64,000 nucleotides of DNA. Origin: a virus. The number at the start of each line of letters is the position of its first letter. The stretch's first letter is position 1. The position numbers and the translations under genes are program-made. The notes beneath the pieces were generated by a model. The model had not been told where the DNA came from. It did not search any database and saw only the letters and a program-made list of their open reading frames with translations. Of this stretch, positions 1 through 64,000 are shown in pieces. The DNA lies in IMG/VR virus record IMGVR_UViG_3300014137_000003. The stretch is one strand, 5' to 3'.

Positions 1-89
1 ACTTTCTTTAAGAAAGCAGAAGACTTAGAAATTTCACTCTAAGTGGTTTACTTGGTGCATACAGTTGTATGTACCTTTTGTTGTTGTTA

Positions 90-98
90 TGGTATAAT
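90..98 (+). promoter_or_regulatory. extended -10 promoter (TGGTATAAT)
   Basis: TGGTATAAT lies about 27 nt upstream of the ATG at 125. It belongs to the repeated TGGTAnAAT promoter family. Confidence 0.6.
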
Positions 99-124
99 AT
101 TTAAAAAGTATTAGGGGGTAGTCT

Positions 125-448
125 ATGGAAAAGATTAGTGGACGTCTTGCAGACGATAATAATTATACTCTTTCATTAGAGGACGGTCGTTTGAAGATGT
201 TAGTAGGTGTTGTTGAGTATGAGTTTAAGCTAGAAGATTTACTTGAATTCACTTGGGGTAACAATGCTTATGGTGAGTTTGCTATTCCTTTGAATATCCT
301 AAGTTCAGCGGTTAGGGGCAGGACTCTTTATCCAGCTTGTTTGAAAATTAGGGGATGGCTCTCTGATAAGACTTTGGAAGAGCTATTAAAATTTAAATTT
401 AAGAAAGAAAGACGTGGGGAAGATTATTTCCTCATTGGTAAATGGTGA
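125..448 (+). CDS. hypothetical protein
   Basis: 107-aa ORF. An AGGGGGTA SD-like box ends 5 nt before the ATG. Confidence 0.7.
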   Translation: MEKISGRLADDNNYTLSLEDGRLKMLVGVVEYEFKLEDLLEFTWGNNAYGEFAIPLNILSSAVRGRTLYPACLKIRGWLSDKTLEELLKFKFKKERRGEDYFLIGKW

Positions 449-993
449 TTTTTATGTATTTTAAAGTAACGAGTCATAGTGCGTTGAAGCGTTTGTATGA
501 TTATCTTGATGAGCGTTTCATTCCTAATATTGCTAGAGATAGTCTTTTATTGAACTTGTCTATGTCGGGAGATGCTATTACTTTCCCTTTGGTACTTAGC
601 CTTGGTGGTCTAAGCTTTAAGGTAGTAGAAGAGGGAAGCGTAGAAGAAGGCAGTCCTATCGTTGAGGTGCGTACCAAGGAAGTGTTTATCTCTTCGAATG
701 GGGTAACTCGCAAATTGCGTGACGGATTGGACATCTATCCTAAGTTTAAGCGTGCTGATTGGTACTCTGGAAAGGTTGCTTTCAAAATTGAAGACTTCGA
801 CACCTTGGAACAGTTTGTAGGCATCTTTGAACCAGGAGAAGTAAAAGATTTCCCAGAAACTTATAGCGGTAAAACTATTTACCTAACAGTTAAGGAGTCA
901 AATATCTCTTTTCATAAAGAGTTACCTCAAGGTATGCCATGTGTTACCTATCACTCAGGTTATACTTTCCCTAGTGCTTTAGAGGTGATGTAG
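442..993 (+). CDS. hypothetical protein
   Basis: 183-aa ORF whose start overlaps the upstream stop (ATGGTGA). An alternative ATG lies at 454. Confidence 0.65.
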   Translation: MVIFMYFKVTSHSALKRLYDYLDERFIPNIARDSLLLNLSMSGDAITFPLVLSLGGLSFKVVEEGSVEEGSPIVEVRTKEVFISSNGVTRKLRDGLDIYPKFKRADWYSGKVAFKIEDFDTLEQFVGIFEPGEVKDFPETYSGKTIYLTVKESNISFHKELPQGMPCVTYHSGYTFPSALEVM

Positions 994-994
994 T

Positions 995-1921
995 ATGGCT
1001 ACAAAGTTTGTAATTGATAAGGAATTATTTGACTTCTTAGAGTCAACTTATCACGAATGTGACCTCGGAATGGGTAATAATGGCATCGTCCATTTGTATA
1101 AAGTTCCAGGTGCTTCAATTACTATCTACAGGACTGGTACTCTTCTTATCCAAGGTAAGAAAGAAGAGAAGTATGCTCAACTTATTGGTGGGATGCTAAG
1201 TTCTAAGGCTATCCAGCCTAAATCGTCCAAGAAAGGGAAGGGTTCAAAGTCTTCGAAGGATAACCCTTTTAGTAATCAAGCTTTCATTATGGGTTCTGAC
1301 GAGGTTGGTAACAGCTCTTATACAGGGGGTATGACTGCAGCAGCGGTTTATGTTCCTAAGAAAGCCGTATCTCGTCTGCATGCTTTAGGGGTAGCGGACT
1401 CTAAGACCATCAGTGACGGTAGAGTGCTAAAACTTGCCGAAGAGGTTAAAAAGATTTGCCCTTATTTTGTTATGAGTTTATCTCCAAGGCAGTATAATAG
1501 GGCTATCGACAAGGGTTATAACCAAGTATCACTTAAAGTTTTTATGCATAATTACTGTGCATCTAAATTGCAAGAAGCTAATCCAGAACTTAAGTATCAA
1601 AATTATATTGTTGATGGGTTTACTCTTCAACCGTCATGGGATAAGTATGTTGCTAAGGAAAAGGAAAAATGTAGTGTTAAGGCTAGGTTGATTCCTCATG
1701 CTGAAGGTAAGTATTTGGCAGTAGCAGCAGCGTCTATCTTGGCTAGGGCAGCTTTTCTAGCTCAGATACAGTCTTTATCTACAGAGTCCGGTATTAACCT
1801 ACATCAGGGTGTTACTTCTCATGTTAGGGACGATGTACTAGCCATTAAATCACGTGGTTTTGATTTAAATGATTTTGTGAAACTACACTTTAAAAATACG
1901 AAAATGTGGGGGCTAAAATAA
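995..1921 (+). CDS. rnhC: ribonuclease HIII-like
   Basis: GSDEVG..YTGGMTAAAVYV, ADSK and HAEGKYLAVAAASILARAAFL match the RNase HII/HIII catalytic motifs. The N-terminal YRTGTLLIQGK region resembles the RNase HIII TBP-like domain, and the C-terminal KLHFKNT matches B. subtilis RnhC. Confidence 0.8.
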   Translation: MATKFVIDKELFDFLESTYHECDLGMGNNGIVHLYKVPGASITIYRTGTLLIQGKKEEKYAQLIGGMLSSKAIQPKSSKKGKGSKSSKDNPFSNQAFIMGSDEVGNSSYTGGMTAAAVYVPKKAVSRLHALGVADSKTISDGRVLKLAEEVKKICPYFVMSLSPRQYNRAIDKGYNQVSLKVFMHNYCASKLQEANPELKYQNYIVDGFTLQPSWDKYVAKEKEKCSVKARLIPHAEGKYLAVAAASILARAAFLAQIQSLSTESGINLHQGVTSHVRDDVLAIKSRGFDLNDFVKLHFKNTKMWGLK

Positions 1922-1924
1922 TTT

Positions 1925-2758
1925 ATGGATAACAGTTTGCAAGTTTTTATGGAGTTAGATACTCTAGTAGCTGAGGGGTATGCAGATGAACTAACTCCAG
2001 TAGAAGAGCACGGTGGTCACTTAGTCAAACGTGATGACTTGTACTCTGCTTTCGGAGCAATGGGGGGTAAAGCTCGTTCTTGTCAGTATTTGTGTGAGCA
2101 GGCTTTAAAAAGTGGTTTGAATGGGTTAGTAACTGCAGGTTCTAAGAAAAGCCCTCAAATTCAAATTGTTTCCTTTATCGCTAAGCATTATGGAGTTCCT
2201 TTCCATGCACATTGCCCTCAAGGTGAATTGGGTCAGGAGTTGGAGGTAGCTAAGGCTAATGGAGCTGAAATCTTTCAACACCGTGCAGGTTATAATAATG
2301 TAATTATTAGACGTGCTAAGGATGATGCAGAGGCTATGGGCTATGCGGAAATTCCTTTTGGTATGGAGTGTTGGGAGGCAGTATATCAGACAGCCTTGCA
2401 GGTTAAGTCTTTGGTAGAACCTTACAAGGAAGGTAAGTTCTCTCGTATTATCATGCCTATTGGCTCAGGTATGAGTTTGAGTGGTGTTCTTTGGGGCTTG
2501 CTCCATTGGGGTATCGATGTTCCCGTTGTAGGTGTTCAGGTTGGTGGTAAGTATGAGAAACGCTTACAAACCTATGCACCTGAAGATATGAACCTAACTA
2601 CTGTTAAATCTTCCTATGATTACCATAAATACTATGAAAACAACCAAATTGGTGACTTGAAGTTAGACCCTATCTATGAGGCTAAGTGTTTAGACTTTAT
2701 CGAAGAGGGTGATTTGCTATGGGTAGTAGGTGTTCGTGATGGGATTATTGAATCTTAG
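1925..2758 (+). CDS. PLP-dependent enzyme, ACC deaminase/D-cysteine desulfhydrase-like fold
   Basis: VKRDDL....GGKARS resembles the KRDDL..GGNKxRK lysine motif. The IGSGMSLSG glycine loop is typical of fold-type II PLP enzymes. Confidence 0.6.
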   Translation: MDNSLQVFMELDTLVAEGYADELTPVEEHGGHLVKRDDLYSAFGAMGGKARSCQYLCEQALKSGLNGLVTAGSKKSPQIQIVSFIAKHYGVPFHAHCPQGELGQELEVAKANGAEIFQHRAGYNNVIIRRAKDDAEAMGYAEIPFGMECWEAVYQTALQVKSLVEPYKEGKFSRIIMPIGSGMSLSGVLWGLLHWGIDVPVVGVQVGGKYEKRLQTYAPEDMNLTTVKSSYDYHKYYENNQIGDLKLDPIYEAKCLDFIEEGDLLWVVGVRDGIIES

Positions 2759-2779
2759 ATTATTGAAAGGTTACAAGTT

Positions 2780-3145
2780 ATGATTAAACGAAGCTTAGGT
2801 TTCTATGTTGCTTGTTTTATTGGGTTTCTCTTAGTGACTTCAGTGGTAGGAGGGGTACTTCAGCTAAGTGGTTATCTTAGTAAGGCGGAGTCCAATTACA
2901 CTAAGGAGTCTCGGTCTAGAATTATTAAGGAGTTCGCTAATGAGAATGCAGTTTACACCGTAACTAAACTTAACATGGAAGAACATGGTGGTATCTTAGA
3001 TAAGTACCACGAATACTTTGTAACTGTAGAAGACGGCTCAGGTAAAGCAAAAACTATTACGGTTGAAGCTGGCTTGTATTACTCCTTAAATGTTGGAGAT
3101 AAGGTAGATTATAAAGGAAATATTTTAAGTTCAAGCAAGGAGTAA
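2780..3145 (+). CDS. membrane-anchored protein
   Basis: 121-aa ORF with an N-terminal hydrophobic helix (FYVACFIGFLLVTSVVGGVL). Confidence 0.65.
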   Translation: MIKRSLGFYVACFIGFLLVTSVVGGVLQLSGYLSKAESNYTKESRSRIIKEFANENAVYTVTKLNMEEHGGILDKYHEYFVTVEDGSGKAKTITVEAGLYYSLNVGDKVDYKGNILSSSKE

Positions 3146-3152
3146 ATAAAAA

Positions 3153-3674
3153 ATGAAAAATTGGGATAAAACGCTTTTAGTTTTTAGTACATTTGTTTTA
3201 TTACATCTTGCAGTAATGCCATTTGTAGGTTACCTAACGGGTAGTGGAGAAATATCACTCTTTCTAGGTGTGGTGTTGGCTATTGTTTTTATATTCTCAG
3301 CCAAGCATATCTTGGATAGGGGGTATCTAAATAACCGCAAAGTAAAGGATGTTTTTATTGTAGTAGCTCTACTTTGCGTTGGAACTCTTGTATTCTACGC
3401 TAAGACTACTAAGACAGAAGTTACAACTACTTCTAAAACTAAGGTTGTCGATGCTAAAGTTACTACAGAGTATAGTTATATGTCCTTCTATAGAATGACT
3501 CTTTTATCTGATGGCGATGTTATCTCTCTAGAACATGTTAAGAATGGTGGAGATTTCTATTTGGGCGATAAAGTTCGTGGCATTAAGAACGTTACGAAGA
3601 CAACTCATACAACGAATGTCTTTGGGGTAAAAACTTCTCACGTTAGTAAGTATATTGAGTTAAAAGGTAAGTAA
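3153..3674 (+). CDS. membrane protein
   Basis: 173-aa ORF with three N-terminal hydrophobic segments. Confidence 0.65.
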   Translation: MKNWDKTLLVFSTFVLLHLAVMPFVGYLTGSGEISLFLGVVLAIVFIFSAKHILDRGYLNNRKVKDVFIVVALLCVGTLVFYAKTTKTEVTTTSKTKVVDAKVTTEYSYMSFYRMTLLSDGDVISLEHVKNGGDFYLGDKVRGIKNVTKTTHTTNVFGVKTSHVSKYIELKGK

Positions 3675-3675
3675 A

Positions 3676-3876
3676 ATGAAACTATCAAAAGCAGATGGAA
3701 AATATCTTTCAGAAGAAGGTTTCCTATCTTTGATTATAGGTGTTATCTTCTGTGTATCAGCTATTTTTAGTAGGTTTATGCTAGGAAGTAATACTTTGAC
3801 GACTTTATCCCTTATAGGAGTGGGGTATTTCTTTGGGAGTGGTATAACTTACCTAAAGATAGCTACTCGTAAATAG
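3676..3876 (+). CDS. small membrane protein
   Basis: 66-aa ORF with two hydrophobic helices. Its start abuts the upstream stop. Confidence 0.55.
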   Translation: MKLSKADGKYLSEEGFLSLIIGVIFCVSAIFSRFMLGSNTLTTLSLIGVGYFFGSGITYLKIATRK

Positions 3877-4054
3877 CTATCTTTTGGAGTCTTAGAAATT
3901 TTCGTTATTTTTATTGACAGTTAATTTTAGTATTAAATGCAATAGCTTAATTAGCTTTAATTTTTATAGGAATTCCTTAGATTTTTATCTAAGGTTTTAC
4001 TGGATTTATGGTACTTGGATCGTTGGTCTAGTACCTGTGCATAGGGGTGATTTA

Positions 4055-5554
4055 ATGGTAGTAGTAAATGTCAACCTTGGTATTGGGTATGCCTCAAGTG
4101 GGGTAGAGTACGCTCAAGCCTATCGTAGTAGGTTGTTAAAAAGTATGGGTAGAAAGCAAAAGAATGTTTTCTTAGATTTCATGCCCGATGATACGGTATA
4201 TGATATGGCTAGTAATTTGGGGATTCCGTCTGATTCGGTAGTATGGTTGTATGATTACTTTAGGGATTCCTTGGTTTCTAGCTCTGCTAAGAAATTGACA
4301 GACTTTGAAAAGGAGTGGGGTACTATTGATGAGTCTCGTTCTTCTGTATTCAGAAAGTATTTTGGAGATGAGAATGACTTTATCGTTGCTAATTTAAGTC
4401 GTTTTAACCCATCTTTTGTTACGTCTGTTGAGTATGTAAATGCTGGTTGTTTAGTCTTAAAAGAGTATTACTCTGAAAGCACTATTTATTGTAGGGAGCG
4501 TTTTACCCCTATTGATGGGGTAGCTACTCGGTATGTTAGGGAGTTCTATAATACAGATGGCACTCTTTACTTACAAGAGTTTATTGATGACACAAAAAAC
4601 TCAAGATTTCTCTATAAAGGAGAACTTTATCCAACAAAAGAAGCCTTATTTAAGTTAATGATGTCTAAAGTATTAACTAATAAGGATTTTGTACTACTTG
4701 ACCGTGCTAGTGGTACGGCTAAGGCTTTACTCTCTTTGAAGGATACTCTCAAATTTAAGTTGGGGGTAGTAGTTCATGCAGAGCATTTTGTTCCCGAAGG
4801 TACTAAGGATGGCAATATCCTATGGAACAACTTTTATGATTATGTTTTCCGTAATTCTGACAAGGTTAATGTCTTTATCTGTTCTACAGAGTTGCAGTCT
4901 GATATCTTGAAGAAGCAAATAAAACACTGCTATAATAAAGATATCGCAACTTATACTATTCCAGTGGGGTATCTTGAAGAGTTAAAAGGTAAAGATTTGG
5001 AAAGAGATTTAGCTAAGTTAGTCACTGTATCTCGTCTATCTAGTGAGAAGAACCTAGATATTCTTATTGAATCTCTTGCAACAGTAAAGGGTAAAGGTTA
5101 TGAATTTATTTTAGATATCTATGGTGAGGGTTCTGAGCGAATTAAGTTGGAGTCTCTAATTAAATCTAAAGGGTTAGAAGACTGTATCTTCTTAAAAGGT
5201 CACGTAGATGTATCAGATATCTATAAAGACTACTCATGTTATGTAAGTGCTTCTCAAGGGGAAGGTTTTGGTTTATCTTTAATGGAAGCAGTTGGCTCAG
5301 GTCTATTCCTAGTGGGGTATGATGTTAATTATGGAAACCCTACGTTCTGTAAGCAAAATGAGACAGGTTATCTAGTACCTTATGTAGAAGGTAAGCGAGA
5401 AGAAAATGTACTGTCACTTGCTGATGGTGTTGAGAAATATCTAGGCACTTATTTAACATTGCATAGGGGTAGTGTATATAACCTAGCTGAGGGGTATCTT
5501 AAAGATAAGGTAAAAGAATGTTGGAGGTCTTTGTTAAATGATAAGTCTATTTAG
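4055..5554 (+). CDS. gtfA: GtfA-like GT4 glycosyltransferase (O-GlcNAc transferase of serine-rich-repeat proteins)
   Basis: MVVVNVNLGIGYASSGVEYAQAYR, LGVVVHAEHF, ILWNNFYDY and EGFGLSLMEAVGSGL closely match streptococcal GtfA. The start is moved to the ATG at 4055, which follows an AGGGGTGA SD. The track start at 3914 adds 47 low-complexity residues. Confidence 0.85.
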   Translation: MVVVNVNLGIGYASSGVEYAQAYRSRLLKSMGRKQKNVFLDFMPDDTVYDMASNLGIPSDSVVWLYDYFRDSLVSSSAKKLTDFEKEWGTIDESRSSVFRKYFGDENDFIVANLSRFNPSFVTSVEYVNAGCLVLKEYYSESTIYCRERFTPIDGVATRYVREFYNTDGTLYLQEFIDDTKNSRFLYKGELYPTKEALFKLMMSKVLTNKDFVLLDRASGTAKALLSLKDTLKFKLGVVVHAEHFVPEGTKDGNILWNNFYDYVFRNSDKVNVFICSTELQSDILKKQIKHCYNKDIATYTIPVGYLEELKGKDLERDLAKLVTVSRLSSEKNLDILIESLATVKGKGYEFILDIYGEGSERIKLESLIKSKGLEDCIFLKGHVDVSDIYKDYSCYVSASQGEGFGLSLMEAVGSGLFLVGYDVNYGNPTFCKQNETGYLVPYVEGKREENVLSLADGVEKYLGTYLTLHRGSVYNLAEGYLKDKVKECWRSLLNDKSI

Positions 5555-6800
5555 TTATTATGATTCAGATGCTTGGGACTTGCATTACTCCTTGGAGGTT
5601 GATGGAGTTCATAATAGGACTTTGTCTTTGGATTTTAATGGTTTTCTGCCGAGTGATGTGGAGTCTCCTTGGGAGTCTTACCTTTACACTAGGGAGTTAC
5701 CTTTTAAACCTTTGCATGTGAATGATTTACCTCTACCACTGGGTGTAGAGTTGGAGTCTGAGGATGGTATCTTTTATCTCTATGGGGAGACTGGTATTGT
5801 TGGAAGGGTTTCTTTCTATGGGGAGTTGGTAGACCGTATTGTCAAGAGTGTCGATTATTTTGACACTAAAGGGCAACTTCTAGTTACCGAAAACTATTGT
5901 AACCGTGGATTTGTTTTCCGTAGGGACTACTATATTAGTGGTTCTTGGGTATCTAGTGTTTATTTTGATGACGAAGGTAAAGAGGTTATCTCTCACAACC
6001 TTTATACAGGGTATTTAATGGTAGGCTCTAAGTCTTACAGTAGCTTAAGCGAATTCTACTTGGGGTACTTGAAGGAACTTAACGAGCCTATCTTATTCAC
6101 AGAAGAAATGCTTGGCTTGGGTATTGTGGAAGGTTTGGGGTATAATCCTGAGAATGTTTTAGTGGTAACTGGTAGATACGATGACAATTTACCAGAAAAT
6201 ATTGTAGAGTTCGCTAAGACTGGTAAGGTTGTGTTTACTAACCGTTTCCAATATGATTCTACTAAAGAGGAGTACTCTAACTCAGGTTTTGCAGGTCTTA
6301 AGTTTAGAAAGGTTTCTGAGCTAGGTAGTCCTAATGATGTGGTAATTACTACTGACACAGACAATTTAGTTGGTATAGAAGAGTTAGTTCATGAATGTAA
6401 GAACACTCACTTCCATATTTTAGCAAGTACCTTGGTATCTAAGAAGTTAGAAAATCTAGGTAATCTGCCTAATGTCTCTGTATATCCATCTGCTAGTGAG
6501 GAGGATGTTACTTCATGCTTTGCTACAGCAGGTATTTTCCTAGATATCTCTACTGGTTCTACTGTATTCAATGCAAATAAGAGGGCTGTTGAGAACTCGA
6601 TGTTGCGGATTGGAGTATTGGGGGTATCTAGTGGCAAGCATATCACCAACGAGCTTTTGCACTCTAAAGACATGAAAGGGATTAGTAATATCCTTAATCT
6701 TGTGGCTGATGATAAGTCGGAACTAGCTGAATTGTATAAAAATCAAGAAACCTTGTTGGGGTATAACTCTTCAGAGTCTTTTAGTAGTTTTATTAAGTAG
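5538..6800 (+). CDS. gtfB: GtfB-like glycosylation partner/chaperone
   Basis: The N-terminus (MISLFSYYDSDAWDLHYSLEVDGVH....FNGFLP) resembles accessory-Sec GtfB. The gene overlaps the gtfA stop, as in gtfA-gtfB operons. Confidence 0.75.
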   Translation: MISLFSYYDSDAWDLHYSLEVDGVHNRTLSLDFNGFLPSDVESPWESYLYTRELPFKPLHVNDLPLPLGVELESEDGIFYLYGETGIVGRVSFYGELVDRIVKSVDYFDTKGQLLVTENYCNRGFVFRRDYYISGSWVSSVYFDDEGKEVISHNLYTGYLMVGSKSYSSLSEFYLGYLKELNEPILFTEEMLGLGIVEGLGYNPENVLVVTGRYDDNLPENIVEFAKTGKVVFTNRFQYDSTKEEYSNSGFAGLKFRKVSELGSPNDVVITTDTDNLVGIEELVHECKNTHFHILASTLVSKKLENLGNLPNVSVYPSASEEDVTSCFATAGIFLDISTGSTVFNANKRAVENSMLRIGVLGVSSGKHITNELLHSKDMKGISNILNLVADDKSELAELYKNQETLLGYNSSESFSSFIK

Positions 6801-6822
6801 CTTTGCGTTCAGGGGGTGTTTA

Positions 6823-6831
6823 TGGTAAACT
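6823..6831 (+). promoter_or_regulatory. extended -10 promoter (TGGTAAACT)
   Basis: Promoter-family member located 37 nt upstream of the ATG at 6868. Confidence 0.55.
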
Positions 6832-6867
6832 ATGTTATATAGATATAGTTTAGTGGAGGTTTTATAT

Positions 6868-7080
6868 ATGGATTTGAATGCAAGTGGAGAAAGTAACGGT
6901 AGCTTGGAAGGACGCAAACAGTTCTTAGCAGAACTTACAAAAATGTCTAGCAAGGTTTCTACTATGGATAAAGCAGTGCTACTATCTTTCGATCCAAAAG
7001 GTAAAGTAGATATCTCATCCTTTGGTTTTCATCCTTTGGAGTTGGCAGCAACTCTTGATGGTATCTCTAAAACAATCTGA
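6868..7080 (+). CDS. hypothetical protein (possible UGA read-through to 7203)
   Basis: The start is set at the ATG at 6868, after a GGAGG SD and downstream of the promoter. After the TGA at 7078 the frame stays open for 40 more codons. Confidence 0.55.
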   Translation: MDLNASGESNGSLEGRKQFLAELTKMSSKVSTMDKAVLLSFDPKGKVDISSFGFHPLELAATLDGISKTI

Positions 7081-7229
7081 GATGGCGTATTTCAAAGTCA
7101 AAATCCTGAAGAAGCATTAATTGCAGCCCGTAGGGATGTAGCCATAGCGTGTGGGGTACCTCCAGAAGAACTAGATAAACTTGAAGATGATGAATCTAAG
7201 TAGAAGAAAATAAATGAAGGTATTAAATT

Positions 7230-7823
7230 ATGAGTAAACAGTATTTAATTGTTAGTGAGCAGGTAGGTAGTTTCCTAGAGAATAAGTCCTACAAAACTCC
7301 TCGTGAAAAGGTTGCCTTTATGGCATCCATATATGAGGCTGAGAGGCGTGCTGAAGACCCTCTCGTTCTGAGCGATGGGGATTACGATATTATTATGCGT
7401 ATCCTAAACGGTGAGGAGTTCGTAGTTGATACAGGTAAATTTTATATCAATGTAGGAGCACCTATTAATCGTGAGGAGTTCTTGTGTACGGTAGAGGTTA
7501 CTTATGATGCTGAAGGTAACCGTCTAATTGAGTGGGGCTTAGATACTCTCGATAATGCCTTCCTCTTTAGGGAACAGGATTGGGAAACTCTTGTACCTGA
7601 AGGGTATCGTAGTGATATCTTTAAGGTTATGGAACGTCTTGCTTATTTGAGGAAGGAAGAGAAGGAAGAAAGTTTCTCTCCATTTAATCCTCCTGTTGTA
7701 GAAGAAGCAGACAATGAAGTAATTTCGTATGAGGAAGGCACTTCAGACGAAGATAGCAGTGAGAACACTCATCTTAGTGAGGAAGGAACTACCTCTCTTT
7801 TAAACCAGGAAATAATCCTTTAA
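7230..7823 (+). CDS. hypothetical protein, acidic C-terminus
   Basis: 197-aa ORF with an acidic, Ser-rich tail. Confidence 0.65.
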   Translation: MSKQYLIVSEQVGSFLENKSYKTPREKVAFMASIYEAERRAEDPLVLSDGDYDIIMRILNGEEFVVDTGKFYINVGAPINREEFLCTVEVTYDAEGNRLIEWGLDTLDNAFLFREQDWETLVPEGYRSDIFKVMERLAYLRKEEKEESFSPFNPPVVEEADNEVISYEEGTSDEDSSENTHLSEEGTTSLLNQEIIL

Positions 7824-7925
7824 CCTCGGTCTAGGGGTATGGATTTACCTAAGTGAACTTTTGGTAGTAATTAGCGTGGGTTAAGTGTATATAGCAGCTT
7901 TGTTAGGGTATGTACTTAACTATTT

Positions 7926-7931
7926 TAGAAT
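7926..7931 (+). promoter_or_regulatory. -10 box (TAGAAT)
   Basis: TTTTAGAATATTGTAT lies in a 180-nt gap upstream of 8003. Confidence 0.4.
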
Positions 7932-8002
7932 ATTGTATATTTTATTAGGGTATCTTACTTGGGCACCTTAAGCAATAATTAAAAGAATAAAGAGGAAAAA
8001 TA

Positions 8003-8965
8003 ATGAATAAAGTTAAGTTATTTTCAGGCGTAGTTTTGGCAACAACAGTTGCTAGTTTGGTGGGTAGTGTAGCATCTGCTGATATTCAGACAGATACAAT
8101 CAATGAGAAGTGGGGCAAACCTACTTTGGTTTACGGTAGTGACCTTACTGATGCACAGGTTGCAGAGACTAACAACGCTTTCGGTATCAAGAATATCGAT
8201 AACGTAAACCGTCAAATCACAACTTCGGACGACTTTAACAAATGGATGGGAACTACTGGTGAAACTCCAGCCCTTATTTCTTCAGCTTTGGTACAAAAGG
8301 CTGATAAAGGTAATGGTGTAAAAGTAAATATTAAAACTCCACAAAATATTACCAAAGTGACTACCTTGCAGTATCAAAATGCAGCTATTACGGCAGGAGC
8401 TAGTGATGTAAATATTGATATTGCTAGCCCTATTTCCGTAACAGGTGAATCCGCCTTAGTAGGGGTATCTAAAGCCTTAGAGGCAAATGGTCAGAAAGTA
8501 GATCCAAAACGTGCAGAAGTCGCTAACCAAGAGTTGTCTACTACTGCAAATATTGCTGACCAGAACAAAGATAACAAAAAATTCGACCCAGCAGCTCTTG
8601 ATTTGGCTTTAGCTCAAATTAAGACTGATTTGGCTGACTATAAAAACTCAAATGGTAAAACTGCAGACAACGCTAAAATTGAAGAAATCGTTAACAAGGC
8701 TTTGAAAGACAATGGTCTTGACCAAATCATTTCTGCTGACCAAGTTCAACAGCTTGTATCATTTGCTAATGCTTATCAAAATACTTCTGCCATTGACTCT
8801 AAAGAAGTGAAAAACCAGCTTGATAGTTTTGCAAAAAATGCTTACAATTCTTTGTCTGATAGCTACAAGAAAGTAATTGACGGTGATGGTGGTGGAATCC
8901 TTGATGGATTTGTATCATTCTTTAAGGGATTGTTTAATGGTATTGCTGATTTGTTTAAAAATTAA
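8003..8965 (+). CDS. secreted DUF1002-like protein
   Basis: Signal peptide MNKVKLFSGVVLATTVASLVGSVASA followed by WGKPTLVYGSDLT, which resembles Firmicute DUF1002 extracellular proteins. It has a canonical AGAGGA SD and only one GGGGTA copy. Confidence 0.7.
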   Translation: MNKVKLFSGVVLATTVASLVGSVASADIQTDTINEKWGKPTLVYGSDLTDAQVAETNNAFGIKNIDNVNRQITTSDDFNKWMGTTGETPALISSALVQKADKGNGVKVNIKTPQNITKVTTLQYQNAAITAGASDVNIDIASPISVTGESALVGVSKALEANGQKVDPKRAEVANQELSTTANIADQNKDNKKFDPAALDLALAQIKTDLADYKNSNGKTADNAKIEEIVNKALKDNGLDQIISADQVQQLVSFANAYQNTSAIDSKEVKNQLDSFAKNAYNSLSDSYKKVIDGDGGGILDGFVSFFKGLFNGIADLFKN

Positions 8966-8989
8966 GAAGCAATTAGGGGTAGTAGTATT

Positions 8990-9268
8990 ATGTTAGGTTT
9001 AGTAAAGGTAAATAAGCTCATGGACTTGCTATCTAAGGATATCGAGTCTCAGCTTTGTCCAGTGTATCATATCGTTAATCCTCAAACTAAAGAGGAAGAA
9101 TTCCAGTTAACTCCTAGTCATGATTGGGCACCTATGTTGATTCGTGTACGTGATGAGAGGGTTTATACGGCAGAGTCGGCTATTAGGGGTACTTTAGGAA
9201 GACTGGAAAGGCAAGGCTATTTGGTAGCATCAAGGGTGGAAGAGTTATGTCAACTAAAAGAAAATTAG
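8990..9268 (+). CDS. hypothetical protein
   Basis: 92-aa ORF with an AGGGGTAG SD upstream. Confidence 0.6.
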   Translation: MLGLVKVNKLMDLLSKDIESQLCPVYHIVNPQTKEEEFQLTPSHDWAPMLIRVRDERVYTAESAIRGTLGRLERQGYLVASRVEELCQLKEN

Positions 9269-9696
9269 TAATAGCAGTCCTAGTAACGTTGGTTTCAGCT
9301 TTAGGGTTGTTTCTTTACAGAGCTTATTCCGCAGCAGATTACTTTATATTTGCTGAACGCAATCAAAATACCAGTGTAGTTAAGTCCTTAGAAACCTTGG
9401 AATCTCGTAAGATTATTGTTCTTTACAAAAGGCACTGTAAGGTATGTAAGGCATGGGACGAAGAGGTAACTTCAACCTTAGAGCCTTATGATGCTTCTTA
9501 CTTGGATATGGAAGACGGTATTCCAGAAAATGTTTCTACTGTCTTAAGTACTCTGCATCAGGATGTGCATACACCTCTTGTCTTAGTGGTAAGTAGGGTA
9601 GGGGGTAGCTACCTTGTACAGTATAGTCGTACAGTTGATAGTAAGGACTCTTTAGAAGACTTGAAGAATTATCTAAGAAGTAATTTCACTTCTTAG
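9247..9696 (+). CDS. membrane-anchored thioredoxin-like protein (CxxC)
   Basis: N-terminal TM helix, then VLYKRHCKVCKAWD (a CxxC motif in a thioredoxin-like context). Confidence 0.55.
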   Translation: MSTKRKLVIAVLVTLVSALGLFLYRAYSAADYFIFAERNQNTSVVKSLETLESRKIIVLYKRHCKVCKAWDEEVTSTLEPYDASYLDMEDGIPENVSTVLSTLHQDVHTPLVLVVSRVGGSYLVQYSRTVDSKDSLEDLKNYLRSNFTS

Positions 9697-9727
9697 GTTT
9701 TTCTTATTTATAGGGGTATAAATCAGT

Positions 9728-9756
9728 TTGTAACTATCTTAAGAGTTTGGTAGAAT
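9728..9756 (+). promoter_or_regulatory. strong sigma-A-type promoter (TTGTAA-N14-TGG-TAGAAT)
   Basis: GTTTGTAACTATCTTAAGAGTTTGGTAGAAT. Nearly identical 30-nt copies occur at 15546 and 16962. Confidence 0.7.
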
Positions 9757-9785
9757 ATATTTATAGAAATTGGAGGTATATATTT

Positions 9786-10238
9786 ATGGGTTATAGTATT
9801 TTCTCTCATAAAAGTGAGTTGCTTGGACGTTCTGAGTTTACCTTAGCATATCTAAAGGATATCAATAATAAACTAAGTAACTTAAATGCTGATGGATGTG
9901 TCATTCAAAATGTAGAGTATGATAATGATGGTCGTTTTCTAATTCAGTATTTAACCCGTGACTCTGCAGAAGTTCTTAAAACAGTTGCGGAACATGAAGA
10001 AAAGGAACAAGCAATCATTAATTCTTTGGTTCGAGATTGCTCTAAAGCTTTGACTAATACTGTTTCTGAAGATGTTTATTGCAAAGTAGTAAACTATGGC
10101 AGTGGAGAAGTTTCAAAAGAGCTTTCTTCTAGCTTTTTCAAACGTTGGTATCGAGATATCCAAAGCATTAGCCGTGCTGACGGGTGCTTTGAGGTAGAGT
10201 TGGAGAATGGTGAAAAGTACGCTCTATCACGTTTGTAG
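9786..10238 (+). CDS. hypothetical protein
   Basis: The start is moved to the ATG at 9786 (GGAGG SD). The track start at 9747 lies inside the promoter. Confidence 0.6.
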   Translation: MGYSIFSHKSELLGRSEFTLAYLKDINNKLSNLNADGCVIQNVEYDNDGRFLIQYLTRDSAEVLKTVAEHEEKEQAIINSLVRDCSKALTNTVSEDVYCKVVNYGSGEVSKELSSSFFKRWYRDIQSISRADGCFEVELENGEKYALSRL

Positions 10239-10294
10239 TCTTAAGATATTATTTTAGGTAAGACCATTTATATTTTAATATGTGGTTAGTTTCG

Positions 10295-10384
10295 TTCACC
10301 GTAGCTCTTTTTAGGGTGAATTGGTGCTCTTTGCTCCTATTTAGGGGTTTAGGGCTTATGCAGGTTCGAGTCCCGTCGGTGGCG
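10295..10384 (+). pseudogene. degenerate tRNA-like element
   Basis: It has a T-arm (GCAGG TTCGAGT CCCGT, one A/C mismatch) and 6 of 7 acceptor pairs (TTCACCG/CGGTGGC). I could not fold a D-arm or a 7-nt anticodon loop. Confidence 0.25.
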
Positions 10385-10568
10385 TAGACTGTTAGGGTTT
10401 TACGGTCTTTAGGTCTTAGGGGGTAACCCGTTATAGTTTACCTTTTTCATATTGTTCCATAATAGACGAATATTTTGCCACTCTAAGACGGCTTTTCCTT
10501 GCTAGGTTTGAGGGGGTTGGATTCCCTCTAAGAGCTTTATAAATTTTTAAATAAAGGTGTTTGGTTTT

Positions 10569-10811
10569 ATGATCCGTGGTAGTTATGCGTGTGTAAAGTA
10601 CGCAAGAAATGTATCAAAAAGTAATTTCACTGCATTAGATTTAGTTCAGGAATGTAATGACAATTCTCTATGGGGTATCTCTTTAGAGGATTTATACTTG
10701 CAAACTGGTATCCTAGTTCCAAGGCTTAAGAAGTTTTTCAACTACTTGGCTATACCTAATGAGAAAGAGTTCTCATCTTTGCTTTCTGTTCGTAATCGTT
10801 ATGTTAGCTAA
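10569..10811 (+). CDS. hypothetical protein
   Basis: 80-aa ORF with a weak SD. The start is uncertain (10557 GTG or 10569 ATG). Confidence 0.4.
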   Translation: MIRGSYACVKYARNVSKSNFTALDLVQECNDNSLWGISLEDLYLQTGILVPRLKKFFNYLAIPNEKEFSSLLSVRNRYVS

Positions 10812-10856
10812 TCTATTGGTTATTAGGTTAGCTTTAATTGTATATAGGAGTTTTAA

Positions 10857-11522
10857 ATGCATAAAGAAAAGAAAATCCAGTACTCAAATTATAAGTATAG
10901 AGCTTATAAAAAGTTGAATAAGTTGTTCCTAGATAAACTTAAACAGCTTGGTATTACAGGGACTGAATCTGTTCTTCTAGATTTCCAGATAGAGTACTAT
11001 ATACCCAGTAATAGATATCGTGTTGTAGTATTTTATGGAGAAAGGGGTATTATTTGTACAATACCTTATACGGACTCCGATGAATATACAATTAGTATAG
11101 AAATAGGTAGAGGGGGATGTTGTTATGTAGGAAATAACTTCTCTAATAAAATGGAATCTTATCTAAAGGAGTTAATCAAATATAAGTTGCCAGATACTGT
11201 TGAGATTGTTAGGTTTTATGCAAATAACAATCAGATTTCTTATAGTTATATGACTAGGAGCTATATAGAACTTGAAAGAGGTAGGTCGGGGTATCCAGAA
11301 AAAGATAAGCCGAAACACTTAAAGCACGATTTTTCTAGTAAAATGGTCTCTTACCTAAAACAGCTACTAAAATATAAACTGCAAGAAAATGTTGAATATT
11401 TCTATTTTTATGCAGATTATTTTCGTATTGACTATAATAGTAAAGATAAAAACTGTGAGATTATTGAAAATGCTAGGTCAGGTCAACCAGAGAAAGGTGG
11501 GTTTAGCTTTTATATGGGGTAG
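10857..11522 (+). CDS. paralog-family protein (KxYxxYKxEAYxxL N-terminus, duplicated C-domain)
   Basis: N-terminus KIQYSNYKYRAYKKLNKL. An internal repeat (KMESYLKELIKYKLPDTVE / KMVSYLKQLLKYKLQENVE) ends each time in RSGYPEK / RSGQPEK. Confidence 0.7.
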   Translation: MHKEKKIQYSNYKYRAYKKLNKLFLDKLKQLGITGTESVLLDFQIEYYIPSNRYRVVVFYGERGIICTIPYTDSDEYTISIEIGRGGCCYVGNNFSNKMESYLKELIKYKLPDTVEIVRFYANNNQISYSYMTRSYIELERGRSGYPEKDKPKHLKHDFSSKMVSYLKQLLKYKLQENVEYFYFYADYFRIDYNSKDKNCEIIENARSGQPEKGGFSFYMG

Positions 11523-11534
11523 AAAGGTGTTCAG

Positions 11535-12005
11535 ATGAGTAATGTAAGGAAAATAAAATATTCAGATTATAAGTACGAAGCTTACAAACGTTTGAATAAG
11601 TTGGTTTTAGAACAGATGGAAGAAATTGTCACATCTAGGCTTCCAAAGGGGTATGTTGTAACGAGCCCTAATAATTTAGAATTTCAAATTCAGTATGATG
11701 TACCAGAAAATAGATATCGTATTGAAGGGTTCTATGAAAGATATCCAATTTGTTCACTATTTTGTATTGATGAACCTAGTTCATTCCATGCAGTAATGAA
11801 GTTTCCTAACTATCCTAAAGTAGGTGACGACTTCTTTGAGAAGATATTATCCCCTATAAAGAAGTTAATGAATTATAGCTTACAAGAGAATGTTGCATCT
11901 GTTAAGCTCTATGTAGATGACAGTCAGATTTATTATAGTCGCCTAAATAGTAGGGGTAGAGTTATAGAGTCAGGTAACTCAGGCTATTATAAGAGGGGTA
12001 ACTAA
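11535..12005 (+). CDS. paralog-family protein
   Basis: KIKYSDYKYEAYKRLNKL and IKKLMNYSLQENV..GNSGYYK parallel the sequence of 10857-11522. Confidence 0.7.
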   Translation: MSNVRKIKYSDYKYEAYKRLNKLVLEQMEEIVTSRLPKGYVVTSPNNLEFQIQYDVPENRYRIEGFYERYPICSLFCIDEPSSFHAVMKFPNYPKVGDDFFEKILSPIKKLMNYSLQENVASVKLYVDDSQIYYSRLNSRGRVIESGNSGYYKRGN

Positions 12006-12934
12006 TGCCATATAATGGGAAAATTACAAAAAGTATTTTAAGACCTTACTATCACAAGGCACTTGAGTACAAAGTTATTAAGGGTATCGCCCTTAAAGTT
12101 CTAGAAGAAAGTGACTTTTTTGATAAGACTGGTTTATCACCTGACAAGATTAGAATTTCTTTTGGTGACGATGGCACTTTTCCTAAATGGGAGACTCCAG
12201 TATTTGTTAATGGAGTTTGCGTATTTAGATTTAATGGACCTAGTATTGAAAGTTCAGGGCAATATAAGTTCCGTAGATGTCTTACAGACGAGGAGTTCTA
12301 TAAGTTTAGCGATAACTTAAAATTCCTTTTCATGGGTTCTAACACTAACACAATCCCTAAAGAGTTAGGTGGGGTGGTTAGTTATTGGGAAGTCACGGAA
12401 AGCTACTGTGAGTTTGTCGTTGAGGAGACTAGGTTCTTAAACAAAGATTGGGGTACTGAATTCCCCAACGTTTACGAGAAAGAACTTCCAAAGTATAAAA
12501 AGGAAGCTTTTGGGAAAATTGAAAAGGTAGTTAATGGTTTAATTACTAAGGCAGGTTTCACTCCTAGTAATAATCCTTACTATATGAACGGTAAGTTTAA
12601 GACGATTTTACGATATACCGACCCCAGCAATCAAAACAATAGTGGAAGTACTCGTAGTTTTGTTGTTTCTCTTGGGGTTGAGCAGTGCCTTGTCGTAAAT
12701 GGTAGGAGTGTCTATTGTGTAAATGGTTTTAAGTGCAACTTATCTGAGAAAGAGTACCGTACAATCTACAAGAACATAGAAATTCTACATAGGTTTGCAG
12801 GAGAGAAGGGTACTACAATAGAGTCCAAGATAGGTAAAATCACTAATTACTATCTTAGCAGTGATAAGACTAAGTTTACTGGTACTTTTGGTCATTACTT
12901 GGAGAGAGGCAGAGAGTACAAAGAAGTTAAATAG
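12005..12934 (+). CDS. paralog-family protein (two fused units)
   Basis: RPYYHKALEYKVIKGIALKVLEE at the N-terminus and a second unit starting with LPKYKKEAFGKIEKVV. Confidence 0.7.
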   Translation: MPYNGKITKSILRPYYHKALEYKVIKGIALKVLEESDFFDKTGLSPDKIRISFGDDGTFPKWETPVFVNGVCVFRFNGPSIESSGQYKFRRCLTDEEFYKFSDNLKFLFMGSNTNTIPKELGGVVSYWEVTESYCEFVVEETRFLNKDWGTEFPNVYEKELPKYKKEAFGKIEKVVNGLITKAGFTPSNNPYYMNGKFKTILRYTDPSNQNNSGSTRSFVVSLGVEQCLVVNGRSVYCVNGFKCNLSEKEYRTIYKNIEILHRFAGEKGTTIESKIGKITNYYLSSDKTKFTGTFGHYLERGREYKEVK

Positions 12935-12944
12935 GGGGTATCTA

Positions 12945-13472
12945 ATGACAAAAACAACTATTAAACCTTATCACTCTTACAAAAGAGAGGCTTATCAAGA
13001 GTTAGTTCGGTTCTTAACACCTCTCCTTGAAAGGGTTTCTCCTTTATACGAGTCTGTTAAGTTGGTAAATGGGGGAGAGTATAGTCTTAGGTTTAGCTTA
13101 ACAACCAAGTTTCAAAAAGATTTCTCACCTAGGCTCTTGAATGTTACTATAACAGGTTCCAGACGCTCTGCCCAGCTGCTTCAGATTTTATTAGATTCTG
13201 AGGAATGGGTTGTATTAGTAAACTCAGGAAACGGTCAAAGACCTAATAAGGTTAAACTAACTGCGTCAGAGTTCTCGTTTATACTTAAGAGGTTCTACGA
13301 GTTGGCTAGAGTGGGAGAAGTAATCCCTAAGACTTTGCATAGCTTTGTAGCTAACTGTTATTCTTCTCAGGTATCTTACTTTAATAGCGATACTACATTA
13401 TCCGTGGTAGCTTATGCGAGTGAAGGGGACTTAGCCTACTACGGGGGTATCAGCCCTTATGTCTTAAAATAG
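12945..13472 (+). CDS. paralog-family protein
   Basis: The start is moved to the ATG at 12945 after an AGGGGGTA SD. N-terminus TIKPYHSYKREAYQELVRFL. Confidence 0.7.
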   Translation: MTKTTIKPYHSYKREAYQELVRFLTPLLERVSPLYESVKLVNGGEYSLRFSLTTKFQKDFSPRLLNVTITGSRRSAQLLQILLDSEEWVVLVNSGNGQRPNKVKLTASEFSFILKRFYELARVGEVIPKTLHSFVANCYSSQVSYFNSDTTLSVVAYASEGDLAYYGGISPYVLK

Positions 13473-13505
13473 GGGGTTGGTAGTTTATAAAGAAAGGAGC
13501 AAATA

Positions 13506-13616
13506 GTGGAAAATTTAAAGCAACGATTTGAATCAGAGGCGTTCAAAGATGATTTTAAATTCTATACAATTTTTATCGTAGTTGCAACAATCTTAGTCCC
13601 TTGCCATTATCTATAG
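13506..13616 (+). CDS. small hydrophobic peptide (36 aa)
   Basis: GTG start 7 nt after AGGAG. It contains a C-terminal TM-like segment (FYTIFIVVATILV). It is too short for the ORF track. Confidence 0.35.
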   Translation: MENLKQRFESEAFKDDFKFYTIFIVVATILVPCHYL

Positions 13617-13664
13617 TGGGTATCTAACTGATTTGTTGCATTCAGTTTCAGGAGAAACTACAGT

Positions 13665-13811
13665 ATGGAAGTAGATGATGATTTGACTGTTAAGGAGATA
13701 TTTATGAAAGAGAACAACCTCGGATTTAAACTTGCAATGACAGCTTGGGTATCAGTAAGCGTTCTGATGACTTTAGGATTTATTGTAAACATTGTGTTTG
13801 CAATTAGGTAA
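13665..13811 (+). CDS. small membrane peptide
   Basis: AGGAG SDs precede both in-frame ATGs (13665 and 13704). TM segment AWVSVSVLMTLGFIVNIVFAI. Confidence 0.35.
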   Translation: MEVDDDLTVKEIFMKENNLGFKLAMTAWVSVSVLMTLGFIVNIVFAIR

Positions 13812-13820
13812 GGAGCTTAA

Positions 13821-13943
13821 ATGACTGAATATAATAAGTTAGCGAAAGAATGTTTGAATAAGTACCCAAATCGAAAAATTAACGTATTTATGAATCCCAA
13901 CATAGTTGGGAGTGTGAATTGGCTTGGGATATTTGATGATTAG
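13821..13943 (+). CDS. small hypothetical protein (40 aa)
   Basis: ATG 5 nt after AGGAG. Confidence 0.35.
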   Translation: MTEYNKLAKECLNKYPNRKINVFMNPNIVGSVNWLGIFDD

Positions 13944-13960
13944 GATTAGAAAGGATTTAT

Positions 13961-14407
13961 ATGTCAACTAAAACAAAACCGTACTTCAAGTACAAACAAC
14001 AAGCCGTTCAAAGTATTTTAGATTTAGCGTGGAAACTTCTAACAGAGGCGAATGTTCCAAAACAATATCCAAACATTGTTAGGGAAGAACTGGAAGTGTA
14101 CCATGAGAGAGGTGAAATGAATGCTGATGAACTTGAAATTAGCTGGCGTGGTCATACGTTATTGGTTATCAGTACTGCTTCAGGTGAAGTGAAGTCGTCA
14201 AGTAACTTGAATATTCGTAATACAATCACCAAAGAAGAGTGGCTTATCTTATTCAAAGCTGAAAAAGATATTTTCAGATACGGTGAAGGCATAAGTATTG
14301 CTTGGTACTTCAAGTGTGCCGTTGAAGAATGGTATGGAAATGAAAATGAATTAGCTTTCAGAGCAGGCTCACGTTGGTTACGATATGCGAAAGCGAAGGG
14401 GATCTAA
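13961..14407 (+). CDS. paralog-family protein
   Basis: N-terminus KTKPYFKYKQQAVQSILDLAWKLLTE. Confidence 0.7.
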   Translation: MSTKTKPYFKYKQQAVQSILDLAWKLLTEANVPKQYPNIVREELEVYHERGEMNADELEISWRGHTLLVISTASGEVKSSSNLNIRNTITKEEWLILFKAEKDIFRYGEGISIAWYFKCAVEEWYGNENELAFRAGSRWLRYAKAKGI

Positions 14408-14422
14408 GTCAAATGGGTAATT

Positions 14423-14869
14423 ATGAAAGAAGAAACAAAGAAACAAGCGTCTAAAAGAGCAAACTACTGGAGATATAGATTGTATAAATTCCAAGAGCTC
14501 CACCCTGTATTAAGTAAGCGTGAAGATTCTAAAATGGAGTTCACAGACGTCTCTAAGATGCTAGCTCTAGGGGTATCTATTGAGATTGGAACTTATAATG
14601 CCATTTATTCTTGGTCAAGCGTCAAATCTAACGAGATGTATAACAAAGTAACCGTTAAACAAGAAGGGGTATCAAACCCTTACATTTTAATCTTTATCGG
14701 TGAACCTTATGAAGACCAAAGTAAGTCTTTCCTATTTGACAATAAAGACGAAGCAACTCAATGGTTACTAAAGCGTATGCATAGTTGGTGCAAAAGGAAG
14801 CCAACATTTACTGACCCTTTTACTGATGCTATGAAGATGTGTCTAGCAATGGTTCAAAATCTAGCTTGA
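14423..14869 (+). CDS. hypothetical protein
   Basis: 148-aa ORF. Confidence 0.6.
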   Translation: MKEETKKQASKRANYWRYRLYKFQELHPVLSKREDSKMEFTDVSKMLALGVSIEIGTYNAIYSWSSVKSNEMYNKVTVKQEGVSNPYILIFIGEPYEDQSKSFLFDNKDEATQWLLKRMHSWCKRKPTFTDPFTDAMKMCLAMVQNLA

Positions 14870-14895
14870 ATTAAGTTGTTTTTAGTAGGGTAGTA

Positions 14896-14904
14896 TGTTA
14901 AAAT
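14896..14904 (+). promoter_or_regulatory. extended -10 promoter (TGTTAAAAT)
   Basis: Lies in the gap upstream of 15002. Confidence 0.45.
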
Positions 14905-15001
14905 AATATTATTAGGTTAGAAAATCTTCTAACTTAAAATAACTTTTCTTCAGGTGTGCTTTAAGCACCTTGAAGTAGATTTCTTATAATGGAGGATTTC
15001 A

Positions 15002-15460
15002 ATGAAAATCAAAAGCATGTCGAAACGTATTCTTTCAACTGTAGCTTTGGGGGTATTAACTGTCTCAGCTCTCTCAGTAGTTGAATCTGTTAAAGCGGAT
15101 GTTTACTATAATCCGAGCACCTCTTATAACCGTTACGGTGTGGGTGGCGATAATAACGATTACATCGAAAACACCACAGTTGATGGTAATCACCTAAGCT
15201 ACAACACTAACTTTGAACTGTTCAACTTCAAATGGGAGTACAAACGTAGTGATGGTAGCATCGTTCGTTATTGGGAAGCTAAGAAAGACGCATCAGTTAT
15301 TCAAGATGAGTCACGATACTCTTTAAATAACATCAATCGTCGTGTTTACGACTTTGACTCTTATGGGTATCAGCTACCTGAAGGAACTGACTTCTCAGCT
15401 AAAACCTTTATCGGTGAGCAAAATGTAGATGCCCACACGGTTTATCGTTATTGGAAGTAA
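15002..15460 (+). CDS. secreted protein
   Basis: Signal peptide MKIKSMSKRILSTVALGVLTVSALSVVESVKA. GGAGGA SD. Confidence 0.7.
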   Translation: MKIKSMSKRILSTVALGVLTVSALSVVESVKADVYYNPSTSYNRYGVGGDNNDYIENTTVDGNHLSYNTNFELFNFKWEYKRSDGSIVRYWEAKKDASVIQDESRYSLNNINRRVYDFDSYGYQLPEGTDFSAKTFIGEQNVDAHTVYRYWK

Positions 15461-15502
15461 AACAAATTAGTTGTCTGTATTAACATCGAAAAGGTGTTCT
15501 TG

Positions 15503-15531
15503 GTAGTTAGGGTAGAACCTAACTATCTTTT
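15503..15531 (+). terminator. hairpin terminator
   Basis: TAGTTAGG / CCTAACTA 8-bp stem followed by TCTTTT. Confidence 0.5.
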
Positions 15532-15545
15532 GTGCTTTAAGGAGT

Positions 15546-15574
15546 TTGTAACTATCTTAAGACTTTGGTAAAAT
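15546..15574 (+). promoter_or_regulatory. strong promoter (TTGTAA-N14-TGG-TAAAAT)
   Basis: Second copy of the GTTTGTAACTATCTTAAGA.TTTGGTA box. It drives tRNA-Arg and the downstream genes. Confidence 0.7.
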
Positions 15575-15641
15575 AGTTATATAAGTTAGTTCGGTAATAC
15601 TAACTTATAACTCCTTCCCTTGGGGGTATTTACCCCTTTTA

Positions 15642-15713
15642 GCACCCTTGGTCTAATGGATATGACAGAGGACTTCTAATCCTTTAATACTGGTTCGATT
15701 CCAGTAGGGTGTA
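15642..15713 (+). tRNA. tRNA-Arg (anticodon TCT)
   Basis: Hand-folded cloverleaf with acceptor GCACCCT/AGGGTGT (G1:U72), anticodon arm GAGGA-CTTCTAA-TCCTT and T-arm CTGG-TTCGATT-CCAG. Confidence 0.8.
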
Positions 15714-15741
15714 TAGTTATAAAACTAAGGAGAAACAATCT

Positions 15742-16134
15742 ATGAGCAATTTACAACAAGGAGTACCAAAAACAAAGAAGGGTTATCTCTTATTTTCTAG
15801 ACCAAGTGAAGACTTTGGTATGTCAGCTAGTGTACCTCTTATTTATTATGGTAGTGTAGTTTCTCAGGCGAATGGTCAACCGATTGTTGGTATGTCGAGA
15901 AGTCCAATTGTCATTAAATCTAAGAAGGCTTTAGAAGACACAATTGAACTGTTACAGGGGAGTGGTTTGCTATCTCTATATTCGTATCTTACTGTAAGTG
16001 AGGTTCTGTATCAAAGAGTTTACTTCCCAAAGGTAAATAAATTCGGTAAACCTAAAGAAATGCTAGGTGATCGATTGATTGAGGTGCTTTCTGAAACACG
16101 TTTAGACAAACCACTTCCGAATTGGAAATTTTAA
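15742..16134 (+). CDS. hypothetical protein
   Basis: The start is moved to the internal ATG after AAGGAG. The track start at 15709 overlaps the tRNA. Confidence 0.6.
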   Translation: MSNLQQGVPKTKKGYLLFSRPSEDFGMSASVPLIYYGSVVSQANGQPIVGMSRSPIVIKSKKALEDTIELLQGSGLLSLYSYLTVSEVLYQRVYFPKVNKFGKPKEMLGDRLIEVLSETRLDKPLPNWKF

Positions 16135-16160
16135 GGGTTTGTAGGATAGAGGGATAACTC

Positions 16161-16454
16161 ATGACAGAAAATATTAAATTATTATCTATAGAACAAAGCC
16201 AAGCTATTAAGATGCTTGAGTCTGAAGAACTAGCTAAGCAGATTGAGACTTCTGAGCTATTATCTGCTGAGAATTACTTTTCAGCTTTCTCTTGGTATTG
16301 CGAAGAGTGTGGTGAACATAATGAGAGCGACCTTCGTTCAGGTTGTGAGATTGAGTGTGAGCACTGTGGTACTTACTGTCCAGATGTAGATGATGACACT
16401 TATAAACTAGCCGAGTTGGTTTATTCTCAGCTAGTTAAGCGTGGGGAGTATTAA
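16161..16454 (+). CDS. zinc-ribbon protein
   Basis: CEECGEH...CEIECEHCGTYC cysteine pairs. Confidence 0.6.
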   Translation: MTENIKLLSIEQSQAIKMLESEELAKQIETSELLSAENYFSAFSWYCEECGEHNESDLRSGCEIECEHCGTYCPDVDDDTYKLAELVYSQLVKRGEY

Positions 16455-16467
16455 AGGGGTATGTTAA

Positions 16468-16887
16468 ATGACAGATAGAGTAGTAAAACCTTACTATAGG
16501 TATAAACAAGAAGCTTATGGTAAACTTAGGGAATTAGCAGTTCGCTTACTTAAGGAGTCGGACTATTATATCAGGTCTGGGAATTCGGAAGATACTCCTA
16601 TTACCGTAGGTAGTAACCTGAAAGATTGGGTAAATGGAACGGTAAACTTTTACATTAAAGACCAGTGGGTATTATCTATTGTTGGTACTAAGGTTTCAGG
16701 TTTGGCTAGTTGCAGTCCGAGAGGTTCTTTAACTCTCTTGGAAGTCAAGGTTCTTAAAAATAACGTAGAGAAGTTATTCCGTCATGTCTCTAGCACTTTG
16801 GGAGCCCCTATCGTCCAGTGGATGGTTACTGAGGATTATTGTAAGTTTATCTCTAGTAACGGTACACGTTACATCAATAAGGGTTAG
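16468..16887 (+). CDS. paralog-family protein
   Basis: N-terminus VVKPYYRYKQEAYGKLRELAVRLLKE. Confidence 0.7.
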   Translation: MTDRVVKPYYRYKQEAYGKLRELAVRLLKESDYYIRSGNSEDTPITVGSNLKDWVNGTVNFYIKDQWVLSIVGTKVSGLASCSPRGSLTLLEVKVLKNNVEKLFRHVSSTLGAPIVQWMVTEDYCKFISSNGTRYINKG

Positions 16888-16915
16888 ACTAAGTCTTTCC
16901 TTTATCTTTAAAAGT

Positions 16916-16947
16916 ACACAACTGGGTTTCCTCTTAGTTGTGTTTTC
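16916..16947 (+). terminator. rho-independent terminator
   Basis: ACACAACT / AGTTGTGT 8-bp stem followed by TTTT. Confidence 0.65.
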
Positions 16948-16961
16948 TCCTTTAATTGAGT

Positions 16962-16990
16962 TTGTAACTATACTAAGAGTTTGGTAAACT
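16962..16990 (+). promoter_or_regulatory. strong promoter (TTGTAA-N14-TGG-TAAACT)
   Basis: Third copy of the 30-nt promoter box, followed by ATTAGTAT. Confidence 0.7.
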
Positions 16991-17020
16991 ATTAGTATGG
17001 GTTATCTCGTGGGGTATTTT

Positions 17021-17416
17021 ATGAACAATTTCAACGTAAGTTTACTAGCTAATATCAGTTCCCAAAAGGGTACTAATTGTAATGTTATGGCTGATATTTT
17101 CAAATTCATGCTAGTAAAGGAAGGAAGTTATTTGGATGAGCTTATCTCTGTATCTTTCGTACCTATTCATGGGGTAAGTCTAGTAAATCAGCCATGCTAC
17201 AGAAAAGGTGAATATTTATATTCCCTTATAGTTACTGGTACAGCTAGTAGTTCTACTGCCCTTAAGTTAGGGAAAATTTTAGTTAAAGTACTAGATGATT
17301 TTACGGAAAAATATGGTACTTGTTACTTCTTGTATAGTATGTTTGTTGAGAGGGAAGACAAAAAAGATTTATGCGTTCAATCTAGTCAAGAAAGGGTATT
17401 TTATGACAAACACTAA
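17021..17416 (+). CDS. hypothetical protein
   Basis: The start is set at the ATG at 17021 after a GGGGTA SD. The ATG at 16997 falls at the predicted transcription start. Confidence 0.55.
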   Translation: MNNFNVSLLANISSQKGTNCNVMADIFKFMLVKEGSYLDELISVSFVPIHGVSLVNQPCYRKGEYLYSLIVTGTASSSTALKLGKILVKVLDDFTEKYGTCYFLYSMFVEREDKKDLCVQSSQERVFYDKH

Positions 17417-17519
17417 CCTAATTACTAAATACATCAAACAGGATGGTTCAATTATTCATGTTATGAATACACTTCTCGCAGAGGTCTGTCTTACTGAACG
17501 AGAATTGGAGATGGTATAA
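17403..17519 (+). CDS. small protein (38 aa), N-terminal paralog of 17519-17815
   Basis: It shares KY.K.DG..I and L.AEVC motifs with the next gene. Confidence 0.35.
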   Translation: MTNTNLITKYIKQDGSIIHVMNTLLAEVCLTERELEMV

Positions 17520-17815
17520 TGGCTAAATATACGAAATATGACGGAACTCCTATTGAGGTAGATGCTCAGACCGAGTTGGTATATACTCGTTGGATTTCTC
17601 TTATCGGTGAGTTTGCTCGTTTTAGGAATTCAGGTAGGTTTCCTTTTTGGTCTGATGGGGTATATCTTCGCAAGAGCGATTTTCCTAGCTCTAATGCAGG
17701 GTTTAAACGTTTCTTGAAGTACACAATGCCACGCCATTATGATATTTACTGTACTGAGAAGTATAAAGTTACACCTATGAGTCAGCTTATTGCTGAGGTT
17801 TGTAGGAACGCTTAG
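17519..17815 (+). CDS. hypothetical protein
   Basis: 98-aa ORF whose ATG overlaps the upstream stop. Confidence 0.6.
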   Translation: MAKYTKYDGTPIEVDAQTELVYTRWISLIGEFARFRNSGRFPFWSDGVYLRKSDFPSSNAGFKRFLKYTMPRHYDIYCTEKYKVTPMSQLIAEVCRNA

Positions 17816-17825
17816 GGGGTATAAG

Positions 17826-18296
17826 ATGTCAGAAAAGTTTGTAAAGGGTGAAGAATTGGTTCACCCAGAACGTTATACAAAGAACAAGATTGAATCTTGG
17901 GACTTCACTCTGCAGTCTCTATTCCCTCATACTATTGCAACGGTAGTTGAGTATGTAATTCGCTATAAACATAAGGGTGGGTTACAGGACTTAGAGAAGG
18001 CAATTAACTGGACAAAGAAGGCTAGTCAGTCTTATCAGTATATTAGGTTATGTAGACCTAGGGAGCTTACTAGGATTGAATACTTTAAGAGTGTACCTTT
18101 TGTAGATGAAACTAACTTCCCAGACCTCTCATGGGAACAGCTTTTGATTCTACAGCACGCTCAAATGTTAACATTCTACTTAGATAACGAAGAGAAGTTT
18201 AACAGTTATATTGCTAAAATCTTAGAATCACTTGAGAAGCTTGTGGAAATGGAAAAAGAGAAAGAAGGTAGTGGTAATGATTTCAATGAAAAGTAA
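17826..18296 (+). CDS. DUF3310-like protein
   Basis: ERYTKNKIESWDF....YVIRYKHKGGLQDLEKAINW fits my recollection of the DUF3310 pattern (KY..R...KG...DL.KA). It is a paralog of 23466-23894. Confidence 0.6.
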   Translation: MSEKFVKGEELVHPERYTKNKIESWDFTLQSLFPHTIATVVEYVIRYKHKGGLQDLEKAINWTKKASQSYQYIRLCRPRELTRIEYFKSVPFVDETNFPDLSWEQLLILQHAQMLTFYLDNEEKFNSYIAKILESLEKLVEMEKEKEGSGNDFNEK

Positions 18297-18597
18297 GTTT
18301 AAGGTGTTATACCCAGCTATACTGATTGAATGGGTACTAGCAACAGGTTTGGGGTATCTCTCAACCTTGGTGCAGATGACGATTTTTAAATTAGTCTGCG
18401 AGGATGTTTCTCTTATCTTGTTTATTGTAAGTTATCTTCAGGTATTGATTATCTTATTTTCTTTTAATCATAAAGAAAAGACAGGTTTTCGTCAACTAAT
18501 GACTTATACTTTTGAAGAGGTTTTTAGGATAACTACACCTAGATCTTATAAACGTGCAATTGCCCTAGATAAGGAGAAAGAAGAAAATGGAATTTAG
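18277..18597 (+). CDS. membrane protein
   Basis: Two or three hydrophobic helices. The start is chosen at an internal ATG. Confidence 0.5.
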   Translation: MISMKSKFKVLYPAILIEWVLATGLGYLSTLVQMTIFKLVCEDVSLILFIVSYLQVLIILFSFNHKEKTGFRQLMTYTFEEVFRITTPRSYKRAIALDKEKEENGI

Positions 18598-18943
18598 TAC
18601 AGTAATGCTTATTCTTGGTTGTGCGTCTATCTTTAGGTTGGGAATTAACTATGCAGTCGCACTAATTGTTAGAGTTGCTTTAGACAAGTTTTATGAGGAT
18701 AAATTTAGGCAACTAAATAAGTACATGGTTAGGAAAGCCCTTTACAAGATTGTTATGTCTATGTGTTATGTTACTGTTTATAACGTAGTCAGCTCTTTAA
18801 ACTACCCAGTTCAGCAATCGTTATTGTTGATGGGTATGCTTGGTTTAGTGGAGTTAACGGTGTTTGCTTACTATGACCGCCCTAGCTATGGGTATGCACA
18901 GCTAAAACAACTCCTTGGAGCTTTGAGATGGGTACTAGTTTAG
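18587..18943 (+). CDS. membrane protein
   Basis: 118-aa ORF with several hydrophobic segments. Confidence 0.55.
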   Translation: MEFSTVMLILGCASIFRLGINYAVALIVRVALDKFYEDKFRQLNKYMVRKALYKIVMSMCYVTVYNVVSSLNYPVQQSLLLMGMLGLVELTVFAYYDRPSYGYAQLKQLLGALRWVLV

Positions 18944-18952
18944 GGGTAGTAG

Positions 18953-19501
18953 ATGTTTAAGTGTTTTAGAAGAAACAAAGAAATTACTTTTGACTCTTTA
19001 AGTACTCACAAGTTACGTTTAACTTGTTTTTCGGTAAATTTAGACGTTTTAGAAAAGTATGTAAATGGGTATTACTCTAGACGTGGAGTTCTTTATAGAG
19101 AAGGTAGTTACGAGTTGGTTTGTGAGGAACGTTCTTCCTTTAAGACTAAACTAGTTTGCCGTAGTGTAGACGGTTTTGAAGGTTTAGATCCCGAATTGCA
19201 TGTTGTTATAGATAAAGATGTGGAAGGTGAGTTAAAAGTTACTGTTACTTATAAAGATATTACTCTTCTTTTTGGGACTCCGTGGTCTAAATCTGTAACT
19301 ATATCTACTGATATAGATAGTCTTGAGAAGTTAGAGCATGAGTTCTATAAACTTCATAAATTAGGTATGTATGAGGTTTATGATTTGTTCATTGATTTTT
19401 CAGCTAGTCTGAGGGGGTTCTTACAAATCTCAGATGAAGAGTATAAGGAACTTCTAGAAAAGAAGACGAAAGAGTTGTGGGTTAGGAAAGAAGGTAAATA
19501 A
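18953..19501 (+). CDS. hypothetical protein
   Basis: 182-aa ORF with an AGGGGTAG SD. Confidence 0.6.
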   Translation: MFKCFRRNKEITFDSLSTHKLRLTCFSVNLDVLEKYVNGYYSRRGVLYREGSYELVCEERSSFKTKLVCRSVDGFEGLDPELHVVIDKDVEGELKVTVTYKDITLLFGTPWSKSVTISTDIDSLEKLEHEFYKLHKLGMYEVYDLFIDFSASLRGFLQISDEEYKELLEKKTKELWVRKEGK

Positions 19502-19543
19502 TGGTAGTACTGGGGTACGTTAACAAGTGTTAGGGGATGGCAA

Positions 19544-19810
19544 ATGATTATTATAGGGTTGTTTTGGTTTAGTTTGACGGGGTACTTATTTTTCATGAAG
19601 CACACCCCTGAGTTCATGTACTACGCTCAGTTATCTGAAAGGCAGATTAATTCAGCAATGGTGTTTAACTTAGCTTATGCAGTGTTATCTTGTCTAGTTT
19701 TAGTTTTATTGGGTAGGCTAGGTTTTGGGAATATACTAGAGCCATTAGCTTTGGTCTTGATGGTTATTGGTGCTTTACTTTCCCTCTATCCTCTATTGAG
19801 GAAGAGTTAG
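19544..19810 (+). CDS. membrane protein
   Basis: 88-aa ORF with three hydrophobic helices. Confidence 0.55.
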   Translation: MIIIGLFWFSLTGYLFFMKHTPEFMYYAQLSERQINSAMVFNLAYAVLSCLVLVLLGRLGFGNILEPLALVLMVIGALLSLYPLLRKS

Positions 19811-19865
19811 TTAGAAATATTAAATGTAGGGTAAGTTAAACTAAGAATTTATATTATTTATTATT

Positions 19866-19887
19866 CCCCTCGTTGTAGGGGTATTTT
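19866..19887 (+). terminator. hairpin terminator
   Basis: CCCCT-CGTTGT-AGGGG followed by TATTTT. Confidence 0.45.
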
Positions 19888-20022
19888 ATATTCAAGGAGT
19901 TATTCTACCAAAGTATGTAGTTAATGCAAGAGATTTCTTAGTCTTATCCTCAGGACGTACTTTCACAGAATCTAAGAAGTTAGAAAACTAGGCGAGATTA
20001 CCTTGCTTTAAACTTTAGTAAG

Positions 20023-20031
20023 TGTTAAAAT
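20023..20031 (+). promoter_or_regulatory. extended -10 promoter (TGTTAAAAT)
   Basis: Followed by AAGTATTAT. Lies upstream of 20144. Confidence 0.5.
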
Positions 20032-20143
20032 AAGTATTATAGTGATGTGGTAGACCTCCTATATAGTTTATCTTTATAGGATTGGAAGTCTTTCAAATAA
20101 ACTATAAGTATTTAGAAAGCATCGAATGTTAAGGGGTATCTAA

Positions 20144-20377
20144 ATGTCAGAAGTTTCTATAGAACAGCGTGTTTCTTACTGGAAGAATAAAATAGGTATT
20201 GGTTCTGTATGGTTATTACAGAGTTTCAATACTCGCAAAGCTACAGTTGAGAGAGTATATTTCGACCTTAATTGTGGTTCAGTTGTAGTAGATTACACTT
20301 TAGAGGATTGTCCGCAAGCTATTCAGACTGCGGAAGTAGAGTATTTTCTAAACTACATTGTTCAGTGTAGGGCATAG
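20144..20377 (+). CDS. hypothetical protein (paralog of 26231-26467)
   Basis: It shares W....GSVWL.Q......TV..V.......V.YT..D.P and F.NYIV with the 26231 ORF. Confidence 0.6.
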   Translation: MSEVSIEQRVSYWKNKIGIGSVWLLQSFNTRKATVERVYFDLNCGSVVVDYTLEDCPQAIQTAEVEYFLNYIVQCRA

Positions 20378-20400
20378 CAACGCAAGAAAGGAGAGAGTAT

Positions 20401-20739
20401 ATGAAAGTAATCAAACGTAACGGAACGAAAGTCGACTTTGAAGCAATTAAAATTTATAATGCAATGTATAAGGCAGCACGTTCAGTTTATGCAGTAAATG
20501 ACGACTTAGCTAATACTTTATACCGTATCGCTCGAAGTATTGAAGCACAGCTATTAGAAAGTAAAACAGAAGTAGTTACTATTTCTATGATACAGGCTTT
20601 GGTAGAAGAGAAACTGCTATCTGAGGGGTACCTTCACATTGCAGAGCATTACATCTCTTATCGTTTACAGCGTGATATTGAGCGTACTGACTATAAGGAT
20701 AAGGTTATTGTTAGGTTAAAGTTGGAACAAATTAGGTGA
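20401..20739 (+). CDS. stand-alone ATP-cone domain protein
   Basis: MKVIKRNGTKVDFEAIKIYNAM matches the ATP-cone signature (VIKRdG..e.Fd..KI) of NrdR, NrdA and NrdD N-termini. Confidence 0.7.
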   Translation: MKVIKRNGTKVDFEAIKIYNAMYKAARSVYAVNDDLANTLYRIARSIEAQLLESKTEVVTISMIQALVEEKLLSEGYLHIAEHYISYRLQRDIERTDYKDKVIVRLKLEQIR

Positions 20740-20913
20740 GGTGTTATATGAAAGAGGTAAAACCTTCGGTTTATTGGCAGTTTTTTCAACTATTGTGTTA
20801 GGTCTAGGATTTGTTCTTTGTAAGAAGGAACAAAAATAAAGATAAGTCAAGTATTTAGCTTAGATTTAGTGGCAAGTTGGCTTTTTAGTCTGTTTGCTTT
20901 TCTTTTTCCATTT

Positions 20914-20922
20914 TGTTAAAAT
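20914..20922 (+). promoter_or_regulatory. extended -10 promoter (TGTTAAAAT + ATTAGTAT)
   Basis: Promoter-family member upstream of 20949. Confidence 0.6.
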
Positions 20923-20948
20923 ATTAGTATATAAAGGAGGATTTTGTA

Positions 20949-21209
20949 ATGAAATTATTATTTCCAGAACATGGTAGGTATACTAAAAAGGGAGTCCTCG
21001 GTTTTTATAATGAAAAGGAAAACTGGGTTCACTTAATTTACCCAGACAAGATGGATAACCCCTTTTTAGGTGGTGGTTTGCTGGATGATTCCATAGATAG
21101 GTTTACTAAAGAGACTGGTATTAATGTTTCTTTCACTCCAGTGGGTTCTAGGTATGGGTTGAGTGATGACAGGGAAACCTTGGGGTATTACGAAGAGGTG
21201 CTTGTATGA
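20949..21209 (+). CDS. hypothetical protein
   Basis: 86-aa ORF with an AAGGAGG SD. Confidence 0.55.
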   Translation: MKLLFPEHGRYTKKGVLGFYNEKENWVHLIYPDKMDNPFLGGGLLDDSIDRFTKETGINVSFTPVGSRYGLSDDRETLGYYEEVLV

Positions 21210-21277
21210 TTGCGTCTGCTAGAAATAAGAAGTAACCCTTATTTACAGACTATTTATCTCACTCCCAACTAACTAGT

Positions 21278-21643
21278 ATGTATAACTCTTTAGCTAGGAT
21301 GCCCTATAAAGACCCTAGAATAGTTTATACTAATCTGCATTTAATTTTAGAGATTACTTTAAAGAAAATAGCAATATATCATGGCTTTGAGGTTTCTGTT
21401 ACTTCTCATAGGATTGGTGACTCTTTACTGAAATTAAAAGAAGTTGAGCCTTTTGTTAAAGATATGTGGTCATTTCTACAAGGTCATGGGTTATTAAGGT
21501 ATTTGCAACGTTTTCCTTATGATTCTCTTAGATTTAACTCTAAAGAGCCTATACCTCCTATACCTATGGATGTATTCTTTGTAATTACAAGAAATTCATT
21601 AAGAAGGTTAGAGTACATAGAAAAAGAATCGTTAACATTATAG
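21278..21643 (+). CDS. hypothetical protein
   Basis: 121-aa ORF with no clear SD. Confidence 0.45.
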   Translation: MYNSLARMPYKDPRIVYTNLHLILEITLKKIAIYHGFEVSVTSHRIGDSLLKLKEVEPFVKDMWSFLQGHGLLRYLQRFPYDSLRFNSKEPIPPIPMDVFFVITRNSLRRLEYIEKESLTL

Positions 21644-21675
21644 TCTTAAATTAAGTTGAATTAGCTTATCTAATT

Positions 21676-21684
21676 TGGTAAACT
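21676..21684 (+). promoter_or_regulatory. extended -10 promoter (TGGTAAACT + ATTAGTAT)
   Basis: Promoter-family member upstream of tRNA-Met. Confidence 0.6.
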
Positions 21685-21778
21685 ATTAGTATAGTAGCTT
21701 AGGCTACTAGGGTAGGATGCATTTAATACGTGTAAGAGTCATGGTGGAAGTGTCTAAAGCGTCCTACCTTTTCTATTT

Positions 21779-21852
21779 GTACCTTTAGCTTAGTTGGTTA
21801 AAGCCCTCGGCTCATAACCGAGTCACCGTAGGTTCGAGTCCTGCAAGGTACA
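21779..21852 (+). tRNA. tRNA-Met or Ile2 (anticodon CAT)
   Basis: Acceptor GTACCTT/AAGGTAC, D-arm GCTT-AGTTGGTTA-AAGC, anticodon arm CTCGG-CTCATAA-CCGAG and T-arm GTAGG-TTCGAGT-CCTGC. It does not look like an initiator (1-72 paired, no GGG/CCC anticodon stem). Confidence 0.85.
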
Positions 21853-21878
21853 TAATTTTAAGAAATGAGGTATTCTAG

Positions 21879-22367
21879 ATGGGAATTGTGAATCCAGTAT
21901 TTGTGAATCCAGCAAAAACTTATGATTTTGATACACATAGGTTAAGTGTAAATGAGGTTAGACTTACCTCTGCACATGGTAGCTCTGATGGAGTTGTTCG
22001 TGTATCTTTAGCCGTATATGGAGAGGTGGTAGCCAAGGGTGGATTTCTTGCGAAACTAGGTATGAAACCTAAGCCTCAAAAGTATTCTCTTTCTCTTGGG
22101 TATAGGGTATCTTTCGACAACCAAGTAGTTTCAGACTACTCCTTTGTAGGGTTAGATGTAGGAAAAGTACAGGAAGACAGTAAGTACTTAGTACGAAGTT
22201 CCTCTCTAGAGAAATTAGTATCTAAGGGTATTAAGACTACTAAAAGTTTTGCATTAGTTACAGAAAGTTTTAATGTAATTAAACCTAACCTTTATTCAGA
22301 TATTATGCTCTATACAAAAAGAATGGCTACTAGTCGCAAAGGGAGGGAATCTCCTTGGAACAAATAA
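21879..22367 (+). CDS. hypothetical protein
   Basis: 162-aa ORF. Confidence 0.6.
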   Translation: MGIVNPVFVNPAKTYDFDTHRLSVNEVRLTSAHGSSDGVVRVSLAVYGEVVAKGGFLAKLGMKPKPQKYSLSLGYRVSFDNQVVSDYSFVGLDVGKVQEDSKYLVRSSSLEKLVSKGIKTTKSFALVTESFNVIKPNLYSDIMLYTKRMATSRKGRESPWNK

Positions 22368-22774
22368 CTTTACAAAGCTACCATAATAGGTTAGATTGTC
22401 TATTAACTGAAGGTACTTTATCTGATTTGCTTGAGTTTTTGGGTATGCAGTATTTTGAAGGAAGTAGGCAAGAAGGTAATGAGAACCGTGACGTTTATGA
22501 ATTCGTTGATAAGGGTACTATGGCGATAGAGGTTCTATTGAATGAATCCAAGGTTCGCTTTTGGAGTAACTTCTCTAGTTGGATGAGCCTACCTAATAAT
22601 GACAATTTTTGGTCACTATTATTTGATGGGTATCCTAAATTAGTAAAAAGGCTAATAGAGTTACTAGATAAAGAGTACTCATACTTAGGTTCTCTGTCTT
22701 ATGAGGTACGGTTAGATGGTAAGTTTAATGAATTCAAGAAGGAATACTTAGAGTTGAATAACTCTAAATCATGA
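22355..22774 (+). CDS. hypothetical protein
   Basis: TTG start 7 nt after GGGAGGG. Confidence 0.5.
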   Translation: MEQITLQSYHNRLDCLLTEGTLSDLLEFLGMQYFEGSRQEGNENRDVYEFVDKGTMAIEVLLNESKVRFWSNFSSWMSLPNNDNFWSLLFDGYPKLVKRLIELLDKEYSYLGSLSYEVRLDGKFNEFKKEYLELNNSKS

Positions 22775-22796
22775 TAAGAAGTTTTAGGAGGTTTAT

Positions 22797-23105
22797 ATGC
22801 AAAGGCAATACATCGTAATGAATGGTTATGGAAATAATGGAATTATAACTACTTACTTAGTAGACGTAGAACGTAGGGTACGTTGGTTTAACAATAAGGC
22901 AAGAGAAACTGGCTTAAATTTGCGTATTCGACTAACAGGAGACTCAGAAGAGTATGCATACTATGCAGAATTGATTTTGCCTAATAAATCTAAGATTCCT
23001 TTTCTTATCCGTCCGGATTACGGTTGGGGTATGTATGGAAGGACAGACTTTTCTAAAGAAGCTATGGAGTGGTATTATCAGGCTTGGTACTTGTGGAAAT
23101 CTTAA
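22797..23105 (+). CDS. hypothetical protein
   Basis: 102-aa ORF with an AGGAGG SD. Confidence 0.6.
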   Translation: MQRQYIVMNGYGNNGIITTYLVDVERRVRWFNNKARETGLNLRIRLTGDSEEYAYYAELILPNKSKIPFLIRPDYGWGMYGRTDFSKEAMEWYYQAWYLWKS

Positions 23106-23114
23106 TTTTAAGTT

Positions 23115-23147
23115 GTAAGTAGTTTGCTCTGAAGACTACTTGCTTTT
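23115..23147 (+). terminator. rho-independent terminator
   Basis: GTAAGTAGT / ACTACTTGC 9-bp stem followed by TTTT. Confidence 0.65.
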
Positions 23148-23172
23148 CTATTGGAAAGAGTGGGTTATAGGT

Positions 23173-23430
23173 ATGAAAGACAAAGACAATTATAAGTCAA
23201 CAATGTGCGTCAAGCTGAATCACCCAGAAGCTTCAACGGTATTTAATGTTATCTGTACTAAGGAGCAAGAAAACTTTCTAAAGTTCTTAGCAAGTATTTC
23301 TACTAATGTTTCTATGAATAGGTATGAACCTACAATGAGTGTGGCTGAGGGGGTAGGGAACTGCGAAAGTGATACTTTAAACGGTACTAAGAAGGCTTTT
23401 ATCTTCGATGCAACAATGTTGGAGGAGTGA
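23173..23430 (+). CDS. hypothetical protein
   Basis: The start is moved downstream of the terminator hairpin. Confidence 0.5.
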   Translation: MKDKDNYKSTMCVKLNHPEASTVFNVICTKEQENFLKFLASISTNVSMNRYEPTMSVAEGVGNCESDTLNGTKKAFIFDATMLEE

Positions 23431-23465
23431 GAAGTATCTTGCTTACTAACGAAGTGGAGGTAATC

Positions 23466-23894
23466 ATGAAAGAAAAATTCGTAAAAGACGAAGAACTAGT
23501 AAATCCAGAACGGTATATGCAAAATAAGATTGAAGCTTGGGATTTTGCCATTCAAAGTCTCTTTCCTTACCCTCTAGGGGTAGTTTCTAAGTATGTAATT
23601 CGTCATAGACATAAGGGTGGTAAACAAGACTTAGAAAAGGCTCTTATTTGGGCTAAGAAAGCTAAGGAATCTTATAAGTATATTTCTTTGAGTTGTCCTA
23701 GTGGTATTATTTACTTTGAAGAGGTACCTAAGGCAAGTGTAGAGAACTTTCCAGACCTTGGTGACGAGGAGATTTTAATATTAAAACTTTTACAAGAGGT
23801 TACTTCTCGTCTAAGGGAGGAGGAGATGTTCGAAGGAGTAATGTCTCACATTATTAAAATATTAGAGGGAATGATAGAAAACTTCCCTAGTTAG
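23466..23894 (+). CDS. DUF3310-like protein (paralog of 17826-18296)
   Basis: MKEKFVKDEELVNPERYMQNKIEAWDF...YVIRHRHKGGKQDLEKALIW. GGAGG SD. Confidence 0.6.
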   Translation: MKEKFVKDEELVNPERYMQNKIEAWDFAIQSLFPYPLGVVSKYVIRHRHKGGKQDLEKALIWAKKAKESYKYISLSCPSGIIYFEEVPKASVENFPDLGDEEILILKLLQEVTSRLREEEMFEGVMSHIIKILEGMIENFPS

Positions 23895-23918
23895 TAGAAG
23901 ATTATTGAAGGTTTTATT

Positions 23919-24305
23919 ATGAGAACTGTTAGGTTAGTTGAGGGTATATCGGAGCTTGGTACAAACATTCGGACAATTTTAGAGTATTTGGCTTTGAATG
24001 GTGAACATTTTGTAACATTCGTTCTTCGTGACCCTCTAGGTGAGATTTTAGTGTACAACCATTTATCTATGAAGGATGATGGTAGTATCGTAAGCAAGGT
24101 AATGCTGAGGGAAGAGGAAGAACCAGAAGAAAGTTCTACTGTCGAACCTACCTTATTGATGTTTAAGGGTGTTATTGCTTACTCTAAGGAAATTCCCCCG
24201 TCAGAGAAGTTTAAAGATACTTTCTCTAGTAAGTGGGATGAGATTGTTGCGGTTACTGATTTGAATGTTAGTGTTAATAGGTGGCGACAAGCCAATATCT
24301 TGTAG
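23919..24305 (+). CDS. hypothetical protein
   Basis: 128-aa ORF. Confidence 0.6.
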   Translation: MRTVRLVEGISELGTNIRTILEYLALNGEHFVTFVLRDPLGEILVYNHLSMKDDGSIVSKVMLREEEEPEESSTVEPTLLMFKGVIAYSKEIPPSEKFKDTFSSKWDEIVAVTDLNVSVNRWRQANIL

Positions 24306-24335
24306 GGGGTATTAAAGATAGCTTAAGTTTTATTA

Positions 24336-24376
24336 GAATATGCGAGTAGTTTGTTACGCAGACTGCTTGCATATTC
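24336..24376 (+). terminator. long hairpin (terminator or processing site)
   Basis: GAATATGC / GCATATTC outer stem that continues inward with G:U pairs. There is no clean U-tract. Confidence 0.4.
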
Positions 24377-24386
24377 TGTAAGTCTT

Positions 24387-24395
24387 TGCTAAAAT
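24387..24395 (+). promoter_or_regulatory. extended -10 promoter (TGCTAAAAT)
   Basis: Lies 54 nt upstream of the tmRNA 5' end. Confidence 0.6.
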
Positions 24396-24448
24396 AGATG
24401 TATAGTTTGTTAGGGGTATCTCCTTGCTAGGCTATAAGATATTATTTA

Positions 24449-24830
24449 GGGGTCGTCTTGGATTCGACAGGCGACTGAGATTAAGAACTTCACTCCGAGT
24501 GGTGACGTAATCACCAAACTTAAATATAACTGCAAACACAGTTCAACCTGTTGAGATGGCAGCCTAACAAGTCTCCCTCGACTTGTATGTCTGTCTAATC
24601 AACACAAGTAAATTACCGATTAAGGTGAGCGACTATCTGTAAGTAACGGTGCAGTGGTAGCTATAAACCACGTTACTCGCTAGAAGGGGTATCTCAGCCC
24701 TCTAGTTAAATACGAGATATAGCTTTAGGGTTTGTGCATTTACCTAAGGTCGAATGTTTAAATGTAGCAGAGTGCTATAGAGTTTTTAGTTGAGGTTGTT
24801 TGGACGTGGGTTCGAAACCCACCGGCTCCA
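24449..24830 (+). ncRNA. ssrA: tmRNA (SsrA), tag ANTVQPVEMAA
   Basis: The 5' end GGGGTCGTCTTGGATTCGACAGG and 3' end GGACGTGGGTTCGAAACCCACCGGCTCCA form an alanine-type acceptor with G3:U70. The tag ORF (GCAAACACAGTTCAACCTGTTGAGATGGCAGCCTAA) spans 24532-24567. Confidence 0.9.
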
Positions 24831-24833
24831 TTA

Positions 24834-24906
24834 GGCTTGATAGCTCAATTGGTAGAGCAGTGGACTCTTAATCCACGGGTTGTAGGTTCGAGCCCTACTC
24901 AGGTCA
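24834..24906 (+). tRNA. tRNA-Lys (anticodon CTT)
   Basis: Acceptor GGCTTGA/TCAGGTC, D-arm GCTC-AATTGGTA-GAGC, anticodon arm GTGGA-CTCTTAA-TCCAC and T-arm GTAGG-TTCGAGC-CCTAC. Confidence 0.85.
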
Positions 24907-25335
24907 TGGCTGATGTTGTAATATCAACATTCCAGCTAGTAAATTCCTTTTGCCTAAGAAGTACAATTTCTAAGCAATAAAAAGCACTGGCAATATCTGT
25001 CTGATTGTACTGGGCAGATGTCTAAAAACTTGTTGGTTAAAAGGTTCTCCAACATACGATACCAGGAGGCGTTAGAGGTATCATTTCAGGCTTAGTACCT
25101 CGATAAGGGGTAGTAAGTCATAGCTAATACTTAGGTATTAGTGAACCTTTATAGAATAACGAGTAAATAAGTGCAACTTGAGAGGTCGTTGCAGGTACAG
25201 CCAGGAAACCTTTTAAATAGTAGCCCTTAGGATAGACACTGTGTAAGTCGAGAATTGATCAGCTCGCAATCAGATGATTCTATCTGAAAGTAGTTGGCAG
25301 GGGTGAGAGCTTGTTGTTTTATAGGGGTATTCTTA

Positions 25336-25408
25336 TCCACCATAGCTCAGTTGGTAGAGCACCTGACTGTTAATCAGGTTGTCACAGGTTCGAGACCTGT
25401 TGGTGGAG
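25336..25408 (+). tRNA. tRNA-Asn (anticodon GTT)
   Basis: Acceptor TCCACCA/TGGTGGA, anticodon arm CCTGA-CTGTTAA-TCAGG and T-arm ACAGG-TTCGAGA-CCTGT. Confidence 0.9.
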
Positions 25409-25535
25409 TTCAGTAAAAATCTTCCCAGATATTTCCCTTTTACTGAAGCTAATCGTATAATTATCGATAAGACGACAGGAATACGGTTAGTCAGACCTAG
25501 CTAGGCAAGTCTAATTGTTTAGCTAGGTTTATTAT

Positions 25536-25677
25536 TGGGGTATAGCCAAGTGGTAAGGCAGTAAGAGAACTGTGGAACGGAGGTTCGAATCCTCTCAAGA
25601 CGACTAGGTCGTGCTTGTAGCCAAGGGGTAAGGCTCACAGCTACTTATGACCGTGGGTTCGAATCCCACTACCTCGA
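25536..25677 (+). ncRNA. composite double-tRNA-like RNA (permuted tRNA body nested in the anticodon loop of another)
   Basis: Four mutually consistent helices: 25536-42 with 25670-76 (7 bp), 25561-65 with 25644-48 (5 bp), 25570-74 with 25636-40 (5 bp perfect), and 25596-602 with 25610-17 (7 bp plus a bulge). It also has two D-arms and two GGTTCGAATCC T-arms with tRNA-exact spacing. Confidence 0.6.
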
Positions 25678-25731
25678 TAGTTCAGTCCTTGTAAAGTGGT
25701 CTGTAACTACTTTGCTAAGTATCCTCTAATG

Positions 25732-25740
25732 TGGTAAACT
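25732..25740 (+). promoter_or_regulatory. extended -10 promoter (TGGTAAACT)
   Basis: Upstream of 25813. Confidence 0.55.
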
Positions 25741-25812
25741 TACAGTATCATAGTTAGGGGTATTCTATATTTCTAACAGTTAAGACTAGTAATTTATCTG
25801 AGAGGTGTACTA

Positions 25813-26175
25813 ATGGAAGTTCTATTAGGTAAGACTAAGTTAAGTGGTAATGCAAGAACTGTCTCTATGAAAACAACAATACCTTTGGTAGTTCAAGAGA
25901 ATTTGCATGTAACTGAAGGTCAAGAAATTTTCCTTTATTTTAAGGAAGGACGTGTTTATCTTGAGATTTCTAAGAAGGATGAATCCTCTTATGGGCTTGG
26001 CAAGGATATTTGTTTCCTAGGAAGTAAAACTTTAGTAAATCAAGGTTCTGTGCTTGCATTTTCTTTCGCTAATGTGCTAAGAGAGGTTTTGATGTTATCT
26101 ATTGGTGACTACCTTGGTTATTACTTTAGTGAGGGTAGAATTTATATTAAAAAGTATGAAGAGGGTTTTAGTTGA
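25813..26175 (+). CDS. tandem AbrB/SpoVT-like (swapped-hairpin) DNA-binding protein
   Basis: Two repeats of the pattern ..IP..V.E.L.V.EGQEIFLYFKEGRVYLE / ...VLREVL.LSIGDYLGYYFSEGRIYIKK, which is typical of AbrB/MazE-type domains. Confidence 0.5.
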   Translation: MEVLLGKTKLSGNARTVSMKTTIPLVVQENLHVTEGQEIFLYFKEGRVYLEISKKDESSYGLGKDICFLGSKTLVNQGSVLAFSFANVLREVLMLSIGDYLGYYFSEGRIYIKKYEEGFS

Positions 26176-26230
26176 TTCTCTAGGACTTGTTAACTTATAG
26201 GGGTAAGCCTTGGAATAGGGGGTATTTAAA

Positions 26231-26467
26231 ATGGAAAAACAAACAATTCAAGAACAATTAGACCATTGGAGAAGGTTACTTCCAGTAGGTTCAGTGTGGC
26301 TTACTCAACAACTCTCTTGTAGGTTTGTAACAGTCAAGGGCGTTCATTATAGTTTATTTCCTAATTGTATTATGGTGCAGTACACTAGAGATGATGCACC
26401 TGACACAGTTTATCAAGAGATGGTAGGTGCTTTCTACAACTATATTGTAAGTAAACAAGTTAGATAA
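26231..26467 (+). CDS. hypothetical protein (paralog of 20144-20377)
   Basis: 78-aa ORF with an AGGGGGTA SD. Confidence 0.6.
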   Translation: MEKQTIQEQLDHWRRLLPVGSVWLTQQLSCRFVTVKGVHYSLFPNCIMVQYTRDDAPDTVYQEMVGAFYNYIVSKQVR

Positions 26468-26480
26468 GGTAGTAGGTTAG

Positions 26481-26540
26481 GTAGGTTACTATTTTGAAGA
26501 TGGCAAGATCTTTATTAAGAAGTACGTTGAAGAAGATTAG
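26481..26540 (+). pseudogene. remnant of an AbrB-like gene 3' end
   Basis: It translates to VGYYFEDGKIFIKKYVEED*, parallel to LGYYFSEGRIYIKKYEEGFS* at the end of 25813-26175. A stop lies immediately upstream. Confidence 0.5.
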
Positions 26541-26568
26541 CAAGTAGTTTGCCTTAGTTATCGATGTA

Positions 26569-26577
26569 TGGTATACT
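26569..26577 (+). promoter_or_regulatory. extended -10 promoter (TGGTATACT)
   Basis: Upstream of a structured leader and tRNA-Glu. Confidence 0.55.
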
Positions 26578-26751
26578 ATATGTATAGTATTTATTAGTAG
26601 TTATATTCTAGCTGAGCGTTTAGGGGTAACGACTACCAAACGTCTGTTAGCATATTCGTCTATATGGGAGTTGGGGTCGCCCGAACAAAAAAGAACACGG
26701 TTGCGAAAGTCAAATCTGTCTGCGGAAAAGCAGAGGCTTACCCTACAATGA

Positions 26752-26823
26752 GCACTGTTGGTCAAGTGGTTAAGACACTGCCTTTTCACGGCAGTAACAG
26801 GAGTTCGATTCTCCTACAGTGTA
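26752..26823 (+). tRNA. tRNA-Glu (anticodon TTC)
   Basis: Acceptor GCACTGT/ACAGTGT (G1:U72), anticodon arm CTGCC-TTTTCAC-GGCAG and T-arm AGGAG-TTCGATT-CTCCT. Confidence 0.85.
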
Positions 26824-26825
26824 TT

Positions 26826-26896
26826 GTCGATAAGGTAGCATAGCCTTACCTCTGGTATCTGGGTAAGGAGATGTCGGTTCATATCCGACTAAAGTT
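26826..26896 (+). ncRNA. tRNA-like fragment (T-arm plus long hairpin)
   Basis: T-arm GTCGG-TTCATAT-CCGAC and a 7-bp hairpin CCTTACC/GGTAAGG with an 11-nt loop. No acceptor pairing was found. Confidence 0.25.
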
Positions 26897-26929
26897 TTGC
26901 TTGATGGTGTAAGCGACAAATTTAAATAT

Positions 26930-27003
26930 CGGGAAGTAGCTCAGCTTGGTAGAGCACTTGCTTTGGGAGTAAGGGGTCGCAGGTTCGAATCCTGTCTTCC
27001 CGA
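26930..27003 (+). tRNA. tRNA-Pro (anticodon TGG)
   Basis: Acceptor CGGGAAG/CTTCCCG, D-arm GCTC-AGCTTGGTA-GAGC, anticodon arm CTTGC-TTTGGGA-GTAAG and T-arm GCAGG-TTCGAAT-CCTGT. Confidence 0.9.
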
Positions 27004-27266
27004 TGGCAAAAGATTGTATTTGAAGTAATTCATTGCATTTCGGCTTAATAGCTTGGGTAAGGTTGTTAAGTCATTAGGTGCAAGCATAATGTGCAACCGT
27101 TATGTGAGTGCTTTAGTTCCTTAATTACAAGGACGCCTAAGTGAAGGGTTAATATTCACTAACGCTCCTCAGCGATACGAGGTGACGACAACGGTTCGAT
27201 TAATAGCTAAATTTAGTCAGATAAGGTTGTTGAGATTTAATGCATTGTGTAGATGTTATCCCCTTT

Positions 27267-27275
27267 TAGTATAAT
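27267..27275 (+). promoter_or_regulatory. -10 box (TAGTATAAT)
   Basis: Lies within the RNA-island spacer. Confidence 0.4.
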
Positions 27276-27426
27276 TTAGATTCGTACCTTTCTTTCTATA
27301 GGTAACTCTCTACAAACGGTTTAGGGTAAGTAAAAAGCCGTTCATTAAATCAATATAAAACCCAGTTGCAAAAACGATATTGACATCTCCTTAATGTCTT
27401 AAATTACTTACTTTTTATCGTTTTTA

Positions 27427-27577
27427 GCTTGTGTGGTGGAATTAAGAAGACACATGGGACAGTGCTATAGCTAGGGTATCCTAGTGAGTTGCCATGCTCG
27501 CCAAACCCCATAAAGTACCGAATTAACGGTCGCCTCAGTAAATGGCAGGCTTGCGGGTGCAACTCCCGTCACAAGTG
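27427..27577 (+). ncRNA. 151-nt tRNA-like RNA with a large internal insertion
   Basis: 7-bp acceptor GCTTGTG/CACAAGT (G1:U72), an atypical T-arm GCGGG-TGCAACT-CCCGT, and about 75 extra nt containing hairpins (CTAGG-GTAT-CCTAG, ACCG..CGGT). Confidence 0.35.
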
Positions 27578-27590
27578 TTAGGAGGGTATC

Positions 27591-27938
27591 ATGCAGAGAG
27601 AAGATTTGAAAGAGTTTCTAGGATGGTTTTTAATTAACTTAGTGGCGTTTGTTAATTCTTGCTTTATTGGTTTCTTGTTCTTTATGCTTACTTATAAGTT
27701 ACATGTTCATTTTGGGTTTCCAGAGCCTAGTGTTAACGGATTAGTTCTTCTAGTTTGTTTAAATAGTGTCTTTTTCAAACTTAAGTTAGAATTAGAGTTA
27801 GAGGAATCAGAACTTTCCACCAAAGAGGTTCTATCTCAGACTGTTAGTAGGACTTTGTTTATGGTTTGTATCCTAGTTGTAATCTTTAATATTGATACTG
27901 CTTTTAGTTTTCTTCAAAATGCAATTGGAATAGATTGA
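27591..27938 (+). CDS. membrane protein
   Basis: 115-aa ORF with several hydrophobic helices. AGGAGGGTA SD. Confidence 0.55.
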   Translation: MQREDLKEFLGWFLINLVAFVNSCFIGFLFFMLTYKLHVHFGFPEPSVNGLVLLVCLNSVFFKLKLELELEESELSTKEVLSQTVSRTLFMVCILVVIFNIDTAFSFLQNAIGID

Positions 27939-27961
27939 TTACTCAACTTGCATTATATTCA

Positions 27962-28045
27962 GCACCCATGGCGGAACAGGCAGACGCTCAGGACTTAAAA
28001 TCCTGTGTCCAGAGGGACGTCCGAGTTCGAGTCTCGGTGGGTGTA
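27962..28045 (+). tRNA. tRNA-Leu (anticodon TAA), type II
   Basis: Acceptor GCACCCA/TGGGTGT (G1:U72), anticodon arm CAGGA-CTTAAAA-TCCTG, a long variable arm and T-arm CCGAG-TTCGAGT-CTCGG. Confidence 0.85.
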
Positions 28046-28326
28046 TGTGGTTAGAGGTTATCCCAGTATAAAACCTCAAGGTTTATAGATCATTGCGTAC
28101 TCCTTTGGGGAGGAGAGGAGCTCTACTCTCGCTAAATTGAGCAGTCGGTTTGGTTTCTTTTTGTGGGGACATATTTACATATCTCTTAATAATATATGCA
28201 GAATGTTATTAGTCCTCCTAGCTAGGGGTTCCTAAGGGTAATGATAGTAACAGGAAAAGGACGAGGGGGTTATATGGGGTATTTTAGCTATTTACTTCCA
28301 GTAATCTGAAGTGGGTTTGCATTCCA

Positions 28327-28337
28327 TGGTGTAGAAT
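28327..28337 (+). promoter_or_regulatory. promoter (TGGTGTAGAAT)
   Basis: The same box occurs at 59367. It lies directly upstream of the tRNA-like RNA at 28354. Confidence 0.5.
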
Positions 28338-28353
28338 CTCCTAGCTACACGGT

Positions 28354-28458
28354 ACTTGGGTAGTGATGAGGTGCAATTCCTTATCATGAATCGGAAAGCG
28401 TGACAGCGTACCTATCTTTAAGGGGTAGGTGATGAGGGTTCGAGCCCCTCTCCAAGTA
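28354..28458 (+). ncRNA. 105-nt aberrant tRNA-like RNA
   Basis: Acceptor ACTTGGG/TCCAAGT (7 bp), T-arm GAGGG-TTCGAGC-CCCTC, an internal 9-bp hairpin with a T-loop-like GGTGCAATTCC, and a second hairpin with a 9-nt loop (ATCTTTAAG). Confidence 0.35.
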
Positions 28459-28562
28459 TAGCTCACCGCTGAGAAGTAGCGAGCATTCGTCTAGTTATCT
28501 GTCTAGCTAGGCATGAAAAAGCTAAAAAGTAAAATGAAGAAAGAAAAAAAGGTTAAAAATTT

Positions 28563-29651
28563 ATGGCATTTAATAAACTTAAACCACGTCAAGTGGACCC
28601 AGAACACTTGAAAGCTATTGCAGAACAAGCAAAAGCTCAACGCTTTTATCAATCTGTTCCTAAATCAGAAGATCCAGATAACTATCCAGTGTTTAGTATT
28701 TCTCAAGAAAACAACCTTATCTACGTTCCAAACTTTGTTGTAGAGAACGAAGAAGGTATGGAAGAACTTCGCATGGATAAGCCTTTCTTGTATTCTGTAA
28801 AAGATGGCAGTCAATTCTTGAAACTTCGTTCACCTGAGGGTATCGTAGACGAAGCTCTTGGTCTTGATGGTTCTGATCCTATTGCAGACGCTTTCCAATT
28901 GGTAACAGAGTTGGCACAGAAAGAGGCAGCACGCCACTTGGTTGCTAATGGTTTCCAAGCAGACGATCAGTCAGACGAAGCTCGTAAACTTACTTCTCAT
29001 ATCTATGGAGGTCGTATCATCAAACAAAAACAACGTACTTATACGTTCCCGATTGTTGTGTTTGAGCGTACTTCTGAAGAAAAGAGTGGACGTAAGACTT
29101 ACAAACTCGTTCTTGACGAAAATGGTAAACCTAAATACCAAGTTATGTGGTATTCAATTTCTGAAAACCTTTACAATGATACTGGTAAATGGAAAGAAGA
29201 GCTTAACAACCGTTCTGAAGAGTACGGGGAAGACTTCCTTACTCCAGCAGGTCTCTTCTTCCAAATCAAAGGGGATTACACTCGTAAACCTAATGAAGAA
29301 TGGTCAGCCTTTAATGCAGCTCGTAAATTCGCAGTTGTTATGTCAAACCCACCAAAAGAAATTGCTGATCTTGGGGATGAATTCCTTGACGAATTGGACA
29401 AGGCAGCTGAAGATTGGACTCCAGAAAAAGCAATCGAAATGGTTATCGCAAACCACTTCTATTCAGTTGAAGATTTGCGTGTAGAACTTGATCGTTTGAT
29501 TCAACCAGTTAAAGATAAACTTGCTTTGCTTGAGCTTGGTGAGGGTACTACTGAACCAGCCAAAGCTATTGCAACAACGGCAGCTCCTAAGGGGCAACAA
29601 GCCTTGGCAAGTCTTGATGACGACGATATCGACGATCCTAACGACGAATAA
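28563..29651 (+). CDS. abundant acidic-tailed protein, candidate ssDNA-binding protein
   Basis: 362-aa ORF with codon usage biased toward C-ending codons and a C-terminal DDDDIDDPNDE tail. It has its own terminator and lacks GGGGTA. The functional call is speculative. Confidence 0.7.
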   Translation: MAFNKLKPRQVDPEHLKAIAEQAKAQRFYQSVPKSEDPDNYPVFSISQENNLIYVPNFVVENEEGMEELRMDKPFLYSVKDGSQFLKLRSPEGIVDEALGLDGSDPIADAFQLVTELAQKEAARHLVANGFQADDQSDEARKLTSHIYGGRIIKQKQRTYTFPIVVFERTSEEKSGRKTYKLVLDENGKPKYQVMWYSISENLYNDTGKWKEELNNRSEEYGEDFLTPAGLFFQIKGDYTRKPNEEWSAFNAARKFAVVMSNPPKEIADLGDEFLDELDKAAEDWTPEKAIEMVIANHFYSVEDLRVELDRLIQPVKDKLALLELGEGTTEPAKAIATTAAPKGQQALASLDDDDIDDPNDE

Positions 29652-29667
29652 TCTTCTCGTAAATAAT

Positions 29668-29700
29668 GACAGTGTAGGGCAGAGTGCACTGTCTTTTTTA
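29668..29700 (+). terminator. rho-independent terminator
   Basis: GACAGTG / CACTGTC stem followed by TTTTTT. Confidence 0.75.
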
Positions 29701-29709
29701 TTTTCTTTG

Positions 29710-29718
29710 TGGTAGAAT
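29710..29718 (+). promoter_or_regulatory. extended -10 promoter (TGGTAGAAT)
   Basis: Lies immediately after the terminator and upstream of the GTG at 29753. Confidence 0.65.
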
Positions 29719-29752
29719 ATATTTAAGATTATTAGGTTTTGGAGGTTGTTTC

Positions 29753-30484
29753 GTGAGGATTTACTATTTAAGCGACATGCATATAGAAAGCCCTGAGGGG
29801 TATCTATACGATTTAGAGGGGATATTACCTTTAGAAGAAAACCACGGGAAAGACTGGGTAGTAGTTGCAGGTGATATTTCTTCGAGTCCTTCTGTTGTTA
29901 GGGATATTCTAGGTTATTTAGCGTCTAAGTTCGCTCATGTTTTCTTTGTGATGGGTAATCATGAATATCGAAATGATTCCCCCTCAACTTACAAGAGTAC
30001 TGAAAAACTATATAAGGCTTTGTTATCTAGTATTAGTAACTTACACTTCTTAAATAATGAGGTGGTTGAAGTTGACGGTCTTACTGTTGCAGGTTCAACT
30101 TATTGGTATGAGTTGGCTGATAATTATAGTAAGGCTTGGTGGAAAACTTTTTCTAATGATTATGTTTATGTACACCGTGATTGGGATGACTCAAACAGAC
30201 ATCACGACCGTGACTTCAAGTTCTTGCAAAGTCTAAAGGATAGGAAGATTGACTTACTAGTAACTCACTTCCCACCGAAGAGCTTTAGAAAAGAGCGTAT
30301 AGAGGACCTAGAACTTCCCCCTATTAAAGATAGTGGTGTTCGTCCTCGTTACTGGATTTGTGGACATGAGCATGTATGTTGCGATGAGGACTTTAATGGT
30401 TCTAGGGTTCTAATGAACCCAGTGGGGTATCAAGATGAAGATACTTCTTATGTTGCAAGGTATGTGGACATTGAACCTATGTAG
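29753..30484 (+). CDS. calcineurin-like metallophosphoesterase
   Basis: Motifs YYLSDMHIE, VVAGDISS, VMGNHEY, VTHFPP and CGHEH. The start is moved to a GTG after GGAGG because the track start precedes the promoter. Confidence 0.8.
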   Translation: MRIYYLSDMHIESPEGYLYDLEGILPLEENHGKDWVVVAGDISSSPSVVRDILGYLASKFAHVFFVMGNHEYRNDSPSTYKSTEKLYKALLSSISNLHFLNNEVVEVDGLTVAGSTYWYELADNYSKAWWKTFSNDYVYVHRDWDDSNRHHDRDFKFLQSLKDRKIDLLVTHFPPKSFRKERIEDLELPPIKDSGVRPRYWICGHEHVCCDEDFNGSRVLMNPVGYQDEDTSYVARYVDIEPM

Positions 30485-30522
30485 TTTTTAGGTATATCAG
30501 TTAAATAAAAATGGAGGTATAT

Positions 30523-31695
30523 ATGTCAAAGGGTATGTCTAAAATTCTTGGGTTAGAGCTTAAGAATTTTATGTCTATCAAAGAAGCTAAGTTAGTCTTT
30601 GATGAGACAAATATTATTAACCTTAAGGGTTATAACGATAGTGGTAAGTCTGCTATCACACGGGCTTTAGATGTTTTGTTGTTTGATTCTTATAAGCGAG
30701 CTCAGAAAAACTTTATCACCCACGGAGAGCATTATTTCCGTATTAAGTTGCACTTCGATGATGGCGTAACTATTGTGCGTGACAAGTATTTGAATGGCTC
30801 TAGTTTATATGAAATGTATTCCGAGGGTAGTCTCATCTTTAGCACTAAGGTGGGAAACACTTTAACTCAAGTTAAAGATGTCCCTCTTGAAATTAAAGAA
30901 TACTTGGCTATGACGGAGACCTCACAAGGTAATTACCTTAATAGCCAGTCTATTTATGACAAACAGTTTCTTATTCAAACGTCAGGTTCTGAGAACGTAG
31001 AACTCTTGAATGGGGTACTGAAGCTAAAAGAAACTGGTCTAGCAACCACTGCTATTAAGAACGATATTAATCAGTTATCTTCTAGTATTAATGGTATTTT
31101 AGCAGATATTGAGGCTATCAAAACTTCTCTTGAACGTTATGAAGATTTAGACGAAGACTTTATTCTCTTACTTTCTGACTTAGATAGTAAGTATGATGAA
31201 GTTGAACGTAAATACAATCGTCTAGCAGAACTAGAGGATTTACTTGTAGACATCTCTGAGTTGCCGGAGGGTGTTCCTGAGTTGTCTATGATTGACGGTT
31301 CTCTCTATTCTTCCTTGTTAGGGGTAGCTGAATCTGTAGAGGAGTTAGCTAAAATCAAGGAAATTCCTAATGTAGACAAGATTGACTATAATTTTTACCT
31401 TGATTTACTTAAATTATGGGAGTTGCAAAATTCTTATAAAAACGTCGACACTCTAATTTTGGATATTCCACTAATTGATTTTGGTATATTAAATTCCTTG
31501 AAAATTCTAGGGAATAGCTTTGAAGAATTGGTAGAAATTTCAAACATTATTAGTTCCCTTAGTGGTAGGGCTGAAGAGCTAGAAAATGAAAGTTCTGAGA
31601 TTCAGGAGTATGCTCGTGAGAATGGAATTTCTATTAGTAAGTGTGACAATTGTGGTGCTTTAGTTCAGGGTGTTGCAGGTCATGTGCATTTGTAA
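30523..31695 (+). CDS. Rad50/SbcC-like ATPase, N-terminal half (Walker A plus coiled coil)
   Basis: LELKNFMSIKEAKLVF....LKGYNDSGKSAITRALDVLLF, then a long coiled coil ending in CDNCGALV. Confidence 0.7.
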   Translation: MSKGMSKILGLELKNFMSIKEAKLVFDETNIINLKGYNDSGKSAITRALDVLLFDSYKRAQKNFITHGEHYFRIKLHFDDGVTIVRDKYLNGSSLYEMYSEGSLIFSTKVGNTLTQVKDVPLEIKEYLAMTETSQGNYLNSQSIYDKQFLIQTSGSENVELLNGVLKLKETGLATTAIKNDINQLSSSINGILADIEAIKTSLERYEDLDEDFILLLSDLDSKYDEVERKYNRLAELEDLLVDISELPEGVPELSMIDGSLYSSLLGVAESVEELAKIKEIPNVDKIDYNFYLDLLKLWELQNSYKNVDTLILDIPLIDFGILNSLKILGNSFEELVEISNIISSLSGRAEELENESSEIQEYARENGISISKCDNCGALVQGVAGHVHL

Positions 31696-31733
31696 TGTAA
31701 TTACTTAATATTAGAAAGTTTAGGTGTTATAAA

Positions 31734-32075
31734 GTGAAATTTAAAATCTTTAAGATGACTATTCGTGTTTATGACTTGGCAGTTTTCTTGTTCTTAGTGG
31801 GGTATTTCTTCCATAAGCCTTTCCGAGAATTGTTTGATAGTAGTCCTTATCTTGTAAAGGCTTTGGCTTGGTTATTAGTTGTTCTTTTCTTTTACTATTC
31901 TTGTGCATCTTGGTATCATGTAATCAAGAAGTCTATGATTAATGTACTTAAAAAAGAAGAGTCAGAAGCCTTAGAAGAAGAGAACTACGAAGAAGGCAAG
32001 TATTGTGATTTTGTTGCAGGCTCTGATGAAGGCGAAGGAACTGGCGTAGAATCTGTCGAAGAGACTAAAGAGTAG
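31734..32075 (+). CDS. membrane protein with acidic tail
   Basis: GTG start, two hydrophobic helices and an EEE-rich C-terminus. Confidence 0.5.
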   Translation: MKFKIFKMTIRVYDLAVFLFLVGYFFHKPFRELFDSSPYLVKALAWLLVVLFFYYSCASWYHVIKKSMINVLKKEESEALEEENYEEGKYCDFVAGSDEGEGTGVESVEETKE

Positions 32076-32085
32076 GAGGTAGCTA

Positions 32086-33120
32086 ATGTCAATATTTAGT
32101 CCAGAACAACACTACCGTATCGATGGTAAGGGTGGTGTTGGTATCTTTGGGGATACCCATTATTCGGCTATCTTCCAGGGAGCTCATAAGAACTATCAAG
32201 AAGAAAACCTTGACTCTATGGCTCGTATGATTGAAATCGTAAAAGAAGAGAAGTTTGATGCCGTAGTCTTGTTAGGGGACTTGATTGGGGTATCTGAACG
32301 GAACATTCGTGACTTACGTTTCCTTTTGGAGGTTACTGTATGGTTGCAGACTCTAAATAACCTAACTAATGGAAATGTATTTGTAGTTAGGGGTAACCAT
32401 GACATTGGAGACTTCCCTCAGTTTGAGTATTTCAAGGGTGTAGGGTTGATTAAGACCCCTACAGAAGTAGACCATTATGTAGATGATGTACTTATGGTTC
32501 GTTATCATTTTGTGGGGTATGGCGAGGAGAAACGTCCTCTTCGTTATGAGGGGGTAGAAGATGGTGTCCATCAAATTGTGTTTGGTCACAACGATTATTC
32601 TATCTCTGGGGTAACTAACTGGTACTATTCTAAGAATGGAGTCGAGATGTCAACTCTTGGTAACTTTGAGCATGTATCTTGGGTTATCAGTGGGCATATT
32701 CATCACCCTAGCCCAGATATCTATTCTCAAACAATTGGTAGCAATGAGGTATTCTTATTCTACCCAGGAGCGGTAAGTCGTGTAAGCTCTAGTGAACAAT
32801 ATAATGATTGTTTCTACTTCAAGCTTTTCTATAACGAGGACGAAGGTGGCTTTGACTATGAGATTAAAAACTTCGGTCTTAAGCCTGCTAGTGAAGTTTT
32901 TCTACAATCTAAGCTAGATGAAGAGAACCAAGAAGCCTTAGAAGAAGAGCTTGAGCGTAAGGAGTCTAACAAGCGTTTAACGGAAATTCTGAACGAGGCT
33001 ATGGGGTACAGGATTGTAACTGGGGATATGATGAAACAGATTGATAGTTTCCCTCACGCATCAGATGAGGCGAAGTCCTTAGCTAAGCAGTATTTACAAA
33101 ATGCAATAGATATGGTATAA
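32086..33120 (+). CDS. Mre11/SbcD-like nuclease
   Basis: Phosphoesterase motifs GIFGDTHYS, VVLLGDLIG, VVRGNHD and SGHIHH. Confidence 0.8.
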   Translation: MSIFSPEQHYRIDGKGGVGIFGDTHYSAIFQGAHKNYQEENLDSMARMIEIVKEEKFDAVVLLGDLIGVSERNIRDLRFLLEVTVWLQTLNNLTNGNVFVVRGNHDIGDFPQFEYFKGVGLIKTPTEVDHYVDDVLMVRYHFVGYGEEKRPLRYEGVEDGVHQIVFGHNDYSISGVTNWYYSKNGVEMSTLGNFEHVSWVISGHIHHPSPDIYSQTIGSNEVFLFYPGAVSRVSSSEQYNDCFYFKLFYNEDEGGFDYEIKNFGLKPASEVFLQSKLDEENQEALEEELERKESNKRLTEILNEAMGYRIVTGDMMKQIDSFPHASDEAKSLAKQYLQNAIDMV

Positions 33121-33121
33121 T
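33113..33121 (+). promoter_or_regulatory. extended -10 promoter (TGGTATAAT + AGTATAT)
   Basis: Overlaps the end of the nuclease gene. Confidence 0.55.
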
Positions 33122-33170
33122 AGTATATAGAAATTGTTTGTGGGTATCCACTAGAAGAAGGAGAAGAGAT

Positions 33171-33944
33171 TTGACAGATTTAGTACAACGCATTAAGGCA
33201 GTCAATGCTGAAAGTGAAAAAGTAAATAAAAGTTCCGTAGAAGCTCAAGCTAAACGTAAGTTGCTTCTACAACAGATTTCCGAAAAGGTATCTGCCTTTG
33301 AGGAAATGTATGGTATTAGTTTTCCGAGTATTAACAACTTAGAGGAGTTTGGTGCTTTTCTAAAGGATTTGCTCGATACACAGGAATCTAAATTGCAAGA
33401 ACAAGTTGAACGAGCTGAAAAGGTTATTGGGTTGATTAACTCAGGTAATATCGAAGAGGCTCAACAACTCTTGGGGTATAAACCTAAAGAAGTTCACCCT
33501 CTAAATAATGAGAAAGTTGCAGAGGATGTAGTAGAAGAAGTTAAGGAGGTTGCGAAAGAGGTACTCGAAGAAGACCTCCCTACTGAAGAAGTTCCAACAA
33601 CCCCTCAAGAAGTTGAAGTCCTCGAAGACCTTGACGGTGGTACTGACGAAGAGGAAGTTCGAGAGGTAGTAAAACCTACTAAACGTCCTCGTAAGCGTTC
33701 GGTTGCTACTACAAACTTCGATATGAACGAAGGTGGGGTATCTTTGGATGACCTTGATAGTGTTGCAGGTGAAGAGGCTAATGACTTTGCCACTGACTCT
33801 ATTGTAGAAGAGGAAGTCACAGAAGTTAAACGTCCTATTCGTCGTCGACGTCCACGAATCGTTAATTCAGACGAAGAAACTAGCACAATTTCTACAAGTA
33901 CTGCACCTATTAAAACTGGTGGTGAATTTAACTTTGGGGATTAA
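33171..33944 (+). CDS. acidic protein with two KRP(R/I)R basic boxes
   Basis: TTG start 7 nt after AAGGAG. It contains the repeats EVREVVKPTKRPRKRS and EVTEVKRPIRRRRPRI. Confidence 0.55.
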   Translation: MTDLVQRIKAVNAESEKVNKSSVEAQAKRKLLLQQISEKVSAFEEMYGISFPSINNLEEFGAFLKDLLDTQESKLQEQVERAEKVIGLINSGNIEEAQQLLGYKPKEVHPLNNEKVAEDVVEEVKEVAKEVLEEDLPTEEVPTTPQEVEVLEDLDGGTDEEEVREVVKPTKRPRKRSVATTNFDMNEGGVSLDDLDSVAGEEANDFATDSIVEEEVTEVKRPIRRRRPRIVNSDEETSTISTSTAPIKTGGEFNFGD

Positions 33945-33959
33945 GGGGGTATAGTATAA

Positions 33960-35102
33960 ATGGCACATTTTTTCCTAGATTACGATAATTTGGTTTATTT
34001 GTTGGACAATGCAACGTCTGTAACTTCTGACTCAGCCCTTAAGGATGCTGATAAGACTGTCTTCTTCCTTATTAAGGATGAGGGTGAAAGTATTGCAGTA
34101 GCTAAAAACTCCGACTTGTTCATTCGTGTTAAGTTTATTCCAGAGCTTGTAAAAGAGGCTGGAAATGTTCAGGTAAACTCATCAGAACTTAGCAAAATCT
34201 TGGGTACTTTCTCTAACTTGAGTAGGACTCGTGTTGAATCTATCGAGTTCAAAGTTCATAAATCTAAGGTACAGGTAATTGTTCATGAGTCTGCTCTTGA
34301 TGAAGATTACCAAGACTTTGCAGGGGATACCTCTTATAGTCTTGATAGTATCAACATTAAGGAGAAGACTCTCCAAGACATTAGCGTTGAGTTTGACGAT
34401 GAAAATGCAGTAGACGTTGACTCAATGGAATTGGATATTGTCCTTTCCACTTTGCTACCTATCATGGATAGCAAGAAAGGTCTTAACAACAACCAAATTC
34501 ACTTTGCTAGCGATCAAATCTTTGTAATGGATAACCGTTCTCAAATCTTCTATAAGAATATCCTACCTGAAGTATTCAGTAATTCATCATTCCGTTACAC
34601 TTCTGTAGCTTATATGCGTAAGCTTATTCAAACGTCTAACCACTTGCGTGTAGTAATTAGTGGTAACAAGTTTGCTATCCGTTCTGAGAGTGGTGAGGTT
34701 GAAGCGTATATCAACCAACTAGGGGTACGTTTCAACTATAAACCAACGCTTGAGAAAATCACCAAAGAAAATGGTATCATTTTGGACCGTGCGTTCCTTA
34801 AGGATATTATCCGACGCCTTTCAATTATGGGTAGTGACCCTAAAGTCTCTATTCAAGAAGACGGTGTTCATATCACTACAGAAAGTTTCTCTCGTGTAAT
34901 TCCTATTAGTAATTCTAAAGGTAATGTGGAAGGTATGGAGTTTAAGGTTAACTCTTCATTGCTTGCATCTATGATTATTGGAGATGACTCAGTAATGAGT
35001 AATAACTTGTTCCTTTATCTCGAACCTGTGAAACCTCGTGGTATTCAGTTAACTATCTCGGACGATAGTGGAGCGTTCTTGTCTAATACTAAGGTATCTT
35101 AA
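33960..35102 (+). CDS. hypothetical protein (size and context compatible with a DnaN-like sliding clamp; unverified)
   Basis: 380-aa ORF in the replication module. I recognised no diagnostic motif. Confidence 0.6.
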   Translation: MAHFFLDYDNLVYLLDNATSVTSDSALKDADKTVFFLIKDEGESIAVAKNSDLFIRVKFIPELVKEAGNVQVNSSELSKILGTFSNLSRTRVESIEFKVHKSKVQVIVHESALDEDYQDFAGDTSYSLDSINIKEKTLQDISVEFDDENAVDVDSMELDIVLSTLLPIMDSKKGLNNNQIHFASDQIFVMDNRSQIFYKNILPEVFSNSSFRYTSVAYMRKLIQTSNHLRVVISGNKFAIRSESGEVEAYINQLGVRFNYKPTLEKITKENGIILDRAFLKDIIRRLSIMGSDPKVSIQEDGVHITTESFSRVIPISNSKGNVEGMEFKVNSSLLASMIIGDDSVMSNNLFLYLEPVKPRGIQLTISDDSGAFLSNTKVS

Positions 35103-35131
35103 CTATCTGATTTAGTAGAAAGGAAATCTTA

Positions 35132-35824
35132 ATGGGGGTATATGCAACAACCATCACTTCGCTAAAGCGTGACTTAGTCGAAAAGGGGCGATTAGAGTCT
35201 CGTTTAGAGAAGCGACGTGAAGAAATTAAAGAGCAAAAACAAGAGTATGAGGACTTGGTGGCAGCTTCTAAGCTTATCTCAGCAGTAGCTGACAAACAGT
35301 CTTTGGATACTCTCGACTATATTACTGGTGTTATCAATAAAACTCTAGGAGAGTTGTTTAAGTCTGACACTCGACGTATCTTCTTGAAGAAACAGATGCA
35401 CGCAGGTCGATACGCTCACCTTAAGGTTCTACTTACAGATGCTGATGGTACTGAGTATGACATGATGTTGCAGTCTGGTACAGGTTTGCGACAAGTTATT
35501 TCATTCTTGTTCTGTATCTGCTTAATTCAAATTTCAGGTGGTCGTAAGCTATTCATTCAGGACGAGCTCTTAGGGGGTACTCACGGAGCAGCGAAAGAAG
35601 TGCTTAAGCAAATCATTAAAATCTTCGCTCAAGACTTCCAGTTTATCATGATTGAGTACGGCTTTGATGACCTAGGTAAAATCTATAGCGTAGAGAAACC
35701 TAATAAGTATGCTAATGTTTATGACCTTAGTGGTAAGGAATACGACCCGAAAGCAGTATTCTTGTTTACGGATGGTATAAGTTCTGCTGAAGGCAATATT
35801 GATTTAGCTGAAGTAGAAGAATAG
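35132..35824 (+). CDS. Rad50/SbcC-like ATPase, C-terminal half (signature and Walker B)
   Basis: A coiled-coil N-terminus, then QSGTGLRQVISF (signature-like) and KLFIQDELLGG (Walker B and D-loop). Confidence 0.6.
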   Translation: MGVYATTITSLKRDLVEKGRLESRLEKRREEIKEQKQEYEDLVAASKLISAVADKQSLDTLDYITGVINKTLGELFKSDTRRIFLKKQMHAGRYAHLKVLLTDADGTEYDMMLQSGTGLRQVISFLFCICLIQISGGRKLFIQDELLGGTHGAAKEVLKQIIKIFAQDFQFIMIEYGFDDLGKIYSVEKPNKYANVYDLSGKEYDPKAVFLFTDGISSAEGNIDLAEVEE

Positions 35825-35834
35825 GTTGAAAATT

Positions 35835-35855
35835 GGCTCCATTAGGAGTCTTTTT
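35835..35855 (+). terminator. rho-independent terminator
   Basis: GGCTCC-ATTA-GGAGTC followed by TTTTT. Confidence 0.6.
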
Positions 35856-35933
35856 CTTTGTAAGGGGTAGATTCGAATATTGTATTTTCTGTAGAGTTTA
35901 TATATTATTTCCCGTAAGGAGGGTACTAATTTT

Positions 35934-37466
35934 ATGTCTTATGTTTATGATAAAGTAGTTACTTCATTAGGTGGCAAACCCTTAGTAAGTAGTACCAAAG
36001 AAGGTATAACTGTAAAGGGTTGGTCGCCTAATATGTTTAAGAGGGTAGCCATCTTGACGGATGGTATTGTAGTAGAGTATCATGGTAGTGTCTCTCGTAG
36101 TCGTGTTATACCTTTTAATATAGAAGATGTTAGTAAGGATTTAGCCCAAGGAGCTAAGTATAAGAACCCACTTCGTCCTCTTTTTGAGTTCAAGGCTTTG
36201 TCTTGTTTGGAAGAGTTATTAGTTTCTAGCTCTTTAGTAACTGATAAGATGGTAAATAACTTTATTTCCACTATCTCTGATACGCACAGGCTTAGGCGAG
36301 TAGGGGTACTCCCTATGGAAGTTAAGACTTCCGACATTTCTTCTCTTATTGAAAAGTGTAATGCTCAGGAAGGTGGCAAACATTTACTTCTTTCTGATTT
36401 TATAAATGGTAGCACTAAGATTTCAACTCACAATGAAGACTACTACACAAAATACTATCTACGTCCTACATTGTATGAGTTAGATAAGCCAGGTGGTAGT
36501 TTACGGAAGTATTTTGATAATGTAAAAGCTGAAGTCCTTTCTAAAAGAACTGAAAGCAACAAAGTTTCTCTAGTAAATTCTTACATTGAATACGATAAAA
36601 AGAATATTCGCTTTTGGAATAGTGTTGTTGATTTCTTAAACAATAAAGAAAATCCTACAAAGTATCCTAAGCTTTATACAACTTTGAAGGCTCATTCTGT
36701 TGCAAATAGTGGTTGTTATCTTGAGGGGCTTAAGGACTACTTTAGCTCACGTGGTACTAGCGACCCAATCTATAAGGTCTATAAAATCTTGGGGTATCTA
36801 GACACTAAGGGTTCTAGTAAACCTAACTCTGAGGCTAAAGGTTTCTTAAGAAAGATGGAATCTGTTGCAAATAATTCTTACACTTCTGTCTTAGAAGTAA
36901 TTAAGAAAGACAGCAATGGTTTATTAGGCAATCTTAAGTTACCTAAAGACTCTAGTCGCACTTACATAGTGATGTCAGTACTTGAGATTTTGAATTCCGA
37001 AACTGTCGGTACTGACAACAAAAAGGTCAAATCAGAATTCCGAGACTCTGAAGTAGAAGATGATGCAACTAAAGTTGCTAACGAAGAGTTGAAAGCTAGT
37101 ATCAAGAATTCTTTACCCGAGAGCCTAATGGTAGGGTTGTTTGACTTATGGGAGTCTCTACAAGATAGTTATAAGGAAACAGCAGGTATGCTCTTAACGG
37201 CAAAAGAAAGAGATTTCGATAAGAGGTTCTCTGAAAAGTCTTTGAGTGAGTTAGGTTTGCAACGTCATGCTGAAACCCTATCTCTATTGGGGTATTGTGG
37301 GGGTAGTGATTCCCTAGAAGGCTTGGTTGACTTATCGTTTACCGATGCTTTAAGCAGTCTCTGTCATATGGTAACGAGGGGTAGCTTAGCTGAGTTGCGT
37401 GCTGAGCCTTGGAAGAATCTTTCAGACACTGACAAATGTAGTTATATTATTGGGAGGATTAACTAG
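35934..37466 (+). CDS. hypothetical protein
   Basis: 510-aa ORF with an AGGAGGGTA SD. Confidence 0.65.
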   Translation: MSYVYDKVVTSLGGKPLVSSTKEGITVKGWSPNMFKRVAILTDGIVVEYHGSVSRSRVIPFNIEDVSKDLAQGAKYKNPLRPLFEFKALSCLEELLVSSSLVTDKMVNNFISTISDTHRLRRVGVLPMEVKTSDISSLIEKCNAQEGGKHLLLSDFINGSTKISTHNEDYYTKYYLRPTLYELDKPGGSLRKYFDNVKAEVLSKRTESNKVSLVNSYIEYDKKNIRFWNSVVDFLNNKENPTKYPKLYTTLKAHSVANSGCYLEGLKDYFSSRGTSDPIYKVYKILGYLDTKGSSKPNSEAKGFLRKMESVANNSYTSVLEVIKKDSNGLLGNLKLPKDSSRTYIVMSVLEILNSETVGTDNKKVKSEFRDSEVEDDATKVANEELKASIKNSLPESLMVGLFDLWESLQDSYKETAGMLLTAKERDFDKRFSEKSLSELGLQRHAETLSLLGYCGGSDSLEGLVDLSFTDALSSLCHMVTRGSLAELRAEPWKNLSDTDKCSYIIGRIN

Positions 37467-40400
37467 TGGCATATATTAAAGAAGTCCTTAGTGGCATTAA
37501 ACAATTAAATTCGCCTAACGAGGTCAAATCTATCGTAGTAGGTAAGGATTTTGTTTATCTACGAAAACACAAAGACGATGACCCTCAACCCAGTTTATTT
37601 ATACCGTTTGACCCTAGTTTGGTAGGTAGTGACGACCCTTTATTCTTCATGGACGAGAGGACCTATGGTACTGCCGAGGAGCTCTTTGTTTATGAGGGGT
37701 ATTCGCATTCTCCGATTATTGAGAGCTATATGCATAAGGCTACTGAAGAAAGGGCACGTCTATCTACTTTAATTATTGGTAGTAAAGAAGAGATTGATAC
37801 TTGTGCTAGTGGGGTAGATGCAGGGGCTAGTATAGAGGACTTAGGTTATTCTTATGCTAGATCGATTGTAGATTTCTCTCATATCTATCCTTTACAGCCC
37901 GAGCATTACTCTTGGGATGCCGTTGAGGGTCTTGAGTACTTTAGGGGAGTAGAGGAGCTTGTCGCCAACACGTATGGTACTGCTGAGGGTGAAGATGATT
38001 CTAGGGGTACTGAGGAAGTATCCGACGAGGACTTGGACGGTGTTGGGGGTACTAAAGAGCTAGATTCGGAAGAAGTAGAAGAAAGTACCCCTACAGCTGA
38101 TGATTATACCATCCAAGATGCCGTTGAGTACTATGCACCGCATATTGATACGGTAGTTTCTGATATTGTTTCTAACTACACAAAACTATTTAAAGCGGGG
38201 TATCAACTTAAGAGACCTGTTGGTGTTCTTGGTGAGCAGGGTGACTCGGGTAAACTTATGACTTTGAGTGGTAGTTCACAGACCTTTACGAAACCTAACC
38301 CAGTTATTCGTGCTTTATATCAGCTTACGGTTGCTGAATATAATTTGACGATACTTCCTTATCGTTCGGTTGACCATATCGCATCTATCATCGTAAACGG
38401 GGTAACTCCTGATGGGGCAACTATTTCTCCAGATACTCGATTGTACTTCCCTTATAAGATGCTAGAGTTTGCTTACGGTAGGAAGACACCTAAAGCAACT
38501 GAGGGTGGTAAAACTAACTATCCTAAGCACTCTGAAAAGTTGAACTGGGACGCTTATGCTAGTGAGGTAGACGAGAACTTACGTCAGGTTACTAGGGGTA
38601 TCGTTGCTAAAATTTTAGGAAACTTTGAAGACGTAGATTATTTTGATGCTAAGGTTGAGTCTAGTATTACTGAATCCTTAACTCGCTTTAAGGATGTGTT
38701 TACTACTTGTATTCTTGTAGGCGAGTTTCCTCTTATCAAAGGTTTACCATCCTTGTTAAAAGTTAGAACTCTTTTACCTTTTGAATTACATAATAATCAT
38801 AACGTAGCAACCGAGGCTATGAGGGTAGGTATTTCTTCTTTGGGAACCGATCCGTTTGAGGGTATTCCTATTCATGATGGGGTATATCACATGTACACCC
38901 ATGAGTATAATCACTCTTTAGCTAACAGTAAGCCAATGTATGCCTATCATGCAGCTAAATCTCTTAAAGAGTCAGGACACGAAGTAAATTATAAGAATAT
39001 GATTATCGGTCTTGGCTTGGATGATTCTATCTTGCAGAATGGTAGTGGTAATGTTAACCTCGTACCTAATATGAGCCACTTCTTAGTAGCAGGCTCTAGG
39101 GCAGGTAAGGGTGTTGACAGTATGGCAAAACTAGCAGCAGCACTTAAGTCAGGTAAACCTGTCTTTTACTTAGATAATAAGCCCGATATTGGTGCAGTTC
39201 TGTTAGATATTGAACCTAATGCCTTTGTTGTAAATGGTCAGTTGGTTACATCATCTGTCGATGGTGGTACTAATATTGGTGGTCACTTTATGGGTAGCTC
39301 AGCATTAGCTAATGTTAACCCTCAAGGTGTTCCGTCTTACTTATACAATTCTAGTGATGCCCTATTTAGGGGTAGGTCTTACAGTCAGTTGGGGGCAGTG
39401 TTCTACGCAAGAGCTTTGCAGTTGATTATGCTTATTACTTACTTTAGGACTCTAGACGATATTTCAGCTAAGATAGACTTAGGTGATAAGTCTAATGGTA
39501 TCGTTGCTTTCTTCGATGAGTTTAACGTAACACAGGATTCAGGTCTTGGACCTTTAATGCAAAAGATTTACTTCAACTATGCTAGAACAGATTATGCTGA
39601 GGCTGAGCGTAACGCCCAAGAGACTGGTAAGAAAAACTCTGTAAGGAAACCTAGTCAAAATGCCTATTGGGGTACTGCCTTTACTGAGTCCTTAAAGAAT
39701 ACGGCTATGATGTTAGCTGATGGTACTAAAGCAGGTTACATGAACGGGGAAGCAGCAGCGTCTGATATTTTTATTGTAGGTCAGGACTTACCAGATGTTA
39801 TTGAGTCTGCAGAAGATTTCGATGACTTCTTCCCAACTCACCGTGGTAAGAACACAGAACGTGCACAGTTTGCTAGTGGTAAAGGTAGTGGTAAGACTCA
39901 ACCTCTCGTTCCTTTAGTATCACCAGGTGGAGCTGATATCTTTGTGGGGTATAACCTTAAGCACTCAAATTACTTGAATCAGTCTCGTGGTTTCGCAAAA
40001 GACAAACTAGACAAAGATGCTCGTTTATTTGCTTATATTCCTACTTATAATAGGGGTACTAAGAAACAAATTGAAAGTGGTAACGAAGAGTTCGCTAGAA
40101 ATGTTCCTACTTATTATAAACCTCTCTTACTTTTAGCTGATGCTGATATGGATAAGTATTTTGTTAAGAATGCTATGTCCTATGCTATTGAGTCGGGTAT
40201 TGACGCTGAGTCTATTATCTTAGACAATGCTCAAGAGGATGAACAAGGTAACCCAATAAAATTTGAAAAACGTCAGTTTAGCGATAATAAGGGGCATAAG
40301 TATACAACAGAATATAGAATTCACCCAGCAGTAGGTTTTAAAGATTATTTAAATTATATTGGTATGGATGATTCTAGTATCTCTAGTTCCTTAAAAGCAG

Positions 40401-41812
40401 CAAGTAATATGGCTCAGCGTGTTGTATCTGCTCTAGGTTATGAGGGTACTTGGAGGGACTTCGTACAGGATTTGCGTCCAGAGTATATGCTCCATGCAAA
40501 TAATGTATTAGAATCCCTTAGAACTGGTAAACGTTTATCGGATTTGAATGCTAAAACATTCTCGGAGTTTAGGGAGGGGTATCCAGAAGCCTTCACAGTT
40601 TCCGATATTTCTCGATTAGGAGAGGAGACTGGTGAGTCTGATGTATCCTATGAAGATATTGACTTTGCAAGTTTAGGTAAAGCAGTCTATGCTAATTCTG
40701 AAAATGCATCAGCGGATGAAGTAGAGGAAATCTTCAAACAAGATGGCTTATTGGATGACATTGACCTAGGTAATGAGCATGATATTTATGATAATGCTCA
40801 AAGTGTTCAGTTCTCTCAAGAGGATCGCCTTAAGGATTTAACCATTTCGGATATTCAAAACCTTACTCCTAACGAGCAAAAAGCTATCTATGATATGCTT
40901 ATTGAAGGTTTAAAGAACAAGCCCGATATTGAAAATCCTAATGACGAACAACTAGGTTATGGTAAGCTAGGGGTAGCCTATGATAACTATGGTAGAGCTT
41001 ACAAGATTGACACATCTCAAGTAGATAAGACTTCTTCGGTTTATGATGATGTTATTCTAGACGATAATATCTCTAAACTAGACGGAAGTGTACATGAGGT
41101 TTCTTATCAGGCTCTAGTTAAAACTATAACAGAAAAGGCAGTAGCAGTAGCCAAAACTGGTGGTGGTTTTAAGACTATATCTGTTCTTGGTGGTGCTTTA
41201 GTTATCAATGAGGTAATGATTGGTCTCAAAATCCCTGAGAACCTTTTAGGTGGCTTACCAAGTAATGTAGCTGATGACATTAGAAGTGGTAGACTAGCTA
41301 AGTACTTTAATTGGAGGCTATTGCGTAGAAGTGGAGTAGTTACTTTGAAGGTAGATTCCTCTAGGTTTGTCTTTACAGAAATCTCAGAGGGTATGGGGTA
41401 TTCTAAGAACTTTAATGTTCAACAGTTATTTGAAGACTTACCAAGACTTCAAAAGTTTGTAGTAGGAAGCGAAGAATACACTAGAGCACGTGTTAATTCT
41501 ATTGCAAGAAACCAGGAAGAAGACCCCTTCTACCAACCTCGTAGGGCAGAGCAAGCTTACAGACTCTCTCAAGCTTGGTTAGGTAGTAAGAGGTTGGCAT
41601 CTTGGCAACGTGCTAATGATGTTTGGAAACGTAAAGACTTGGGTACTTTCCGTAAAGTCTTAAGTACGGTAGGTAATACAACTCTTGCAGGTGCTAGTGG
41701 GGCTACGGAAGCTACTGGTTGGGCTGGACGCAAACTCTTTAGAAGCGTAGGTCGTGCAGCTAGTGAGTTTAAGTCTATGCTTGATGACTCCAAGAACTTA
41801 GGAAAGAAATAG
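37466..41812 (+). CDS. very large P-loop NTPase-containing protein
   Basis: 1448-aa ORF with central LVAGSRAGKGVDS (Walker A-like) and IVAFFDEFNV (Walker B-like). It may be FtsK/HerA/TraG-like, but this is unverified. Confidence 0.7.
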   Translation: MAYIKEVLSGIKQLNSPNEVKSIVVGKDFVYLRKHKDDDPQPSLFIPFDPSLVGSDDPLFFMDERTYGTAEELFVYEGYSHSPIIESYMHKATEERARLSTLIIGSKEEIDTCASGVDAGASIEDLGYSYARSIVDFSHIYPLQPEHYSWDAVEGLEYFRGVEELVANTYGTAEGEDDSRGTEEVSDEDLDGVGGTKELDSEEVEESTPTADDYTIQDAVEYYAPHIDTVVSDIVSNYTKLFKAGYQLKRPVGVLGEQGDSGKLMTLSGSSQTFTKPNPVIRALYQLTVAEYNLTILPYRSVDHIASIIVNGVTPDGATISPDTRLYFPYKMLEFAYGRKTPKATEGGKTNYPKHSEKLNWDAYASEVDENLRQVTRGIVAKILGNFEDVDYFDAKVESSITESLTRFKDVFTTCILVGEFPLIKGLPSLLKVRTLLPFELHNNHNVATEAMRVGISSLGTDPFEGIPIHDGVYHMYTHEYNHSLANSKPMYAYHAAKSLKESGHEVNYKNMIIGLGLDDSILQNGSGNVNLVPNMSHFLVAGSRAGKGVDSMAKLAAALKSGKPVFYLDNKPDIGAVLLDIEPNAFVVNGQLVTSSVDGGTNIGGHFMGSSALANVNPQGVPSYLYNSSDALFRGRSYSQLGAVFYARALQLIMLITYFRTLDDISAKIDLGDKSNGIVAFFDEFNVTQDSGLGPLMQKIYFNYARTDYAEAERNAQETGKKNSVRKPSQNAYWGTAFTESLKNTAMMLADGTKAGYMNGEAAASDIFIVGQDLPDVIESAEDFDDFFPTHRGKNTERAQFASGKGSGKTQPLVPLVSPGGADIFVGYNLKHSNYLNQSRGFAKDKLDKDARLFAYIPTYNRGTKKQIESGNEEFARNVPTYYKPLLLLADADMDKYFVKNAMSYAIESGIDAESIILDNAQEDEQGNPIKFEKRQFSDNKGHKYTTEYRIHPAVGFKDYLNYIGMDDSSISSSLKAASNMAQRVVSALGYEGTWRDFVQDLRPEYMLHANNVLESLRTGKRLSDLNAKTFSEFREGYPEAFTVSDISRLGEETGESDVSYEDIDFASLGKAVYANSENASADEVEEIFKQDGLLDDIDLGNEHDIYDNAQSVQFSQEDRLKDLTISDIQNLTPNEQKAIYDMLIEGLKNKPDIENPNDEQLGYGKLGVAYDNYGRAYKIDTSQVDKTSSVYDDVILDDNISKLDGSVHEVSYQALVKTITEKAVAVAKTGGGFKTISVLGGALVINEVMIGLKIPENLLGGLPSNVADDIRSGRLAKYFNWRLLRRSGVVTLKVDSSRFVFTEISEGMGYSKNFNVQQLFEDLPRLQKFVVGSEEYTRARVNSIARNQEEDPFYQPRRAEQAYRLSQAWLGSKRLASWQRANDVWKRKDLGTFRKVLSTVGNTTLAGASGATEATGWAGRKLFRSVGRAASEFKSMLDDSKNLGKK

Positions 41813-41840
41813 GTAAACAGTTTGCTTATTTCTTAAGTTT

Positions 41841-41850
41841 TGGGTAAAAT
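41841..41850 (+). promoter_or_regulatory. promoter (TGGGTAAAAT + AGTATTAT)
   Basis: Upstream of the J-domain gene. Confidence 0.5.
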
Positions 41851-41888
41851 AGTATTATAAAAATTAGTTAGAAAGTTGGTATTTCGAG

Positions 41889-42131
41889 ATGGCTACGAGT
41901 AACCCATATCGAGTATTAGGTGTTAGTCCTAGTACGTCTTACGAAGAGGCTAAGCGTATCTATCGTAGGAAGGTTAAGAACCTCCACCCCGATTTAGGGG
42001 GCGACGCTAAGTTGATGATGGAAGTCAAGGAGGCTTGGGATTATCTCAATGCTAATCGAGATACTATGCTTGGTCAAACTAGCTCAGTCGGGGTAACCCA
42101 CAAATCACTTTTTGAAATTTTAGATAAATAG
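41889..42131 (+). CDS. J-domain (DnaJ-like) co-chaperone
   Basis: NPYRVLGVSPSTSYEEAKRIYRRKVKNLHPDLGGD contains the HPD motif. Confidence 0.85.
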   Translation: MATSNPYRVLGVSPSTSYEEAKRIYRRKVKNLHPDLGGDAKLMMEVKEAWDYLNANRDTMLGQTSSVGVTHKSLFEILDK

Positions 42132-42141
42132 GAGTAATAAA

Positions 42142-42603
42142 ATGGCAGTAAATTTCCCAGAAAACGTAACTTTGGTTAAATCACCTATGGTGAAAATGAA
42201 GTGGCAAGCAAATCGCTTTGTAACACAAAACGGTTTCTTCCTACACGGTGCAGTTATTGAGTATAAGCACCCAGAAACTGGCAACCTTACAGGGGTAGCT
42301 TTCCCAGGAAACGGTAAAGCAGTTGTATTCTCAAATCCAGATGGTACAAACAAGACTGGACGTCAAGTAATGACTATCGTTAACAAGATTGCAAAGGAAA
42401 ACAAAGACCTTGTAGCTCAAGGTGATTTCCCAACAACCTTTATCACAGACTATCAAGAAGCCTTTGAAATCTATGATAACGGTCATCGTTCCGATAACTT
42501 CCTCCCAGAGTACTGGTCTGCAGACTTGACTGATGAAGATATTGCGGATATCGAAGCTCGCCTAGAAGATCTTAAATCTTTCGACGAACAGGAAGAAGTT
42601 TAA
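42142..42603 (+). CDS. hypothetical acidic-tailed protein
   Basis: 153-aa ORF with host-like codon usage and its own terminator. Confidence 0.7.
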   Translation: MAVNFPENVTLVKSPMVKMKWQANRFVTQNGFFLHGAVIEYKHPETGNLTGVAFPGNGKAVVFSNPDGTNKTGRQVMTIVNKIAKENKDLVAQGDFPTTFITDYQEAFEIYDNGHRSDNFLPEYWSADLTDEDIADIEARLEDLKSFDEQEEV

Positions 42604-42609
42604 ATTTGA

Positions 42610-42636
42610 AAGGTTGGGTTTCCAACCTTTTCTTTT
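42610..42636 (+). terminator. rho-independent terminator
   Basis: AAGGTTGG-GTTT-CCAACCTT followed by TTCTTTT. Confidence 0.8.
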
Positions 42637-42654
42637 ACACTGGAGGGTGGTACT

Positions 42655-43101
42655 GTGGCATTAGTAAAAGTATATACGGTACAACCTTTGTGGGTAGCTT
42701 TGGCTATAATGAAAGGTAACTATGTACCGAAATTAGATAAAAGTTTTGCAGCTGAGCATGAATTATTTATGGATGCTTATTTGGACATGCGTAGTTCTTA
42801 TGTAAGGATGTGTGGAATTCCTTTCTTAGAAAATGAAACGGGCTTATGGGGGTATCCTTCTGCGAATATTATCGATAAGTCCAAATTAAAGCCTGACGAG
42901 GTTTTATGTGAGGTAACTATAAATGAAGATTTCTTACTCGAAAGCTCTTTCGATGTATGGGAATCTATTCTTGACGGTACTCGCAATGTGTATGTTCACA
43001 ATAGAGAATTATTCTTTCCAAAAGAAGGACTTAAACAGGTTTATTTCTCTTCTGCAATTGTTGAAAATCTAGAAATTATGAAAACTCCTATTTTTTATTA
43101 A
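42655..43101 (+). CDS. hypothetical protein
   Basis: GTG start after GGAGGG. Confidence 0.55.
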   Translation: MALVKVYTVQPLWVALAIMKGNYVPKLDKSFAAEHELFMDAYLDMRSSYVRMCGIPFLENETGLWGYPSANIIDKSKLKPDEVLCEVTINEDFLLESSFDVWESILDGTRNVYVHNRELFFPKEGLKQVYFSSAIVENLEIMKTPIFY

Positions 43102-43125
43102 CATATAAAATGGGGGTTAAATAGA

Positions 43126-43149
43126 CTAGCCTAAATAGGCTAGTTTTTT
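43126..43149 (+). terminator. rho-independent terminator
   Basis: CTAGCCT-AAAT-AGGCTAG followed by TTTTTT. Confidence 0.8.
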
Positions 43150-43181
43150 AGTTGAATAGGTTATATTTTTATCTAAGATTT

Positions 43182-43190
43182 TGGTATAAT
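43182..43190 (+). promoter_or_regulatory. extended -10 promoter (TGGTATAAT + GAGTATAT)
   Basis: Upstream of 43270. Confidence 0.6.
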
Positions 43191-43269
43191 ATGAGTATAT
43201 GAATCGTTGGTTTAGCTCTTATTTATAGGGGCTGAATTTTACTTATTCTAGTAGAGAGGAGTTTATTTA

Positions 43270-44343
43270 ATGGTAGAAAGTTTAGTCGACATTGCGTATC
43301 GACGTTTAAAAAAGAGAGAAGAATACGAATCTAGACATGGTAGTGGTAGTTATCGTCGTAAAGTATTGGAGCCCTTTTTAGGTAAGCACGTAGCCGTGCA
43401 GGGTTGGGTAGCAGCTATCTATATTGAGGGGGAGCTTTACCGTGTAACTTTGCGTGATGTTATCATTCAGGGAAGGGAATTAGACCACATTAACTTTAAT
43501 TTGTCTGGGGATAGCAAATATTTGCAAACAGTAATCGACGCATTACGTTGTCATGCTGTAATTAAAATGAAAGCAGGTATTAAAAGTTATCGTAGTGGGT
43601 CTAGAAGTACTTTTGGGCTTGCTGAGGTTACTTATGTTGAGTTATTTAGAAAAGGCGAAGAGGCACCTATTACTTGTGGTGTCACTCCTTACTTTACCAG
43701 TATGGGGTATAATCAAATCTTTAAGTGGAGGAACTTTCGTAGAGAGGGCTTTAGTTACTATAACTTGTGTGATGTAGTATTAATAGAAGAATCGTACTTG
43801 GGGTATCTTGAAAGATTACTATCTTGTAGTCAAGGGATTAGGATGCGACGTTATACTGAGGGTGAGTTAGCTATTGTAGGGGAGTATAAGTCTAAGAACC
43901 CTTATACACGCTCTCGTATTCTTCAAGAGTCCTTAGAAAATAAGGGTAATCTTGAGTACCTCTGTTATTTACAGTATGAGCGTTCTGTTGAGGAGCTTAG
44001 AGTGGGCTTGGATGTAGCAGATATACATTCTTTCTCATCATATCAATCTAAGCAATATGTGGAAATGCTTAGGACGTTAGGAGATTGGGTTCCTATTCCT
44101 ATGAAGAATGAAGTTTTCAACGATAAGACTGGTGTTCCTTTTGTGTTGAAGTTACGTCATCGAATGTCATACTCTATTATTTACCCTAGTATCTGTGAGG
44201 ATGCCTCTTATCTAAATAGTGTGGAGAACTTGAAGAAGTTGTTTGAGGACTTTAGAATCCCTAGTGGGGCACGTGTTAGCGTATATAACCCTGTCTTAAA
44301 TCGTTTTGCTGAAATCAATAGTGAGGTAGTTTTGAATGGTTAA
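43270..44343 (+). CDS. hypothetical protein
   Basis: 357-aa ORF with a GAGAGGAG SD. Confidence 0.65.
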   Translation: MVESLVDIAYRRLKKREEYESRHGSGSYRRKVLEPFLGKHVAVQGWVAAIYIEGELYRVTLRDVIIQGRELDHINFNLSGDSKYLQTVIDALRCHAVIKMKAGIKSYRSGSRSTFGLAEVTYVELFRKGEEAPITCGVTPYFTSMGYNQIFKWRNFRREGFSYYNLCDVVLIEESYLGYLERLLSCSQGIRMRRYTEGELAIVGEYKSKNPYTRSRILQESLENKGNLEYLCYLQYERSVEELRVGLDVADIHSFSSYQSKQYVEMLRTLGDWVPIPMKNEVFNDKTGVPFVLKLRHRMSYSIIYPSICEDASYLNSVENLKKLFEDFRIPSGARVSVYNPVLNRFAEINSEVVLNG

Positions 44344-44344
44344 A

Positions 44345-44497
44345 ATGTTATATCCTATAAACAGTAAGGTTTCTAAAGATATTGTAACTGCTCGTTTTGT
44401 TGCAGAAGTGGATGGAAAGGTTCGTACAGTATCTGATATCTTTACTTTGGAACAGTGGAACAAATTATGCTCTGGGCAAACTGTTCAGATTGCATAG
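44345..44497 (+). CDS. small hypothetical protein (50 aa)
   Basis: It fills the gap between 44343 and smpB. The ATG overlaps the upstream TAA. Confidence 0.35.
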   Translation: MLYPINSKVSKDIVTARFVAEVDGKVRTVSDIFTLEQWNKLCSGQTVQIA

Positions 44498-44524
44498 TTA
44501 TCTTTAGAAGTCTAGGAGAAGCTT

Positions 44525-44959
44525 ATGCTATTAGTTAAGAATAGGAAGGCTTATCATGATTACTCTGTACTCCGTACCTTGGAGTGTGGGGTTGTTTTGG
44601 TAGGTAGTGAAGTTAAATCGCTAAAGGCTCATCACGGAGTCCTCAAAGGTTCTTGGGGGTATATTTCTAACGAAGAAGTGTTCTTAAAGGGGGTACACAT
44701 TCCGAAATGGGGTACGTCTGTTTGGAACCATGAAGAAGAAAGAGACCGTAAATTACTCCTACATAAAAAGGAAATTAAGGGTTTAGCGAAAGACTTGTCT
44801 CTTGGCGATGGGTTAACTCTTGTACCTTTAGAGCTTAAAGTTGTAAAAGGTCGAATAAAGTGCACTCTTGGCTTGTGTAAAGGTAAGAAAAACTATGATA
44901 AGCGTCAAGCTCTGAAAGAAAGAGACATCAAACGTAGTCTAGAAAGGTTAGTTAGGTAG
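44525..44959 (+). CDS. smpB: SmpB (tmRNA-binding protein)
   Basis: NRKAYHDYSVLRTLECGVVLVGSEVKSLK, RDRKLLLHKKEI and GLCKGKKNYDKRQALKERD align with E. coli SmpB (NKRARHEY...GWEVKSLR, RTRKLLL, GVAKGKKQHDKRSDIKERE). Confidence 0.9.
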   Translation: MLLVKNRKAYHDYSVLRTLECGVVLVGSEVKSLKAHHGVLKGSWGYISNEEVFLKGVHIPKWGTSVWNHEEERDRKLLLHKKEIKGLAKDLSLGDGLTLVPLELKVVKGRIKCTLGLCKGKKNYDKRQALKERDIKRSLERLVR

Positions 44960-44963
44960 TCTT

Positions 44964-45587
44964 ATGGCAGAGTTTCGTAGATATAATTATTCTAAAAAGA
45001 GACCAGGAAGTGATAATCCTATTAACCCTGACTTAGTACCTTATTTATCTTGTGTGGATACTCCTTTTACCCTTATTGGGGTATCTGTAAGAAACATTCT
45101 TTCTAGCACAGAATATAGTGCTATGGTTAGAGATTGTAAAAAAAGGGCTAGAAACAACTGTGAACTTTGTGGTAGGTATGTAGCTCGTACCAAAGAGGAT
45201 TTTATCCATTCACAAGAGCTTTATGATAAAGACCTATCTAAAGGCATTTTCAAGTATAAAGGTTTAATTGGTTTATGTAAAGATTGCTTTTATATGTTTA
45301 ATCCATATATAATGAACTTGGACTTAGAAAACCTTGTTATTAAGCCTAAGTATGTGTATAGGTTACGGCAGACTAGGGAATCGATGCTTTCCTCTTTTGG
45401 TTTTAGGGGTGTAGATTTGCCTAGGAAGAAGGTGTTTGTCTTTGAATATAGGGGGTATCAATATATAAATGATTCTATACCCTCTATTTTAGATAGGGCT
45501 TTGGGGGCAGGTGTTAGGGTTCTCCCCATGCGAAAAGACTTTATGGCAATACACCCAGACTTATATTATCATAAGCCTTTATCTTAG
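44964..45587 (+). CDS. hypothetical Cys-pair protein (degenerate HNH/zinc-finger-like)
   Basis: CELCGRY...H....GLCKDCF. Confidence 0.55.
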   Translation: MAEFRRYNYSKKRPGSDNPINPDLVPYLSCVDTPFTLIGVSVRNILSSTEYSAMVRDCKKRARNNCELCGRYVARTKEDFIHSQELYDKDLSKGIFKYKGLIGLCKDCFYMFNPYIMNLDLENLVIKPKYVYRLRQTRESMLSSFGFRGVDLPRKKVFVFEYRGYQYINDSIPSILDRALGAGVRVLPMRKDFMAIHPDLYYHKPLS

Positions 45588-45618
45588 TTTAAGTCCCTTT
45601 TACTTTTATAGAAGCTTT

Positions 45619-45627
45619 TAGTAAAAT
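45619..45627 (+). promoter_or_regulatory. -10 box (TAGTAAAAT)
   Basis: Upstream of the HU-like gene. Confidence 0.5.
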
Positions 45628-45662
45628 ATACTTATAAAATATTTCGTAGGAGGTTTTAGTTA

Positions 45663-45941
45663 ATGGTAACTAAAAAGGATATTGTTTCCGAAGTATCGGC
45701 AGAGCTTGGTATTACGAAGGTGGAAGCTAATCGAACTTTTGATACAATCTTTAAGACAATTATGGATTACGTTTCTGATGGTGAAAAGGTACAAATCAAG
45801 GATTTCGGTAATTGGGAAGCTCGTTATCGTTCTGCTCGTAATGGTCGAAACCCACAAAATGGGGCACCGATTCGTATTGAAGAACGTCTTACTCCTGTAT
45901 TTAAGCCAGGAAAAGCCTTTAAAGAACAAGTTAATAAGTAG
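45663..45941 (+). CDS. hup: HU/IHF-family DNA-binding protein (TF1-like)
   Basis: DIVSEVSAELGITKVEANRTFDTIF...FGNWEARYRSARNGRNPQNGAPIRIEERLTPVFKPGKAFKEQV matches the HU signature (GFG.F..R.R.AR.GRNP.TGE.I.I......F.PGK.LK). Confidence 0.9.
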   Translation: MVTKKDIVSEVSAELGITKVEANRTFDTIFKTIMDYVSDGEKVQIKDFGNWEARYRSARNGRNPQNGAPIRIEERLTPVFKPGKAFKEQVNK

Positions 45942-45958
45942 ATCATTTGTATGCAGCT

Positions 45959-45978
45959 GACTAGGTAACTGCCTAGTC
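45959..45978 (+). terminator. hairpin (weak terminator or processing site)
   Basis: GACTAGG-TAACTG-CCTAGTC. The U-tract is poor. Confidence 0.35.
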
Positions 45979-45985
45979 CTTATAT

Positions 45986-46057
45986 GCCCTCATAGTATAA
46001 CGGAGAGTACACAGGTTTCCTAAACCTATGATGGGGGTTCGATTCCCTCTGAGGGCA
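45986..46057 (+). tRNA. tRNA-Arg (anticodon CCT)
   Basis: Acceptor GCCCTCA/TGAGGGC, anticodon arm CAGGT-TTCCTAA-ACCTA (one C/A mismatch) and T-arm GGGGG-TTCGATT-CCCTC. Confidence 0.8.
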
Positions 46058-46121
46058 TTCTACTAGTTAAGGCTAGTGGAAGACTGACTTTCTGCTGAAG
46101 TCGATGGTAACTCCTTAGTAT

Positions 46122-46147
46122 CCAGTGCAGAGGTGCACTGGTTTTTT
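46122..46147 (+). terminator. rho-independent terminator
   Basis: CCAGTGCA-GAGG-TGCACTGG followed by TTTTTT. Confidence 0.85.
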
Positions 46148-46149
46148 AG

Positions 46150-46410
46150 TTTAATTATACAGAAATTATTTTATATCTTTAGGTATTAACTATTTAGGAG
46201 GTAGGTTTTATACTTAGTGTAATCTCTTGTAGTTTAGTATTAGATTGTTATTATTTCTTTTTAGGAATTACTTTAGTATCTTAGTATAATCTATCTTATT
46301 CTTGTTTACTTTTTAGTAGTTCTTTCCTATTAGATTTCTTTTCTTTCTATATTAAATCCTTTTGTATTCTCCTTATATATTACTAGCCTATTTAGGAATT
46401 GCTTTATTAT
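46150..46410. other. AT-rich, T-skewed non-coding tract (candidate DNA-unwinding region)
   Basis: About 260 nt with no ORF. It contains two copies of TTAGGAATT(A/G)CTTTA(G/T)TATCTT, at 46261 and 46392. Confidence 0.35.
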
Positions 46411-46413
46411 CTT

Positions 46414-46660
46414 TGTGGTAATTGGGTGTACTTTTGGTAGGATTTGTGGTATTATGGTTAGTGATTTAGATGTGGTATTTTATGTGGTAATCTCGTCCGT
46501 CTTGGGTGGGGGTATCTATTTTAAATCCGTTTTAGGGCTTGTTTGGGGCGTTTTAGCGAATAAAAATATGGGGGTAGGGGGTGTATGTCCTTGCTTGCGT
46601 ATTGTGGTTTTGTGGCTCGAAAATAGCGTGTATTTGTGGGTTTATTGTGGGTTATTATTG
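46414..46660 (+). repeat. G+T-rich tract with TGTGGTAWT / TGTGG iterons
   Basis: TGTGGTAAT at 46414 and 46483, TGTGGTATT at 46445 and 46471, and further TTGTGG copies at 46603-46655. There is almost no C or A on the + strand. Confidence 0.55.
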
Positions 46661-46719
46661 CTTATTAATCTACTATATCTATTTGTACTTAGTTGAATAT
46701 AGGAATTAGGAGTCAAAAT

Positions 46720-47337
46720 ATGGCTAACTTTTTTAGAACCTTAGATACTTCTATTAAAGATTGCTCTAGTAGTGGAGATGTTGCATCTTTGGCTATCCTA
46801 GAACGATTGAAGATGTATTTAAGTACTGGTAACTTTAGCTCTTATAGTAGGGCAAAGGAACTTATTTCTGTTAATGGCTTATCGTGGAAGGAAGCTAGTT
46901 ATGTACTAAAAATAAAGCCCGACACGGTGAAACGTGCAAGATATGCTTTGTCGGAAGAGGTTTGGAATATTGTAGGAAAAGACTTTTTCGACCGTCTTAA
47001 GGAAGGGGACTTAGCTTATTGTGATTCTATCGTTGAGTCTCTCCACGTGGAGGAGATTGTTTCCCCTATCCCTTTAGATGTTTCTAAGCTTATTAGGTCT
47101 TTGGCTAGTGAGGAAGACCTTAATAGTATAGGTAGCGTAACCGAGTTGTCTGCCTATTCGAAGGAGTTGGACTTTCTAGTTGGGATTAGCGAACCTATGG
47201 TTAGGGCAAAGGTATCTAACCTAGATATTGGTAGGCTCTTAGCATTACTAGGCATTTTGGATGGAAGCCTTGGTAATCCTCATATTAGGGTGGCGATTAA
47301 CGAACATATTCTAGGGAAAGCAGGAGATTTATTATGA
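46720..47337 (+). CDS. hypothetical protein, possible HTH/sigma-region-4-like regulator
   Basis: The start is moved to the ATG after AGGAG. The segment SWKEASYVLKIKPDTVKRARYALSEEV looks like a helix-turn-helix. Confidence 0.5.
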   Translation: MANFFRTLDTSIKDCSSSGDVASLAILERLKMYLSTGNFSSYSRAKELISVNGLSWKEASYVLKIKPDTVKRARYALSEEVWNIVGKDFFDRLKEGDLAYCDSIVESLHVEEIVSPIPLDVSKLIRSLASEEDLNSIGSVTELSAYSKELDFLVGISEPMVRAKVSNLDIGRLLALLGILDGSLGNPHIRVAINEHILGKAGDLL

Positions 47338-48548
47338 TTCATATTAGTGAACTATATAAAAAGGATTATTTTGAGACTGTAAGTGAATATCGTTTCGCTT
47401 TATCATTTGCTATGGAGTGTGCTAGACGTGGCGATATCCTCTCGGTAGATGGGGTACGCAGTCAGGCAGACTTGAATTCTCGTGTGCATGCAGGCTACAA
47501 AAATTATCTAATGGATAATAATTTAGTTGTAGGATTTAGTAGCAAAGAAGAAGACATCTACCCTTACGAAGAACAGAATTACTCTTTCCTTAGTAAAGAT
47601 AATCTTTTTGAAGACAACGGTGAGTATCTCTATTGGGATATGGACTGGGGCTTGGAAGTGTTAGGTAGACTCTTCTATAAGCACGCAGGGGTAGGTGATA
47701 TTCCTTACTTGTTGGAGTTCCTAGTAGCTCGTCATCTCTACGATGTCCTAACTGGGAAAGAAACTCGCAAACTCTATATTAAGTTAACTATGCAACTATC
47801 TTCTACTTTCTCTAGCTATTTGGACTTGGTTTCTCTTTATAATTCTTGTCCTAACCTAGCAGAGTATGTAGAGATTGTACTGCATGAGCGTTCTTCTGTA
47901 GACCTTAAACTTTCCTTATTTAAGTATGATTCTAATAACTTAGGATTTAATAAGGAGTATACGGTGGAGGAGAAAATGAACTTCTTACAACTAAATAGGT
48001 TTACCGAAGGTATGGTACTTATTCTCTTTGATAGAAAGGGTATTAACACTTCTAATGACTTGGGAAGTATCGAGATGGCTCATTTAGTTCGTCTTGATGA
48101 AGTTGTAGACGGTAAGCTTTACCTAACCCAGTTAAGGGGTACTCGAACCTATGAGGAGACTGCTAAAGACTTCCTCATGATTCCCGAAAAGAACCGTGCA
48201 CTTTATTATGACTTATTAGATAAGTCTGATTCTGTCCATGGTTCTATGGTAGTAGACTTACGAGAGTGTGGGGTAGGAAGTCGATTTTACCGTGAGAAAC
48301 ACTTGTTAGATTCTATCTCAACTACGGATATGGTTCGTAAGTTAGTTTCTAACAATGGGAAAATCTTTGAACAAGAGATGACTGAAGCTGAAGCTATCTT
48401 CTATACCCTTATGCAAAACGACGCTCCTATAGACGCTGATTTATATAGAGATTATTATTTTGGTGGCGGAGAAGCTATTTGGGATTCCCTAGACCATGAT
48501 GGTTTTAACTCTCCTTATGACTTTATTAAGGATGAGCTTAATTTCTAG
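47334..48548 (+). CDS. hypothetical protein
   Basis: 404-aa ORF overlapping the upstream stop by 4 nt. Confidence 0.65.
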   Translation: MIHISELYKKDYFETVSEYRFALSFAMECARRGDILSVDGVRSQADLNSRVHAGYKNYLMDNNLVVGFSSKEEDIYPYEEQNYSFLSKDNLFEDNGEYLYWDMDWGLEVLGRLFYKHAGVGDIPYLLEFLVARHLYDVLTGKETRKLYIKLTMQLSSTFSSYLDLVSLYNSCPNLAEYVEIVLHERSSVDLKLSLFKYDSNNLGFNKEYTVEEKMNFLQLNRFTEGMVLILFDRKGINTSNDLGSIEMAHLVRLDEVVDGKLYLTQLRGTRTYEETAKDFLMIPEKNRALYYDLLDKSDSVHGSMVVDLRECGVGSRFYREKHLLDSISTTDMVRKLVSNNGKIFEQEMTEAEAIFYTLMQNDAPIDADLYRDYYFGGGEAIWDSLDHDGFNSPYDFIKDELNF

Positions 48549-48561
48549 TTTAAGTTTAGAT

Positions 48562-48715
48562 TTCCGAATACTTTATTAGGTTTTCCGAAAATATTTTTAG
48601 TTTTCTGAAATATAGGTTATGTTTTCCGAAAGTTATTTTATGTTTTCCGAAAGTTGGTTTATACTTTCTGATTTTTAGTTCCAGTAGGCTGAAAGTTTGT
48701 ATTCAGTCTTCCGAA
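48562..48715 (+). repeat. array of 8 TTTTCCGAAA-type iterons with about 21-bp phasing
   Basis: TTCCGAA or TTCTGAA cores start at 48562, 48583, 48603, 48624, 48645, 48666, 48687 (degenerate) and 48709. Confidence 0.8.
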
Positions 48716-48750
48716 ACTAATTAGTTAGAATTATGAAAGAATGGTGAGTT

Positions 48751-50889
48751 ATGGCAGATTTATTAAAAGACCTAGAAAACTTTACTTCGAATTTGGAAGA
48801 GGTAAAACCAAAGAAGGAAGTAGTTGGTACAGGTTATGTAAAGAAAAAGGACACTGCTAGTGAGCGGTTCCTAGAACGTGTCACGGAAAAGGGGTACGAC
48901 TTAACTGAGCTTGAAGGAGCCCTTAAGACTTGGGGCAACCAGTTGGTTCTATCTTGTGCAGGAAGTGGTAAAACTACTTTTACAGTAATGAAAATTTTGT
49001 ATGGAACTCGTACTGGTAAGTTAACTCAAAAGGTAGAAGTTAATGGAAATACTGTACGAACTATGGCACGGATTTGGGTTTCTACCTTTTTGAATAGTGG
49101 TGCTAGGGAGTTGGAGTACGAAGTAGCCAAGTGGAATAAGAAAATGGGGTATGTTGATACTTCTAAATCAATAAAGTTTTCCACTATCCATGCAGAGTTT
49201 AAGTCTGTATTGAATGCTTGTGGTATTAGCACTAGCTTTATCGATGCTAAGGCTAACACTACTGCTCTACGCAACATCGTAAAACGATTTGGAGTAAGAG
49301 CTAATGGTAAGTTCCTTAATTCTGAACAGTTGTCTGATTTAGAGGGTGCATTGACTTATACTCGTAATAAACTTGATGGTAAACGTTATACCCACCAAGT
49401 TTATACTGACCTAGGTCTTACCTCAATTGAGATTGATGCTATTCTAAATGATTGGTATAAGGCACGTAAGGCAGCTGGCAAAATGGACTTTGAGGACTTG
49501 CAAGATATCCTCTATAACAAGTTGTTTGTAGAGGAAGACCAGAACATTATTGATTGTGTTTCAGACCGTTATGACTTCTTGTTTATTGACGAATTCCAAG
49601 ATACTTCCCAAAAGCAGTATGCTATCTTAAAAGTTTATATGCAGTATGCTAAGCAAACGGTAGTTGTAGGTGATGACGACCAAACTATCTACTCTTGGAG
49701 GGGTAGTGACCATAAGATTATTACTGAGACATTTATTAATGACTTTAGTCCTAAAATCTCTAAGCTCTCTACTAACTATCGATGCCCAGCAAATATTGTA
49801 AACGCTATTGTTCCTAGTATTGAACGCAATACTGAACGTTTAGAGAAGTCTATTAAGGCAAGCAAAGAAGGTGGGGAGGTTCGTCTTGGGGTATTCCCAT
49901 CTTACAATGCTATGGTTAAGAAATTGAATGAATTGGTTTATCAAGATATTTCAGACCGTATGAATGTAGCTATTATCTGTCGTGAGAATAGTGATGGGTT
50001 GTTGCCAGCTATGATGCTAGATAGGGATGGAAGGTTCTCTTTTAGTATTAGTGGGGAGGGTATGTCCCTAAACTCTTACATGGTTCAGCAAGCTAAGAAT
50101 GTTGTACGTTTGGTTAGCGAGAAAGCTACAAATGGTGTTGCATCTGCTCTTAAACAACTAACTTACTCTACTTGGGAAGTTGATTCTCTTATGTCAGCAC
50201 TTAAGAATAGTGGGGAAAGTATTTGGAATGTTCCTATGGACGAAGTTTCTTATTCTTGTCCTAGTCTATCAGGTATTCTCTCTGAGTGGAGAAATGTTTA
50301 CAGGGGTGTAACAGAAGGTAAGATGTCTGAAATGGGTTTGTTGGAATATCTTCTTTCTTACTATCATAACTTTGTTTATGAGAAGGAAAACACTTACAAC
50401 ATGAGAATGCGTTCTATCCTATCTTCTTTTGTAGTGCTTGTTAGGTCTGATGGTTTTGAATCTGCGTCTGAGTTCCTTTATGAGCTGAACGAAATGAATT
50501 TACGTTTACAAAGCCGAGTGAAGCTGAATAACGTAGATATTCGGATTGTTACTGTACACGAATTTAAAGGTAAGGAAGTAGATTCGGGGTATCTTTGGAA
50601 TGACTCTGTTGATGTCTTTCCTCATAAAAAGGCTGAAACTCAAGAAGAGCTTGAAGAAGAAAGGCGTAACCACTATATTGGTTGTACACGTCCTAAGAAA
50701 CGTTTGACCCTTATGACTATCCAAGGTAAGGAGGGTATGTTTATCTCGGAGATGGACTTATCTAACGCAATCCGTGTAGATAGTGTTTCTGGTATTAAAG
50801 GTTCATTAAAAGGTAAAGAAGATAGCGAAGAAGCTAGGAATAGACGTAGGCTTTTGGGAGAGTCAGCGGGTGTAGGTTTTGAAGAATAA
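48751..50889 (+). CDS. UvrD/Rep/PcrA-type SF1 helicase
   Basis: Helicase motifs CAGSGKT (I), FIDEFQDTS (II), VGDDDQTIYSWRG (III), TNYRC (IV), VHEFKGKE (V) and IGCTRPKKRL (VI). Confidence 0.9.
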   Translation: MADLLKDLENFTSNLEEVKPKKEVVGTGYVKKKDTASERFLERVTEKGYDLTELEGALKTWGNQLVLSCAGSGKTTFTVMKILYGTRTGKLTQKVEVNGNTVRTMARIWVSTFLNSGARELEYEVAKWNKKMGYVDTSKSIKFSTIHAEFKSVLNACGISTSFIDAKANTTALRNIVKRFGVRANGKFLNSEQLSDLEGALTYTRNKLDGKRYTHQVYTDLGLTSIEIDAILNDWYKARKAAGKMDFEDLQDILYNKLFVEEDQNIIDCVSDRYDFLFIDEFQDTSQKQYAILKVYMQYAKQTVVVGDDDQTIYSWRGSDHKIITETFINDFSPKISKLSTNYRCPANIVNAIVPSIERNTERLEKSIKASKEGGEVRLGVFPSYNAMVKKLNELVYQDISDRMNVAIICRENSDGLLPAMMLDRDGRFSFSISGEGMSLNSYMVQQAKNVVRLVSEKATNGVASALKQLTYSTWEVDSLMSALKNSGESIWNVPMDEVSYSCPSLSGILSEWRNVYRGVTEGKMSEMGLLEYLLSYYHNFVYEKENTYNMRMRSILSSFVVLVRSDGFESASEFLYELNEMNLRLQSRVKLNNVDIRIVTVHEFKGKEVDSGYLWNDSVDVFPHKKAETQEELEEERRNHYIGCTRPKKRLTLMTIQGKEGMFISEMDLSNAIRVDSVSGIKGSLKGKEDSEEARNRRRLLGESAGVGFEE

Positions 50890-50895
50890 TTAGTT

Positions 50896-50944
50896 TTCCG
50901 AAAGTATTTTTTAGGTTTCCGATTTCGAATTTTAGAAGTCCGAA
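50896..50944 (+). repeat. 3 further TTCCGAA-type iterons, 21-bp phased
   Basis: Cores at 50896, 50917 and 50938, immediately downstream of the helicase stop. Confidence 0.7.
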
Positions 50945-50986
50945 GCCTTTTCGACTATAAGTAGGATTGTTTTTATGTTTATTTTA

Positions 50987-50995
50987 TGTTAAGAT
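50987..50995 (+). promoter_or_regulatory. extended -10 promoter (TGTTAAGAT + CTAGTAT)
   Basis: Upstream of 51024. Confidence 0.5.
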
Positions 50996-51023
50996 GCTAG
51001 TATTGAAAGTATGAGGTTTAGTT

Positions 51024-51908
51024 ATGTACTTTAAAGGAAGTCGTGTAACTTTAGAATCTATTAGTTCTCAGTTTAGGGGGTATTCCTTGGACATACAGGA
51101 CGAGGTTCGTTCTATGGTTATGGATAACTTAGATTTGTCTAAGTGGATAGACGTTTGTAAGGATAACCCTTACCGTCTATATCAGATTAGGTTAGGAAGT
51201 AAGGAGGGATTGGACCCTCGGTTCTTCACTATCCTAGATGGTTCTGTAATTTATAGGATTCGTAGCTTGGCAGCTACTGGTTTTAATGTGGGAGAGTTGC
51301 TCTCTTATGTAGGTGTGGGCTTTACTAAGGAGCAGTGGTTTTATATTATCTCTTGGGCAGAGCGTGGCTTGTTAGACTTTAGGTTAGCCCTTGTAAGGAC
51401 TCCTTTCTCTATGTGGGGTTTCATTGATAAGGGTCTTAGGAATAACTTGCCTATGTGGTTGTTCACTAGTGGTAAGAAATACAGTGACACCTTTATGCAT
51501 AGTGTTCTTACTTTGATGTCTAATGGGCAGTCTGCCGAGACATTCTTAAATTATCCGTGGAATGATAAAACATTAAAATTATTGGCAGAATTCTCTTACC
51601 GTAGATGGTTTAATAATATAGTAGGCTTGGTAGATTATTTTATCCCTTACGATTTTTTAGTCTCTGTAGGGGAGTTAGCTAAAGAAGGTTTAATTGATAA
51701 AGATTTATTTAAGACTGGTTATGATGGAGATACTGGAAGCTGTTATTATCTATATCAGTCATATCATTTAGAAGCTATCTTGCGTTGTGTCATGCAGGGG
51801 TATGATTATAGCAAGTTAAAGGATTATAACCTTTCAGGTTCAGAGGTAGACACTATCTTGAAAGAGATAGAGTTAAACTCTAAGCGTTCTTTCCGAGGTA
51901 GATTGTAA
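51024..51908 (+). CDS. hypothetical protein
   Basis: 294-aa ORF. Confidence 0.65.
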   Translation: MYFKGSRVTLESISSQFRGYSLDIQDEVRSMVMDNLDLSKWIDVCKDNPYRLYQIRLGSKEGLDPRFFTILDGSVIYRIRSLAATGFNVGELLSYVGVGFTKEQWFYIISWAERGLLDFRLALVRTPFSMWGFIDKGLRNNLPMWLFTSGKKYSDTFMHSVLTLMSNGQSAETFLNYPWNDKTLKLLAEFSYRRWFNNIVGLVDYFIPYDFLVSVGELAKEGLIDKDLFKTGYDGDTGSCYYLYQSYHLEAILRCVMQGYDYSKLKDYNLSGSEVDTILKEIELNSKRSFRGRL

Positions 51909-51935
51909 AAATATTAGGAGATAGGGGTACTTATT

Positions 51936-52184
51936 TTGAAGGAGAAAGACTTTATAAAATCTTTAAAGGAAGTATGTGATGCATTCGAGCATTCTAAATC
52001 TCTATTAAATTCTTTATTAGATAATTTTGATGAAATGCAACTTGAGATGCAGTATTCTCTCCCTTACTCCGAAGATGAGTATGGTATAGTTATTTCAGAA
52101 TATGCTACTTATTCGGTAGATTGCCCTCATAAATTAAAGGAAATTGTTTCTGCCATGAAGGTAGATGGTTTATTGGAGGATTAG
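51936..52184 (+). CDS. hypothetical protein
   Basis: TTG start after an AGGGGTA SD. Confidence 0.5.
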   Translation: MKEKDFIKSLKEVCDAFEHSKSLLNSLLDNFDEMQLEMQYSLPYSEDEYGIVISEYATYSVDCPHKLKEIVSAMKVDGLLED

Positions 52185-52185
52185 T

Positions 52186-53721
52186 ATGTCTTATTTAGAG
52201 AAGCCCCTTAAAGGAATAGACTTTTTTATAGATACTGTTCAAGATTTGAAAAGTATGAAGAAAGAAGATAGACCCCCTGTCTTGGTATATGGAGACCCTG
52301 ACATTGATGGTCTTGTTTCTATGCGTGAATTCTTACTTTTCCTGGAGAAGGAGTTAGAAGATGAGTCAATTCCTTACTATGTAAATAATAATCGCTCTCA
52401 TGGGTTCTTTATCCCTCCCGAGAAGCTTAAGGGGTACTATGTTTTCTGTGTAGATTTCTCTATCGAACAGGATAAGATGGATGAACTTGTAGCTAATGGG
52501 GTTAATATTGTTTCTGTTGATCACCATGAGTGTCAAGAGTCCTTTATTTCTTCTTATGAATATGAAGAAGAGGAAATTAAAGGGGTTATCACAGACTCCG
52601 ACGGTGCTTTTGGTTTTGTTATAAACAACCAGTATCCTTTTGAAGACCCCGAATGGACCTTTCAGTCAGGTATGGGTGTTCTTTATCATTGTATTGGTGA
52701 GTATTATAGACAGGTGTATGACAGTACAGAGTACCTAGACAACAAGACTACACGTGCTTTGGTTGGTCTTACGTTGTTATCCGATGTTCGAAATATTGAA
52801 ATGCCAGAAGCTAGGCAATTCCTTGATGCCTTGTACACTCATCCAAATGAAGGGTATATCGGTTATTTAATTGAGTCCGTTCTTAGTAAGGATTATACCT
52901 TTGGTTTACCTTGCATGGATAGGAACTTTGTAGATTACACTTTCTCGCCCAAGGTAAACTCTCTGTTTAGGTTTAATCGAAAGGACTTGGCTTGTGCGTT
53001 TATCTTGGGGTATGGATATCCTTTAGAAGACTACCAGACACTTCAAAGGGAGTTTGTAGAGTATTTGGAGGGTAATATAACTAAGAAAGAGTACCCAAAT
53101 ATTACTTTTATCGAGATACCATCAACTGGTTTATCCGAAGAGGAGAAGTCTTATGTAACTAATTTTGTAGGTTTATTAGCTAGTAGGTATGTTAGTTCTA
53201 GTAATGTAGTTATTGCCTACTATTCAGATGATGGTGTTTATGGAAGGGCTTCCTTTAGGGGTAGCATCCAAAGTATCGATTTCCGAAGAGAGCTTAATAA
53301 ACTAGGTCTTGACGGAAGAGGTCACGCTAGTGCTTATGGTATTTTAAACTTTCAGCCTAGTGAACAACTCTTTGAGTCTTTAAGTAAAAGGTGTACAGAG
53401 TTGTTTGCGGATGTAAAAGAGGGGGTAATCTTTAGGGATGTACCTCACTTGTCTCTATGGATAAAAACTCCATCTAAGGGGTATAGAACCTCAAAAGAGA
53501 ATTGCTACTTATTAAATCATCATCGTATTTATTTGCATTATACTGGTGATTTTTCACGTATTGAGAAGAAACGTGGAAATGATAGATACTCAATTTACTC
53601 TGTTGATGGTATTGAGGTTAAGTGTTTCAACAATGAGTTAACTTTTGAGAACGGTCTTATTTTGCCCATGCTAGAAAAGGGTAGACCTGTTCTGCAACTA
53701 GCTCGGTTTATCGATGAGTAG
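52186..53721 (+). CDS. DHH-family phosphoesterase (RecJ-like)
   Basis: VLVYGDPDIDGL (DHH motifs I and II) and SVDHHE (motif III). The start is moved to the ATG after GGAGGA. Confidence 0.75.
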   Translation: MSYLEKPLKGIDFFIDTVQDLKSMKKEDRPPVLVYGDPDIDGLVSMREFLLFLEKELEDESIPYYVNNNRSHGFFIPPEKLKGYYVFCVDFSIEQDKMDELVANGVNIVSVDHHECQESFISSYEYEEEEIKGVITDSDGAFGFVINNQYPFEDPEWTFQSGMGVLYHCIGEYYRQVYDSTEYLDNKTTRALVGLTLLSDVRNIEMPEARQFLDALYTHPNEGYIGYLIESVLSKDYTFGLPCMDRNFVDYTFSPKVNSLFRFNRKDLACAFILGYGYPLEDYQTLQREFVEYLEGNITKKEYPNITFIEIPSTGLSEEEKSYVTNFVGLLASRYVSSSNVVIAYYSDDGVYGRASFRGSIQSIDFRRELNKLGLDGRGHASAYGILNFQPSEQLFESLSKRCTELFADVKEGVIFRDVPHLSLWIKTPSKGYRTSKENCYLLNHHRIYLHYTGDFSRIEKKRGNDRYSIYSVDGIEVKCFNNELTFENGLILPMLEKGRPVLQLARFIDE

Positions 53722-53847
53722 CCCTTTGTTAGATTTATTTATATCTGCTCTAGTAATCTCCGAATATAGGAATTTTAAGTTAGGTAAATATGTTTTTAGA
53801 GTAGTTACTACTAAAACTTAAGTTCCTTTTACTTAAAGTTCAGGGTT

Positions 53848-53856
53848 TGTTATAAT
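53848..53856 (+). promoter_or_regulatory. extended -10 promoter (TGTTATAAT + AGTAGTAT)
   Basis: Upstream of 53890. Confidence 0.6.
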
Positions 53857-53889
53857 AGTAGTATCAAAAATATTAGTAGGAGAAAAAAG

Positions 53890-54087
53890 ATGGAGTATCC
53901 AGAACTACAACACCAATTTTATGTGACTTTCCCAGAATTTGTAATGAAGATTGTTTTGGCATTCATTGTGTTTGCTATTATTAAGAGGTTGCTTGAGAGT
54001 AAACGATTTGTTCGAATTCTTTGTCGTTTTGTGCTACTTATTCCAGTTCTACTAGTAGCTATTATTATTCACGTAACGAAACACTAA
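53890..54087 (+). CDS. small membrane protein
   Basis: 65-aa ORF with two hydrophobic helices. Confidence 0.5.
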   Translation: MEYPELQHQFYVTFPEFVMKIVLAFIVFAIIKRLLESKRFVRILCRFVLLIPVLLVAIIIHVTKH

Positions 54088-54096
54088 TCCAGTTAA

Positions 54097-54130
54097 AGGT
54101 TCCAGGGCTTAAAGTCACTGGACCTTTTTT
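54097..54130 (+). terminator. rho-independent terminator
   Basis: AGGTTCCAG / CTGGACCT stem (one bulge) followed by TTTTTT. Confidence 0.7.
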
Positions 54131-54138
54131 AGCTATTT

Positions 54139-54147
54139 TGGTAAAAT
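54139..54147 (+). promoter_or_regulatory. extended -10 promoter (TGGTAAAAT)
   Basis: Upstream of the actin-like gene. Confidence 0.6.
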
Positions 54148-54235
54148 AGAAGTTAAAGAGTTTATATTTTGATTTCTGAGAGTTAGAGTATAGACTTCTA
54201 AAAGTAGTAGTATCTACATAATGGAGGAATTAATT

Positions 54236-55393
54236 ATGCGTGAAGTAAATGCAACCCTTATTGTCGACTTAGGTAATAGCGAGACAAGGGTTATGGTTCA
54301 GTCAGGTCTTGGTAGGAACGGTTTGGTACGCCAGCGTATGTCTTTGGTAAGCAATAAATATGCGTCCTTACGAGAGGGGTACGAAGTTCCAGAAACTTAC
54401 ACAGAAGAGAACTCATCTATTCTAAGAACTAAGGATGGAGAGTTGTTTGCAAATGGATTGCTTGTAGAACGTGAGTTTTCGGTAGCACCTTTACGTCCAA
54501 CAAACTTGGAGAAAAAGCACGAAAGTAAGGTAACTATGATTACAATTCAACGTGCTTTCTTAGAGGGGTATAAATTGCTCTCTCAAATGTACCGAACATC
54601 TATGTCAAACCTTGACGTTACTTGGAAGGTAGTTTATTTGCTACCACCAAATGATATTTCTGAGGGTGCTAAGGTACTGTACGAAAAGATTGTAGGTCTT
54701 AAAACTCTTGAGTTTGTATTGCCTGAGTTTTCTGTTGATTTAAAAATCGAGGGTGCTAAAGTTTACCCAGAAGGGTTTGCAGCCTATATTGGAACTCTTA
54801 TGCGTAAAGGTAAAACTATCAATGAAGAGTTTAAAGGTTTGCTTGAATCAACAACCCTTATTGTTGACATCGGTGCAGGAACTACGGACTTCTTCGTGGT
54901 AGAGGGGATGGACACCATTGACTCTACTAAATCAACAATTCAAATTGGGGGTAACAACGTAACAGCATCTCTACGTCAACGAATGGCGAGTGCAGGTCTT
55001 AGTCTAACTGATAAGGTTATTGAGAAAGGTGTTCGCACTGGATATGTGAAAGATGGTGCTAAAACAATCAAAGTTGTTAAGGCTTTGGTGGCAGCAAAAC
55101 AGGACACTGCAAGCGTTCTTTTGGGTTCCATTATCTCTTATTTGGAAAGTGCTAACTATAACATTCGTACCATTGAAAATCTCCTTGTAGTTGGAGGTGG
55201 TAGTATCCCTAGTGATATCGAGGGTGTTAAGTCTCTGTCTGAGTATGTAGTAGAACGCTTAAAAGATTTTGCTCCTAACATTCAGTTGGTAAACTTGCCT
55301 AAAGAATATAAAGGTGAAGATACTACTGGTGGGGAGTTGAATCCTCGATTGTTAAACATTCTAGGTGCAGGGGTACTAGCAGAAATGGGGTAA
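54236..55393 (+). CDS. actin-like ATPase (ParM/Alp family)
   Basis: Phosphate-1 motif LIVDLGNSETRV, phosphate-2 motif LIVDIGAGTTDF and adenosine motif LLVVGGGS. The start is at the ATG after GGAGGA. Confidence 0.8.
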   Translation: MREVNATLIVDLGNSETRVMVQSGLGRNGLVRQRMSLVSNKYASLREGYEVPETYTEENSSILRTKDGELFANGLLVEREFSVAPLRPTNLEKKHESKVTMITIQRAFLEGYKLLSQMYRTSMSNLDVTWKVVYLLPPNDISEGAKVLYEKIVGLKTLEFVLPEFSVDLKIEGAKVYPEGFAAYIGTLMRKGKTINEEFKGLLESTTLIVDIGAGTTDFFVVEGMDTIDSTKSTIQIGGNNVTASLRQRMASAGLSLTDKVIEKGVRTGYVKDGAKTIKVVKALVAAKQDTASVLLGSIISYLESANYNIRTIENLLVVGGGSIPSDIEGVKSLSEYVVERLKDFAPNIQLVNLPKEYKGEDTTGGELNPRLLNILGAGVLAEMG

Positions 55394-55396
55394 TTT

Positions 55397-57100
55397 ATGT
55401 CATTAGTTGTAATTACTGGTGGACTTAGTAGGGAACAGTTATCTTTTATTGAGGAAGCCGTAAACCAATCGTTTGGTACAGGGGTAGTTACAATAAAAGA
55501 GTATTCTCTAGACGATATTTCCTTGGTAAAAGAATTACGCTTGGGTATTAAGGACTCAAGTGTGATTTCTGTATATCTTGGTAGTTTTTCTAGTGTTAAG
55601 GCACTTGAAAAGTCTCGTTCTATGCTAGAGAATTCGGGCAAGTTCTTGGAGGTCTTGTCTACAGAAGCTCTTGTAGAATACCTCAACAAAGAATATGGGG
55701 TATCTATTGAATATACTCCAGAACCTAGCACTGAGGTTGTTGTTGAGACTGCTCCTAGTATTGATGTTGAAGAAATTGAATCTTTTCGACGTTTACTTAA
55801 GGCTAAGGATGGCACTATTGAAGCTTTGGAGTTGCAGATTGCAGAACAGAAAGAATATTACGAAAAGCTCCTTTCGGGTATTGCTGAGTCTAATAAGGAC
55901 TCTCAAGTTTCTGAGGAAGATTTGTCTGAACTTCAACAACAGATTTCTTCTCTTACTGCAGACAATGAGGCTCTTTCTAAAACTAACAAAACCCTGAAAT
56001 ACGATATAGAAGTTATAAAAGAACAGAAGTCTGAACTTTCTTCTAAGTTTAATAGTGCGGATGCGTTATCTCGTAGTCAGAAAGACCTTATTAAAGAGCT
56101 TAAAGGTAAACTTGCTGATGCTAAAAGTAATCAAGTTGATGTCACCTCATATAAAGAAAGGATTTCTGAGTTAGAGTCTGAGTTGGGAACTTCTAAGGCT
56201 AGGGTTTCTGACTTGAACACCAAGGTTTCTGACTTGCAAGGCTCTGTGGGTGAGAAGGATTCTCGTATTACCGAATTGGAAGGTATTGTAGATAAGAAAG
56301 ACTCTCGTATTGCCGAGTTGGAAGCCAAAGTGGGTAGATTGACTTCTGACCTTGAAGACGAACGAAGAAATGTTACTACTCTTAATAAGCGTTTGATATC
56401 AGGTGGAAGTATGGAACCCCAAGTTATTGAAAAGGAAAACTCTTTCGACTTACCTCAAAGCCTTGAACAGCAGGTATGGGGTAGTTTGTGGGATAGTTCT
56501 CGTATTGGTTTCAAGAATATTACTTTTTTGTTTGCAGGTACTGGCGATTCCCATCGTGAAGCTTATCTCTATGCAGAGAAGAAGTTGTCTTCTACGCCTA
56601 GAGGGGGTATCTTCTATGATTTATCTACAGAGTCTGTTGCCGACTATCGTTTTGGTGTAAGGCGTGGTCATGAAGTAAGTAAATGGTATAAAGACTCTAA
56701 CGAAAACTTGAAGAGTTACTTATCTAAAACTAAGTACCCAGATGTTTATGTGTTAGGTACGTTTAGGGGTAGTCTTAATGAAATGTCTCATTTCACTCTT
56801 GACTTGTATAGTAGGTTAAGTTATTTAGATTCCTTGAATGTAAGTGTTGTAGTTTATGGAGGAGACATTAGTTCTTACTTCGGCAGGAACTTGATGTCGT
56901 CTGCTTTGTATGGTAGTCGTGTAGAAGTAGTTTGTAGGAGTTTAGGGACTTCTGCTAGGTCTATGTATTTTCATTCTCAGTTGGTAGGTGGTTCTTCTAA
57001 GGCTAGATATTACCTAGTCGGTAATTTGGATGATATGTCTAGGAAAGTATTTAAAGTAGCTCGGAGGGATGGCTTTAGTTGGGAGGTGCTAGATGCCTAA
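55397..57100 (+). CDS. coiled-coil protein (candidate partner or adaptor of the actin-like ATPase)
   Basis: 567 aa with a central heptad-rich region and short tandem repeats (VSDLNTKVSDLQ; KDSRITELEG / KDSRIAELEA). The gene starts 4 nt after the stop of the actin-like gene. Confidence 0.7.
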   Translation: MSLVVITGGLSREQLSFIEEAVNQSFGTGVVTIKEYSLDDISLVKELRLGIKDSSVISVYLGSFSSVKALEKSRSMLENSGKFLEVLSTEALVEYLNKEYGVSIEYTPEPSTEVVVETAPSIDVEEIESFRRLLKAKDGTIEALELQIAEQKEYYEKLLSGIAESNKDSQVSEEDLSELQQQISSLTADNEALSKTNKTLKYDIEVIKEQKSELSSKFNSADALSRSQKDLIKELKGKLADAKSNQVDVTSYKERISELESELGTSKARVSDLNTKVSDLQGSVGEKDSRITELEGIVDKKDSRIAELEAKVGRLTSDLEDERRNVTTLNKRLISGGSMEPQVIEKENSFDLPQSLEQQVWGSLWDSSRIGFKNITFLFAGTGDSHREAYLYAEKKLSSTPRGGIFYDLSTESVADYRFGVRRGHEVSKWYKDSNENLKSYLSKTKYPDVYVLGTFRGSLNEMSHFTLDLYSRLSYLDSLNVSVVVYGGDISSYFGRNLMSSALYGSRVEVVCRSLGTSARSMYFHSQLVGGSSKARYYLVGNLDDMSRKVFKVARRDGFSWEVLDA

Positions 57101-57791
57101 GGTTGGTATTATGGCAGATGTGTCATCGGAGGTTTTTGAGGACGTAGTATCACCGGCAAAGTCTGAGAAACGTTTCAATAAGCTAGTCTCTAACTTGCTA
57201 GAGACTTACCACTCTAATGATACAGTGCGTGCAATTGTTGATGGAAAAGCAGAAGAAAGCCATATCCAAGGTCTTTCATTTCTACAAGAACAACTAGCCC
57301 AAGCAACTAACTCGGTAAATACTATGGGTATTTATGGCGATTCTTTGCAGATGTCTTTGGATTCTGCAAAAGAGGAGTTCTCCGATGTAGCTGACACCGA
57401 GAAGAAGGGCAGTGGGGTATCTACGGATAGTGCTGATTTCGAGTTGTTCAAGAAGGAAATCTTAGAGTCACAACAGTCATTTATGGATAGAATGGAATCT
57501 ATGCTATCCTCTGTATTAGGTGGCTCTAATAATGTAACTCCTAATCAAACTGTATCTAAGCCTTTAGAGGATGTAGTTAAGGAAGTTACCCCTAAGGAGA
57601 CTACTTCTAAGAAAGAAGACTCCTTTGCACCTATTGTAAGTTTGCCTAGTACCTTAGGAGGAGACTCAGAAGAAGAATCTTCAAACCTTTTCGAGGTAGT
57701 AGAAGACGATAGTAGCTCTGCTGATGTTAGTGGTACAGACGTCTTAGCAAGTTTAGTAGGTGACAGCAATAGTTTTAGTTTTGGAGGATAG
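57093..57791 (+). CDS. acidic Ser-rich protein
   Basis: 232-aa ORF overlapping the upstream stop. Confidence 0.6.
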   Translation: MPKVGIMADVSSEVFEDVVSPAKSEKRFNKLVSNLLETYHSNDTVRAIVDGKAEESHIQGLSFLQEQLAQATNSVNTMGIYGDSLQMSLDSAKEEFSDVADTEKKGSGVSTDSADFELFKKEILESQQSFMDRMESMLSSVLGGSNNVTPNQTVSKPLEDVVKEVTPKETTSKKEDSFAPIVSLPSTLGGDSEEESSNLFEVVEDDSSSADVSGTDVLASLVGDSNSFSFGG

Positions 57792-57796
57792 AATGA

Positions 57797-59320
57797 ATGG
57801 GTAAGCTCAGTAAAGGTGAACAGCCTACTGGTTTTGTAAAATATAAACAAAAGGTTACTAAGGCAGGTTTCCTTAAGAAGTTTGGCTATCTCCTAGTAGG
57901 AGTAGGGGTATCTTCTGCCTTGGCAGGTGCAGGTATTGTATTCTATAAGACGCAAGTCCAGTACCCAAGTGCTATAAAGGTAGAAGAAAAGAACACTGGT
58001 AGGTATGCCTTAAGCGTTTATCAAAAATATTTGAATGACTACGCTACTAAAGGTTTAGAAAAAACCACAGGCTCTAAATACTTATCTAGCGAAGGTAAAC
58101 TACAGAATGGTAATGACGCTAGGGTTGGTTTCATTAAGTCTGTACTTTCTACTGTTAAGTATGAACCTATGAAAACCAACAAACTGAATAAGTATGGTTC
58201 TGATTACTATGTGTATGGTAGTAAAAATAAGACTGTAAAGGGAGAGTCTTTAGTTAACTTTGGTGAAGCCGTTAAGGTTTCTTATATTGATTACTCTAAA
58301 CTAAATTTCGATGCTAGGGTAGTTAATGACATGATAACTGAAGCAGGAATCAAGCAAACAGACAAGGATTTCGTAGATAAAATTACTGATTTGTTTGCTA
58401 CCTATATTAGTAACAATGTAGATAAGCTACCTATCAAAACGGAATCTAGGGTAGTTACTTTAGACAAGGACGGTAAGGGCTTTAAAGTTAATTCTGAAGA
58501 AGACGAGTACTTAGACAAGTTATTATTCTCTAGTAAGGATTTCTATGACGCCTTAGATAGATTTAGTCTTCTTGCTCAACAAGGTAGCGAAGTTGAATCT
58601 AAAGAACATAAGGACTGGTCTTCTAAGAGTGTGGAAGAACGTGCTAATTATACGGAACCTTATAAGTGGGAGAAGTATAGGTTTATTGGAAAATCTTGGG
58701 TAGGTTTCTACAACATACTAAAGGAAAATAAGCAAGACGCTGACTCTTATGTGTTCCCCAAAGGAGGGGGTACCCTTGATGACCCAGCGGACTTAAACAC
58801 TCCTATCTTAACAAGTGTAATTGTTAAGGGCGAGGACGGTAAAGACAAAGAAATCCCTATCAAGGTTAGTTTGCTTAAGGTTTCTTATGGTAGTGATGCT
58901 ATTAAGGACATTATGAAGGCAGATATCCGAAATCGTGGCTTGGATCCAAATTCTAGTACGAAGTACATTTATACTAAGTGGCGTATTGAGAATCTATCTT
59001 CAGAGTCTATAAGGGTAGACTCTAATAGTGCCTTAGCCGATAAGGAAGGTAATGTTTCTGCTAAGACTGGGGTTATGTATGGTTTAGATGATTATGCTGA
59101 CCTTAAGCCTTACCAGTACACGGAGTTAGAGGACTGGTACTCATCAACAGAGTTAACCGAGAAATATCTTGTATGGGGTAAGGACTTTGATAAGCGTGTT
59201 CCTTTAGTTTGGTTTAAGGCACTTAGGGGTACTGGAGACAAAGTAAAAGTTCCTAACGACCCTATTGAGACTAAGGACATTTCTTCAGTTAAGAACGAGG
59301 AAGGTAAAGAAAAGGATTAA
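57797..59320 (+). CDS. membrane-anchored extracytoplasmic protein
   Basis: Single N-terminal TM helix (FGYLLVGVGVSSALAGAGIVFY) followed by a 450-aa soluble domain. Confidence 0.65.
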   Translation: MGKLSKGEQPTGFVKYKQKVTKAGFLKKFGYLLVGVGVSSALAGAGIVFYKTQVQYPSAIKVEEKNTGRYALSVYQKYLNDYATKGLEKTTGSKYLSSEGKLQNGNDARVGFIKSVLSTVKYEPMKTNKLNKYGSDYYVYGSKNKTVKGESLVNFGEAVKVSYIDYSKLNFDARVVNDMITEAGIKQTDKDFVDKITDLFATYISNNVDKLPIKTESRVVTLDKDGKGFKVNSEEDEYLDKLLFSSKDFYDALDRFSLLAQQGSEVESKEHKDWSSKSVEERANYTEPYKWEKYRFIGKSWVGFYNILKENKQDADSYVFPKGGGTLDDPADLNTPILTSVIVKGEDGKDKEIPIKVSLLKVSYGSDAIKDIMKADIRNRGLDPNSSTKYIYTKWRIENLSSESIRVDSNSALADKEGNVSAKTGVMYGLDDYADLKPYQYTELEDWYSSTELTEKYLVWGKDFDKRVPLVWFKALRGTGDKVKVPNDPIETKDISSVKNEEGKEKD

Positions 59321-59334
59321 ATATCTAGTGAAAG

Positions 59335-59358
59335 GCAACCCAGTGTGGTTGCTTTTTT
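59335..59358 (+). terminator. rho-independent terminator
   Basis: GCAACC-CAGTGT-GGTTGC followed by TTTTTT. Confidence 0.8.
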
Positions 59359-59366
59359 ATTATCCA

Positions 59367-59377
59367 TGGTGTAGAAT
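59367..59377 (+). promoter_or_regulatory. promoter (TGGTGTAGAAT + ATTAGTAG)
   Basis: Lies directly after the terminator. Confidence 0.6.
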
Positions 59378-59407
59378 ATTAGTAGTTATTAGAAAAGGAG
59401 TTAACTT

Positions 59408-60181
59408 ATGTACACGCCAGAAATTTTATTATCAGAATTGCAATCTGCTAACCCAACGCAAAAAGCTATAGATATTGCAAGTATTTTATTCTTAGTAACT
59501 TCCTATACGTACAGGAACTCAGAGTCTCCTTGCGTACAACCAGATAACTATGGAGACATGCAAGACTTTTCTTACATTTCTTTCGACAGAAAACTTCGTA
59601 TTAGAGAAGTCTTTACAAAAGAAGGCAATCGTGTTTTAGTGTTCTCATATTTCAATCCTTTATATGAGAAACATGAAGTGGCTTCTATCAAGTTCAAAGG
59701 GTTTCCTATAGAAGACCGCTATACTCTACCTTTCTCTTACTTATATCAAAAGGAATTACAGATTTGGGAAGATAACGGTCTAGTTCCTTATGCAGATATT
59801 TCAGATATGCTTCGTAAAGCTCCATGTACTCCTAACCAACCAACCTTGCGTAGTGGTGCAGTTGTTTCAGATAAATTCTATAACCGCATTGTATCAGTGG
59901 GTCAGTTAGCAAATATCTTAGGTCATATGCTTGGGGAGTGGGGAGACTTTTACGATATCTCTTCAACAGTTTCGTATATAGAGAAGATGTACGACGACCG
60001 CATTTCTGTTTATGACCTTAAATTGGGAGAATGTGGTGTTATGCCAACATTACCTACTATCGGTGGGGGGGGGGGACAGAAGGTGCAATTGATACAGAGA
60101 CCCTCCCTCATGTTATTGCTTCTTCGAAGCACATTCACTACACCGAAGATGGTAGGTCTGTGGAAATGCTTTGGGACTTAG
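59408..60181 (+). CDS. hypothetical protein interrupted by a G11 tract (frame uncertain after 60075)
   Basis: The ORF reads through 11 consecutive G (60065-60075). The -1 frame downstream (to 60198) looks more protein-like. Confidence 0.5.
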   Translation: MYTPEILLSELQSANPTQKAIDIASILFLVTSYTYRNSESPCVQPDNYGDMQDFSYISFDRKLRIREVFTKEGNRVLVFSYFNPLYEKHEVASIKFKGFPIEDRYTLPFSYLYQKELQIWEDNGLVPYADISDMLRKAPCTPNQPTLRSGAVVSDKFYNRIVSVGQLANILGHMLGEWGDFYDISSTVSYIEKMYDDRISVYDLKLGECGVMPTLPTIGGGGGQKVQLIQRPSLMLLLLRSTFTTPKMVGLWKCFGT

Positions 60182-60223
60182 AACCGAAGGAGGGCTAGGC
60201 TATATAGTAATGTATTGAAGTAG

Positions 60224-60247
60224 GGCAACCAGTTAGGTTGCCTTTTT
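60224..60247 (+). terminator. rho-independent terminator
   Basis: GGCAACC-AGTTA-GGTTGCC followed by TTTTT. Confidence 0.8.
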
Positions 60248-60257
60248 ACTATCATTT

Positions 60258-60266
60258 TGCTAAAAT
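60258..60266 (+). promoter_or_regulatory. extended -10 promoter (TGCTAAAAT + ATTAGTAT)
   Basis: Upstream of 60295. Confidence 0.6.
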
Positions 60267-60294
60267 ATTAGTATAAATATTCGAGGTATATGAA

Positions 60295-61590
60295 ATGAGT
60301 AAAGAATATAAATTAGACCAGTTGAAGAAAGACAAAGTATATAATGAAACACTTTTGTCTCTATGGTCAGGTAGTGCAACTTATCAAGATTTACTGGCGA
60401 CTGCTATGCCAACTATGGGGTATGAGTTACGTCAGCATAATGATTGCTTTATGGATTTGGGACAGAACGAAAAAGAGTCCAATAAAGTAATCCAGTTACA
60501 CGGTAAAAACCAGTCTTTGGTGCTTTGGTACGCTGAGGGGTATGAGGGTGCTGAATATCTTATTTCTATTTTGGTTACTAAGGAGGGAACTACTCTAGAC
60601 TTTAGTCTCTATAATCATGAAAATAAGAAGTTAATGAAGTATCTAGAAGAGTTAACAACCAAAGAATTATACAATGCAGGGGATTCTGTTTTTGATAAGT
60701 TAGCTGAACTAATTACTTCAGAACGTTCTCCTTTGGAAGAGAAGATTGGGTTATTCGATTACACTCTTAATAGTTCTGATTTCCTTAGGATTTTAGGAAT
60801 TCTTAAGAATGACCCTGAAAATACAACTACTGAAATTGAACTGGCTGTAGTTGATATTTATGAACTCTTAAAGGGTGAAAGCAACAAAGAAATTTGTATC
60901 CCCGTAAATGTAGAAGAGGGTGAACCAGAGATTAGTCCTTATCTTCCTAAACTAACTTCTTTTGTTAACCAGTCAGAATCTTTTAGGTACAAAGAACAAG
61001 TTCACTGGTTTGTAAAGCATTATAATGACTCATACTCAGATGGTACTCGTATTATCTTATCTAAAGATTTAAAAGATATTGAAGTCTATGACGATAAGGG
61101 ATTATGTTATCGTGTACCAATTCAAAAAGAAGGAAGTGATTATGACTTCTCTAATACTTTAGGGTTTATTGTTCCTTTAGCAGAGCATGCAAATGAGTTG
61201 TACTCTAGGTTGGGTGACCTTGAAGGGGTTAAATTTATCGATGCTGAAGTACTACCAGATAAAGTTAAACTTTCTTTTGAGAAAACAACTGACTGGAGAT
61301 TTAATAAGAAGGTAACTGGAGCTCTTTACTTCGATTTAAGTCTTTCTCTCCATGGTTTCACTTTCCAAACAGAGCTAAAGGGCGGCTCTGTAACTCTACA
61401 GCTTAAAGATGGTGAAGTTTTAACCTTACCGTACCAACCTATGAAGTTTTCTAAAACTATTGATAGTTATGAAACTGAAGTAGCGGAAAATTTCAACAGG
61501 GGTATGGATTACATGGAAACTGTTACTCTTGAGGACTTACTCCGTAACAATAACCTATTAGCAGACACAGATAAGGGGTGGATGGATTGA
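60295..61590 (+). CDS. hypothetical protein
   Basis: 431-aa ORF. Confidence 0.65.
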   Translation: MSKEYKLDQLKKDKVYNETLLSLWSGSATYQDLLATAMPTMGYELRQHNDCFMDLGQNEKESNKVIQLHGKNQSLVLWYAEGYEGAEYLISILVTKEGTTLDFSLYNHENKKLMKYLEELTTKELYNAGDSVFDKLAELITSERSPLEEKIGLFDYTLNSSDFLRILGILKNDPENTTTEIELAVVDIYELLKGESNKEICIPVNVEEGEPEISPYLPKLTSFVNQSESFRYKEQVHWFVKHYNDSYSDGTRIILSKDLKDIEVYDDKGLCYRVPIQKEGSDYDFSNTLGFIVPLAEHANELYSRLGDLEGVKFIDAEVLPDKVKLSFEKTTDWRFNKKVTGALYFDLSLSLHGFTFQTELKGGSVTLQLKDGEVLTLPYQPMKFSKTIDSYETEVAENFNRGMDYMETVTLEDLLRNNNLLADTDKGWMD

Positions 61591-61835
61591 GTTCTATTAG
61601 ATTATTAGCAGACTTTTGGATTTTAATTATTTCTGTGATTGCTTTTATCTTACAATTTTATTGTTGGAGATACCTAATTAAATCTAGAAAAAACGACTTT
61701 TCGTATTCAGGTCACGATACTGTATGGTTTGAATGTTCTACTTCTAGCTTAATACGGTCTATACTAGGTATAGAAGTAGGGGTAGCTATCTTTGGTGTAT
61801 GTTTTCTATACTTGATGGTTAGGTATTTGCATTAA
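61578..61835 (+). CDS. membrane protein
   Basis: Non-ATG start overlapping the upstream gene. Two hydrophobic helices. Confidence 0.45.
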   Translation: MDGLSSIRLLADFWILIISVIAFILQFYCWRYLIKSRKNDFSYSGHDTVWFECSTSSLIRSILGIEVGVAIFGVCFLYLMVRYLH

Positions 61836-61875
61836 ACTTGTAGTATAGAAGGTTTAAGAAAGAAGGATAAAACTT

Positions 61876-62169
61876 ATGAGAAAACGAAAAAGACCTAGAA
61901 ACAATATAGATTCAGTGGGTGTCGACATAGAGACTTTCGCCAATACTTATGTAGTAACTAGACCTAACGGTAAAGTTCGGGACTATCCTCAAAGTAGGGC
62001 TGTTACAGTTACACCAGGGTCTAAGCATGGTCGATACTATACCAATGGAAACGTGACTGCAACCTCTCTAGAAACTGACCTTAATCAGGTTATAATCCCA
62101 AGAAGCACGGCTTTCTCAAAGATAAAAAGAGTTGTAGCTTGGCTAGGAGGAGAACATCACCCTAGATGA
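61876..62169 (+). CDS. hypothetical basic protein
   Basis: 97-aa ORF with N-terminus MRKRKRPRN. Confidence 0.5.
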   Translation: MRKRKRPRNNIDSVGVDIETFANTYVVTRPNGKVRDYPQSRAVTVTPGSKHGRYYTNGNVTATSLETDLNQVIIPRSTAFSKIKRVVAWLGGEHHPR

Positions 62170-62282
62170 AGAGGTTGAATTTGACCTAGGTAACGGCATT
62201 GATTTAGTGAAGTAGGTATATTTATTTTGATTCTTGTTAGAGTAGTTTCTTCATGAGCCTTGCTTTCGACCTTTGCATTCGG

Positions 62283-62288
62283 TATAAT
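62283..62288 (+). promoter_or_regulatory. -10 box (TATAAT)
   Basis: CGGTATAATAATTATAGT upstream of 62315. Confidence 0.5.
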
Positions 62289-62314
62289 AATTATAGTCTC
62301 TTTTAGGGGGTTTT

Positions 62315-62644
62315 ATGTATAGTGCTTTAAATGAGAAGCATCTAAATTACTTAAGGAGTAAGGAGGGTGCTTATTATGAAACATGCCTTGCTCTAGCAAC
62401 TAAGTTAGCTAAAAGCAGGGAAATTAAGGTAGTTGACCTCTATGGAGTTCAGCTATCGATTAGGGGTATAAATGATGATATCGTTATCTTGTATAATACT
62501 AGCAGAAATTCTGTAAAGATTTATAAGTATGTAGGTGGATCTTACAAACTAGTCGAAGAAGGAATTAAGCTTAGCTTCAACTTAGGGGTATCTACCTTGA
62601 GTGAGGAGTTATTAAAATTAGACAGGGTTTGGGAAGTTAAATAA
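62315..62644 (+). CDS. hypothetical protein
   Basis: 109-aa ORF with an AGGGGGTT SD. Confidence 0.55.
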   Translation: MYSALNEKHLNYLRSKEGAYYETCLALATKLAKSREIKVVDLYGVQLSIRGINDDIVILYNTSRNSVKIYKYVGGSYKLVEEGIKLSFNLGVSTLSEELLKLDRVWEVK

Positions 62645-62663
62645 TGGAAGGAGCAATAAGTAT

Positions 62664-63552
62664 ATGTCATACTTAAACACTCCAGCAGATGAAGTTTCGA
62701 AAGAAGAAATCTTCGCCAATGAAGATAACTATCATCGCTGGAATTATTTATCGATTGAACCAGTTTCTACTGGTTACGAAGAGGATTTACCAGAAATCCA
62801 CAAATACACTAAAGAGATGTATGACTCTTTAGGGGATGGTACTGGTCGCAAGACAAAAGAACAGCAAGAGATGATTGAGAAGGTAAGGGCGATTTACCGT
62901 AAGAAAAATATCTTACCTATCAATTATTACTCGCTCTTAGGGGTGCAGCAAGAAATTCATAGATGTATTGGTTACGAGGCAACCTTTGACGGTGATACCG
63001 TTAATACAGGTGCAGGGGTTGGTACAGGACTTTGTAATTTCTTCTTCCCTAATCTGTATGATACGGCAAGTATTCAAGATGAGGATAAGAAGAAAGATGG
63101 TGCTGACACTCTTTACGGTAAGTTTATGAATGACAAGTACCTTGACAGGGCTATTCAGTTCTGCTTTGGGTATAAGGACGGGGATGCAGTTCCATCCTAC
63201 GTTATGGGTGGTCTTCGATTAGTAGGTTCGGCACCTAGTAATTTCCGTCCTATGAATGCACAGGCTATTTATGAGCGGTTCTGCCCAGAGAATGGGGTAA
63301 TCTTTGATACCTCTAGTGGCTTTGGTGGTCGCTTGGTAGGTGCGTTGACGTCTAAGAAGAATTTCACTTATGTAGGAACTGACCCTAACATGGAGTCTAT
63401 GTACAACACGCATCGAATAGCAGAAGCTATTGAGGGTGTTACTGGAAGAACTGGCTCTTACGAGTTGCATTGTTGTGGTTCTGAGCTTGATGACCTTATG
63501 GAAAAAGAGTCATGGGCTGATTTCCATTTCAGTTCGCCACCTTATTTTGAGT
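62664..63552 (+). CDS. DNA methyltransferase (N6-A or N4-C type), exon 1
   Basis: Motif I VIFDTSSGFGGRLVG, then YVGTDPN, then motif IV FSSPPYF, which is followed at once by a stop. The remaining catalytic and target-recognition regions are missing. Confidence 0.7.
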
Positions 63553-64000
63553 AATTGAGCTCCGTATCTCTGGTGACAGGGGTATGTCCTTACAAGCGTT
63601 AAACACTAGGAAGTCCTTAAAGCCCTACTGCTAAAACAGAGTTGGAAACGACAAATGGTAAAGTAGCGAAAGCGGAAAGAAGAGTAGGGATACCAATAAG
63701 CTGAAATAAAAGCTATAACTATTCTTGGTTATGGTGCTAAGTTGGTGTAAATAGGGTATTTAGTTACGAACCTCTAAGGCAAATTAGCTATGAGGCACGT
63801 TCATCGACTAGGTTCTTGGAAGGAACCGACCGGAAGGTCTTAATGTAGCCTAGCAAGTGCAGGCGAAAAATGCTTGGGCTTTGTTTATAAGCAAAGTTTA
63901 ACACATAGTCACGTCTTACATCGTAAGGGTGTAAGCTACTGAAATAGTAGGGTTAGGGGTAACGTCCTAGCAAAGATCGTTAGAAAATTATGGCGAACAT
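63553..64000 (+). mobile_element. putative group I intron (5' part, continues beyond the window)
   Basis: A P1-like pairing joins exon GAGU (63549-52) to GCUC (63559-62) with a U:G at the splice site. The intron starts with AATTGAG, as I recall for the T4 td intron. GNRA hairpins occur at 63666-73 and 63828-39. More than 440 nt follow with no ORF. Confidence 0.55.

Follow-up and report, generated by a model that had tools for sequence, protein, structure and literature searches.

[quoted passage not shown] A second kind of polar signal is formed by the KOPS/SRS sequences of FtsK/SpoIIIE, including GAAGAAG of L. lactis (PMC3384302), which are G-rich, strongly skewed and found on the leading or gene strand. 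Nick sites of the T5, tf and phiKMV type have an asymmetric consensus on one strand of the phage genome as well, but they number a handful to tens and show no reported over-representation in ORFs. In the case of T7, the gp4 primase acting on 5'-GGGTC-3' gives pppACCC. The hexamer GGGGTA, which we describe here in a 64,000-nt stretch of DNA from a large uncultivated phage (the window), is much denser than KOPS are in bacteria. Our best explanation, offered tentatively, is that GGGGTA(T) acts as a polar, genome-wide DNA signal comparable to Chi and KOPS for a translocating enzyme, probably one encoded by the phage. It would then join the skewed 'architecture' oligomers, of which Chi and KOPS/SRS are examples.

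Exact counting gives 166 copies of GGGGTA on the + strand of the window and four on the - strand. The mean spacing on the + strand is 387 nt and the median 324 nt (about one copy per 390 nt), which is wider than the 250-300 nt given in an earlier note on this DNA. That note had put about 33 copies in positions 1-9720 and about 40 in 30000-40000; the exact numbers are 31, in near agreement, and 33, still dense but fewer. Its chance figure of about one per 10 kb was too low, as zero-order composition predicts 2.5 per 10 kb, or 16 copies on the + strand. The excess itself is confirmed by k-mer counts on both strands against shuffled and Markov controls. Dinucleotide shuffles (n=200) yield 24.7±4.9 copies on the + strand with a maximum of 42, and Markov models of order 2 and 3 predict 37 and 63, respectively. 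The 133 genic copies compare with 17.8±4.4 under codon permutation (z=26) and with 33.2±5.4 under synonymous shuffling that keeps the protein (z=18.6). Thus, shuffling does not reproduce the count and the two strands are not alike (166:4; z 19-26); the over-abundance on one strand is real and strong, about tenfold, and its combination with a strong orientation bias is also a property of Chi. The complement TACCCC, said earlier to be nearly absent and seen only at 15631 and 38086, is indeed rare on the + strand (4504, 15631, 38086 and 57587), but about four copies are expected, so its rarity is not a second signal. As had been noted, GGGGTAT is the commonest form (84 of the 166 copies; GGGGTATC 35, GGGGTATCT 25) and A or T usually precedes the hexamer (A 69, T 58, G 33, C 6). 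The preference for this word is sharp, with only 17 GGGGTT, nine GGGGTG, three GGGGTC and five GGGGAA in the window, and such a requirement fits base-by-base recognition by a protein. The features discussed below are collected in Table 1.

Table 1. Coordinates of the motif copies and genes considered in this analysis.
Feature	Position	Strand	Remarks
GGGGTA, 166 dispersed copies	1..64000	+	consensus W-GGGGTA-T-Y
GGGGTA in Shine-Dalgarno position	115..120	+	4 nt before ATG at 125
Further copies in Shine-Dalgarno position	8976, 11516, 11995, 16456, 18943, 20133, 26219, 33946, 51924, 55387	+
GGGGTA in phage tmRNA gene (24449-24833)	24686..24691	+	single copy
Glycosyltransferase	3914-5554
SbcC/Rad50-like ATPase (AAA_23)	30511..31695	+
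Mre11/SbcD-like metallophosphoesterase	32086..33120	+	same distribution across relatives as SbcC/Rad50-like gene
1448-aa P-loop protein	37466..41812	+	Walker A AGSRAGKGV 542-550, Walker B DE 684-685
207-aa Cys-rich protein, weak HNH-endonuclease match	44964..45587	+	phrog_5200, E 9.5e-6
UvrD/PcrA-like SF1 helicase	48751..50889	+	same distribution across relatives as SbcC/Rad50-like gene
RecJ-like DHH single-strand exonuclease	52165..53721	+
262-aa Toprim protein	L011/L012:7138-7926, ~3 kb upstream of window		DnaG catalytic core match (5vaz, E 7e-7), EGxxD + DxD motifs

GGGGTA is under selection at the nucleotide level, not at the protein level, in line with what the earlier note had suspected. 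The genic copies are spread over all codon phases (47/38/48), the other 33 copies are non-coding, and coding and non-coding DNA do not differ in density, with about 2.6 copies per kb. The neighboring bases influence which codon is used: GGG accounts for 20% of all Gly codons, but its share rises to 46% when GT follows and to 64% when TA follows, and GTA makes up 82% of the Val codons after GGG vs 42% overall. The dipeptides GV, GY, GI and GT are about 1.3x enriched. Conservation at orthologous sites exceeds background in all four relatives compared. L003, a relative with 86% identity in the 1448-aa protein, keeps 64% of the copies vs 28% of background hexamers, and in the more distant L004-L006 the figures are 30-33% vs 9-11%. 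In 4/4 relatives, synonymous positions change less within motifs than elsewhere; at the same time, many copies turn over between relatives while the density persists. These data, together with the z of about 19 under synonymous shuffling, leave next to no probability for a by-product of composition, codon usage or context-dependent mutation bias without function. In favor of such an origin, the + strand has a surplus of G (GC skew +0.2) and more GGGG runs than the other strand, but the other GGGGNN words are depleted in the window, codon-level shuffles fall far below the observed count, and conservation at synonymous sites is higher within motifs instead of lower. Moreover, the motif is kept at zero GC skew, both in a relative of 53% GC (L197; GGGTAT 45:1, AGGGTATT 21:0) and in contig positions 4.5-12 kb, and is thus not a consequence of G-richness. 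A functionless by-product is effectively refuted.

The copies are placed more evenly than random placement allows (spacing CV 0.77 vs 0.99±0.08, P=0.0002), their number per gene is under-dispersed (chi2/df 0.76), and they are spread uniformly over the length of genes (KS p=0.78), without a gradient. This is expected of a signal that is needed everywhere along the DNA rather than of gene-specific regulation. Two genes of host-like codon usage had been thought to nearly lack the motif; they hold zero (28563-29651) and one copy (8003-8965), but no gene with more than two copies expected reaches Poisson P<0.06 for depletion, and their low counts are no signal of their own. Of the reported occurrences in the tmRNA, tRNA-like RNAs and spacers, the first stands with a single copy, and the spacers of the tRNA/tmRNA region have the density of coding DNA. 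The tRNA genes contribute one copy in a doubtful tRNA-Leu call, whereas the other eight have none. The window is part of a circularly permuted contig of 181 kb, in which 279 copies were counted over about 110 kb; at this density the genome would carry roughly 460 sites. In both parts of the contig examined for it (1-15 kb and 68-181 kb), the motif points the same way. An enzyme that moves one way along this DNA would thus meet GGGGTA every few hundred bases, always in the same orientation.

Even spacing would also suit primase start sites on the lagging-strand template, read by a phage DnaG-type primase, a possible albeit rather unlikely alternative. Here, 5'-GTA-3' would be recognized with a cryptic 3' A, synthesis would start with ATP opposite T, and the G run would template pppACCC(C). 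The same product would arise from the T7 gp4 sites, which share GGGT followed by one cryptic 3' base. The phage indeed encodes a Toprim protein of the DnaG type, the invariant core GGGTA ends in TA with GGGGTA far above GGGGTT, GGGGTG and GGGGTC, and the G-rich strand that bears the motif would serve as lagging-strand template provided that replication and transcription move the same way. GGGTA occurs once per 250 nt, similar to the three T7 site types summed (161 per 40 kb), but chance alone gives one every ~700-900 nt. In T7 itself, enrichment of the known sites does not exceed about 2x and they lie on both strands, so that hyper-enrichment is neither needed nor known for a primase. In addition, the zinc-binding domain, by which DnaG and T7 gp4 read the template, is missing from the 262-aa ORF: no Cys4 or Cys/His cluster was found in it, although another protein could supply this domain.

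A family of gut and oral phages with genomes of 120-260 kb and 29-53% GC is characterized by the core GGGTAY, whose flanks differ between lineages. This core is confined to the gene strand in clades down to 25-29% marker-protein identity (e.g., GGGTATG 242:0 in one clade). Distant clades use AGGGTA, and the family-wide core is R-GGGTA-Y. One relative carries QueE/QueC-like genes. As with LLS, P1, Pseudomonas MD8 and relatives, the phages enriched in Chi (PMC12315714), the commonest word of the genome is a short, asymmetric oligomer that lies (almost) only on one strand and that selection maintains at the DNA level in ORFs. Yet GGGGTA is 3-5x denser, evenly spread instead of clustered at one end, and its core is common to phages of very different GC, while this phage has its own end-processing genes and no phage-like excess was seen in samples of the putative host genus. 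The high density also counts against our own reading of the motif as a polar signal.

That GGGGTA is the Chi of a host AddAB/RexAB, accumulated by the phage to escape or exploit this enzyme, is distinctly unlikely in our view. A direct precedent is given by LLS, MD8 and P1 with RecBCD Chi (PMC12315714), Chi, like GGGTAY, keeps its core but changes its flanks within a bacterial class (E. coli, Haemophilus, Pseudomonas), and the window encodes no recognizable Gam-like inhibitor. The known Firmicute Chi sequences (AGCGG, GAAGCGG and GCGCGTG of L. lactis), however, are unrelated: AGCGG occurs 14 times vs 13.5 expected in the window, and GAAGCGG, GCGCGTG and GCTGGTGG are absent. No Chi, KOPS or SRS sequence known so far corresponds to GGGGTA, which weighs on the polar-signal reading as well, and the window shows no enrichment of the Chi and KOPS words known from Firmicutes. 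Streptococcus is only a guess for the host, based on homologues of 55% and 37% identity. Two Streptococcus chromosome samples (42 kb) show no phage-like excess, with seven copies on the gene strand vs 3.9 expected and one on the other strand vs 2.2 expected; S. suis has 5:0 in 21 kb, which would favor a host Chi but is too few to interpret. Two unrelated Streptococcus phages have no excess either. These data argue against a Streptococcus host factor as the reader. Phages between 29% and 53% GC share this core, which implies several host genera, and the phage encodes its own end-processing genes. Given that the host is a guess, the motif may still be the Chi of another genus.

All genes are on the + strand over the ~110 kb examined, and no strand switch was seen there or in any relative examined; reading on DNA and reading on RNA can thus not be separated computationally. 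This weighs against the polar DNA signal, since a signal at the RNA level gives an identical strand pattern. GGGGUA(U) in every mRNA could bind an RNA-binding protein of phage or host, protect from or direct an RNase, or bind ribosomes. The strand that bears the motif is everywhere the coding one, and the core is kept across hosts, as expected of a universal RNA machine. Ribosomes can probably use GGGGTA at starts: 11 of the 81 called starts have it 4-13 nt upstream, about 5x what the genome-wide density predicts, whereas most others have GGAGG-like boxes. The proposed role as Shine-Dalgarno box hence fits these starts but explains only about 11 of the 166 copies. It is rejected as the cause, since GGGGTG, which pairs better with the anti-Shine-Dalgarno sequence, is not enriched and genes are depleted of GGAGG (z=-3.1) and AGGAGG (z=-4.1), which also contradicts the idea of deliberate internal pause sites; AGGGTA of distant clades pairs poorly. 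The complementarity of the motif to the 16S 790-loop (AGAUACCCU) fails for the clade with GGGTATGG flanks. An RNA-binding factor that recognizes GGGUAY specifically is not known to us. Together with the uniform placement along genes and the equal density in the tRNA/tmRNA spacers, this makes a transcript-level signal an unlikely, albeit possible, alternative.

An asymmetric motif on one strand would also suit strand-specific nicking as in T5 or tf, or motif-directed base modification. The 207-aa HNH-like protein is the only candidate for a nicking enzyme in the window; its weak match was obtained with a concatenated query (positions 1648-1727) and the ORF inferred from the piece order. For modification, the glycosyltransferase and the QueE/QueC-like genes of one relative could be considered, but such genes are not common to the family. 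A role as target leaves unexplained why selection should favor more copies, and the hundreds of sites here, ~460 per genome, are far above nicked phages, none of which comes near this number to our knowledge. We rate this explanation as very improbable.

For the polar DNA signal, the reader is more likely phage-encoded than host-encoded. The 1448-aa protein, proposed earlier as a translocase reader, is a candidate on the basis of its predicted structure. It has no transmembrane segments and no Pfam, PHROG or PDB match at the sequence level. Its ATPase core is predicted to adopt an FtsK/HerA-superfamily fold, with the FtsK motor (2iut, 6t8o, 6t8b) and TcpA as top PDB fold matches (probability 1.0, E ~1e-4, TM only 0.3-0.47). 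An FtsK-motor-like ATPase is thus predicted alongside a G-rich, strongly skewed gene-strand motif, as in KOPS/SRS systems. In contrast to these, no gamma winged-helix was detected (the C-terminal model has pLDDT 54 and no meaningful fold matches), no dif-like convergence point is seen in the regions of the contig given above, and the streptococcal KOPS candidates GCAGATG, GAAGCAG and GTAGAAG are different words. In addition, 18 loci of high-GC relatives carry the ATPase gene without the motif, although those clades may use a different motif. The low TM, the failure to detect a gamma-like domain and these motif-less relatives weigh against the FtsK-like protein as reader. The alternative candidate is the set of Mre11/Rad50-like, UvrD-like and RecJ-like proteins. 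The SbcC/Rad50-like gene adjoins the FtsK-like gene in motif-positive relatives and is missing from that neighborhood in motif-negative ones.

Reading would most likely have one of two effects. A helicase-nuclease that resects DNA ends could be switched off or redirected, as by Chi, or a translocase on double-stranded DNA could be oriented, as by KOPS. One strand saturated with GGGGTA across a whole phage family has the appearance of a DNA signal that gives direction.

On the + strand of the window, GGGGTA occurs 166 times as compared to 4 on the minus strand (exact counts). Base composition predicts 16 copies on the + strand, dinucleotide-preserving shuffles give 24.7±4.9 with a maximum of 42, and Markov models of order 2 and 3 predict 37 and 63, respectively. 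Since none of these controls reproduces the count, the excess and strand specificity described by eye in the earlier note are borne out. Within genes, 133 copies are found vs 17.8±4.4 after codon permutation (z=26) and 33.2±5.4 after a synonymous-codon shuffle that keeps the protein (z=18.6). A by-product of composition, in a window whose GC content is 37.5% and whose GC skew stays positive throughout at about +0.2, is thus scarcely conceivable. The local counts of that note (about 33 and about 40) come close to the 31 and 33 found, while the mean spacing is 387 nt rather than the 250-300 nt it had estimated. TACCCC, which it had regarded as nearly absent, has 4 copies on the + strand and equals expectation; the supposed lack of the complement therefore reflects composition and the whole signal is a one-strand excess. 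The word is sharply defined: GGGGTT (17), GGGGTG (9), GGGGTC (3), GGGGAA (5) and GGGGGA (4) remain rare, and one-mismatch variants are enriched at most ~2x. Positions -1 and -2 avoid C, T stands at +1 in 51% of the copies and C or T at +2; GGGGTATCT has 25 copies in the window.

All three codon phases are used, as had been noticed before (47, 38 and 48 copies), and 33 further copies are non-coding. Codon usage adapts to the motif: among Gly codons, GGG accounts for 20% overall, yet 46% before GT and 64% before TA, and GTA is the Val codon in 82% of cases after GGG vs 42% overall. The dipeptides GV, GY, GI and GT are ~1.3x over-represented. The intervals between copies are more regular than random placement gives (CV 0.77 vs 0.99±0.08, P=0.0002). 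Within genes their positions are uniformly distributed (KS p=0.78), the number of copies per gene is under-dispersed, and none of the genes is significantly poor in the motif, contrary to the depleted genes proposed earlier.

The motif lies 4-13 nt upstream of the start codon in 11 of the 81 starts, ~5x the prediction from its genome-wide density, and can therefore probably serve as a Shine-Dalgarno (SD) box, as the earlier note held; most starts use GGAGG-like boxes. This role is not the source of the excess. Canonical SD words are depleted inside genes (GGAGG z=-3.1, AGGAGG z=-4.1) and GGGGTG is not enriched although it is a better anti-SD partner than GGGGTA, which rules out anti-SD pairing as the cause and contradicts the idea of deliberate internal SD pauses.

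GenBank phages contain no DNA relative of the window and, by tblastn, none of its 1448-aa P-loop protein; its UvrD-like helicase has only distant matches there (<31% identity). Parts of two IMG/VR viral contigs, one of 180.8 kb, are nearly identical (97-99%) to the window. With the 1448-aa protein as marker, ~90 syntenic loci were fetched from human gut and oral metagenomes, on contigs of up to ~260 kb (many of 120-260 kb). In closer relatives (99-42% identity) the top hexamer is GGGGTA; it gives way to AGGGTA and GGGTAT in distant clades (25-30% identity), with GGGTATG at 242:0 in one clade. Even locus L197 (53% GC, GC skew ~0) shows GGGTAT at 45:1 and AGGGTATT at 21:0, and the 181-kb contig carries 279 copies on the + and 7 on the minus strand within the 109 kb read, including a stretch without GC skew. 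R-GGGTA-Y is the common core, always on the gene strand, across phages spanning 29-53% GC, with flank variants at -1 and +2/+3 such as G-GGGTA-TC, W-GGGTA-TGG and A-GGGTA-TT; clades of 54-63% GC keep the marker gene and have no such motif.

Individual copies are conserved as well. At orthologous positions 64% of motif hexamers are conserved vs 28% background in one relative (L003), and 30-33% vs 9-11% in three others (L004-L006). Four-fold degenerate sites are more conserved inside motifs than elsewhere in all four comparisons (0.78/0.63, 0.62/0.55, 0.64/0.53, 0.68/0.52). Individual copies are therefore under purifying selection, with turnover holding the density, in agreement with the selection at the nucleic-acid level that the earlier note had suggested. 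Taken together, the motif is real, very strong, selected, polar and lineage-wide.

Genes on the opposite strand would tell a motif tied to transcription from one tied to the genome. The + strand of the window holds all 81 gene calls (simple ORF calls), 9 ARAGORN tRNA genes, 8 of which Rfam confirms, and the tmRNA. Contig IMGVR_UViG_3300008274_000007 (1-15 kb and 68-181 kb) and the ~90 related loci contain no real minus-strand gene; such long antisense ORFs as occur, few in number, either overlap + genes or fall within stretches that are G-rich or repetitive. A viral-contig scan for GGGGTATN{1,31}GGGGTAT returned chance matches and tandem-repeat genes only. A signal read in the transcript, with which this strict co-orientation would agree as well, appears unlikely to us. 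AGGGUAUCU is the exact complement of a 16S rRNA 790-loop segment, AGAUACCCU, which, from the 785F/806R primer site, we take to be universal; as the flanks differ between clades, this match is probably a coincidence.

Chi accumulation offers the closest documented phenomenon. In phages LLS, P1 and MD8, Chi is the commonest octamer, and in MD8 32 of 32 copies lie on one strand (PMC12315714). The GGGGTA phage differs from these in the sequence itself, a 3-5x higher density, an even distribution and the inheritance of the trait by the phage lineage. The nearest cellular homologues of the DUF1002 protein (55%, S. suis) and RNase HIII (37%, S. massiliensis) weakly suggest a Streptococcus host. Two Streptococcus chromosome loci (42 kb in all) carry 7 motifs on the gene strand, where 3.9 are expected, and 1 on the other, and in these loci and phages SMP and 2972, all small samples, a phage-like excess was not found. 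The window shows no enrichment of known Firmicute Chi and KOPS/SRS words, and the KOPS candidates of streptococci differ from GGGGTA (PMC3384302). The streptococcal samples, the unenriched known words and the persistence of the core over so wide a GC range together favor a reader that is phage-encoded or universal; that the motif is specifically the Chi of the host is improbable.

Among candidate readers, the 1448-aa protein is a probable FtsK/HerA-superfamily ATPase. The model of residues 401-1000 (pLDDT 77) best matches the FtsK motor, the TcpA coupling protein, EccC, HerA and VirB4 in Foldseek, at E ~1e-4 and TM of only 0.3-0.47; such fold-based assignments are predictions. A gamma-like recognition domain was not shown, the C-terminal model being poor and without fold match, and the gene is present also where the motif is absent. 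Its conserved neighbors have no match in Pfam, PHROGs or PDB sequence searches. An SbcC/Mre11-like pair, the UvrD-like helicase and four unknown conserved genes lie beside the marker in all motif-positive clades and are missing from its neighborhood in motif-negative ones, a weak association as they may merely lie elsewhere in those genomes.

A primase start site would agree with the density of T7 primase sites, whose sum (~1 per 250 nt) resembles that of GGGTA here, and a DnaG-type core is encoded just upstream of the window. This core lacks a zinc finger, and the T7 control words GGGTC, TGGTC and GTGTC are enriched at most ~2x, on both strands; we consider this explanation unlikely. A nick or modification site is very improbable.

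Location of features in the window, upstream of its start (L011/L012) and in related loci (other L handles)
Feature	Location	Remark
Unannotated ORF close to the primase	L011/L012:1924-4458	844 aa
Stand-alone DnaG-type Toprim primase core	L011/L012:7138-7926	262 aa; ~3 kb upstream of window start
Two similar 'YKYxAYKxLNKL' proteins	window 10857-11522 / 11535-12005	early region
Two DUF3310 proteins	window 17790-18296, 23427-23894	small paralogous early-region genes
tmRNA	window 24449-24833	tag ANTVQPVEMAA
1448-aa P-loop protein	window 37466-41812 (+)	Walker A and Walker B motifs, no membrane segments
DnaJ domain (J-domain protein)	window 41889-42131	
SmpB	window 44525-44959	
HU-like protein	window 45663-45941	
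Actin-like protein	window 54221-55393	MreB-like C-terminal domain
Long coiled-coil protein	window 55397-57100	next to actin-like gene
Radical-SAM (QueE-like) and PP-loop (QueC-like) genes	L007:18357-20254	
ORF-poor stretches	L010:6000-8500, L185:19000-19433, L215:16682-17068	extreme GC skew 0.55-0.78
FHA-domain protein, PP2C phosphatase, 660-aa Ser/Thr-kinase-like protein	L013:12516-15916	consecutive; contig 163-167 kb

Recognizable genes of the window encode RNase HIII, a GtfA-like glycosyltransferase, a DUF1002 protein, an ATP-cone protein, two metallophosphoesterases, an SbcC/Rad50-like ATPase, a DnaJ-domain protein, SmpB, a UvrD-like helicase, a RecJ-like exonuclease and an actin-like protein; most others are without annotation. 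The phage encodes a complete trans-translation pair (tmRNA and SmpB), besides the J-domain and HU-like proteins and 8-9 tRNAs. The actin-like and coiled-coil genes, which could form a cytoskeletal or segregation pair, are kept even in high-GC relatives.

The relatives show further peculiarities. The pooled high-GC loci L174-L222, mutually related so that counts are not independent, carry the strand-specific conserved 8-mers ATAGAGGT (32:1) and TTAACCCT (29:0), and a 55% GC clade carries TTGGTCAT (21:1); they may be promoters, or a different signal that takes the place of GGGTAY. Locus L010 has extra one-strand words (GTGTTG 38:0, GTTGTG 32:1). The QueE- and QueC-like genes hint at 7-deazaguanine synthesis in L007 only, among the relatives. 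In L013, the kinase-like gene is followed by those for a 1002-aa Ig-like/esterase-like protein and a zincin-like metallopeptidase (MPTase-PolyVal). The contig L017/L165 (BNJT01.../CAKAFX010000005.1, 236 kb), labeled as a Mogibacterium MAG and returned by a scan of genome contigs for the host, is a member of the phage family, apparently mis-binned, with the marker gene and GGGGTA at 33:0. It shows very few long ORFs under every stop-codon reassignment; recoding is thereby rejected and assembly frameshifts are more likely. Another phage-like element, apparently huge (L228-L230, 25% GC, on contigs reaching 342 kb), has a DUF1002 gene, IS605 OrfB/TnpB-like genes, both strands coding and no GGGTA excess.

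As far as is known, DNA tells moving enzymes their direction chiefly through skewed oligomers, Chi and KOPS among them, and the well-studied cases are, to our knowledge, all cell-defined. We tentatively favor, as the most plausible reading, a DNA signal of the Chi/KOPS type that is read by a translocating, probably phage-encoded enzyme. A more specific version, possible but on the unlikely side, is a self-polarity code of the lineage itself, in which dense one-stranded GGGTAY would be read by a phage motor or helicase-nuclease, so that marked DNA is handled apart from host DNA. The reader would be the FtsK-like 1448-aa ATPase or the Mre11/Rad50-like and UvrD-like set; phage DNA would be spared, oriented or directionally processed and unmarked host DNA would not. 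Such a code would amount to a virus-encoded Chi/KOPS analogue co-evolving with the phage instead of the host.

In summary, a strand-specific motif strong enough to shape codon choice and dipeptides is inherited in a deep, uncultivated family of large phages from gut and oral sites. Should it prove to be the host Chi, a group of bacteria hitherto without a known Chi would gain one; as a primase site, it would give the first instance known to us of priming sites shaping a whole genome. Given a phage-encoded reader, viruses would have a self-marking or genome-polarity system of a new kind, and the motif would help to spot this phage family in metagenomes.

Follow-up and report, generated by a model that had tools for sequence, protein, structure and literature searches.

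The window analysed here, a 64,000-nucleotide stretch of the IMG/VR virus record IMGVR_UViG_3300014137_000003, carries an intact pair of overlapping genes that encode homologues of GtfA and GtfB, the priming enzyme of bacterial adhesins behind colonisation and endocarditis. New is the setting: the pair stands without secretion partners or substrate and has been kept across a prevalent, uncultured family of oral elements of 176-247 kb. We give an even chance to the reading that gtfAB encodes an active stand-alone protein O-GlcNAc transferase, which would work without the accessory Sec system and act on surface-bound proteins.

The gtfA and gtfB genes and their products

The first gene, gtfA (4055..5554, forward strand), starts with an ATG at position 4055 inside an open reading frame spanning 3914-5554, with AGGGGTGA just 5' of the start, and its product is 499 amino acids long. 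NCBIfam, Pfam and PDB matches assign the protein as the putative catalytic GT-B (GT4) subunit, which includes the extended β-sheet domain of GtfA (DUF1975). GtfA aligns with TIGR02918 over residues 1-495 of 499 (E=1e-141, 473.1 bits) and contains the Pfam domains GtfA_EBD (1.5e-16) and Glycos_transf_1 (3.8e-24). Its PDB matches are GtfA of Streptococcus gordonii (5E9T_A, E=1.4e-108, aligned over 3-496) and of S. pneumoniae (4PQG, E=5.9e-103). All four motifs that an earlier, sequence-only reading had quoted for this protein were found, namely NLGIGYASSGVEYAQAYR (residues 7-24), VVVHAEHF (238-245), LWNNFYDY (256-263) and EGFGLSLMEAVGSGL (403-417). The Arg/Lys pair lies within SRLSSEK (326-332) and the E-x7-E motif corresponds to EGFGLSLME (403-411); both segments align with their counterparts in 5E9T and 4PQG, and R327, K332, E403 and E411 do not vary among 16 members of the clade. 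From general knowledge of GT4 enzymes and published work (10.1101/219105), these residues are predicted to function in nucleotide-sugar binding and catalysis.

The second gene, gtfB (5538..6800, forward strand), is preceded by GGAGG, encodes a protein of 420 amino acids and overlaps gtfA by 17 nt. The overlap and the Shine-Dalgarno sequences 5' of both starts suggest that gtfA and gtfB are co-translated. GtfB aligns with TIGR02919 over residues 1-418 of 420 (E=2e-58, 198.2 bits) and with the PDB entry 5E9U_B (E=7.5e-32), and precomputed Pfam annotations show the GtfB_M domain in its orthologues. With these full-length profile matches and the PDB matches, the earlier identification of the two overlapping genes as GtfA and GtfB stands. 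Both proteins nevertheless score below the NCBI equivalog cut-offs of their families (574.6 bits for TIGR02918 and 338.3 bits for TIGR02919), and for this reason they are divergent family members whose specificity may have shifted.

GtfB is predicted to be a non-catalytic acceptor-binding or chaperone subunit. A Pfam scan detected no Glycos_transf_1 domain in the protein, its similarity to GtfA of the window is not significant, and the segment that aligns with the E-x7-E region lacks the first Glu, as judged by inspection. The missing GT1 domain would fit the published picture, in which GtfA is catalytic and GtfB binds the substrate (10.1101/219105). In comparison with five relatives of 95-97% nucleotide identity, dN/dS was 0.17 for gtfA and 0.16-0.20 for gtfB. 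The pair is under purifying selection and is retained.

Distribution and relatives

The GtfA proteins of these elements formed a monophyletic group in all of 100 neighbour-joining bootstraps. They share 43-97% identity and are encoded on contigs of 115-247 kb, which come mostly from human oral metagenomes. The gtfAB clade was found in metagenomes only, and turned up neither in genomes of isolated phages nor in those of 185,579 bacterial species. The closest bacterial GtfA proteins belong to S. vestibularis (41%) and S. salivarius (40%), and are encoded in pairs without a serine-rich-repeat gene within 10 kb; these orphan pairs grouped with the element clade in none of 100 bootstraps. Separately, a siphovirus-like contig carries what appears to be a second, independent acquisition of gtfAB.

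Secretion partners and candidate acceptors

The absence of secA2, secY2 and asp genes and of a serine-rich-repeat substrate, noted by the sequence-only reading for the window, extends well beyond it. Profile searches with the scanned window ORFs, each of at least 70 amino acids, detected no SecA or SecY family, and the coding strand of the window contains no serine-rich-repeat ORF. Neither the window nor ~130 kb of a related contig of 181 kb yielded a secA2, secY2 or asp gene, a further glycosyltransferase or a serine-rich-repeat protein. In ~35 related loci, SecA, SecY and Asp families and serine-rich-repeat ORFs are likewise missing within 10 kb of gtfA. As positive controls, a serine-rich-repeat ORF was detected within 10 kb in 40 of 80 bacterial gtfA loci, and accessory Sec translocase genes were found adjoining gtfAB on a staphylococcal plasmid, the plasmid copies lying inside the accessory Sec translocase locus.

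LPXTG proteins and Ser/Thr-rich low-complexity domains are missing as well from the ~130 kb of the window lineage covered on the 181-kb contig, where the highest Ser+Thr content is 12 in 30 residues; this lack of an acceptor counts against our preferred reading. In three related lineages (L006, L007 and L188), gtfAB is immediately preceded by genes for two LPXTG proteins, one of which is an adhesin of the AgI/II family with a YSIRK-type signal and with S-x-S-A in its repeats of ~11 residues. Other relatives encode LPXTG adhesins elsewhere on the element. This link is limited to some lineages, in one of which the adhesins are 94 kb away from gtfAB, and this, too, counts against the preferred reading, as does the consideration that the phage copy would look redundant in a host that has its own GtfAB.

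Gene neighbourhood

The order of genes around the pair is conserved and comprises a PLP-dependent enzyme, small membrane proteins, GtfA, GtfB, a small protein, a secreted DUF1002 protein and a membrane protein with a CxxC motif, all encoded on the forward strand in the window. The PLP-dependent enzyme (1925..2758) belongs to the ACC-deaminase/D-cysteine desulfhydrase superfamily (Pfam PALP 2e-11, weak NCBIfam matches) and is 89-91% identical between lineages whose GtfA proteins are only 43-49% identical. Three small membrane proteins had been reported to precede the pair, and each of the three ORFs indeed contains one to three hydrophobic segments of 19 residues. The first (2780..3145) encodes a membrane-anchored protein of 121 amino acids with a single N-terminal hydrophobic segment and a weak DUF7489 match, which has a counterpart upstream of gtfA in L003 (42% identity). 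The second (3153..3674; 173 amino acids, 41% identical to its L003 counterpart) has three hydrophobic segments and a Thr-rich stretch, TTKTEVTTTSKTK, and the third (3676..3876; 66 amino acids) has counterparts of 32-45% identity in L003, L008, L009 and L014. A terminator-like hairpin followed by a T-run (3975..3994, forward strand) separates the membrane-protein genes from gtfA; it is a consensus match only, and such hairpins are no more numerous in the region than in shuffled sequences.

Downstream of gtfB, most lineages encode a small protein (7230..7823 in the window), which is 39-42% identical in L003, L008, L009, L014, L016 and L017. Its acidic, Ser-rich tail is confined to the window lineage, and its structure model has a pLDDT of 38, which is too low for use. 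The secreted DUF1002 protein (8003..8965; Pfam DUF1002 4e-52), which starts with an N-terminal hydrophobic segment, is 73-76% identical between lineages and has a dN/dS of 0.02-0.06. Its gene accompanies gtfAB in both of the arrangements that we observed, including that of L188, where it is located upstream of the block formed by the adhesin genes and gtfAB. The membrane-anchored CxxC protein (9247..9696) is thioredoxin-like by inspection and has homologues of 30-32% identity in L008, L009 and L014; a protein with a transmembrane segment and a CxxC motif is also encoded 3' of gtfB in L006, its likeness being judged by inspection only. The gene context of gtfAB points to the cell envelope.

Nature of the carrier element

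The sequence-only reading had treated the pair as a phage copy, which is probable. The relatives of the element are IMG/VR viral genomes, and ~130 kb of the lineage encode a family A DNA polymerase, a T4-type topoisomerase II, a DnaB-like helicase, a primase and a ligase, i.e., replication genes of phage type, together with DUF3310, 9 tRNAs, tmRNA and SmpB. On the other side, neither Pfam nor PHROGs recognised a capsid, portal, terminase or tail gene in ~130 kb of the 181-kb contig, where the matches were limited to a Phage_lysozyme2 domain in a membrane protein and a weak tape-measure hit among the PHROGs. The element is a probable phage; with no virion gene recognised, this identity falls short of proof. 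Its hosts are probably human oral Gram-positive cocci of the genus Streptococcus; SmpB of the element, which is only ~50-55% identical to various Bacillota proteins, was counted against this host.

Oral streptococci also harbor giant plasmid-like elements, the Inocles (PMC12340149). The element could be an extrachromosomal element of this kind instead of a phage, and gtfAB would then be cargo for the glycosylation of host adhesins during long-term carriage. This possibility is rather unlikely. It gains from the lack of recognised virion genes, from ParB-like, ArdC-like anti-restriction and actin-like proteins on the element, from a single gene orientation and a constant GC skew over >120 kb, and from the LPXTG adhesins of the relatives, which have been described for Inocles as well. 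Inocles are, however, characterized by InoC with its replication-relaxation domain, VirB4/VirD4, Pol III alpha, IS elements, a GC content of 32% or 24% and a size of 245-395 kb (PMC12340149). When the best 25 families per scan were compared over ~130 kb of the 181-kb contig, Pol III, VirB4/VirD4 and a replication-relaxation protein were not among the families listed, and no IS transposase was noticed. The GC content is 34-41% (about 37%), and contigs from independent assemblies cluster in size at ~176-195 kb and at 221-247 kb. Measured against the published description of Inocles and over these ~130 kb, the element is set apart by its GC content, by a family A polymerase in place of Pol III and by contigs of at most 247 kb, and the viral relatives, the phage-type replication genes, DUF3310, the tRNAs, tmRNA and SmpB likewise speak for a phage.

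Possible acceptors and proposed function

Glycosylation of a phage structural protein was one of three roles that had been suggested for the pair. In this case, the target of GtfAB would be a capsid, decoration or tail protein with a Ser/Thr-rich segment, which the pair would O-glycosylate in the cytoplasm ahead of assembly, in the manner of mycobacteriophage glycosyltransferases. Such a target requires no export system for a cytoplasmic enzyme, virion glycosylation by phage enzymes is cited in the literature, and as no structural gene was found in 130 kb of the 181-kb contig, a virion module, if there is one, would be encoded in the other ~51 kb. We consider this role improbable, because the neighbours of gtfAB are membrane and secreted proteins rather than structural genes, because gtfAB adjoins wall-anchored adhesins in L006, and because virion production by the element is not established.

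Least supported of the three roles is a retargeted enzyme with a non-protein acceptor, which would decorate wall or lipoteichoic acid with GlcNAc, as TarM does, and so mask receptors, or would place the sugar on phage DNA. Prophage-encoded teichoic-acid glycosyltransferases exist, and the GT-B core of GtfA shows homology to TarM and SdgB. The protein is nonetheless far nearer to GtfA than to these enzymes: its best GtfA match in the PDB (1e-108) exceeds the SdgB-type match (5.5e-26) by ~80 orders of magnitude and the TarM matches (4e-21 to 3e-20) by almost 90, and it reaches 133 bits for SdgA and 129 bits for SdgB against cut-offs of 800. The second ORF, for its part, is clearly GtfB-like, so that the placement of the pair in another GT4 subfamily, which the sequence-only reading had named as its possible refutation, was not borne out. 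GtfB is a partner specific to protein acceptors and is maintained by purifying selection, and Pfam scans revealed no hydroxymethylase or thymidylate-synthase-like gene. A non-protein acceptor is thus very unlikely. That gtfAB is a decaying, non-functional passenger from a host is hardly credible, as the scores below the equivalog cut-offs, which could be read in this way, are strongly outweighed by full-length frames, intact catalytic motifs, the low dN/dS and a monophyletic, deeply diverged clade with synteny kept across lineages.

Our preferred reading remains the stand-alone protein O-GlcNAc transferase, carried by a phage-like element of ~190 kb in human oral Gram-positive cocci, probably Streptococcus; bacterial pairs outside accessory Sec loci, described below, provide precedents. 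GtfA would be its catalytic subunit, with UDP-GlcNAc as the most likely donor, and GtfB a catalytically dead paralogue that holds the acceptor. In the host cytoplasm, the GtfA-GtfB complex would add a single GlcNAc to Ser/Thr residues of low-complexity segments before the acceptor is exported. The acceptor would be encoded away from gtfAB; the likeliest candidates are surface-bound proteins, i.e., host serine-rich-repeat adhesins or autolysin-type proteins, and in those relatives that have them, the LPXTG adhesins of the element itself may be modified. The pair would form part of a block for cell-envelope remodelling.

The conserved oral family and the siphovirus-like acquisition suggest that mobile elements exploit protein O-GlcNAcylation for their own ends. 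More tentatively, a widespread family of large viruses, or of elements resembling them, in streptococci of the human mouth may use its own O-GlcNAc transferase to rewrite the glycosylation of surface proteins of the infected cell. By targeting serine-rich adhesins or autolysins of the host and, in some lineages, adhesins borne by the element, it might alter adhesion, control of lysis or immune recognition during carriage, and it would be the first virus-encoded system of the GtfA/GtfB type. If this is confirmed, a virus could change streptococcal surface glycoproteins and with them adhesion, biofilm formation, autolysis and antigenicity. GtfB, at ~25% identity to bacterial GtfB proteins, would then also represent a natural experiment in acceptor specificity. 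Both genes are short and complete, and are suited to co-expression with candidate acceptors.

Comparison with known systems

The GtfA/GtfB (Gtf1/Gtf2) proteins of the accessory Sec loci of streptococci and staphylococci have the same two-protein architecture, consisting of a GT4 enzyme with an EBD/DUF1975 domain and a paralogue that is predicted to be inactive. Gene order and overlap are the same, the proteins align from end to end and the nucleotide-sugar motifs are conserved. In contrast, identity is only ~37-41% for GtfA and ~25% for GtfB, with scores below the equivalog cut-offs, secA2, secY2, asp1-3 and a serine-rich-repeat adhesin are not encoded near the pair of the element, and its carrier is phage-like.

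SdgA/SdgB and TarM of Staphylococcus aureus are likewise GT-B enzymes of family GT4 with the same overall fold, and SdgA/SdgB modify LPXTG proteins by attaching GlcNAc to Ser residues of their SD repeats. To our knowledge, they work without a GtfB-type partner. An assignment of GtfA to any of the three was rejected on the profile scores and PDB matches given above. The virion glycosyltransferases of mycobacteriophages, compared here by their description, are also phage-borne and O-glycosylate proteins in the cytoplasm, but they belong to another enzyme family, have no GtfB-type partner and target capsid and tail proteins.

The sequence-only reading had connected the complex with serine-rich-repeat adhesins that are exported by SecA2/SecY2, which is incomplete as a description of the family. 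In S. salivarius, the linked genes for GtfE/F are located outside the secA2/Y2 locus, and their products prime the glycosylation of adhesins (PMC6973325). The orphan loci of S. vestibularis and S. salivarius, which provide the best bacterial matches to GtfA and are not sister to the element clade, are probably GtfE/F, as judged from their context only. Adjacent GtfA-like and GtfB-like genes without surrounding accessory Sec genes, as on the element, are a feature of such pairs. In Lactiplantibacillus plantarum WCFS1, Gtf1/Gtf2 (originally GtfA/GtfB) constitutes a general protein O-GlcNAc system, for which the review describing it gives no link to an accessory Sec locus (PMC5796085). It acts in the cytoplasm before secretion, on low-complexity Ala/Ser/Thr-rich stretches of surface proteins, one of which is the Acm2 autolysin (PMC5796085). 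By this description, the L. plantarum system is a GtfAB-type pair like that of the element, but it is chromosomal and bacterial, and its acceptors are known.

The GtfA/GtfB pair

The gtfA reading frame (3914–5554, plus strand) opens with TTG, and its internal ATG at 4055, which is preceded by AGGGGTGA, yields a protein of 499 amino acids. It is followed by gtfB (5538–6800, plus strand), which has GGAGG before its start and encodes 420 amino acids; the two genes, described as overlapping in the sequence-only reading, share 17 nt. GtfA of the window matches the NCBIfam family TIGR02918 (GtfA) end to end (E = 1e-141, 473 bits), contains the Pfam domains GtfA_EBD and Glycos_transf_1, and carries all four of the motifs quoted for it. 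Among PDB structures, the GtfA proteins of S. gordonii (5E9T_A, 1.4e-108) and S. pneumoniae (4PQG, 5.9e-103) match it along its entire length, whereas SdgB-type chains reach 5.5e-26 at best and TarM 4e-21 to 3e-20. GtfB aligns from end to end with TIGR02919 (GtfB; 2e-58) and also matches a GtfB of known structure, 5E9U_B (7.5e-32). The NCBI equivalog cut-offs exceed the scores of both proteins, which are therefore divergent members of their families. The assignment as a GtfA/GtfB pair is borne out by NCBIfam, Pfam and PDB matches over the full length of both proteins; neither a better fit to a different GT4 subfamily nor a lack of GtfB similarity, the two outcomes set beforehand as a test, was seen, the GtfA and GtfB matches being far stronger.

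Distribution and origin

Searching 5.8 billion proteins revealed GtfA relatives at 43–97% identity; bacterial GtfA begins at about 40%. The element-type relatives stem from metagenomes, including those of the HMP and of a saliva cohort, and are encoded on contigs of 115–247 kb. Nearly all of their protein records are without a name, and two bear generic JGI labels. On IMG/VR contigs of 118,773 bp and 180,840 bp, GtfA is 96–97% identical to that of the window. Among 185,579 bacterial and archaeal species, each represented by one genome, no protein was closer than 41% to the window GtfA, and the best matches came from S. vestibularis and S. salivarius loci that lack a serine-rich-repeat (SRR) gene nearby. 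In a neighbour-joining tree, all 100 bootstraps unite the element GtfA proteins in a single clade; this clade grouped with the orphan pair of the salivarius group in none of the 100, and the two are not specifically sister.

Neither gtfAB nor the region 28–52 kb of the window had a nucleotide match in 50,697 phage records. In tblastn searches of the phage collection, full-length GtfA/GtfB matches were confined to unannotated "Staphylococcus phage SA ... Kay" records, which were set aside as suspected host DNA. These records (OR844989.1, OR849872.1 and OR844998.1; up to 282,636 bp; GtfA/GtfB identities of 36%/25%) have the look of pieces of host chromosome that were submitted as phage. A separate IMG/VR contig (locus L012, from IMGVR_UViG_3300045988_119780; 44.8% GC) has its own gtfA-gtfB at L012 9992–12848, just upstream of packaging genes; by inspection, genes of this contig were read as those for a small and a large terminase, a portal, a protease and a capsid protein. 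The GtfA encoded there shares about 52% identity with its streptococcal counterpart and is placed not in the element clade but beside bacterial sequences; this pair represents a second, independent gtfAB acquisition.

The carrying element

Nearly all window ORFs of at least 100 amino acids lie on the plus strand, the GC content is 34–41% and the GC skew is positive throughout. The gene content includes nine tRNA genes, located together with the tmRNA and smpB genes within 15642–46058, as well as HU, an ATP-cone protein, SbcCD-like nucleases, a helicase, a RecJ-like protein, RNase HIII, DUF3310 proteins and an actin-like protein. The tmRNA (24449–24830) specifies the tag ANTVQPVEMAA. SmpB (44525–44959) was uninformative for host assignment, as it reaches at best about 50–55% identity to bacterial SmpB, from assorted Bacillota. 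The actin-like protein (54221–55393, 390 amino acids) has an actin/MreB-like C-terminal domain (PF21522, 3.7e-11) and may serve the element in segregation or as a cytoskeletal component.

A walk along the 180,840-bp contig (IMGVR_UViG_3300008274_000007), which together with the window covers about 51,000–180,840, adds a family A DNA polymerase, a T4-type topoisomerase II, a DnaB-like helicase, a primase, an NAD ligase, an SNF2 helicase, a ParB-like protein and an ArdC-like protein. It also contributes a Phage_lysozyme2-domain membrane protein and a gene cluster that encodes an FHA-domain protein, a PP2C phosphatase and a 655-amino-acid Ser/Thr protein kinase. In the related locus L018, this cluster (5558–8946) lies 2–5 kb past the 3' end of the window and is followed by a 990-amino-acid protein and an ArdC-like metalloprotease. 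The element polymerase and topoisomerase subunit share at most 29% identity with any isolated phage, a 1448-amino-acid protein had no match in phages, and the ORFs that follow gtfAB in the related locus L006 gave no matches in PHROGs.

The sequence-only reading had spoken of a phage copy of the pair. Replication genes, tRNAs, tmRNA and the IMG/VR contigs agree with a phage-like carrier; virion genes did not join them, as the matches listed for about 51,000–180,840 identified none for a capsid, portal, terminase or tail. That the element is instead plasmid-like is less likely. The Inocles, giant plasmid-like extrachromosomal elements of oral Streptococcus, have 32% or 24% GC, Pol III, VirB4/VirD4, a replication-relaxation marker and IS elements, and measure 245–395 kb (PMC12340149). 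These features do not fit the genes and GC content seen here, and we therefore term the element phage-like; it is probably a large phage.

Two sequence features of the window deserve mention. Within positions 1–64000, the plus strand carries 166 copies of the hexamer GGGGTA and the minus strand four, compared to an expectation of about 28 on both strands together and a maximum of 44 in any shuffle. It is found in coding and intergenic DNA (for example at 115, 12935, 20133 and 33946), is often extended to GGGGTATCT, and in some copies directly precedes a start codon; a polar signal of the Chi or KOPS kind, or a partial relation to ribosome binding sites, could account for it. At 48561–48662, just upstream of the gene for a 712-amino-acid helicase, 4.9 tandem copies of the 21-bp unit TTTCCGAAAGTTATTTTATGT form an array that looks iteron-like.

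Gene neighbourhood

Even between lineages whose GtfA identity is as low as 43–49%, the gene order is kept: a PLP-dependent enzyme, small membrane proteins, gtfA, gtfB, a protein of 145–197 amino acids, a secreted DUF1002 protein and a membrane-anchored CxxC protein. Identities across these lineages are 31–45% for the small membrane proteins, 32–38% for GtfB, about 42% for the 145–197-amino-acid protein and 73–76% for the DUF1002 protein. The PLP-dependent enzyme (1925–2758), a member of the ACC-deaminase/D-cysteine desulfhydrase superfamily, stays at 89–91% where adjoining genes share only 30–50%, which is unusually strong for an accessory-looking gene. An Asp4/Asp5-like role of the small membrane proteins was rejected, as NCBIfam gave no match for them.

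In one lineage (L006, L007 and L188), gtfAB is located directly downstream of two LPXTG proteins (L006 1979–9878; L188 10001–17897), and a DUF1002 gene lies just upstream of them. The first is an antigen I/II-family adhesin of 1657 amino acids with a YSIRK-type signal, in which repeats of about 11 residues such as RRSNSAKAEN, containing S-x-S-A, replace the alanine-rich region; the second is coiled-coil-like (904 amino acids). A further lineage has the same adhesin pair 94 kb away from gtfAB, and another relative encodes an LPATG-anchored MSCRAMM-like protein; L190 (9995–18691) and L186 (12049–13611) are among the loci of relatives with cell-wall-anchored adhesins. The gtfAB neighbourhood thus consistently comprises membrane, secreted and wall-anchored proteins.

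Search for an acceptor

Acceptors were sought in the window, in two sets of 15 further related loci, and, step by step, in the 51–181 kb stretch of IMGVR_UViG_3300008274_000007. As a positive control, the SRR scan detected an SRR ORF within 10 kb of gtfA in half of the bacterial loci (40 of 80), and it found a canonical one at none of about 35 element-family gtfA loci. The coding strand of the window holds no SRR ORF, as the sequence-only reading had stated, and the Ser-rich frames seen are antisense; the proposed search of further genome sequence likewise yielded no Ser-rich-repeat protein at about 51,000–180,840 of the 180,840-bp relative. Across window and contig walk, no Ser-rich, Ser/Thr-rich or LPXTG protein was found in the window lineage, of which 130 kb were covered for LPXTG proteins.

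Pfam, NCBIfam and PHROG scans of window ORFs of at least 70 amino acids listed no match to SecA, SecY or Asp families, upholding the earlier claim that secA2, secY2 and asp genes are missing from the window, and none to an additional glycosyltransferase family. Given the SRR ORFs at half of the bacterial control loci and the accessory Sec cluster beside gtfAB on a staphylococcal plasmid, the stripped-down pair of the window is a real contrast.

The conserved 197-amino-acid protein after gtfB was dismissed as a general acceptor, because only in the window lineage does it have a Ser-rich acidic tail; a single-sequence structure model of it was useless (pLDDT 38). In the subclade with 47–48% identity, a low-complexity, secreted and membrane-anchored GGSKS-repeat protein is encoded with LemA and a TPM-domain protein 6–8 kb downstream of gtfAB (L003 17547–20172; also in L010, L011, L013, L017, L109, L111, L112, L114, L116 and L117). 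It is a possible candidate acceptor in this subclade only.

Proposed function and comparison with known systems

From homology, motifs, pairing, selection and gene context, we infer activity, donor, acceptor and effect of the window pair: GtfA/GtfB would be a protein O-GlcNAc transferase that is active and stands alone. As its acceptor, a surface-bound protein containing a low-complexity Ser/Thr segment is most likely; candidates are SRR adhesins and autolysin-type proteins of the host and, in lineages that have them, adhesins encoded by the element. As no elongating transferase is encoded close by, the pair is predicted to add just a single sugar.

It is less likely that gtfAB glycosylates a virion protein; the structural module would then lie in the first ~51 kb of the 180,840-bp contig, outside the stretch covered. 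Teichoic acid or DNA is an unlikely acceptor, because similarity to TarM and SdgB is much weaker than to GtfA and because GtfB is retained; DNA modification was rejected, as Pfam scans of window and walk listed no match to a hydroxymethylase-type family. A decaying gene pair is contradicted by dN/dS values of 0.17 for gtfA and 0.16–0.20 for gtfB against five relatives at 95–97% nucleotide identity. R327, K332, E403 and E411 of GtfA are invariant across the element clade. Together, the single deep clade, the low dN/dS and the invariant residues indicate that gtfAB is a long-standing resident of this lineage and has been kept functional.

A full-text literature search found no paper that describes GtfA/GtfB on a phage or an element of similar kind, and the Inocle paper mentions no glycosyltransferase (PMC12340149). 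Neither this type of enzyme nor its ability to work without an accessory Sec system is novel; new are the carrier, the deep element-specific clade and the putative acceptor.

In bacteria, the GtfA/GtfB complex transfers GlcNAc onto Ser/Thr of adhesins in the cytosol prior to export (10.1101/219105; PMC6973325). In contrast to a staphylococcal plasmid, in which a secY2-asp1-asp2-asp3-secA2 cluster ends with gtfA and gtfB, the window pair stands without such a cluster. Two bacterial precedents outside the accessory Sec locus underlie our reading of the window pair as a stand-alone transferase. L. plantarum Gtf1/Gtf2 acts intracellularly and adds single HexNAc residues to the Ala/Ser/Thr-rich domain of the autolysin Acm2 and to other proteins, with effects on autolysin activity and protease resistance (PMC5796085). 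GtfE/GtfF of S. salivarius, whose genes lie outside the secA2 locus, primes adhesins (PMC6973325). Like these two systems, the window pair is encoded apart from accessory Sec genes.

Follow-up and report, generated by a model that had tools for sequence, protein, structure and literature searches.

A tmRNA with its own SmpB, probably a functional trans-translation pair, on a pXO16-like element catalogued as a virus

About 2.3% of phage genomes carry a tmRNA gene (ssrA; PMC9004378), and several phages encode the RNA without SmpB, namely the mycobacteriophage Bxz1 group, Bacillus phage G and marine phages with a two-piece tmRNA (PMC4131195, PMC9004378). As of 2014, smpB was not known from any phage (PMC4131195). 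In 2020, a survey by Al-Shayeb et al. [quoted passage not shown] Moreover, a literature search returned no functional test of any mobile-element tmRNA or tmRNA–SmpB pair. Among giant plasmids, pXO16 (pBTHD789-1, NC_018516.1) is a 350-kb conjugative plasmid of Bacillus thuringiensis sv. israelensis. Its conjugation has been established experimentally, is aggregation-mediated and moves single-stranded DNA via a distant type IV secretion relative, while its uniform gene orientation has given rise to talk of a 'phage-like nature', although plaques were never obtained (PMC6199540, PMC9673590). The tip transfer locus of this plasmid is composed of two ATPases and a cell-wall hydrolase, and the whole has been called 350 kb of 'terra incognita', with few database homologues.

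The locus analysed here lies in a stretch of 64,000 nucleotides from a sequence catalogued as a virus (IMGVR_UViG_3300014137_000003), hereafter the window, whose first letter is position 1. A one-piece tmRNA was called by ARAGORN on the plus strand, with its coding part at nucleotides 84..119 of the RNA, and Rfam RF00023 matched the same gene at 24449..24833 over the full model (1–374), with 103.9 bits against a gathering score of 47 (E = 1.5e−39). The first-pass annotation, made from the sequence alone, had proposed a full-length SsrA and named ARAGORN or covariance models as the check; both call a tmRNA, and the gene is intact over the length of the model. Its reading of the primary features was also correct. 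The acceptor stem is of the alanine type (GGGGTCG/CGGCTCC, with G3:U70 and a discriminator A at 24830), and the G3:U pair is kept in 35 of 35 sequences of the family described below. The T-arm is present as it had been written, the resume codon GCA at 24532 is immediately preceded by AAATATAACT, and the tag frame ends in MAA followed by the stop codon TAA (24565..24567). The discriminator is followed by TTA and not by an encoded CCA, so that the host CCA-adding enzyme would complete the RNA. Overall, most of the sequence-level claims of that annotation were correct, the exception being the promoter, which is plausible. The features of the locus are collected in Table 1.

Table 1. Features of the tmRNA locus and its surroundings (window coordinates; stem positions of the pseudoknots in tmRNA numbering)
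Feature	Position	Strand	Evidence
tRNA array around the tmRNA: Arg-TCT, Met, Lys, Asn, Glu, Pro, Leu-TAA x2	15642..28458	+	ARAGORN
Promoter-like element: TTGCAT, 17-nt spacer, extended -10 TGcTAAAAT	24367..24395	+	sequence; conserved in relatives
One-piece tmRNA (ssrA), 382 nt, no encoded CCA	24449..24830	+	ARAGORN, Rfam RF00023, 36 distinct family members, structure model
PK1-position hairpin UGGUGA/UCACCA	24500..24516	+	helix 4: 93.7% paired, U-A to C-G in 7 sequences
Tag frame GCA..GCC TAA = ANTVQPVEMAA*	24532..24567	+	ARAGORN; 11 codons + TAA in 36/36 members
Helix 5, 7-bp hairpin right after the stop codon	24567..24586	+	RNAfold
PK2-position hairpin UUACC-GAUUAA-GGUGA	24613..24628	+	alternates with UUGUC/GACGA, two fully compensatory pairs
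H-type pseudoknot, stems 189-193/202-206 and 195-200/223-228	24637..24676	+	helices 8, 9: 100% and 98% paired, 7 compensatory pairs
H-type pseudoknot, stems 238-242/249-253 and 243-247/266-270	24686..24718	+	helices 11, 12: 89% and 99% paired, mostly conserved, one compensatory pair
H-type pseudoknot, stems 278-281/295-298 and 288-294/311-317	24726..24765	+	helices 13, 14: 95% and 92% paired, one A-U to G-C compensatory change
T-arm GTGGG-TTCGAAA-CCCAC of the tRNA-like domain	24806..24822	+	sequence, Rfam; stem invariant in 35 sequences (helix 15)
tRNA-Lys(CTT), begins 3 nt past the tmRNA end	24834..24906	+	ARAGORN, Rfam 68.9 bits
smpB, 144 aa, complete C-terminal tail	44525..44959	+	Pfam PF01668, E = 4.3e−47
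tRNA-Arg(CCT), downstream of smpB and an HU gene	45985..46058	+	ARAGORN, Rfam; conserved in L001-L003

When the tmRNA region and a 24-kb part of the window were compared at the nucleotide level with 50,697 phage records, the matches were tRNA-level only. On the other hand, a protein search with SmpB recovered clusters at 98–99% and 83% identity, and four IMG/VR contigs were found with the same arrangement of tmRNA and tRNA-Lys and the tag AKTVQPVEMAA. The exact tag-coding string of the window had no match in IMG/VR, these relatives differing from it by one base (N to K). Diverged relatives were reached via a neighbouring protein of 128 aa, and 27 more tmRNA copies came from a metagenome scan. 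Altogether, the family comprises 36 distinct tmRNAs from independent assemblies, 78–95% identical to the copy in the window. Another seven pattern matches received neither an ARAGORN tmRNA call nor an Rfam tmRNA match, and these are chance matches or copies severed by a contig end. The contigs of the family reach 200,357 bp (full-length ones include ODLV01000006.1, ODJE01000007.1, BNJU01004314.1 and ERZ773263.14), and those of 174, 176.7 and 180.8 kb, with the tmRNA near one end or in mid-contig, are circular permutations of one genome of about 175–181 kb; judging from these assemblies, the element would be circular or circularly permuted, extrachromosomal and about 175–200 kb in size.

To assess the fold of the RNA, an explicit helix model was set in the coordinates of the window tmRNA and its pairs were counted on an alignment of 35 sequences (MAFFT); a crude all-against-all helix scan was dropped in its favour owing to the noise from G-U pairs. 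Standard pairs filled 92.3% of the cells in the 93 modelled pairs, compared with 35–44% when the partners were slid by 1–3 columns. Furthermore, 22 pairs (108 cells) showed changes on both sides; shuffling gave on average 13.5 such pairs and 36.9 cells, and none of 500 shuffles reached the observed compensatory counts. In particular, C6-G of the acceptor stem is replaced by U-A in 11 sequences, and helix 2, joining the tRNA-like and mRNA-like parts, contributes 25 pairs that are 93–100% paired, 9 of them compensatory (helices 2 and 3 of the model). Three H-type pseudoknots are supported 3′ of the tag, whereas the PK1- and PK2-position elements are supported as hairpins only. At the PK1 position a second pseudoknot stem would have 2–3 bp at most, and for the PK2-position hairpin no partner was consistent across the family; a first version of the PK2 stem (148-152/170-174) was dropped for inconsistency across clades. 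The regions of helix 5 and the PK2 position were examined separately because MAFFT had mis-registered both. Helix 5 is found in every clade, in two sequence forms; in clades other than that of the window the hairpin reads CUAAGC-UUCG-GCUUAG and includes the stop codon.

Failure of the covariance models on the pseudoknots had been put forward as an outcome that would speak against the gene. For Rfam this outcome is half seen, as its alignment of the region has a low posterior probability; we take the covariation within the family to override the weak alignment. The structure of the RNA appears intact and the tmRNA under purifying selection. One relative (L096) is missing 87 nt spanning two pseudoknots, so some copies may be decaying, or else these two pseudoknots may be dispensable.

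The tag frame is as well preserved as the fold. Across the 36 members, codons 1, 4 and 5 show synonymous changes only and codons 6 and 10 synonymous changes as well, while the residue changes are restricted to positions 2 (N/K), 6 (P/N), 7 (V/A), 8 (E/G/R), 9 (M, with I once) and 10 (A/V). Moreover, the context AUAACU-GCA is invariant in the family, including U(-5) and A(-4). Such a pattern is that of a translated peptide whose C-terminus matters. The canonical ClpXP ssrA degron consists of a C-terminal Ala-Ala preceded by Leu. In the family, all 36 tags end in (M/I)(A/V)A, of which 30 have Ala-Ala and six Val-Ala, and position -3 is Met in 35 members, Ile in one and Leu in none, so that the canonical LAA is absent. 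For comparison, 44 cellular tmRNAs were sampled next to the closest cellular SmpBs. Their tags end predominantly in LAA, and also in VAA, FAA, AFA, SFA, TYA and, once, MAA (L033, Spirochaetales; 1 of 44). The MAA ending is uncommon, yet not unique. Within the family the ending appears to be under purifying selection, as expected of a degron. As a cellular MAA exists and the end of the family tags stays hydrophobic-Ala-Ala, the proposal of the first-pass annotation that a divergent tag re-routes the rescued products is speculative, and these observations argue against it.

Regarding the protein partner, the smpB gene that had been placed at 44525 is a complete open reading frame. The product matched PF01668 with 160.1 bits against a cut-off of 27, over profile positions 2–141 of 143, and could be aligned with solved SmpBs up to residue 141–142 of its 144 (E = 1e−30). 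Its tail carries K119-G-K-K122, Y124 and D125-K126-R127, followed by 17 mostly basic residues, with the Tyr at the place of E. coli His136. The reading of the motifs rests on this comparison and on the alignments with solved SmpBs together. A review describing the roles of these motifs reports that a Tyr at the His136 position is functional, that tmRNA activity in vivo is lost when KGKK, the aromatic residue or His, DKR or the basic helix is mutated or when the tail is truncated, and that DKR is needed for peptidyl transfer (PMC4151336). SmpB occupies a syntenic place in L001, a diverged relative, where its identity of 83% exceeds the 58–65% of the proteins on either side, which indicates that SmpB is conserved above background.

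SmpB and tmRNA were seen together directly in two genomes, the window and IMGVR_UViG_3300008274_000007 (180,840 bp), and the L001 lineage would be a third with both. Since just two SmpB clusters exceeded 54% identity in the protein collection, some tmRNA clades may lack SmpB. The SmpBs at about 54% identity were considered as diverged members of the family and rejected on account of their cellular contexts (CdaA/YbbR, MutY and GAPDH neighbours). The cellular tmRNAs (44 sampled) are at most 64% identical to that of the window, compared with 78–95% within the family. With the closest cellular SmpBs at about 54%, neither gene looks like a recent capture, and no tmRNA among the 44 was close enough to be taken for the donor.

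A promoter of its own had also been claimed for the tmRNA gene. The sequence at 24387..24395 is TGCTAAAAT, with TTGCAT 17 nt upstream, and the element is identical in one relative (L098) and differs by 1–3 changes in two others (L102 and L125). A consensus promoter scanner made no call for it because the -35 hexamer matches at only 3 of 6 positions. What the sequence shows is a consensus-level match that is kept in three relatives, and a promoter of the tmRNA gene at this place is plausible. The tRNA-Lys had been correctly described as following the tmRNA by 3 nt, with ARAGORN and Rfam agreeing on its start, and the scanner found no terminator-like site in 23800..26300. Co-transcription of the tmRNA with this tRNA is therefore probable, and with the tRNAs further downstream it is likely. 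The array around the tmRNA comprises nine tRNAs by ARAGORN, of which eight are backed by Rfam, the exception being a Leu of 70 nt at 28389..28458.

The nature of the carrier was assessed from its gene content. All genes share one strand, both in the window and around it, and many are orphans. The replisome includes a DNA polymerase (phrog_17, E = 6.5e−96), both subunits of a T4-type topoisomerase II (phrog_543, E = 1.9e−122; phrog_551, E = 1.3e−71), a DnaB-like helicase, a primase, an NAD-ligase, SbcCD-like proteins, RNase HII and a UvrD-like helicase. This phage-type replisome, the tRNA array and the four contigs filed in IMG/VR speak for a virus. However, no capsid, terminase, portal or tail gene was found with PHROGs and Pfam in about 122 kb, compared with the 180.8 kb of the contig (the window with 48 kb upstream and 10 kb downstream), where such proteins may be too divergent for profiles. 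Four large orphan proteins compared with PDB sequences yielded no virion protein, and neither the 1448-aa protein nor the ParM-like protein had a match in the phage collection. Moreover, the DNA polymerase matched that of Bacillus thuringiensis plasmids of about 350 kb, that is, pXO16, with 38% identity over 930 residues (E = 3e−175), whereas no entry of the phage collection exceeded 28%.

When the whole plasmid was compared, 30 of the 147 ORFs of the element had pXO16 homologues, with identities of 22–40% and in near-perfect colinear order. From the tip transfer locus, only the FtsK/SpoIIIE-type ATPase had a homologue in the approximately 122 kb read (26% identity, in a syntenic position). 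The element also encodes ParM-like and ParB-like proteins, an ArdC-like anti-restriction protein and GtfA/GtfB glycosyltransferases, and these, with the FtsK/SpoIIIE-type ATPase, would be no less at home on a plasmid than on a phage. A surface protein of the LPXTG type (LPNTG) occurs in a single diverged relative and is absent from the window. The first-pass annotation had called the tmRNA phage-encoded; given the lack of virion genes in the sequence read and the colinear backbone of 30 ORFs, this label is not supported. Judged by its genes, the carrier is best described as a compact relative of the conjugative megaplasmid pXO16; among plasmid, phage and hybrid, the plasmid-like reading is ranked first, slightly ahead. 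Searched as a whole, pXO16 had no tRNA, tmRNA or SmpB, nor any annotated virion gene, so that on the element the tRNAs, the tmRNA and SmpB would be an added accessory module.

Considering all the above, we think it likely that the tmRNA and SmpB, encoded 20 kb apart on one strand of the same replicon, constitute a functional second trans-translation pair. The host is probably a bacterium of the Bacillota (Firmicutes); the GtfA-like gene did not narrow it further, its named homologues (Streptococcus, Staphylococcus, Aerococcus, Macrococcus) being only 36–40% identical. The tmRNA would be made within the transcript of the tRNA cluster and excised by RNase P and the 3′ processing enzymes of the host, with its end completed by the host CCA-adding enzyme. 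Host AlaRS would then charge it through G3:U70 and the SmpB of the element would bind it, and, following what is known of the family, the complex would enter ribosomes stalled on truncated mRNA. Translation would resume at the GCA codon (24532), add (A)ANTVQPVEMAA and stop at TAA, whereby the ribosome would be freed. The hydrophobic-Ala-Ala end would most likely still send the product to host ClpXP-type proteolysis. A foreign replicon that is large and heavily expressed, and that brings its own tRNAs, would likely benefit from additional capacity for ribosome rescue. An autonomous rescue system had been proposed in the first-pass annotation. The complete pair on one replicon agrees with the proposal, but independence from the host does not follow, since AlaRS, EF-Tu, RNase P, 3′ processing, the CCA-adding enzyme and the proteases would still be those of the host.

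Three other explanations were weighed against this one. In the first, which we consider possible but unlikely, the pair and the tRNA array serve as insurance against RNA damage, be it from toxin RNases, anticodon nucleases, RNA-targeting CRISPR or wholesale decay of host transcripts. The molecular mechanism would be the same as in the preferred explanation, and the selective reason alone differs. The position of the tmRNA within an array of 9–10 tRNA genes would suit such a role, as would the ArdC-like anti-restriction protein and other host-interaction genes on the same element, and an accessory module added to a backbone that in pXO16 lacks these genes. However, the sequence ties the module to no particular defence system, and a simple benefit in dosage or codon usage fits equally well.

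The second explanation supposes a phage with autonomous rescue, whose MAA tag diverts the products from ClpXP, by escape, by another protease or by tagging without degradation, and we regard it as rather improbable. It draws on the difference between the tag and the LAA endings that dominate the cellular sample, on the tag body TVQP(V/A)(E/G/R), unlike those of the cellular tags and conserved across the family, on the four related contigs filed in IMG/VR and on the matches of the replisome to phage families (phrog_543 and phrog_17). Nevertheless, the last residues are hydrophobic, small and Ala in 36 of 36 members, a pattern to be expected were the canonical C-terminal degron still selected, and cells use not only MAA (L033) but also VAA, FAA and AFA. 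Furthermore, no virion gene was found in the approximately 122 kb examined, the backbone is colinear with that of a proven conjugative plasmid, and the AlaRS, EF-Tu, RNase P and CCA-adding enzyme of the host are still required. A related proposal, to which we likewise give little credence, is that the tag A(N/K)TVQ…MAA is a private mark and not a copy of the degron of the host: the tmRNA–SmpB of the element would compete with the host tmRNA, and rescued proteins would meet a different fate (another protease or adaptor, slower decay or recognition by an element-encoded factor). The carriers would then be pXO16-like giant plasmids or plasmid-phage hybrids, a family that had gone unrecognised and is filed as viruses. 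Finally, a non-functional tmRNA is very improbable, whether as a captured host relic, an attachment-site remnant of integration into ssrA or a decoy titrating host SmpB, as proposed for the gene of mycobacteriophage DS6A that consists of the tRNA-like domain (TLD) only. Prophages with fragments of ssrA and a phage gene of the TLD-only kind have been described (PMC9004378, PMC4131195), and one relative has the internal 87-nt deletion. However, the RNA is full length with every helix supported and compensatory evolution, all 36 members keep the tag frame intact while showing synonymous changes in it, the RNA is far from any sampled cellular tmRNA, its cognate SmpB is co-conserved, and no integrase family was detected among the window ORFs in Pfam and PHROGs scans.

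The preferred reading, a functional second pair, places the element beside the bacterial system (RF00023 and PF01668), with which it shares the tRNA-like domain with G3:U70, the T-arm and helix 2, the U-A at -5/-4 before GCA, the short hydrophobic-Ala-Ala tag with a stop-codon hairpin and pseudoknots thereafter and, in SmpB, the KGKK, Tyr/His and DKR motifs and the basic tail. In contrast to the bacterial system, the pair of the element is a second one on an extrachromosomal carrier and belongs to a lineage of its own, with at most 64% (tmRNA) and about 54% (SmpB) identity to the sampled cellular ones. Its tag body TVQPVE also differs from cellular tags, and the PK1- and PK2-position elements are reduced to hairpins, with three pseudoknots after them. 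In the Bxz1 group, phage G and the marine phages, too, a mobile genome carries the complete tmRNA gene, usually beside tRNA genes; unlike the element, which has a co-conserved cognate SmpB, these phages use the host SmpB, and their tmRNAs have no detectable nucleotide-level similarity to that of the element. DS6A also carries a mobile-element gene derived from ssrA, but it retains little beyond the tRNA-like domain and may inhibit trans-translation (PMC4131195), whereas the element keeps the whole RNA and the tag frame.

The huge phages and large plasmids of the 2020 survey resemble the element as large mobile replicons with tRNAs, tmRNA and SmpB, and measure 540–735 kb, compared with about 175–200 kb here (PMC7162821). 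In the phage collection, 68 of the 50,697 records matched SmpB, the convincing ones being Lak phages and two of about 640 kb (LR756502 and LR745206), whose SmpBs are 39–44% identical to that of the element. The IMG/VR loci examined that encode SmpB share SmpB alone with the element, which points to independent acquisitions. Large mobile replicons with tmRNA and SmpB are thus already known, and it is the carrier that is smaller and unexpected here. As for pXO16, it has in common with the element that all genes lie on one strand and are mostly orphans, as well as the order FtsK-like protein, helicase, two topoisomerase II subunits, DnaB-like helicase, primase, NAD-ligase with HNH, DNA polymerase, SbcCD-like proteins, a protein of about 1440 aa, DnaJ, UvrD-like helicase and ParM. 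It differs in being twice the size of the element, with amino acid identities of 22–40%, and in place of the RNA genes of the element it has a non-coding stretch of 4.4 kb in which no ORF exceeds 70 codons.

This family makes a clean test case, as its tmRNA is conserved and carries a distinctive tag, its SmpB is co-evolving, and natural variants number in the dozens, one of them minus two pseudoknots. Moreover, a group of contigs of about 180 kb listed as viruses shares its backbone with pXO16. The existence of pXO16 relatives with tRNAs and a rescue system suggests that giant replicons in general, and not huge phages alone, are selected for translational self-sufficiency.

Based on the comparison of ORFs, the element is a compact and colinear relative of pXO16 (NC_018516.1), the 350-kb conjugative plasmid of Bacillus thuringiensis. 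A total of 30 out of 147 ORFs of the element, taken from positions 1..64000 of the window and the flanking stretches L136, L137, L140, L142, L143 and L146, matched pXO16 with identities ranging from 22 to 40%. In particular, a 1448-aa protein for which no match was found in Pfam, PHROGs, PDB or the phage collection shared 25% identity across 877 residues with a pXO16 protein of 1440 aa, which is located at the syntenic position. Contigs of the element's family are filed under viruses in IMG/VR.

Furthermore, two accessory-Sec-type glycosyltransferases, GtfA-like and GtfB-like, were encoded in the window. Named cellular homologues from Bacilli were only 36-40% identical. A second tier of homologues (42-49% identity) appeared mostly on contigs of ~185-245 kb, suggesting that such elements have a larger sister clade. 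Two ORFs seem to share the NAD-dependent DNA ligase between them, one matching the N-terminal and the other the C-terminal part of this family, and another ORF lies in the middle. Moreover, next to the cluster of FHA, PP2C phosphatase and kinase genes just right of the window came first an orphan protein of 990 aa and then an anti-restriction protein of the ArdC-like type (phrog_7245, E 3.7e-33).

Coordinates of the features in the window, its flanking stretches, relatives carrying the same tmRNA family and pXO16
Sequence	Coordinates	Feature
Window	3914..6800	Glycosyltransferase region
Window	4145..5554	GtfA-like
Window	5538..6800	GtfB-like
Window	28389..28458	Second tRNA-Leu(TAA), 70 nt (ARAGORN)
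Window	37466..41812	1448-aa protein
L136 (flanking)	5558..13492	FHA protein, PP2C phosphatase, Ser/Thr kinase, 990-aa orphan protein, ArdC-like protein
L142 (flanking)	2418..3689; 8320..9255	DNA ligase ORFs
L142 (flanking)	4568..6061	ORF with HNH and ParB-like domains
L094 (diverged relative)	3..791	Sortase substrate
L096 (relative)	1487..1771	tmRNA with deletion
L098 (relative)	5794..5867	'tRNA-???'
NC_018516.1 (part in L152)	40,088..44,524	Region with no ORF >70 codons

Variations were also observed among the RNA genes and their surroundings. The second tRNA-Leu of the window fell below the gathering score of the Rfam tRNA model, and a tRNA with a four-base anticodon was called in one relative. 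In another single family member, the tmRNA had lost 87 nt internally and with them two pseudoknots; the tRNA-like domain and the tag frame were still intact. In L094, a protein with the layout of a sortase substrate (LPNTG followed by a hydrophobic stretch, then RKKEQK) was encoded ~3 kb upstream of the tmRNA. None like it was present in the window.

Regarding pXO16, both the PP2C phosphatase and the kinase had homologues on it, and an FHA-domain gene was carried too. Finally, this plasmid presented 4.4 kb (33% GC) without any ORF longer than 70 codons, in which ARAGORN found no tRNA, and which occupies exactly the place of the tRNA/tmRNA cluster in the element.
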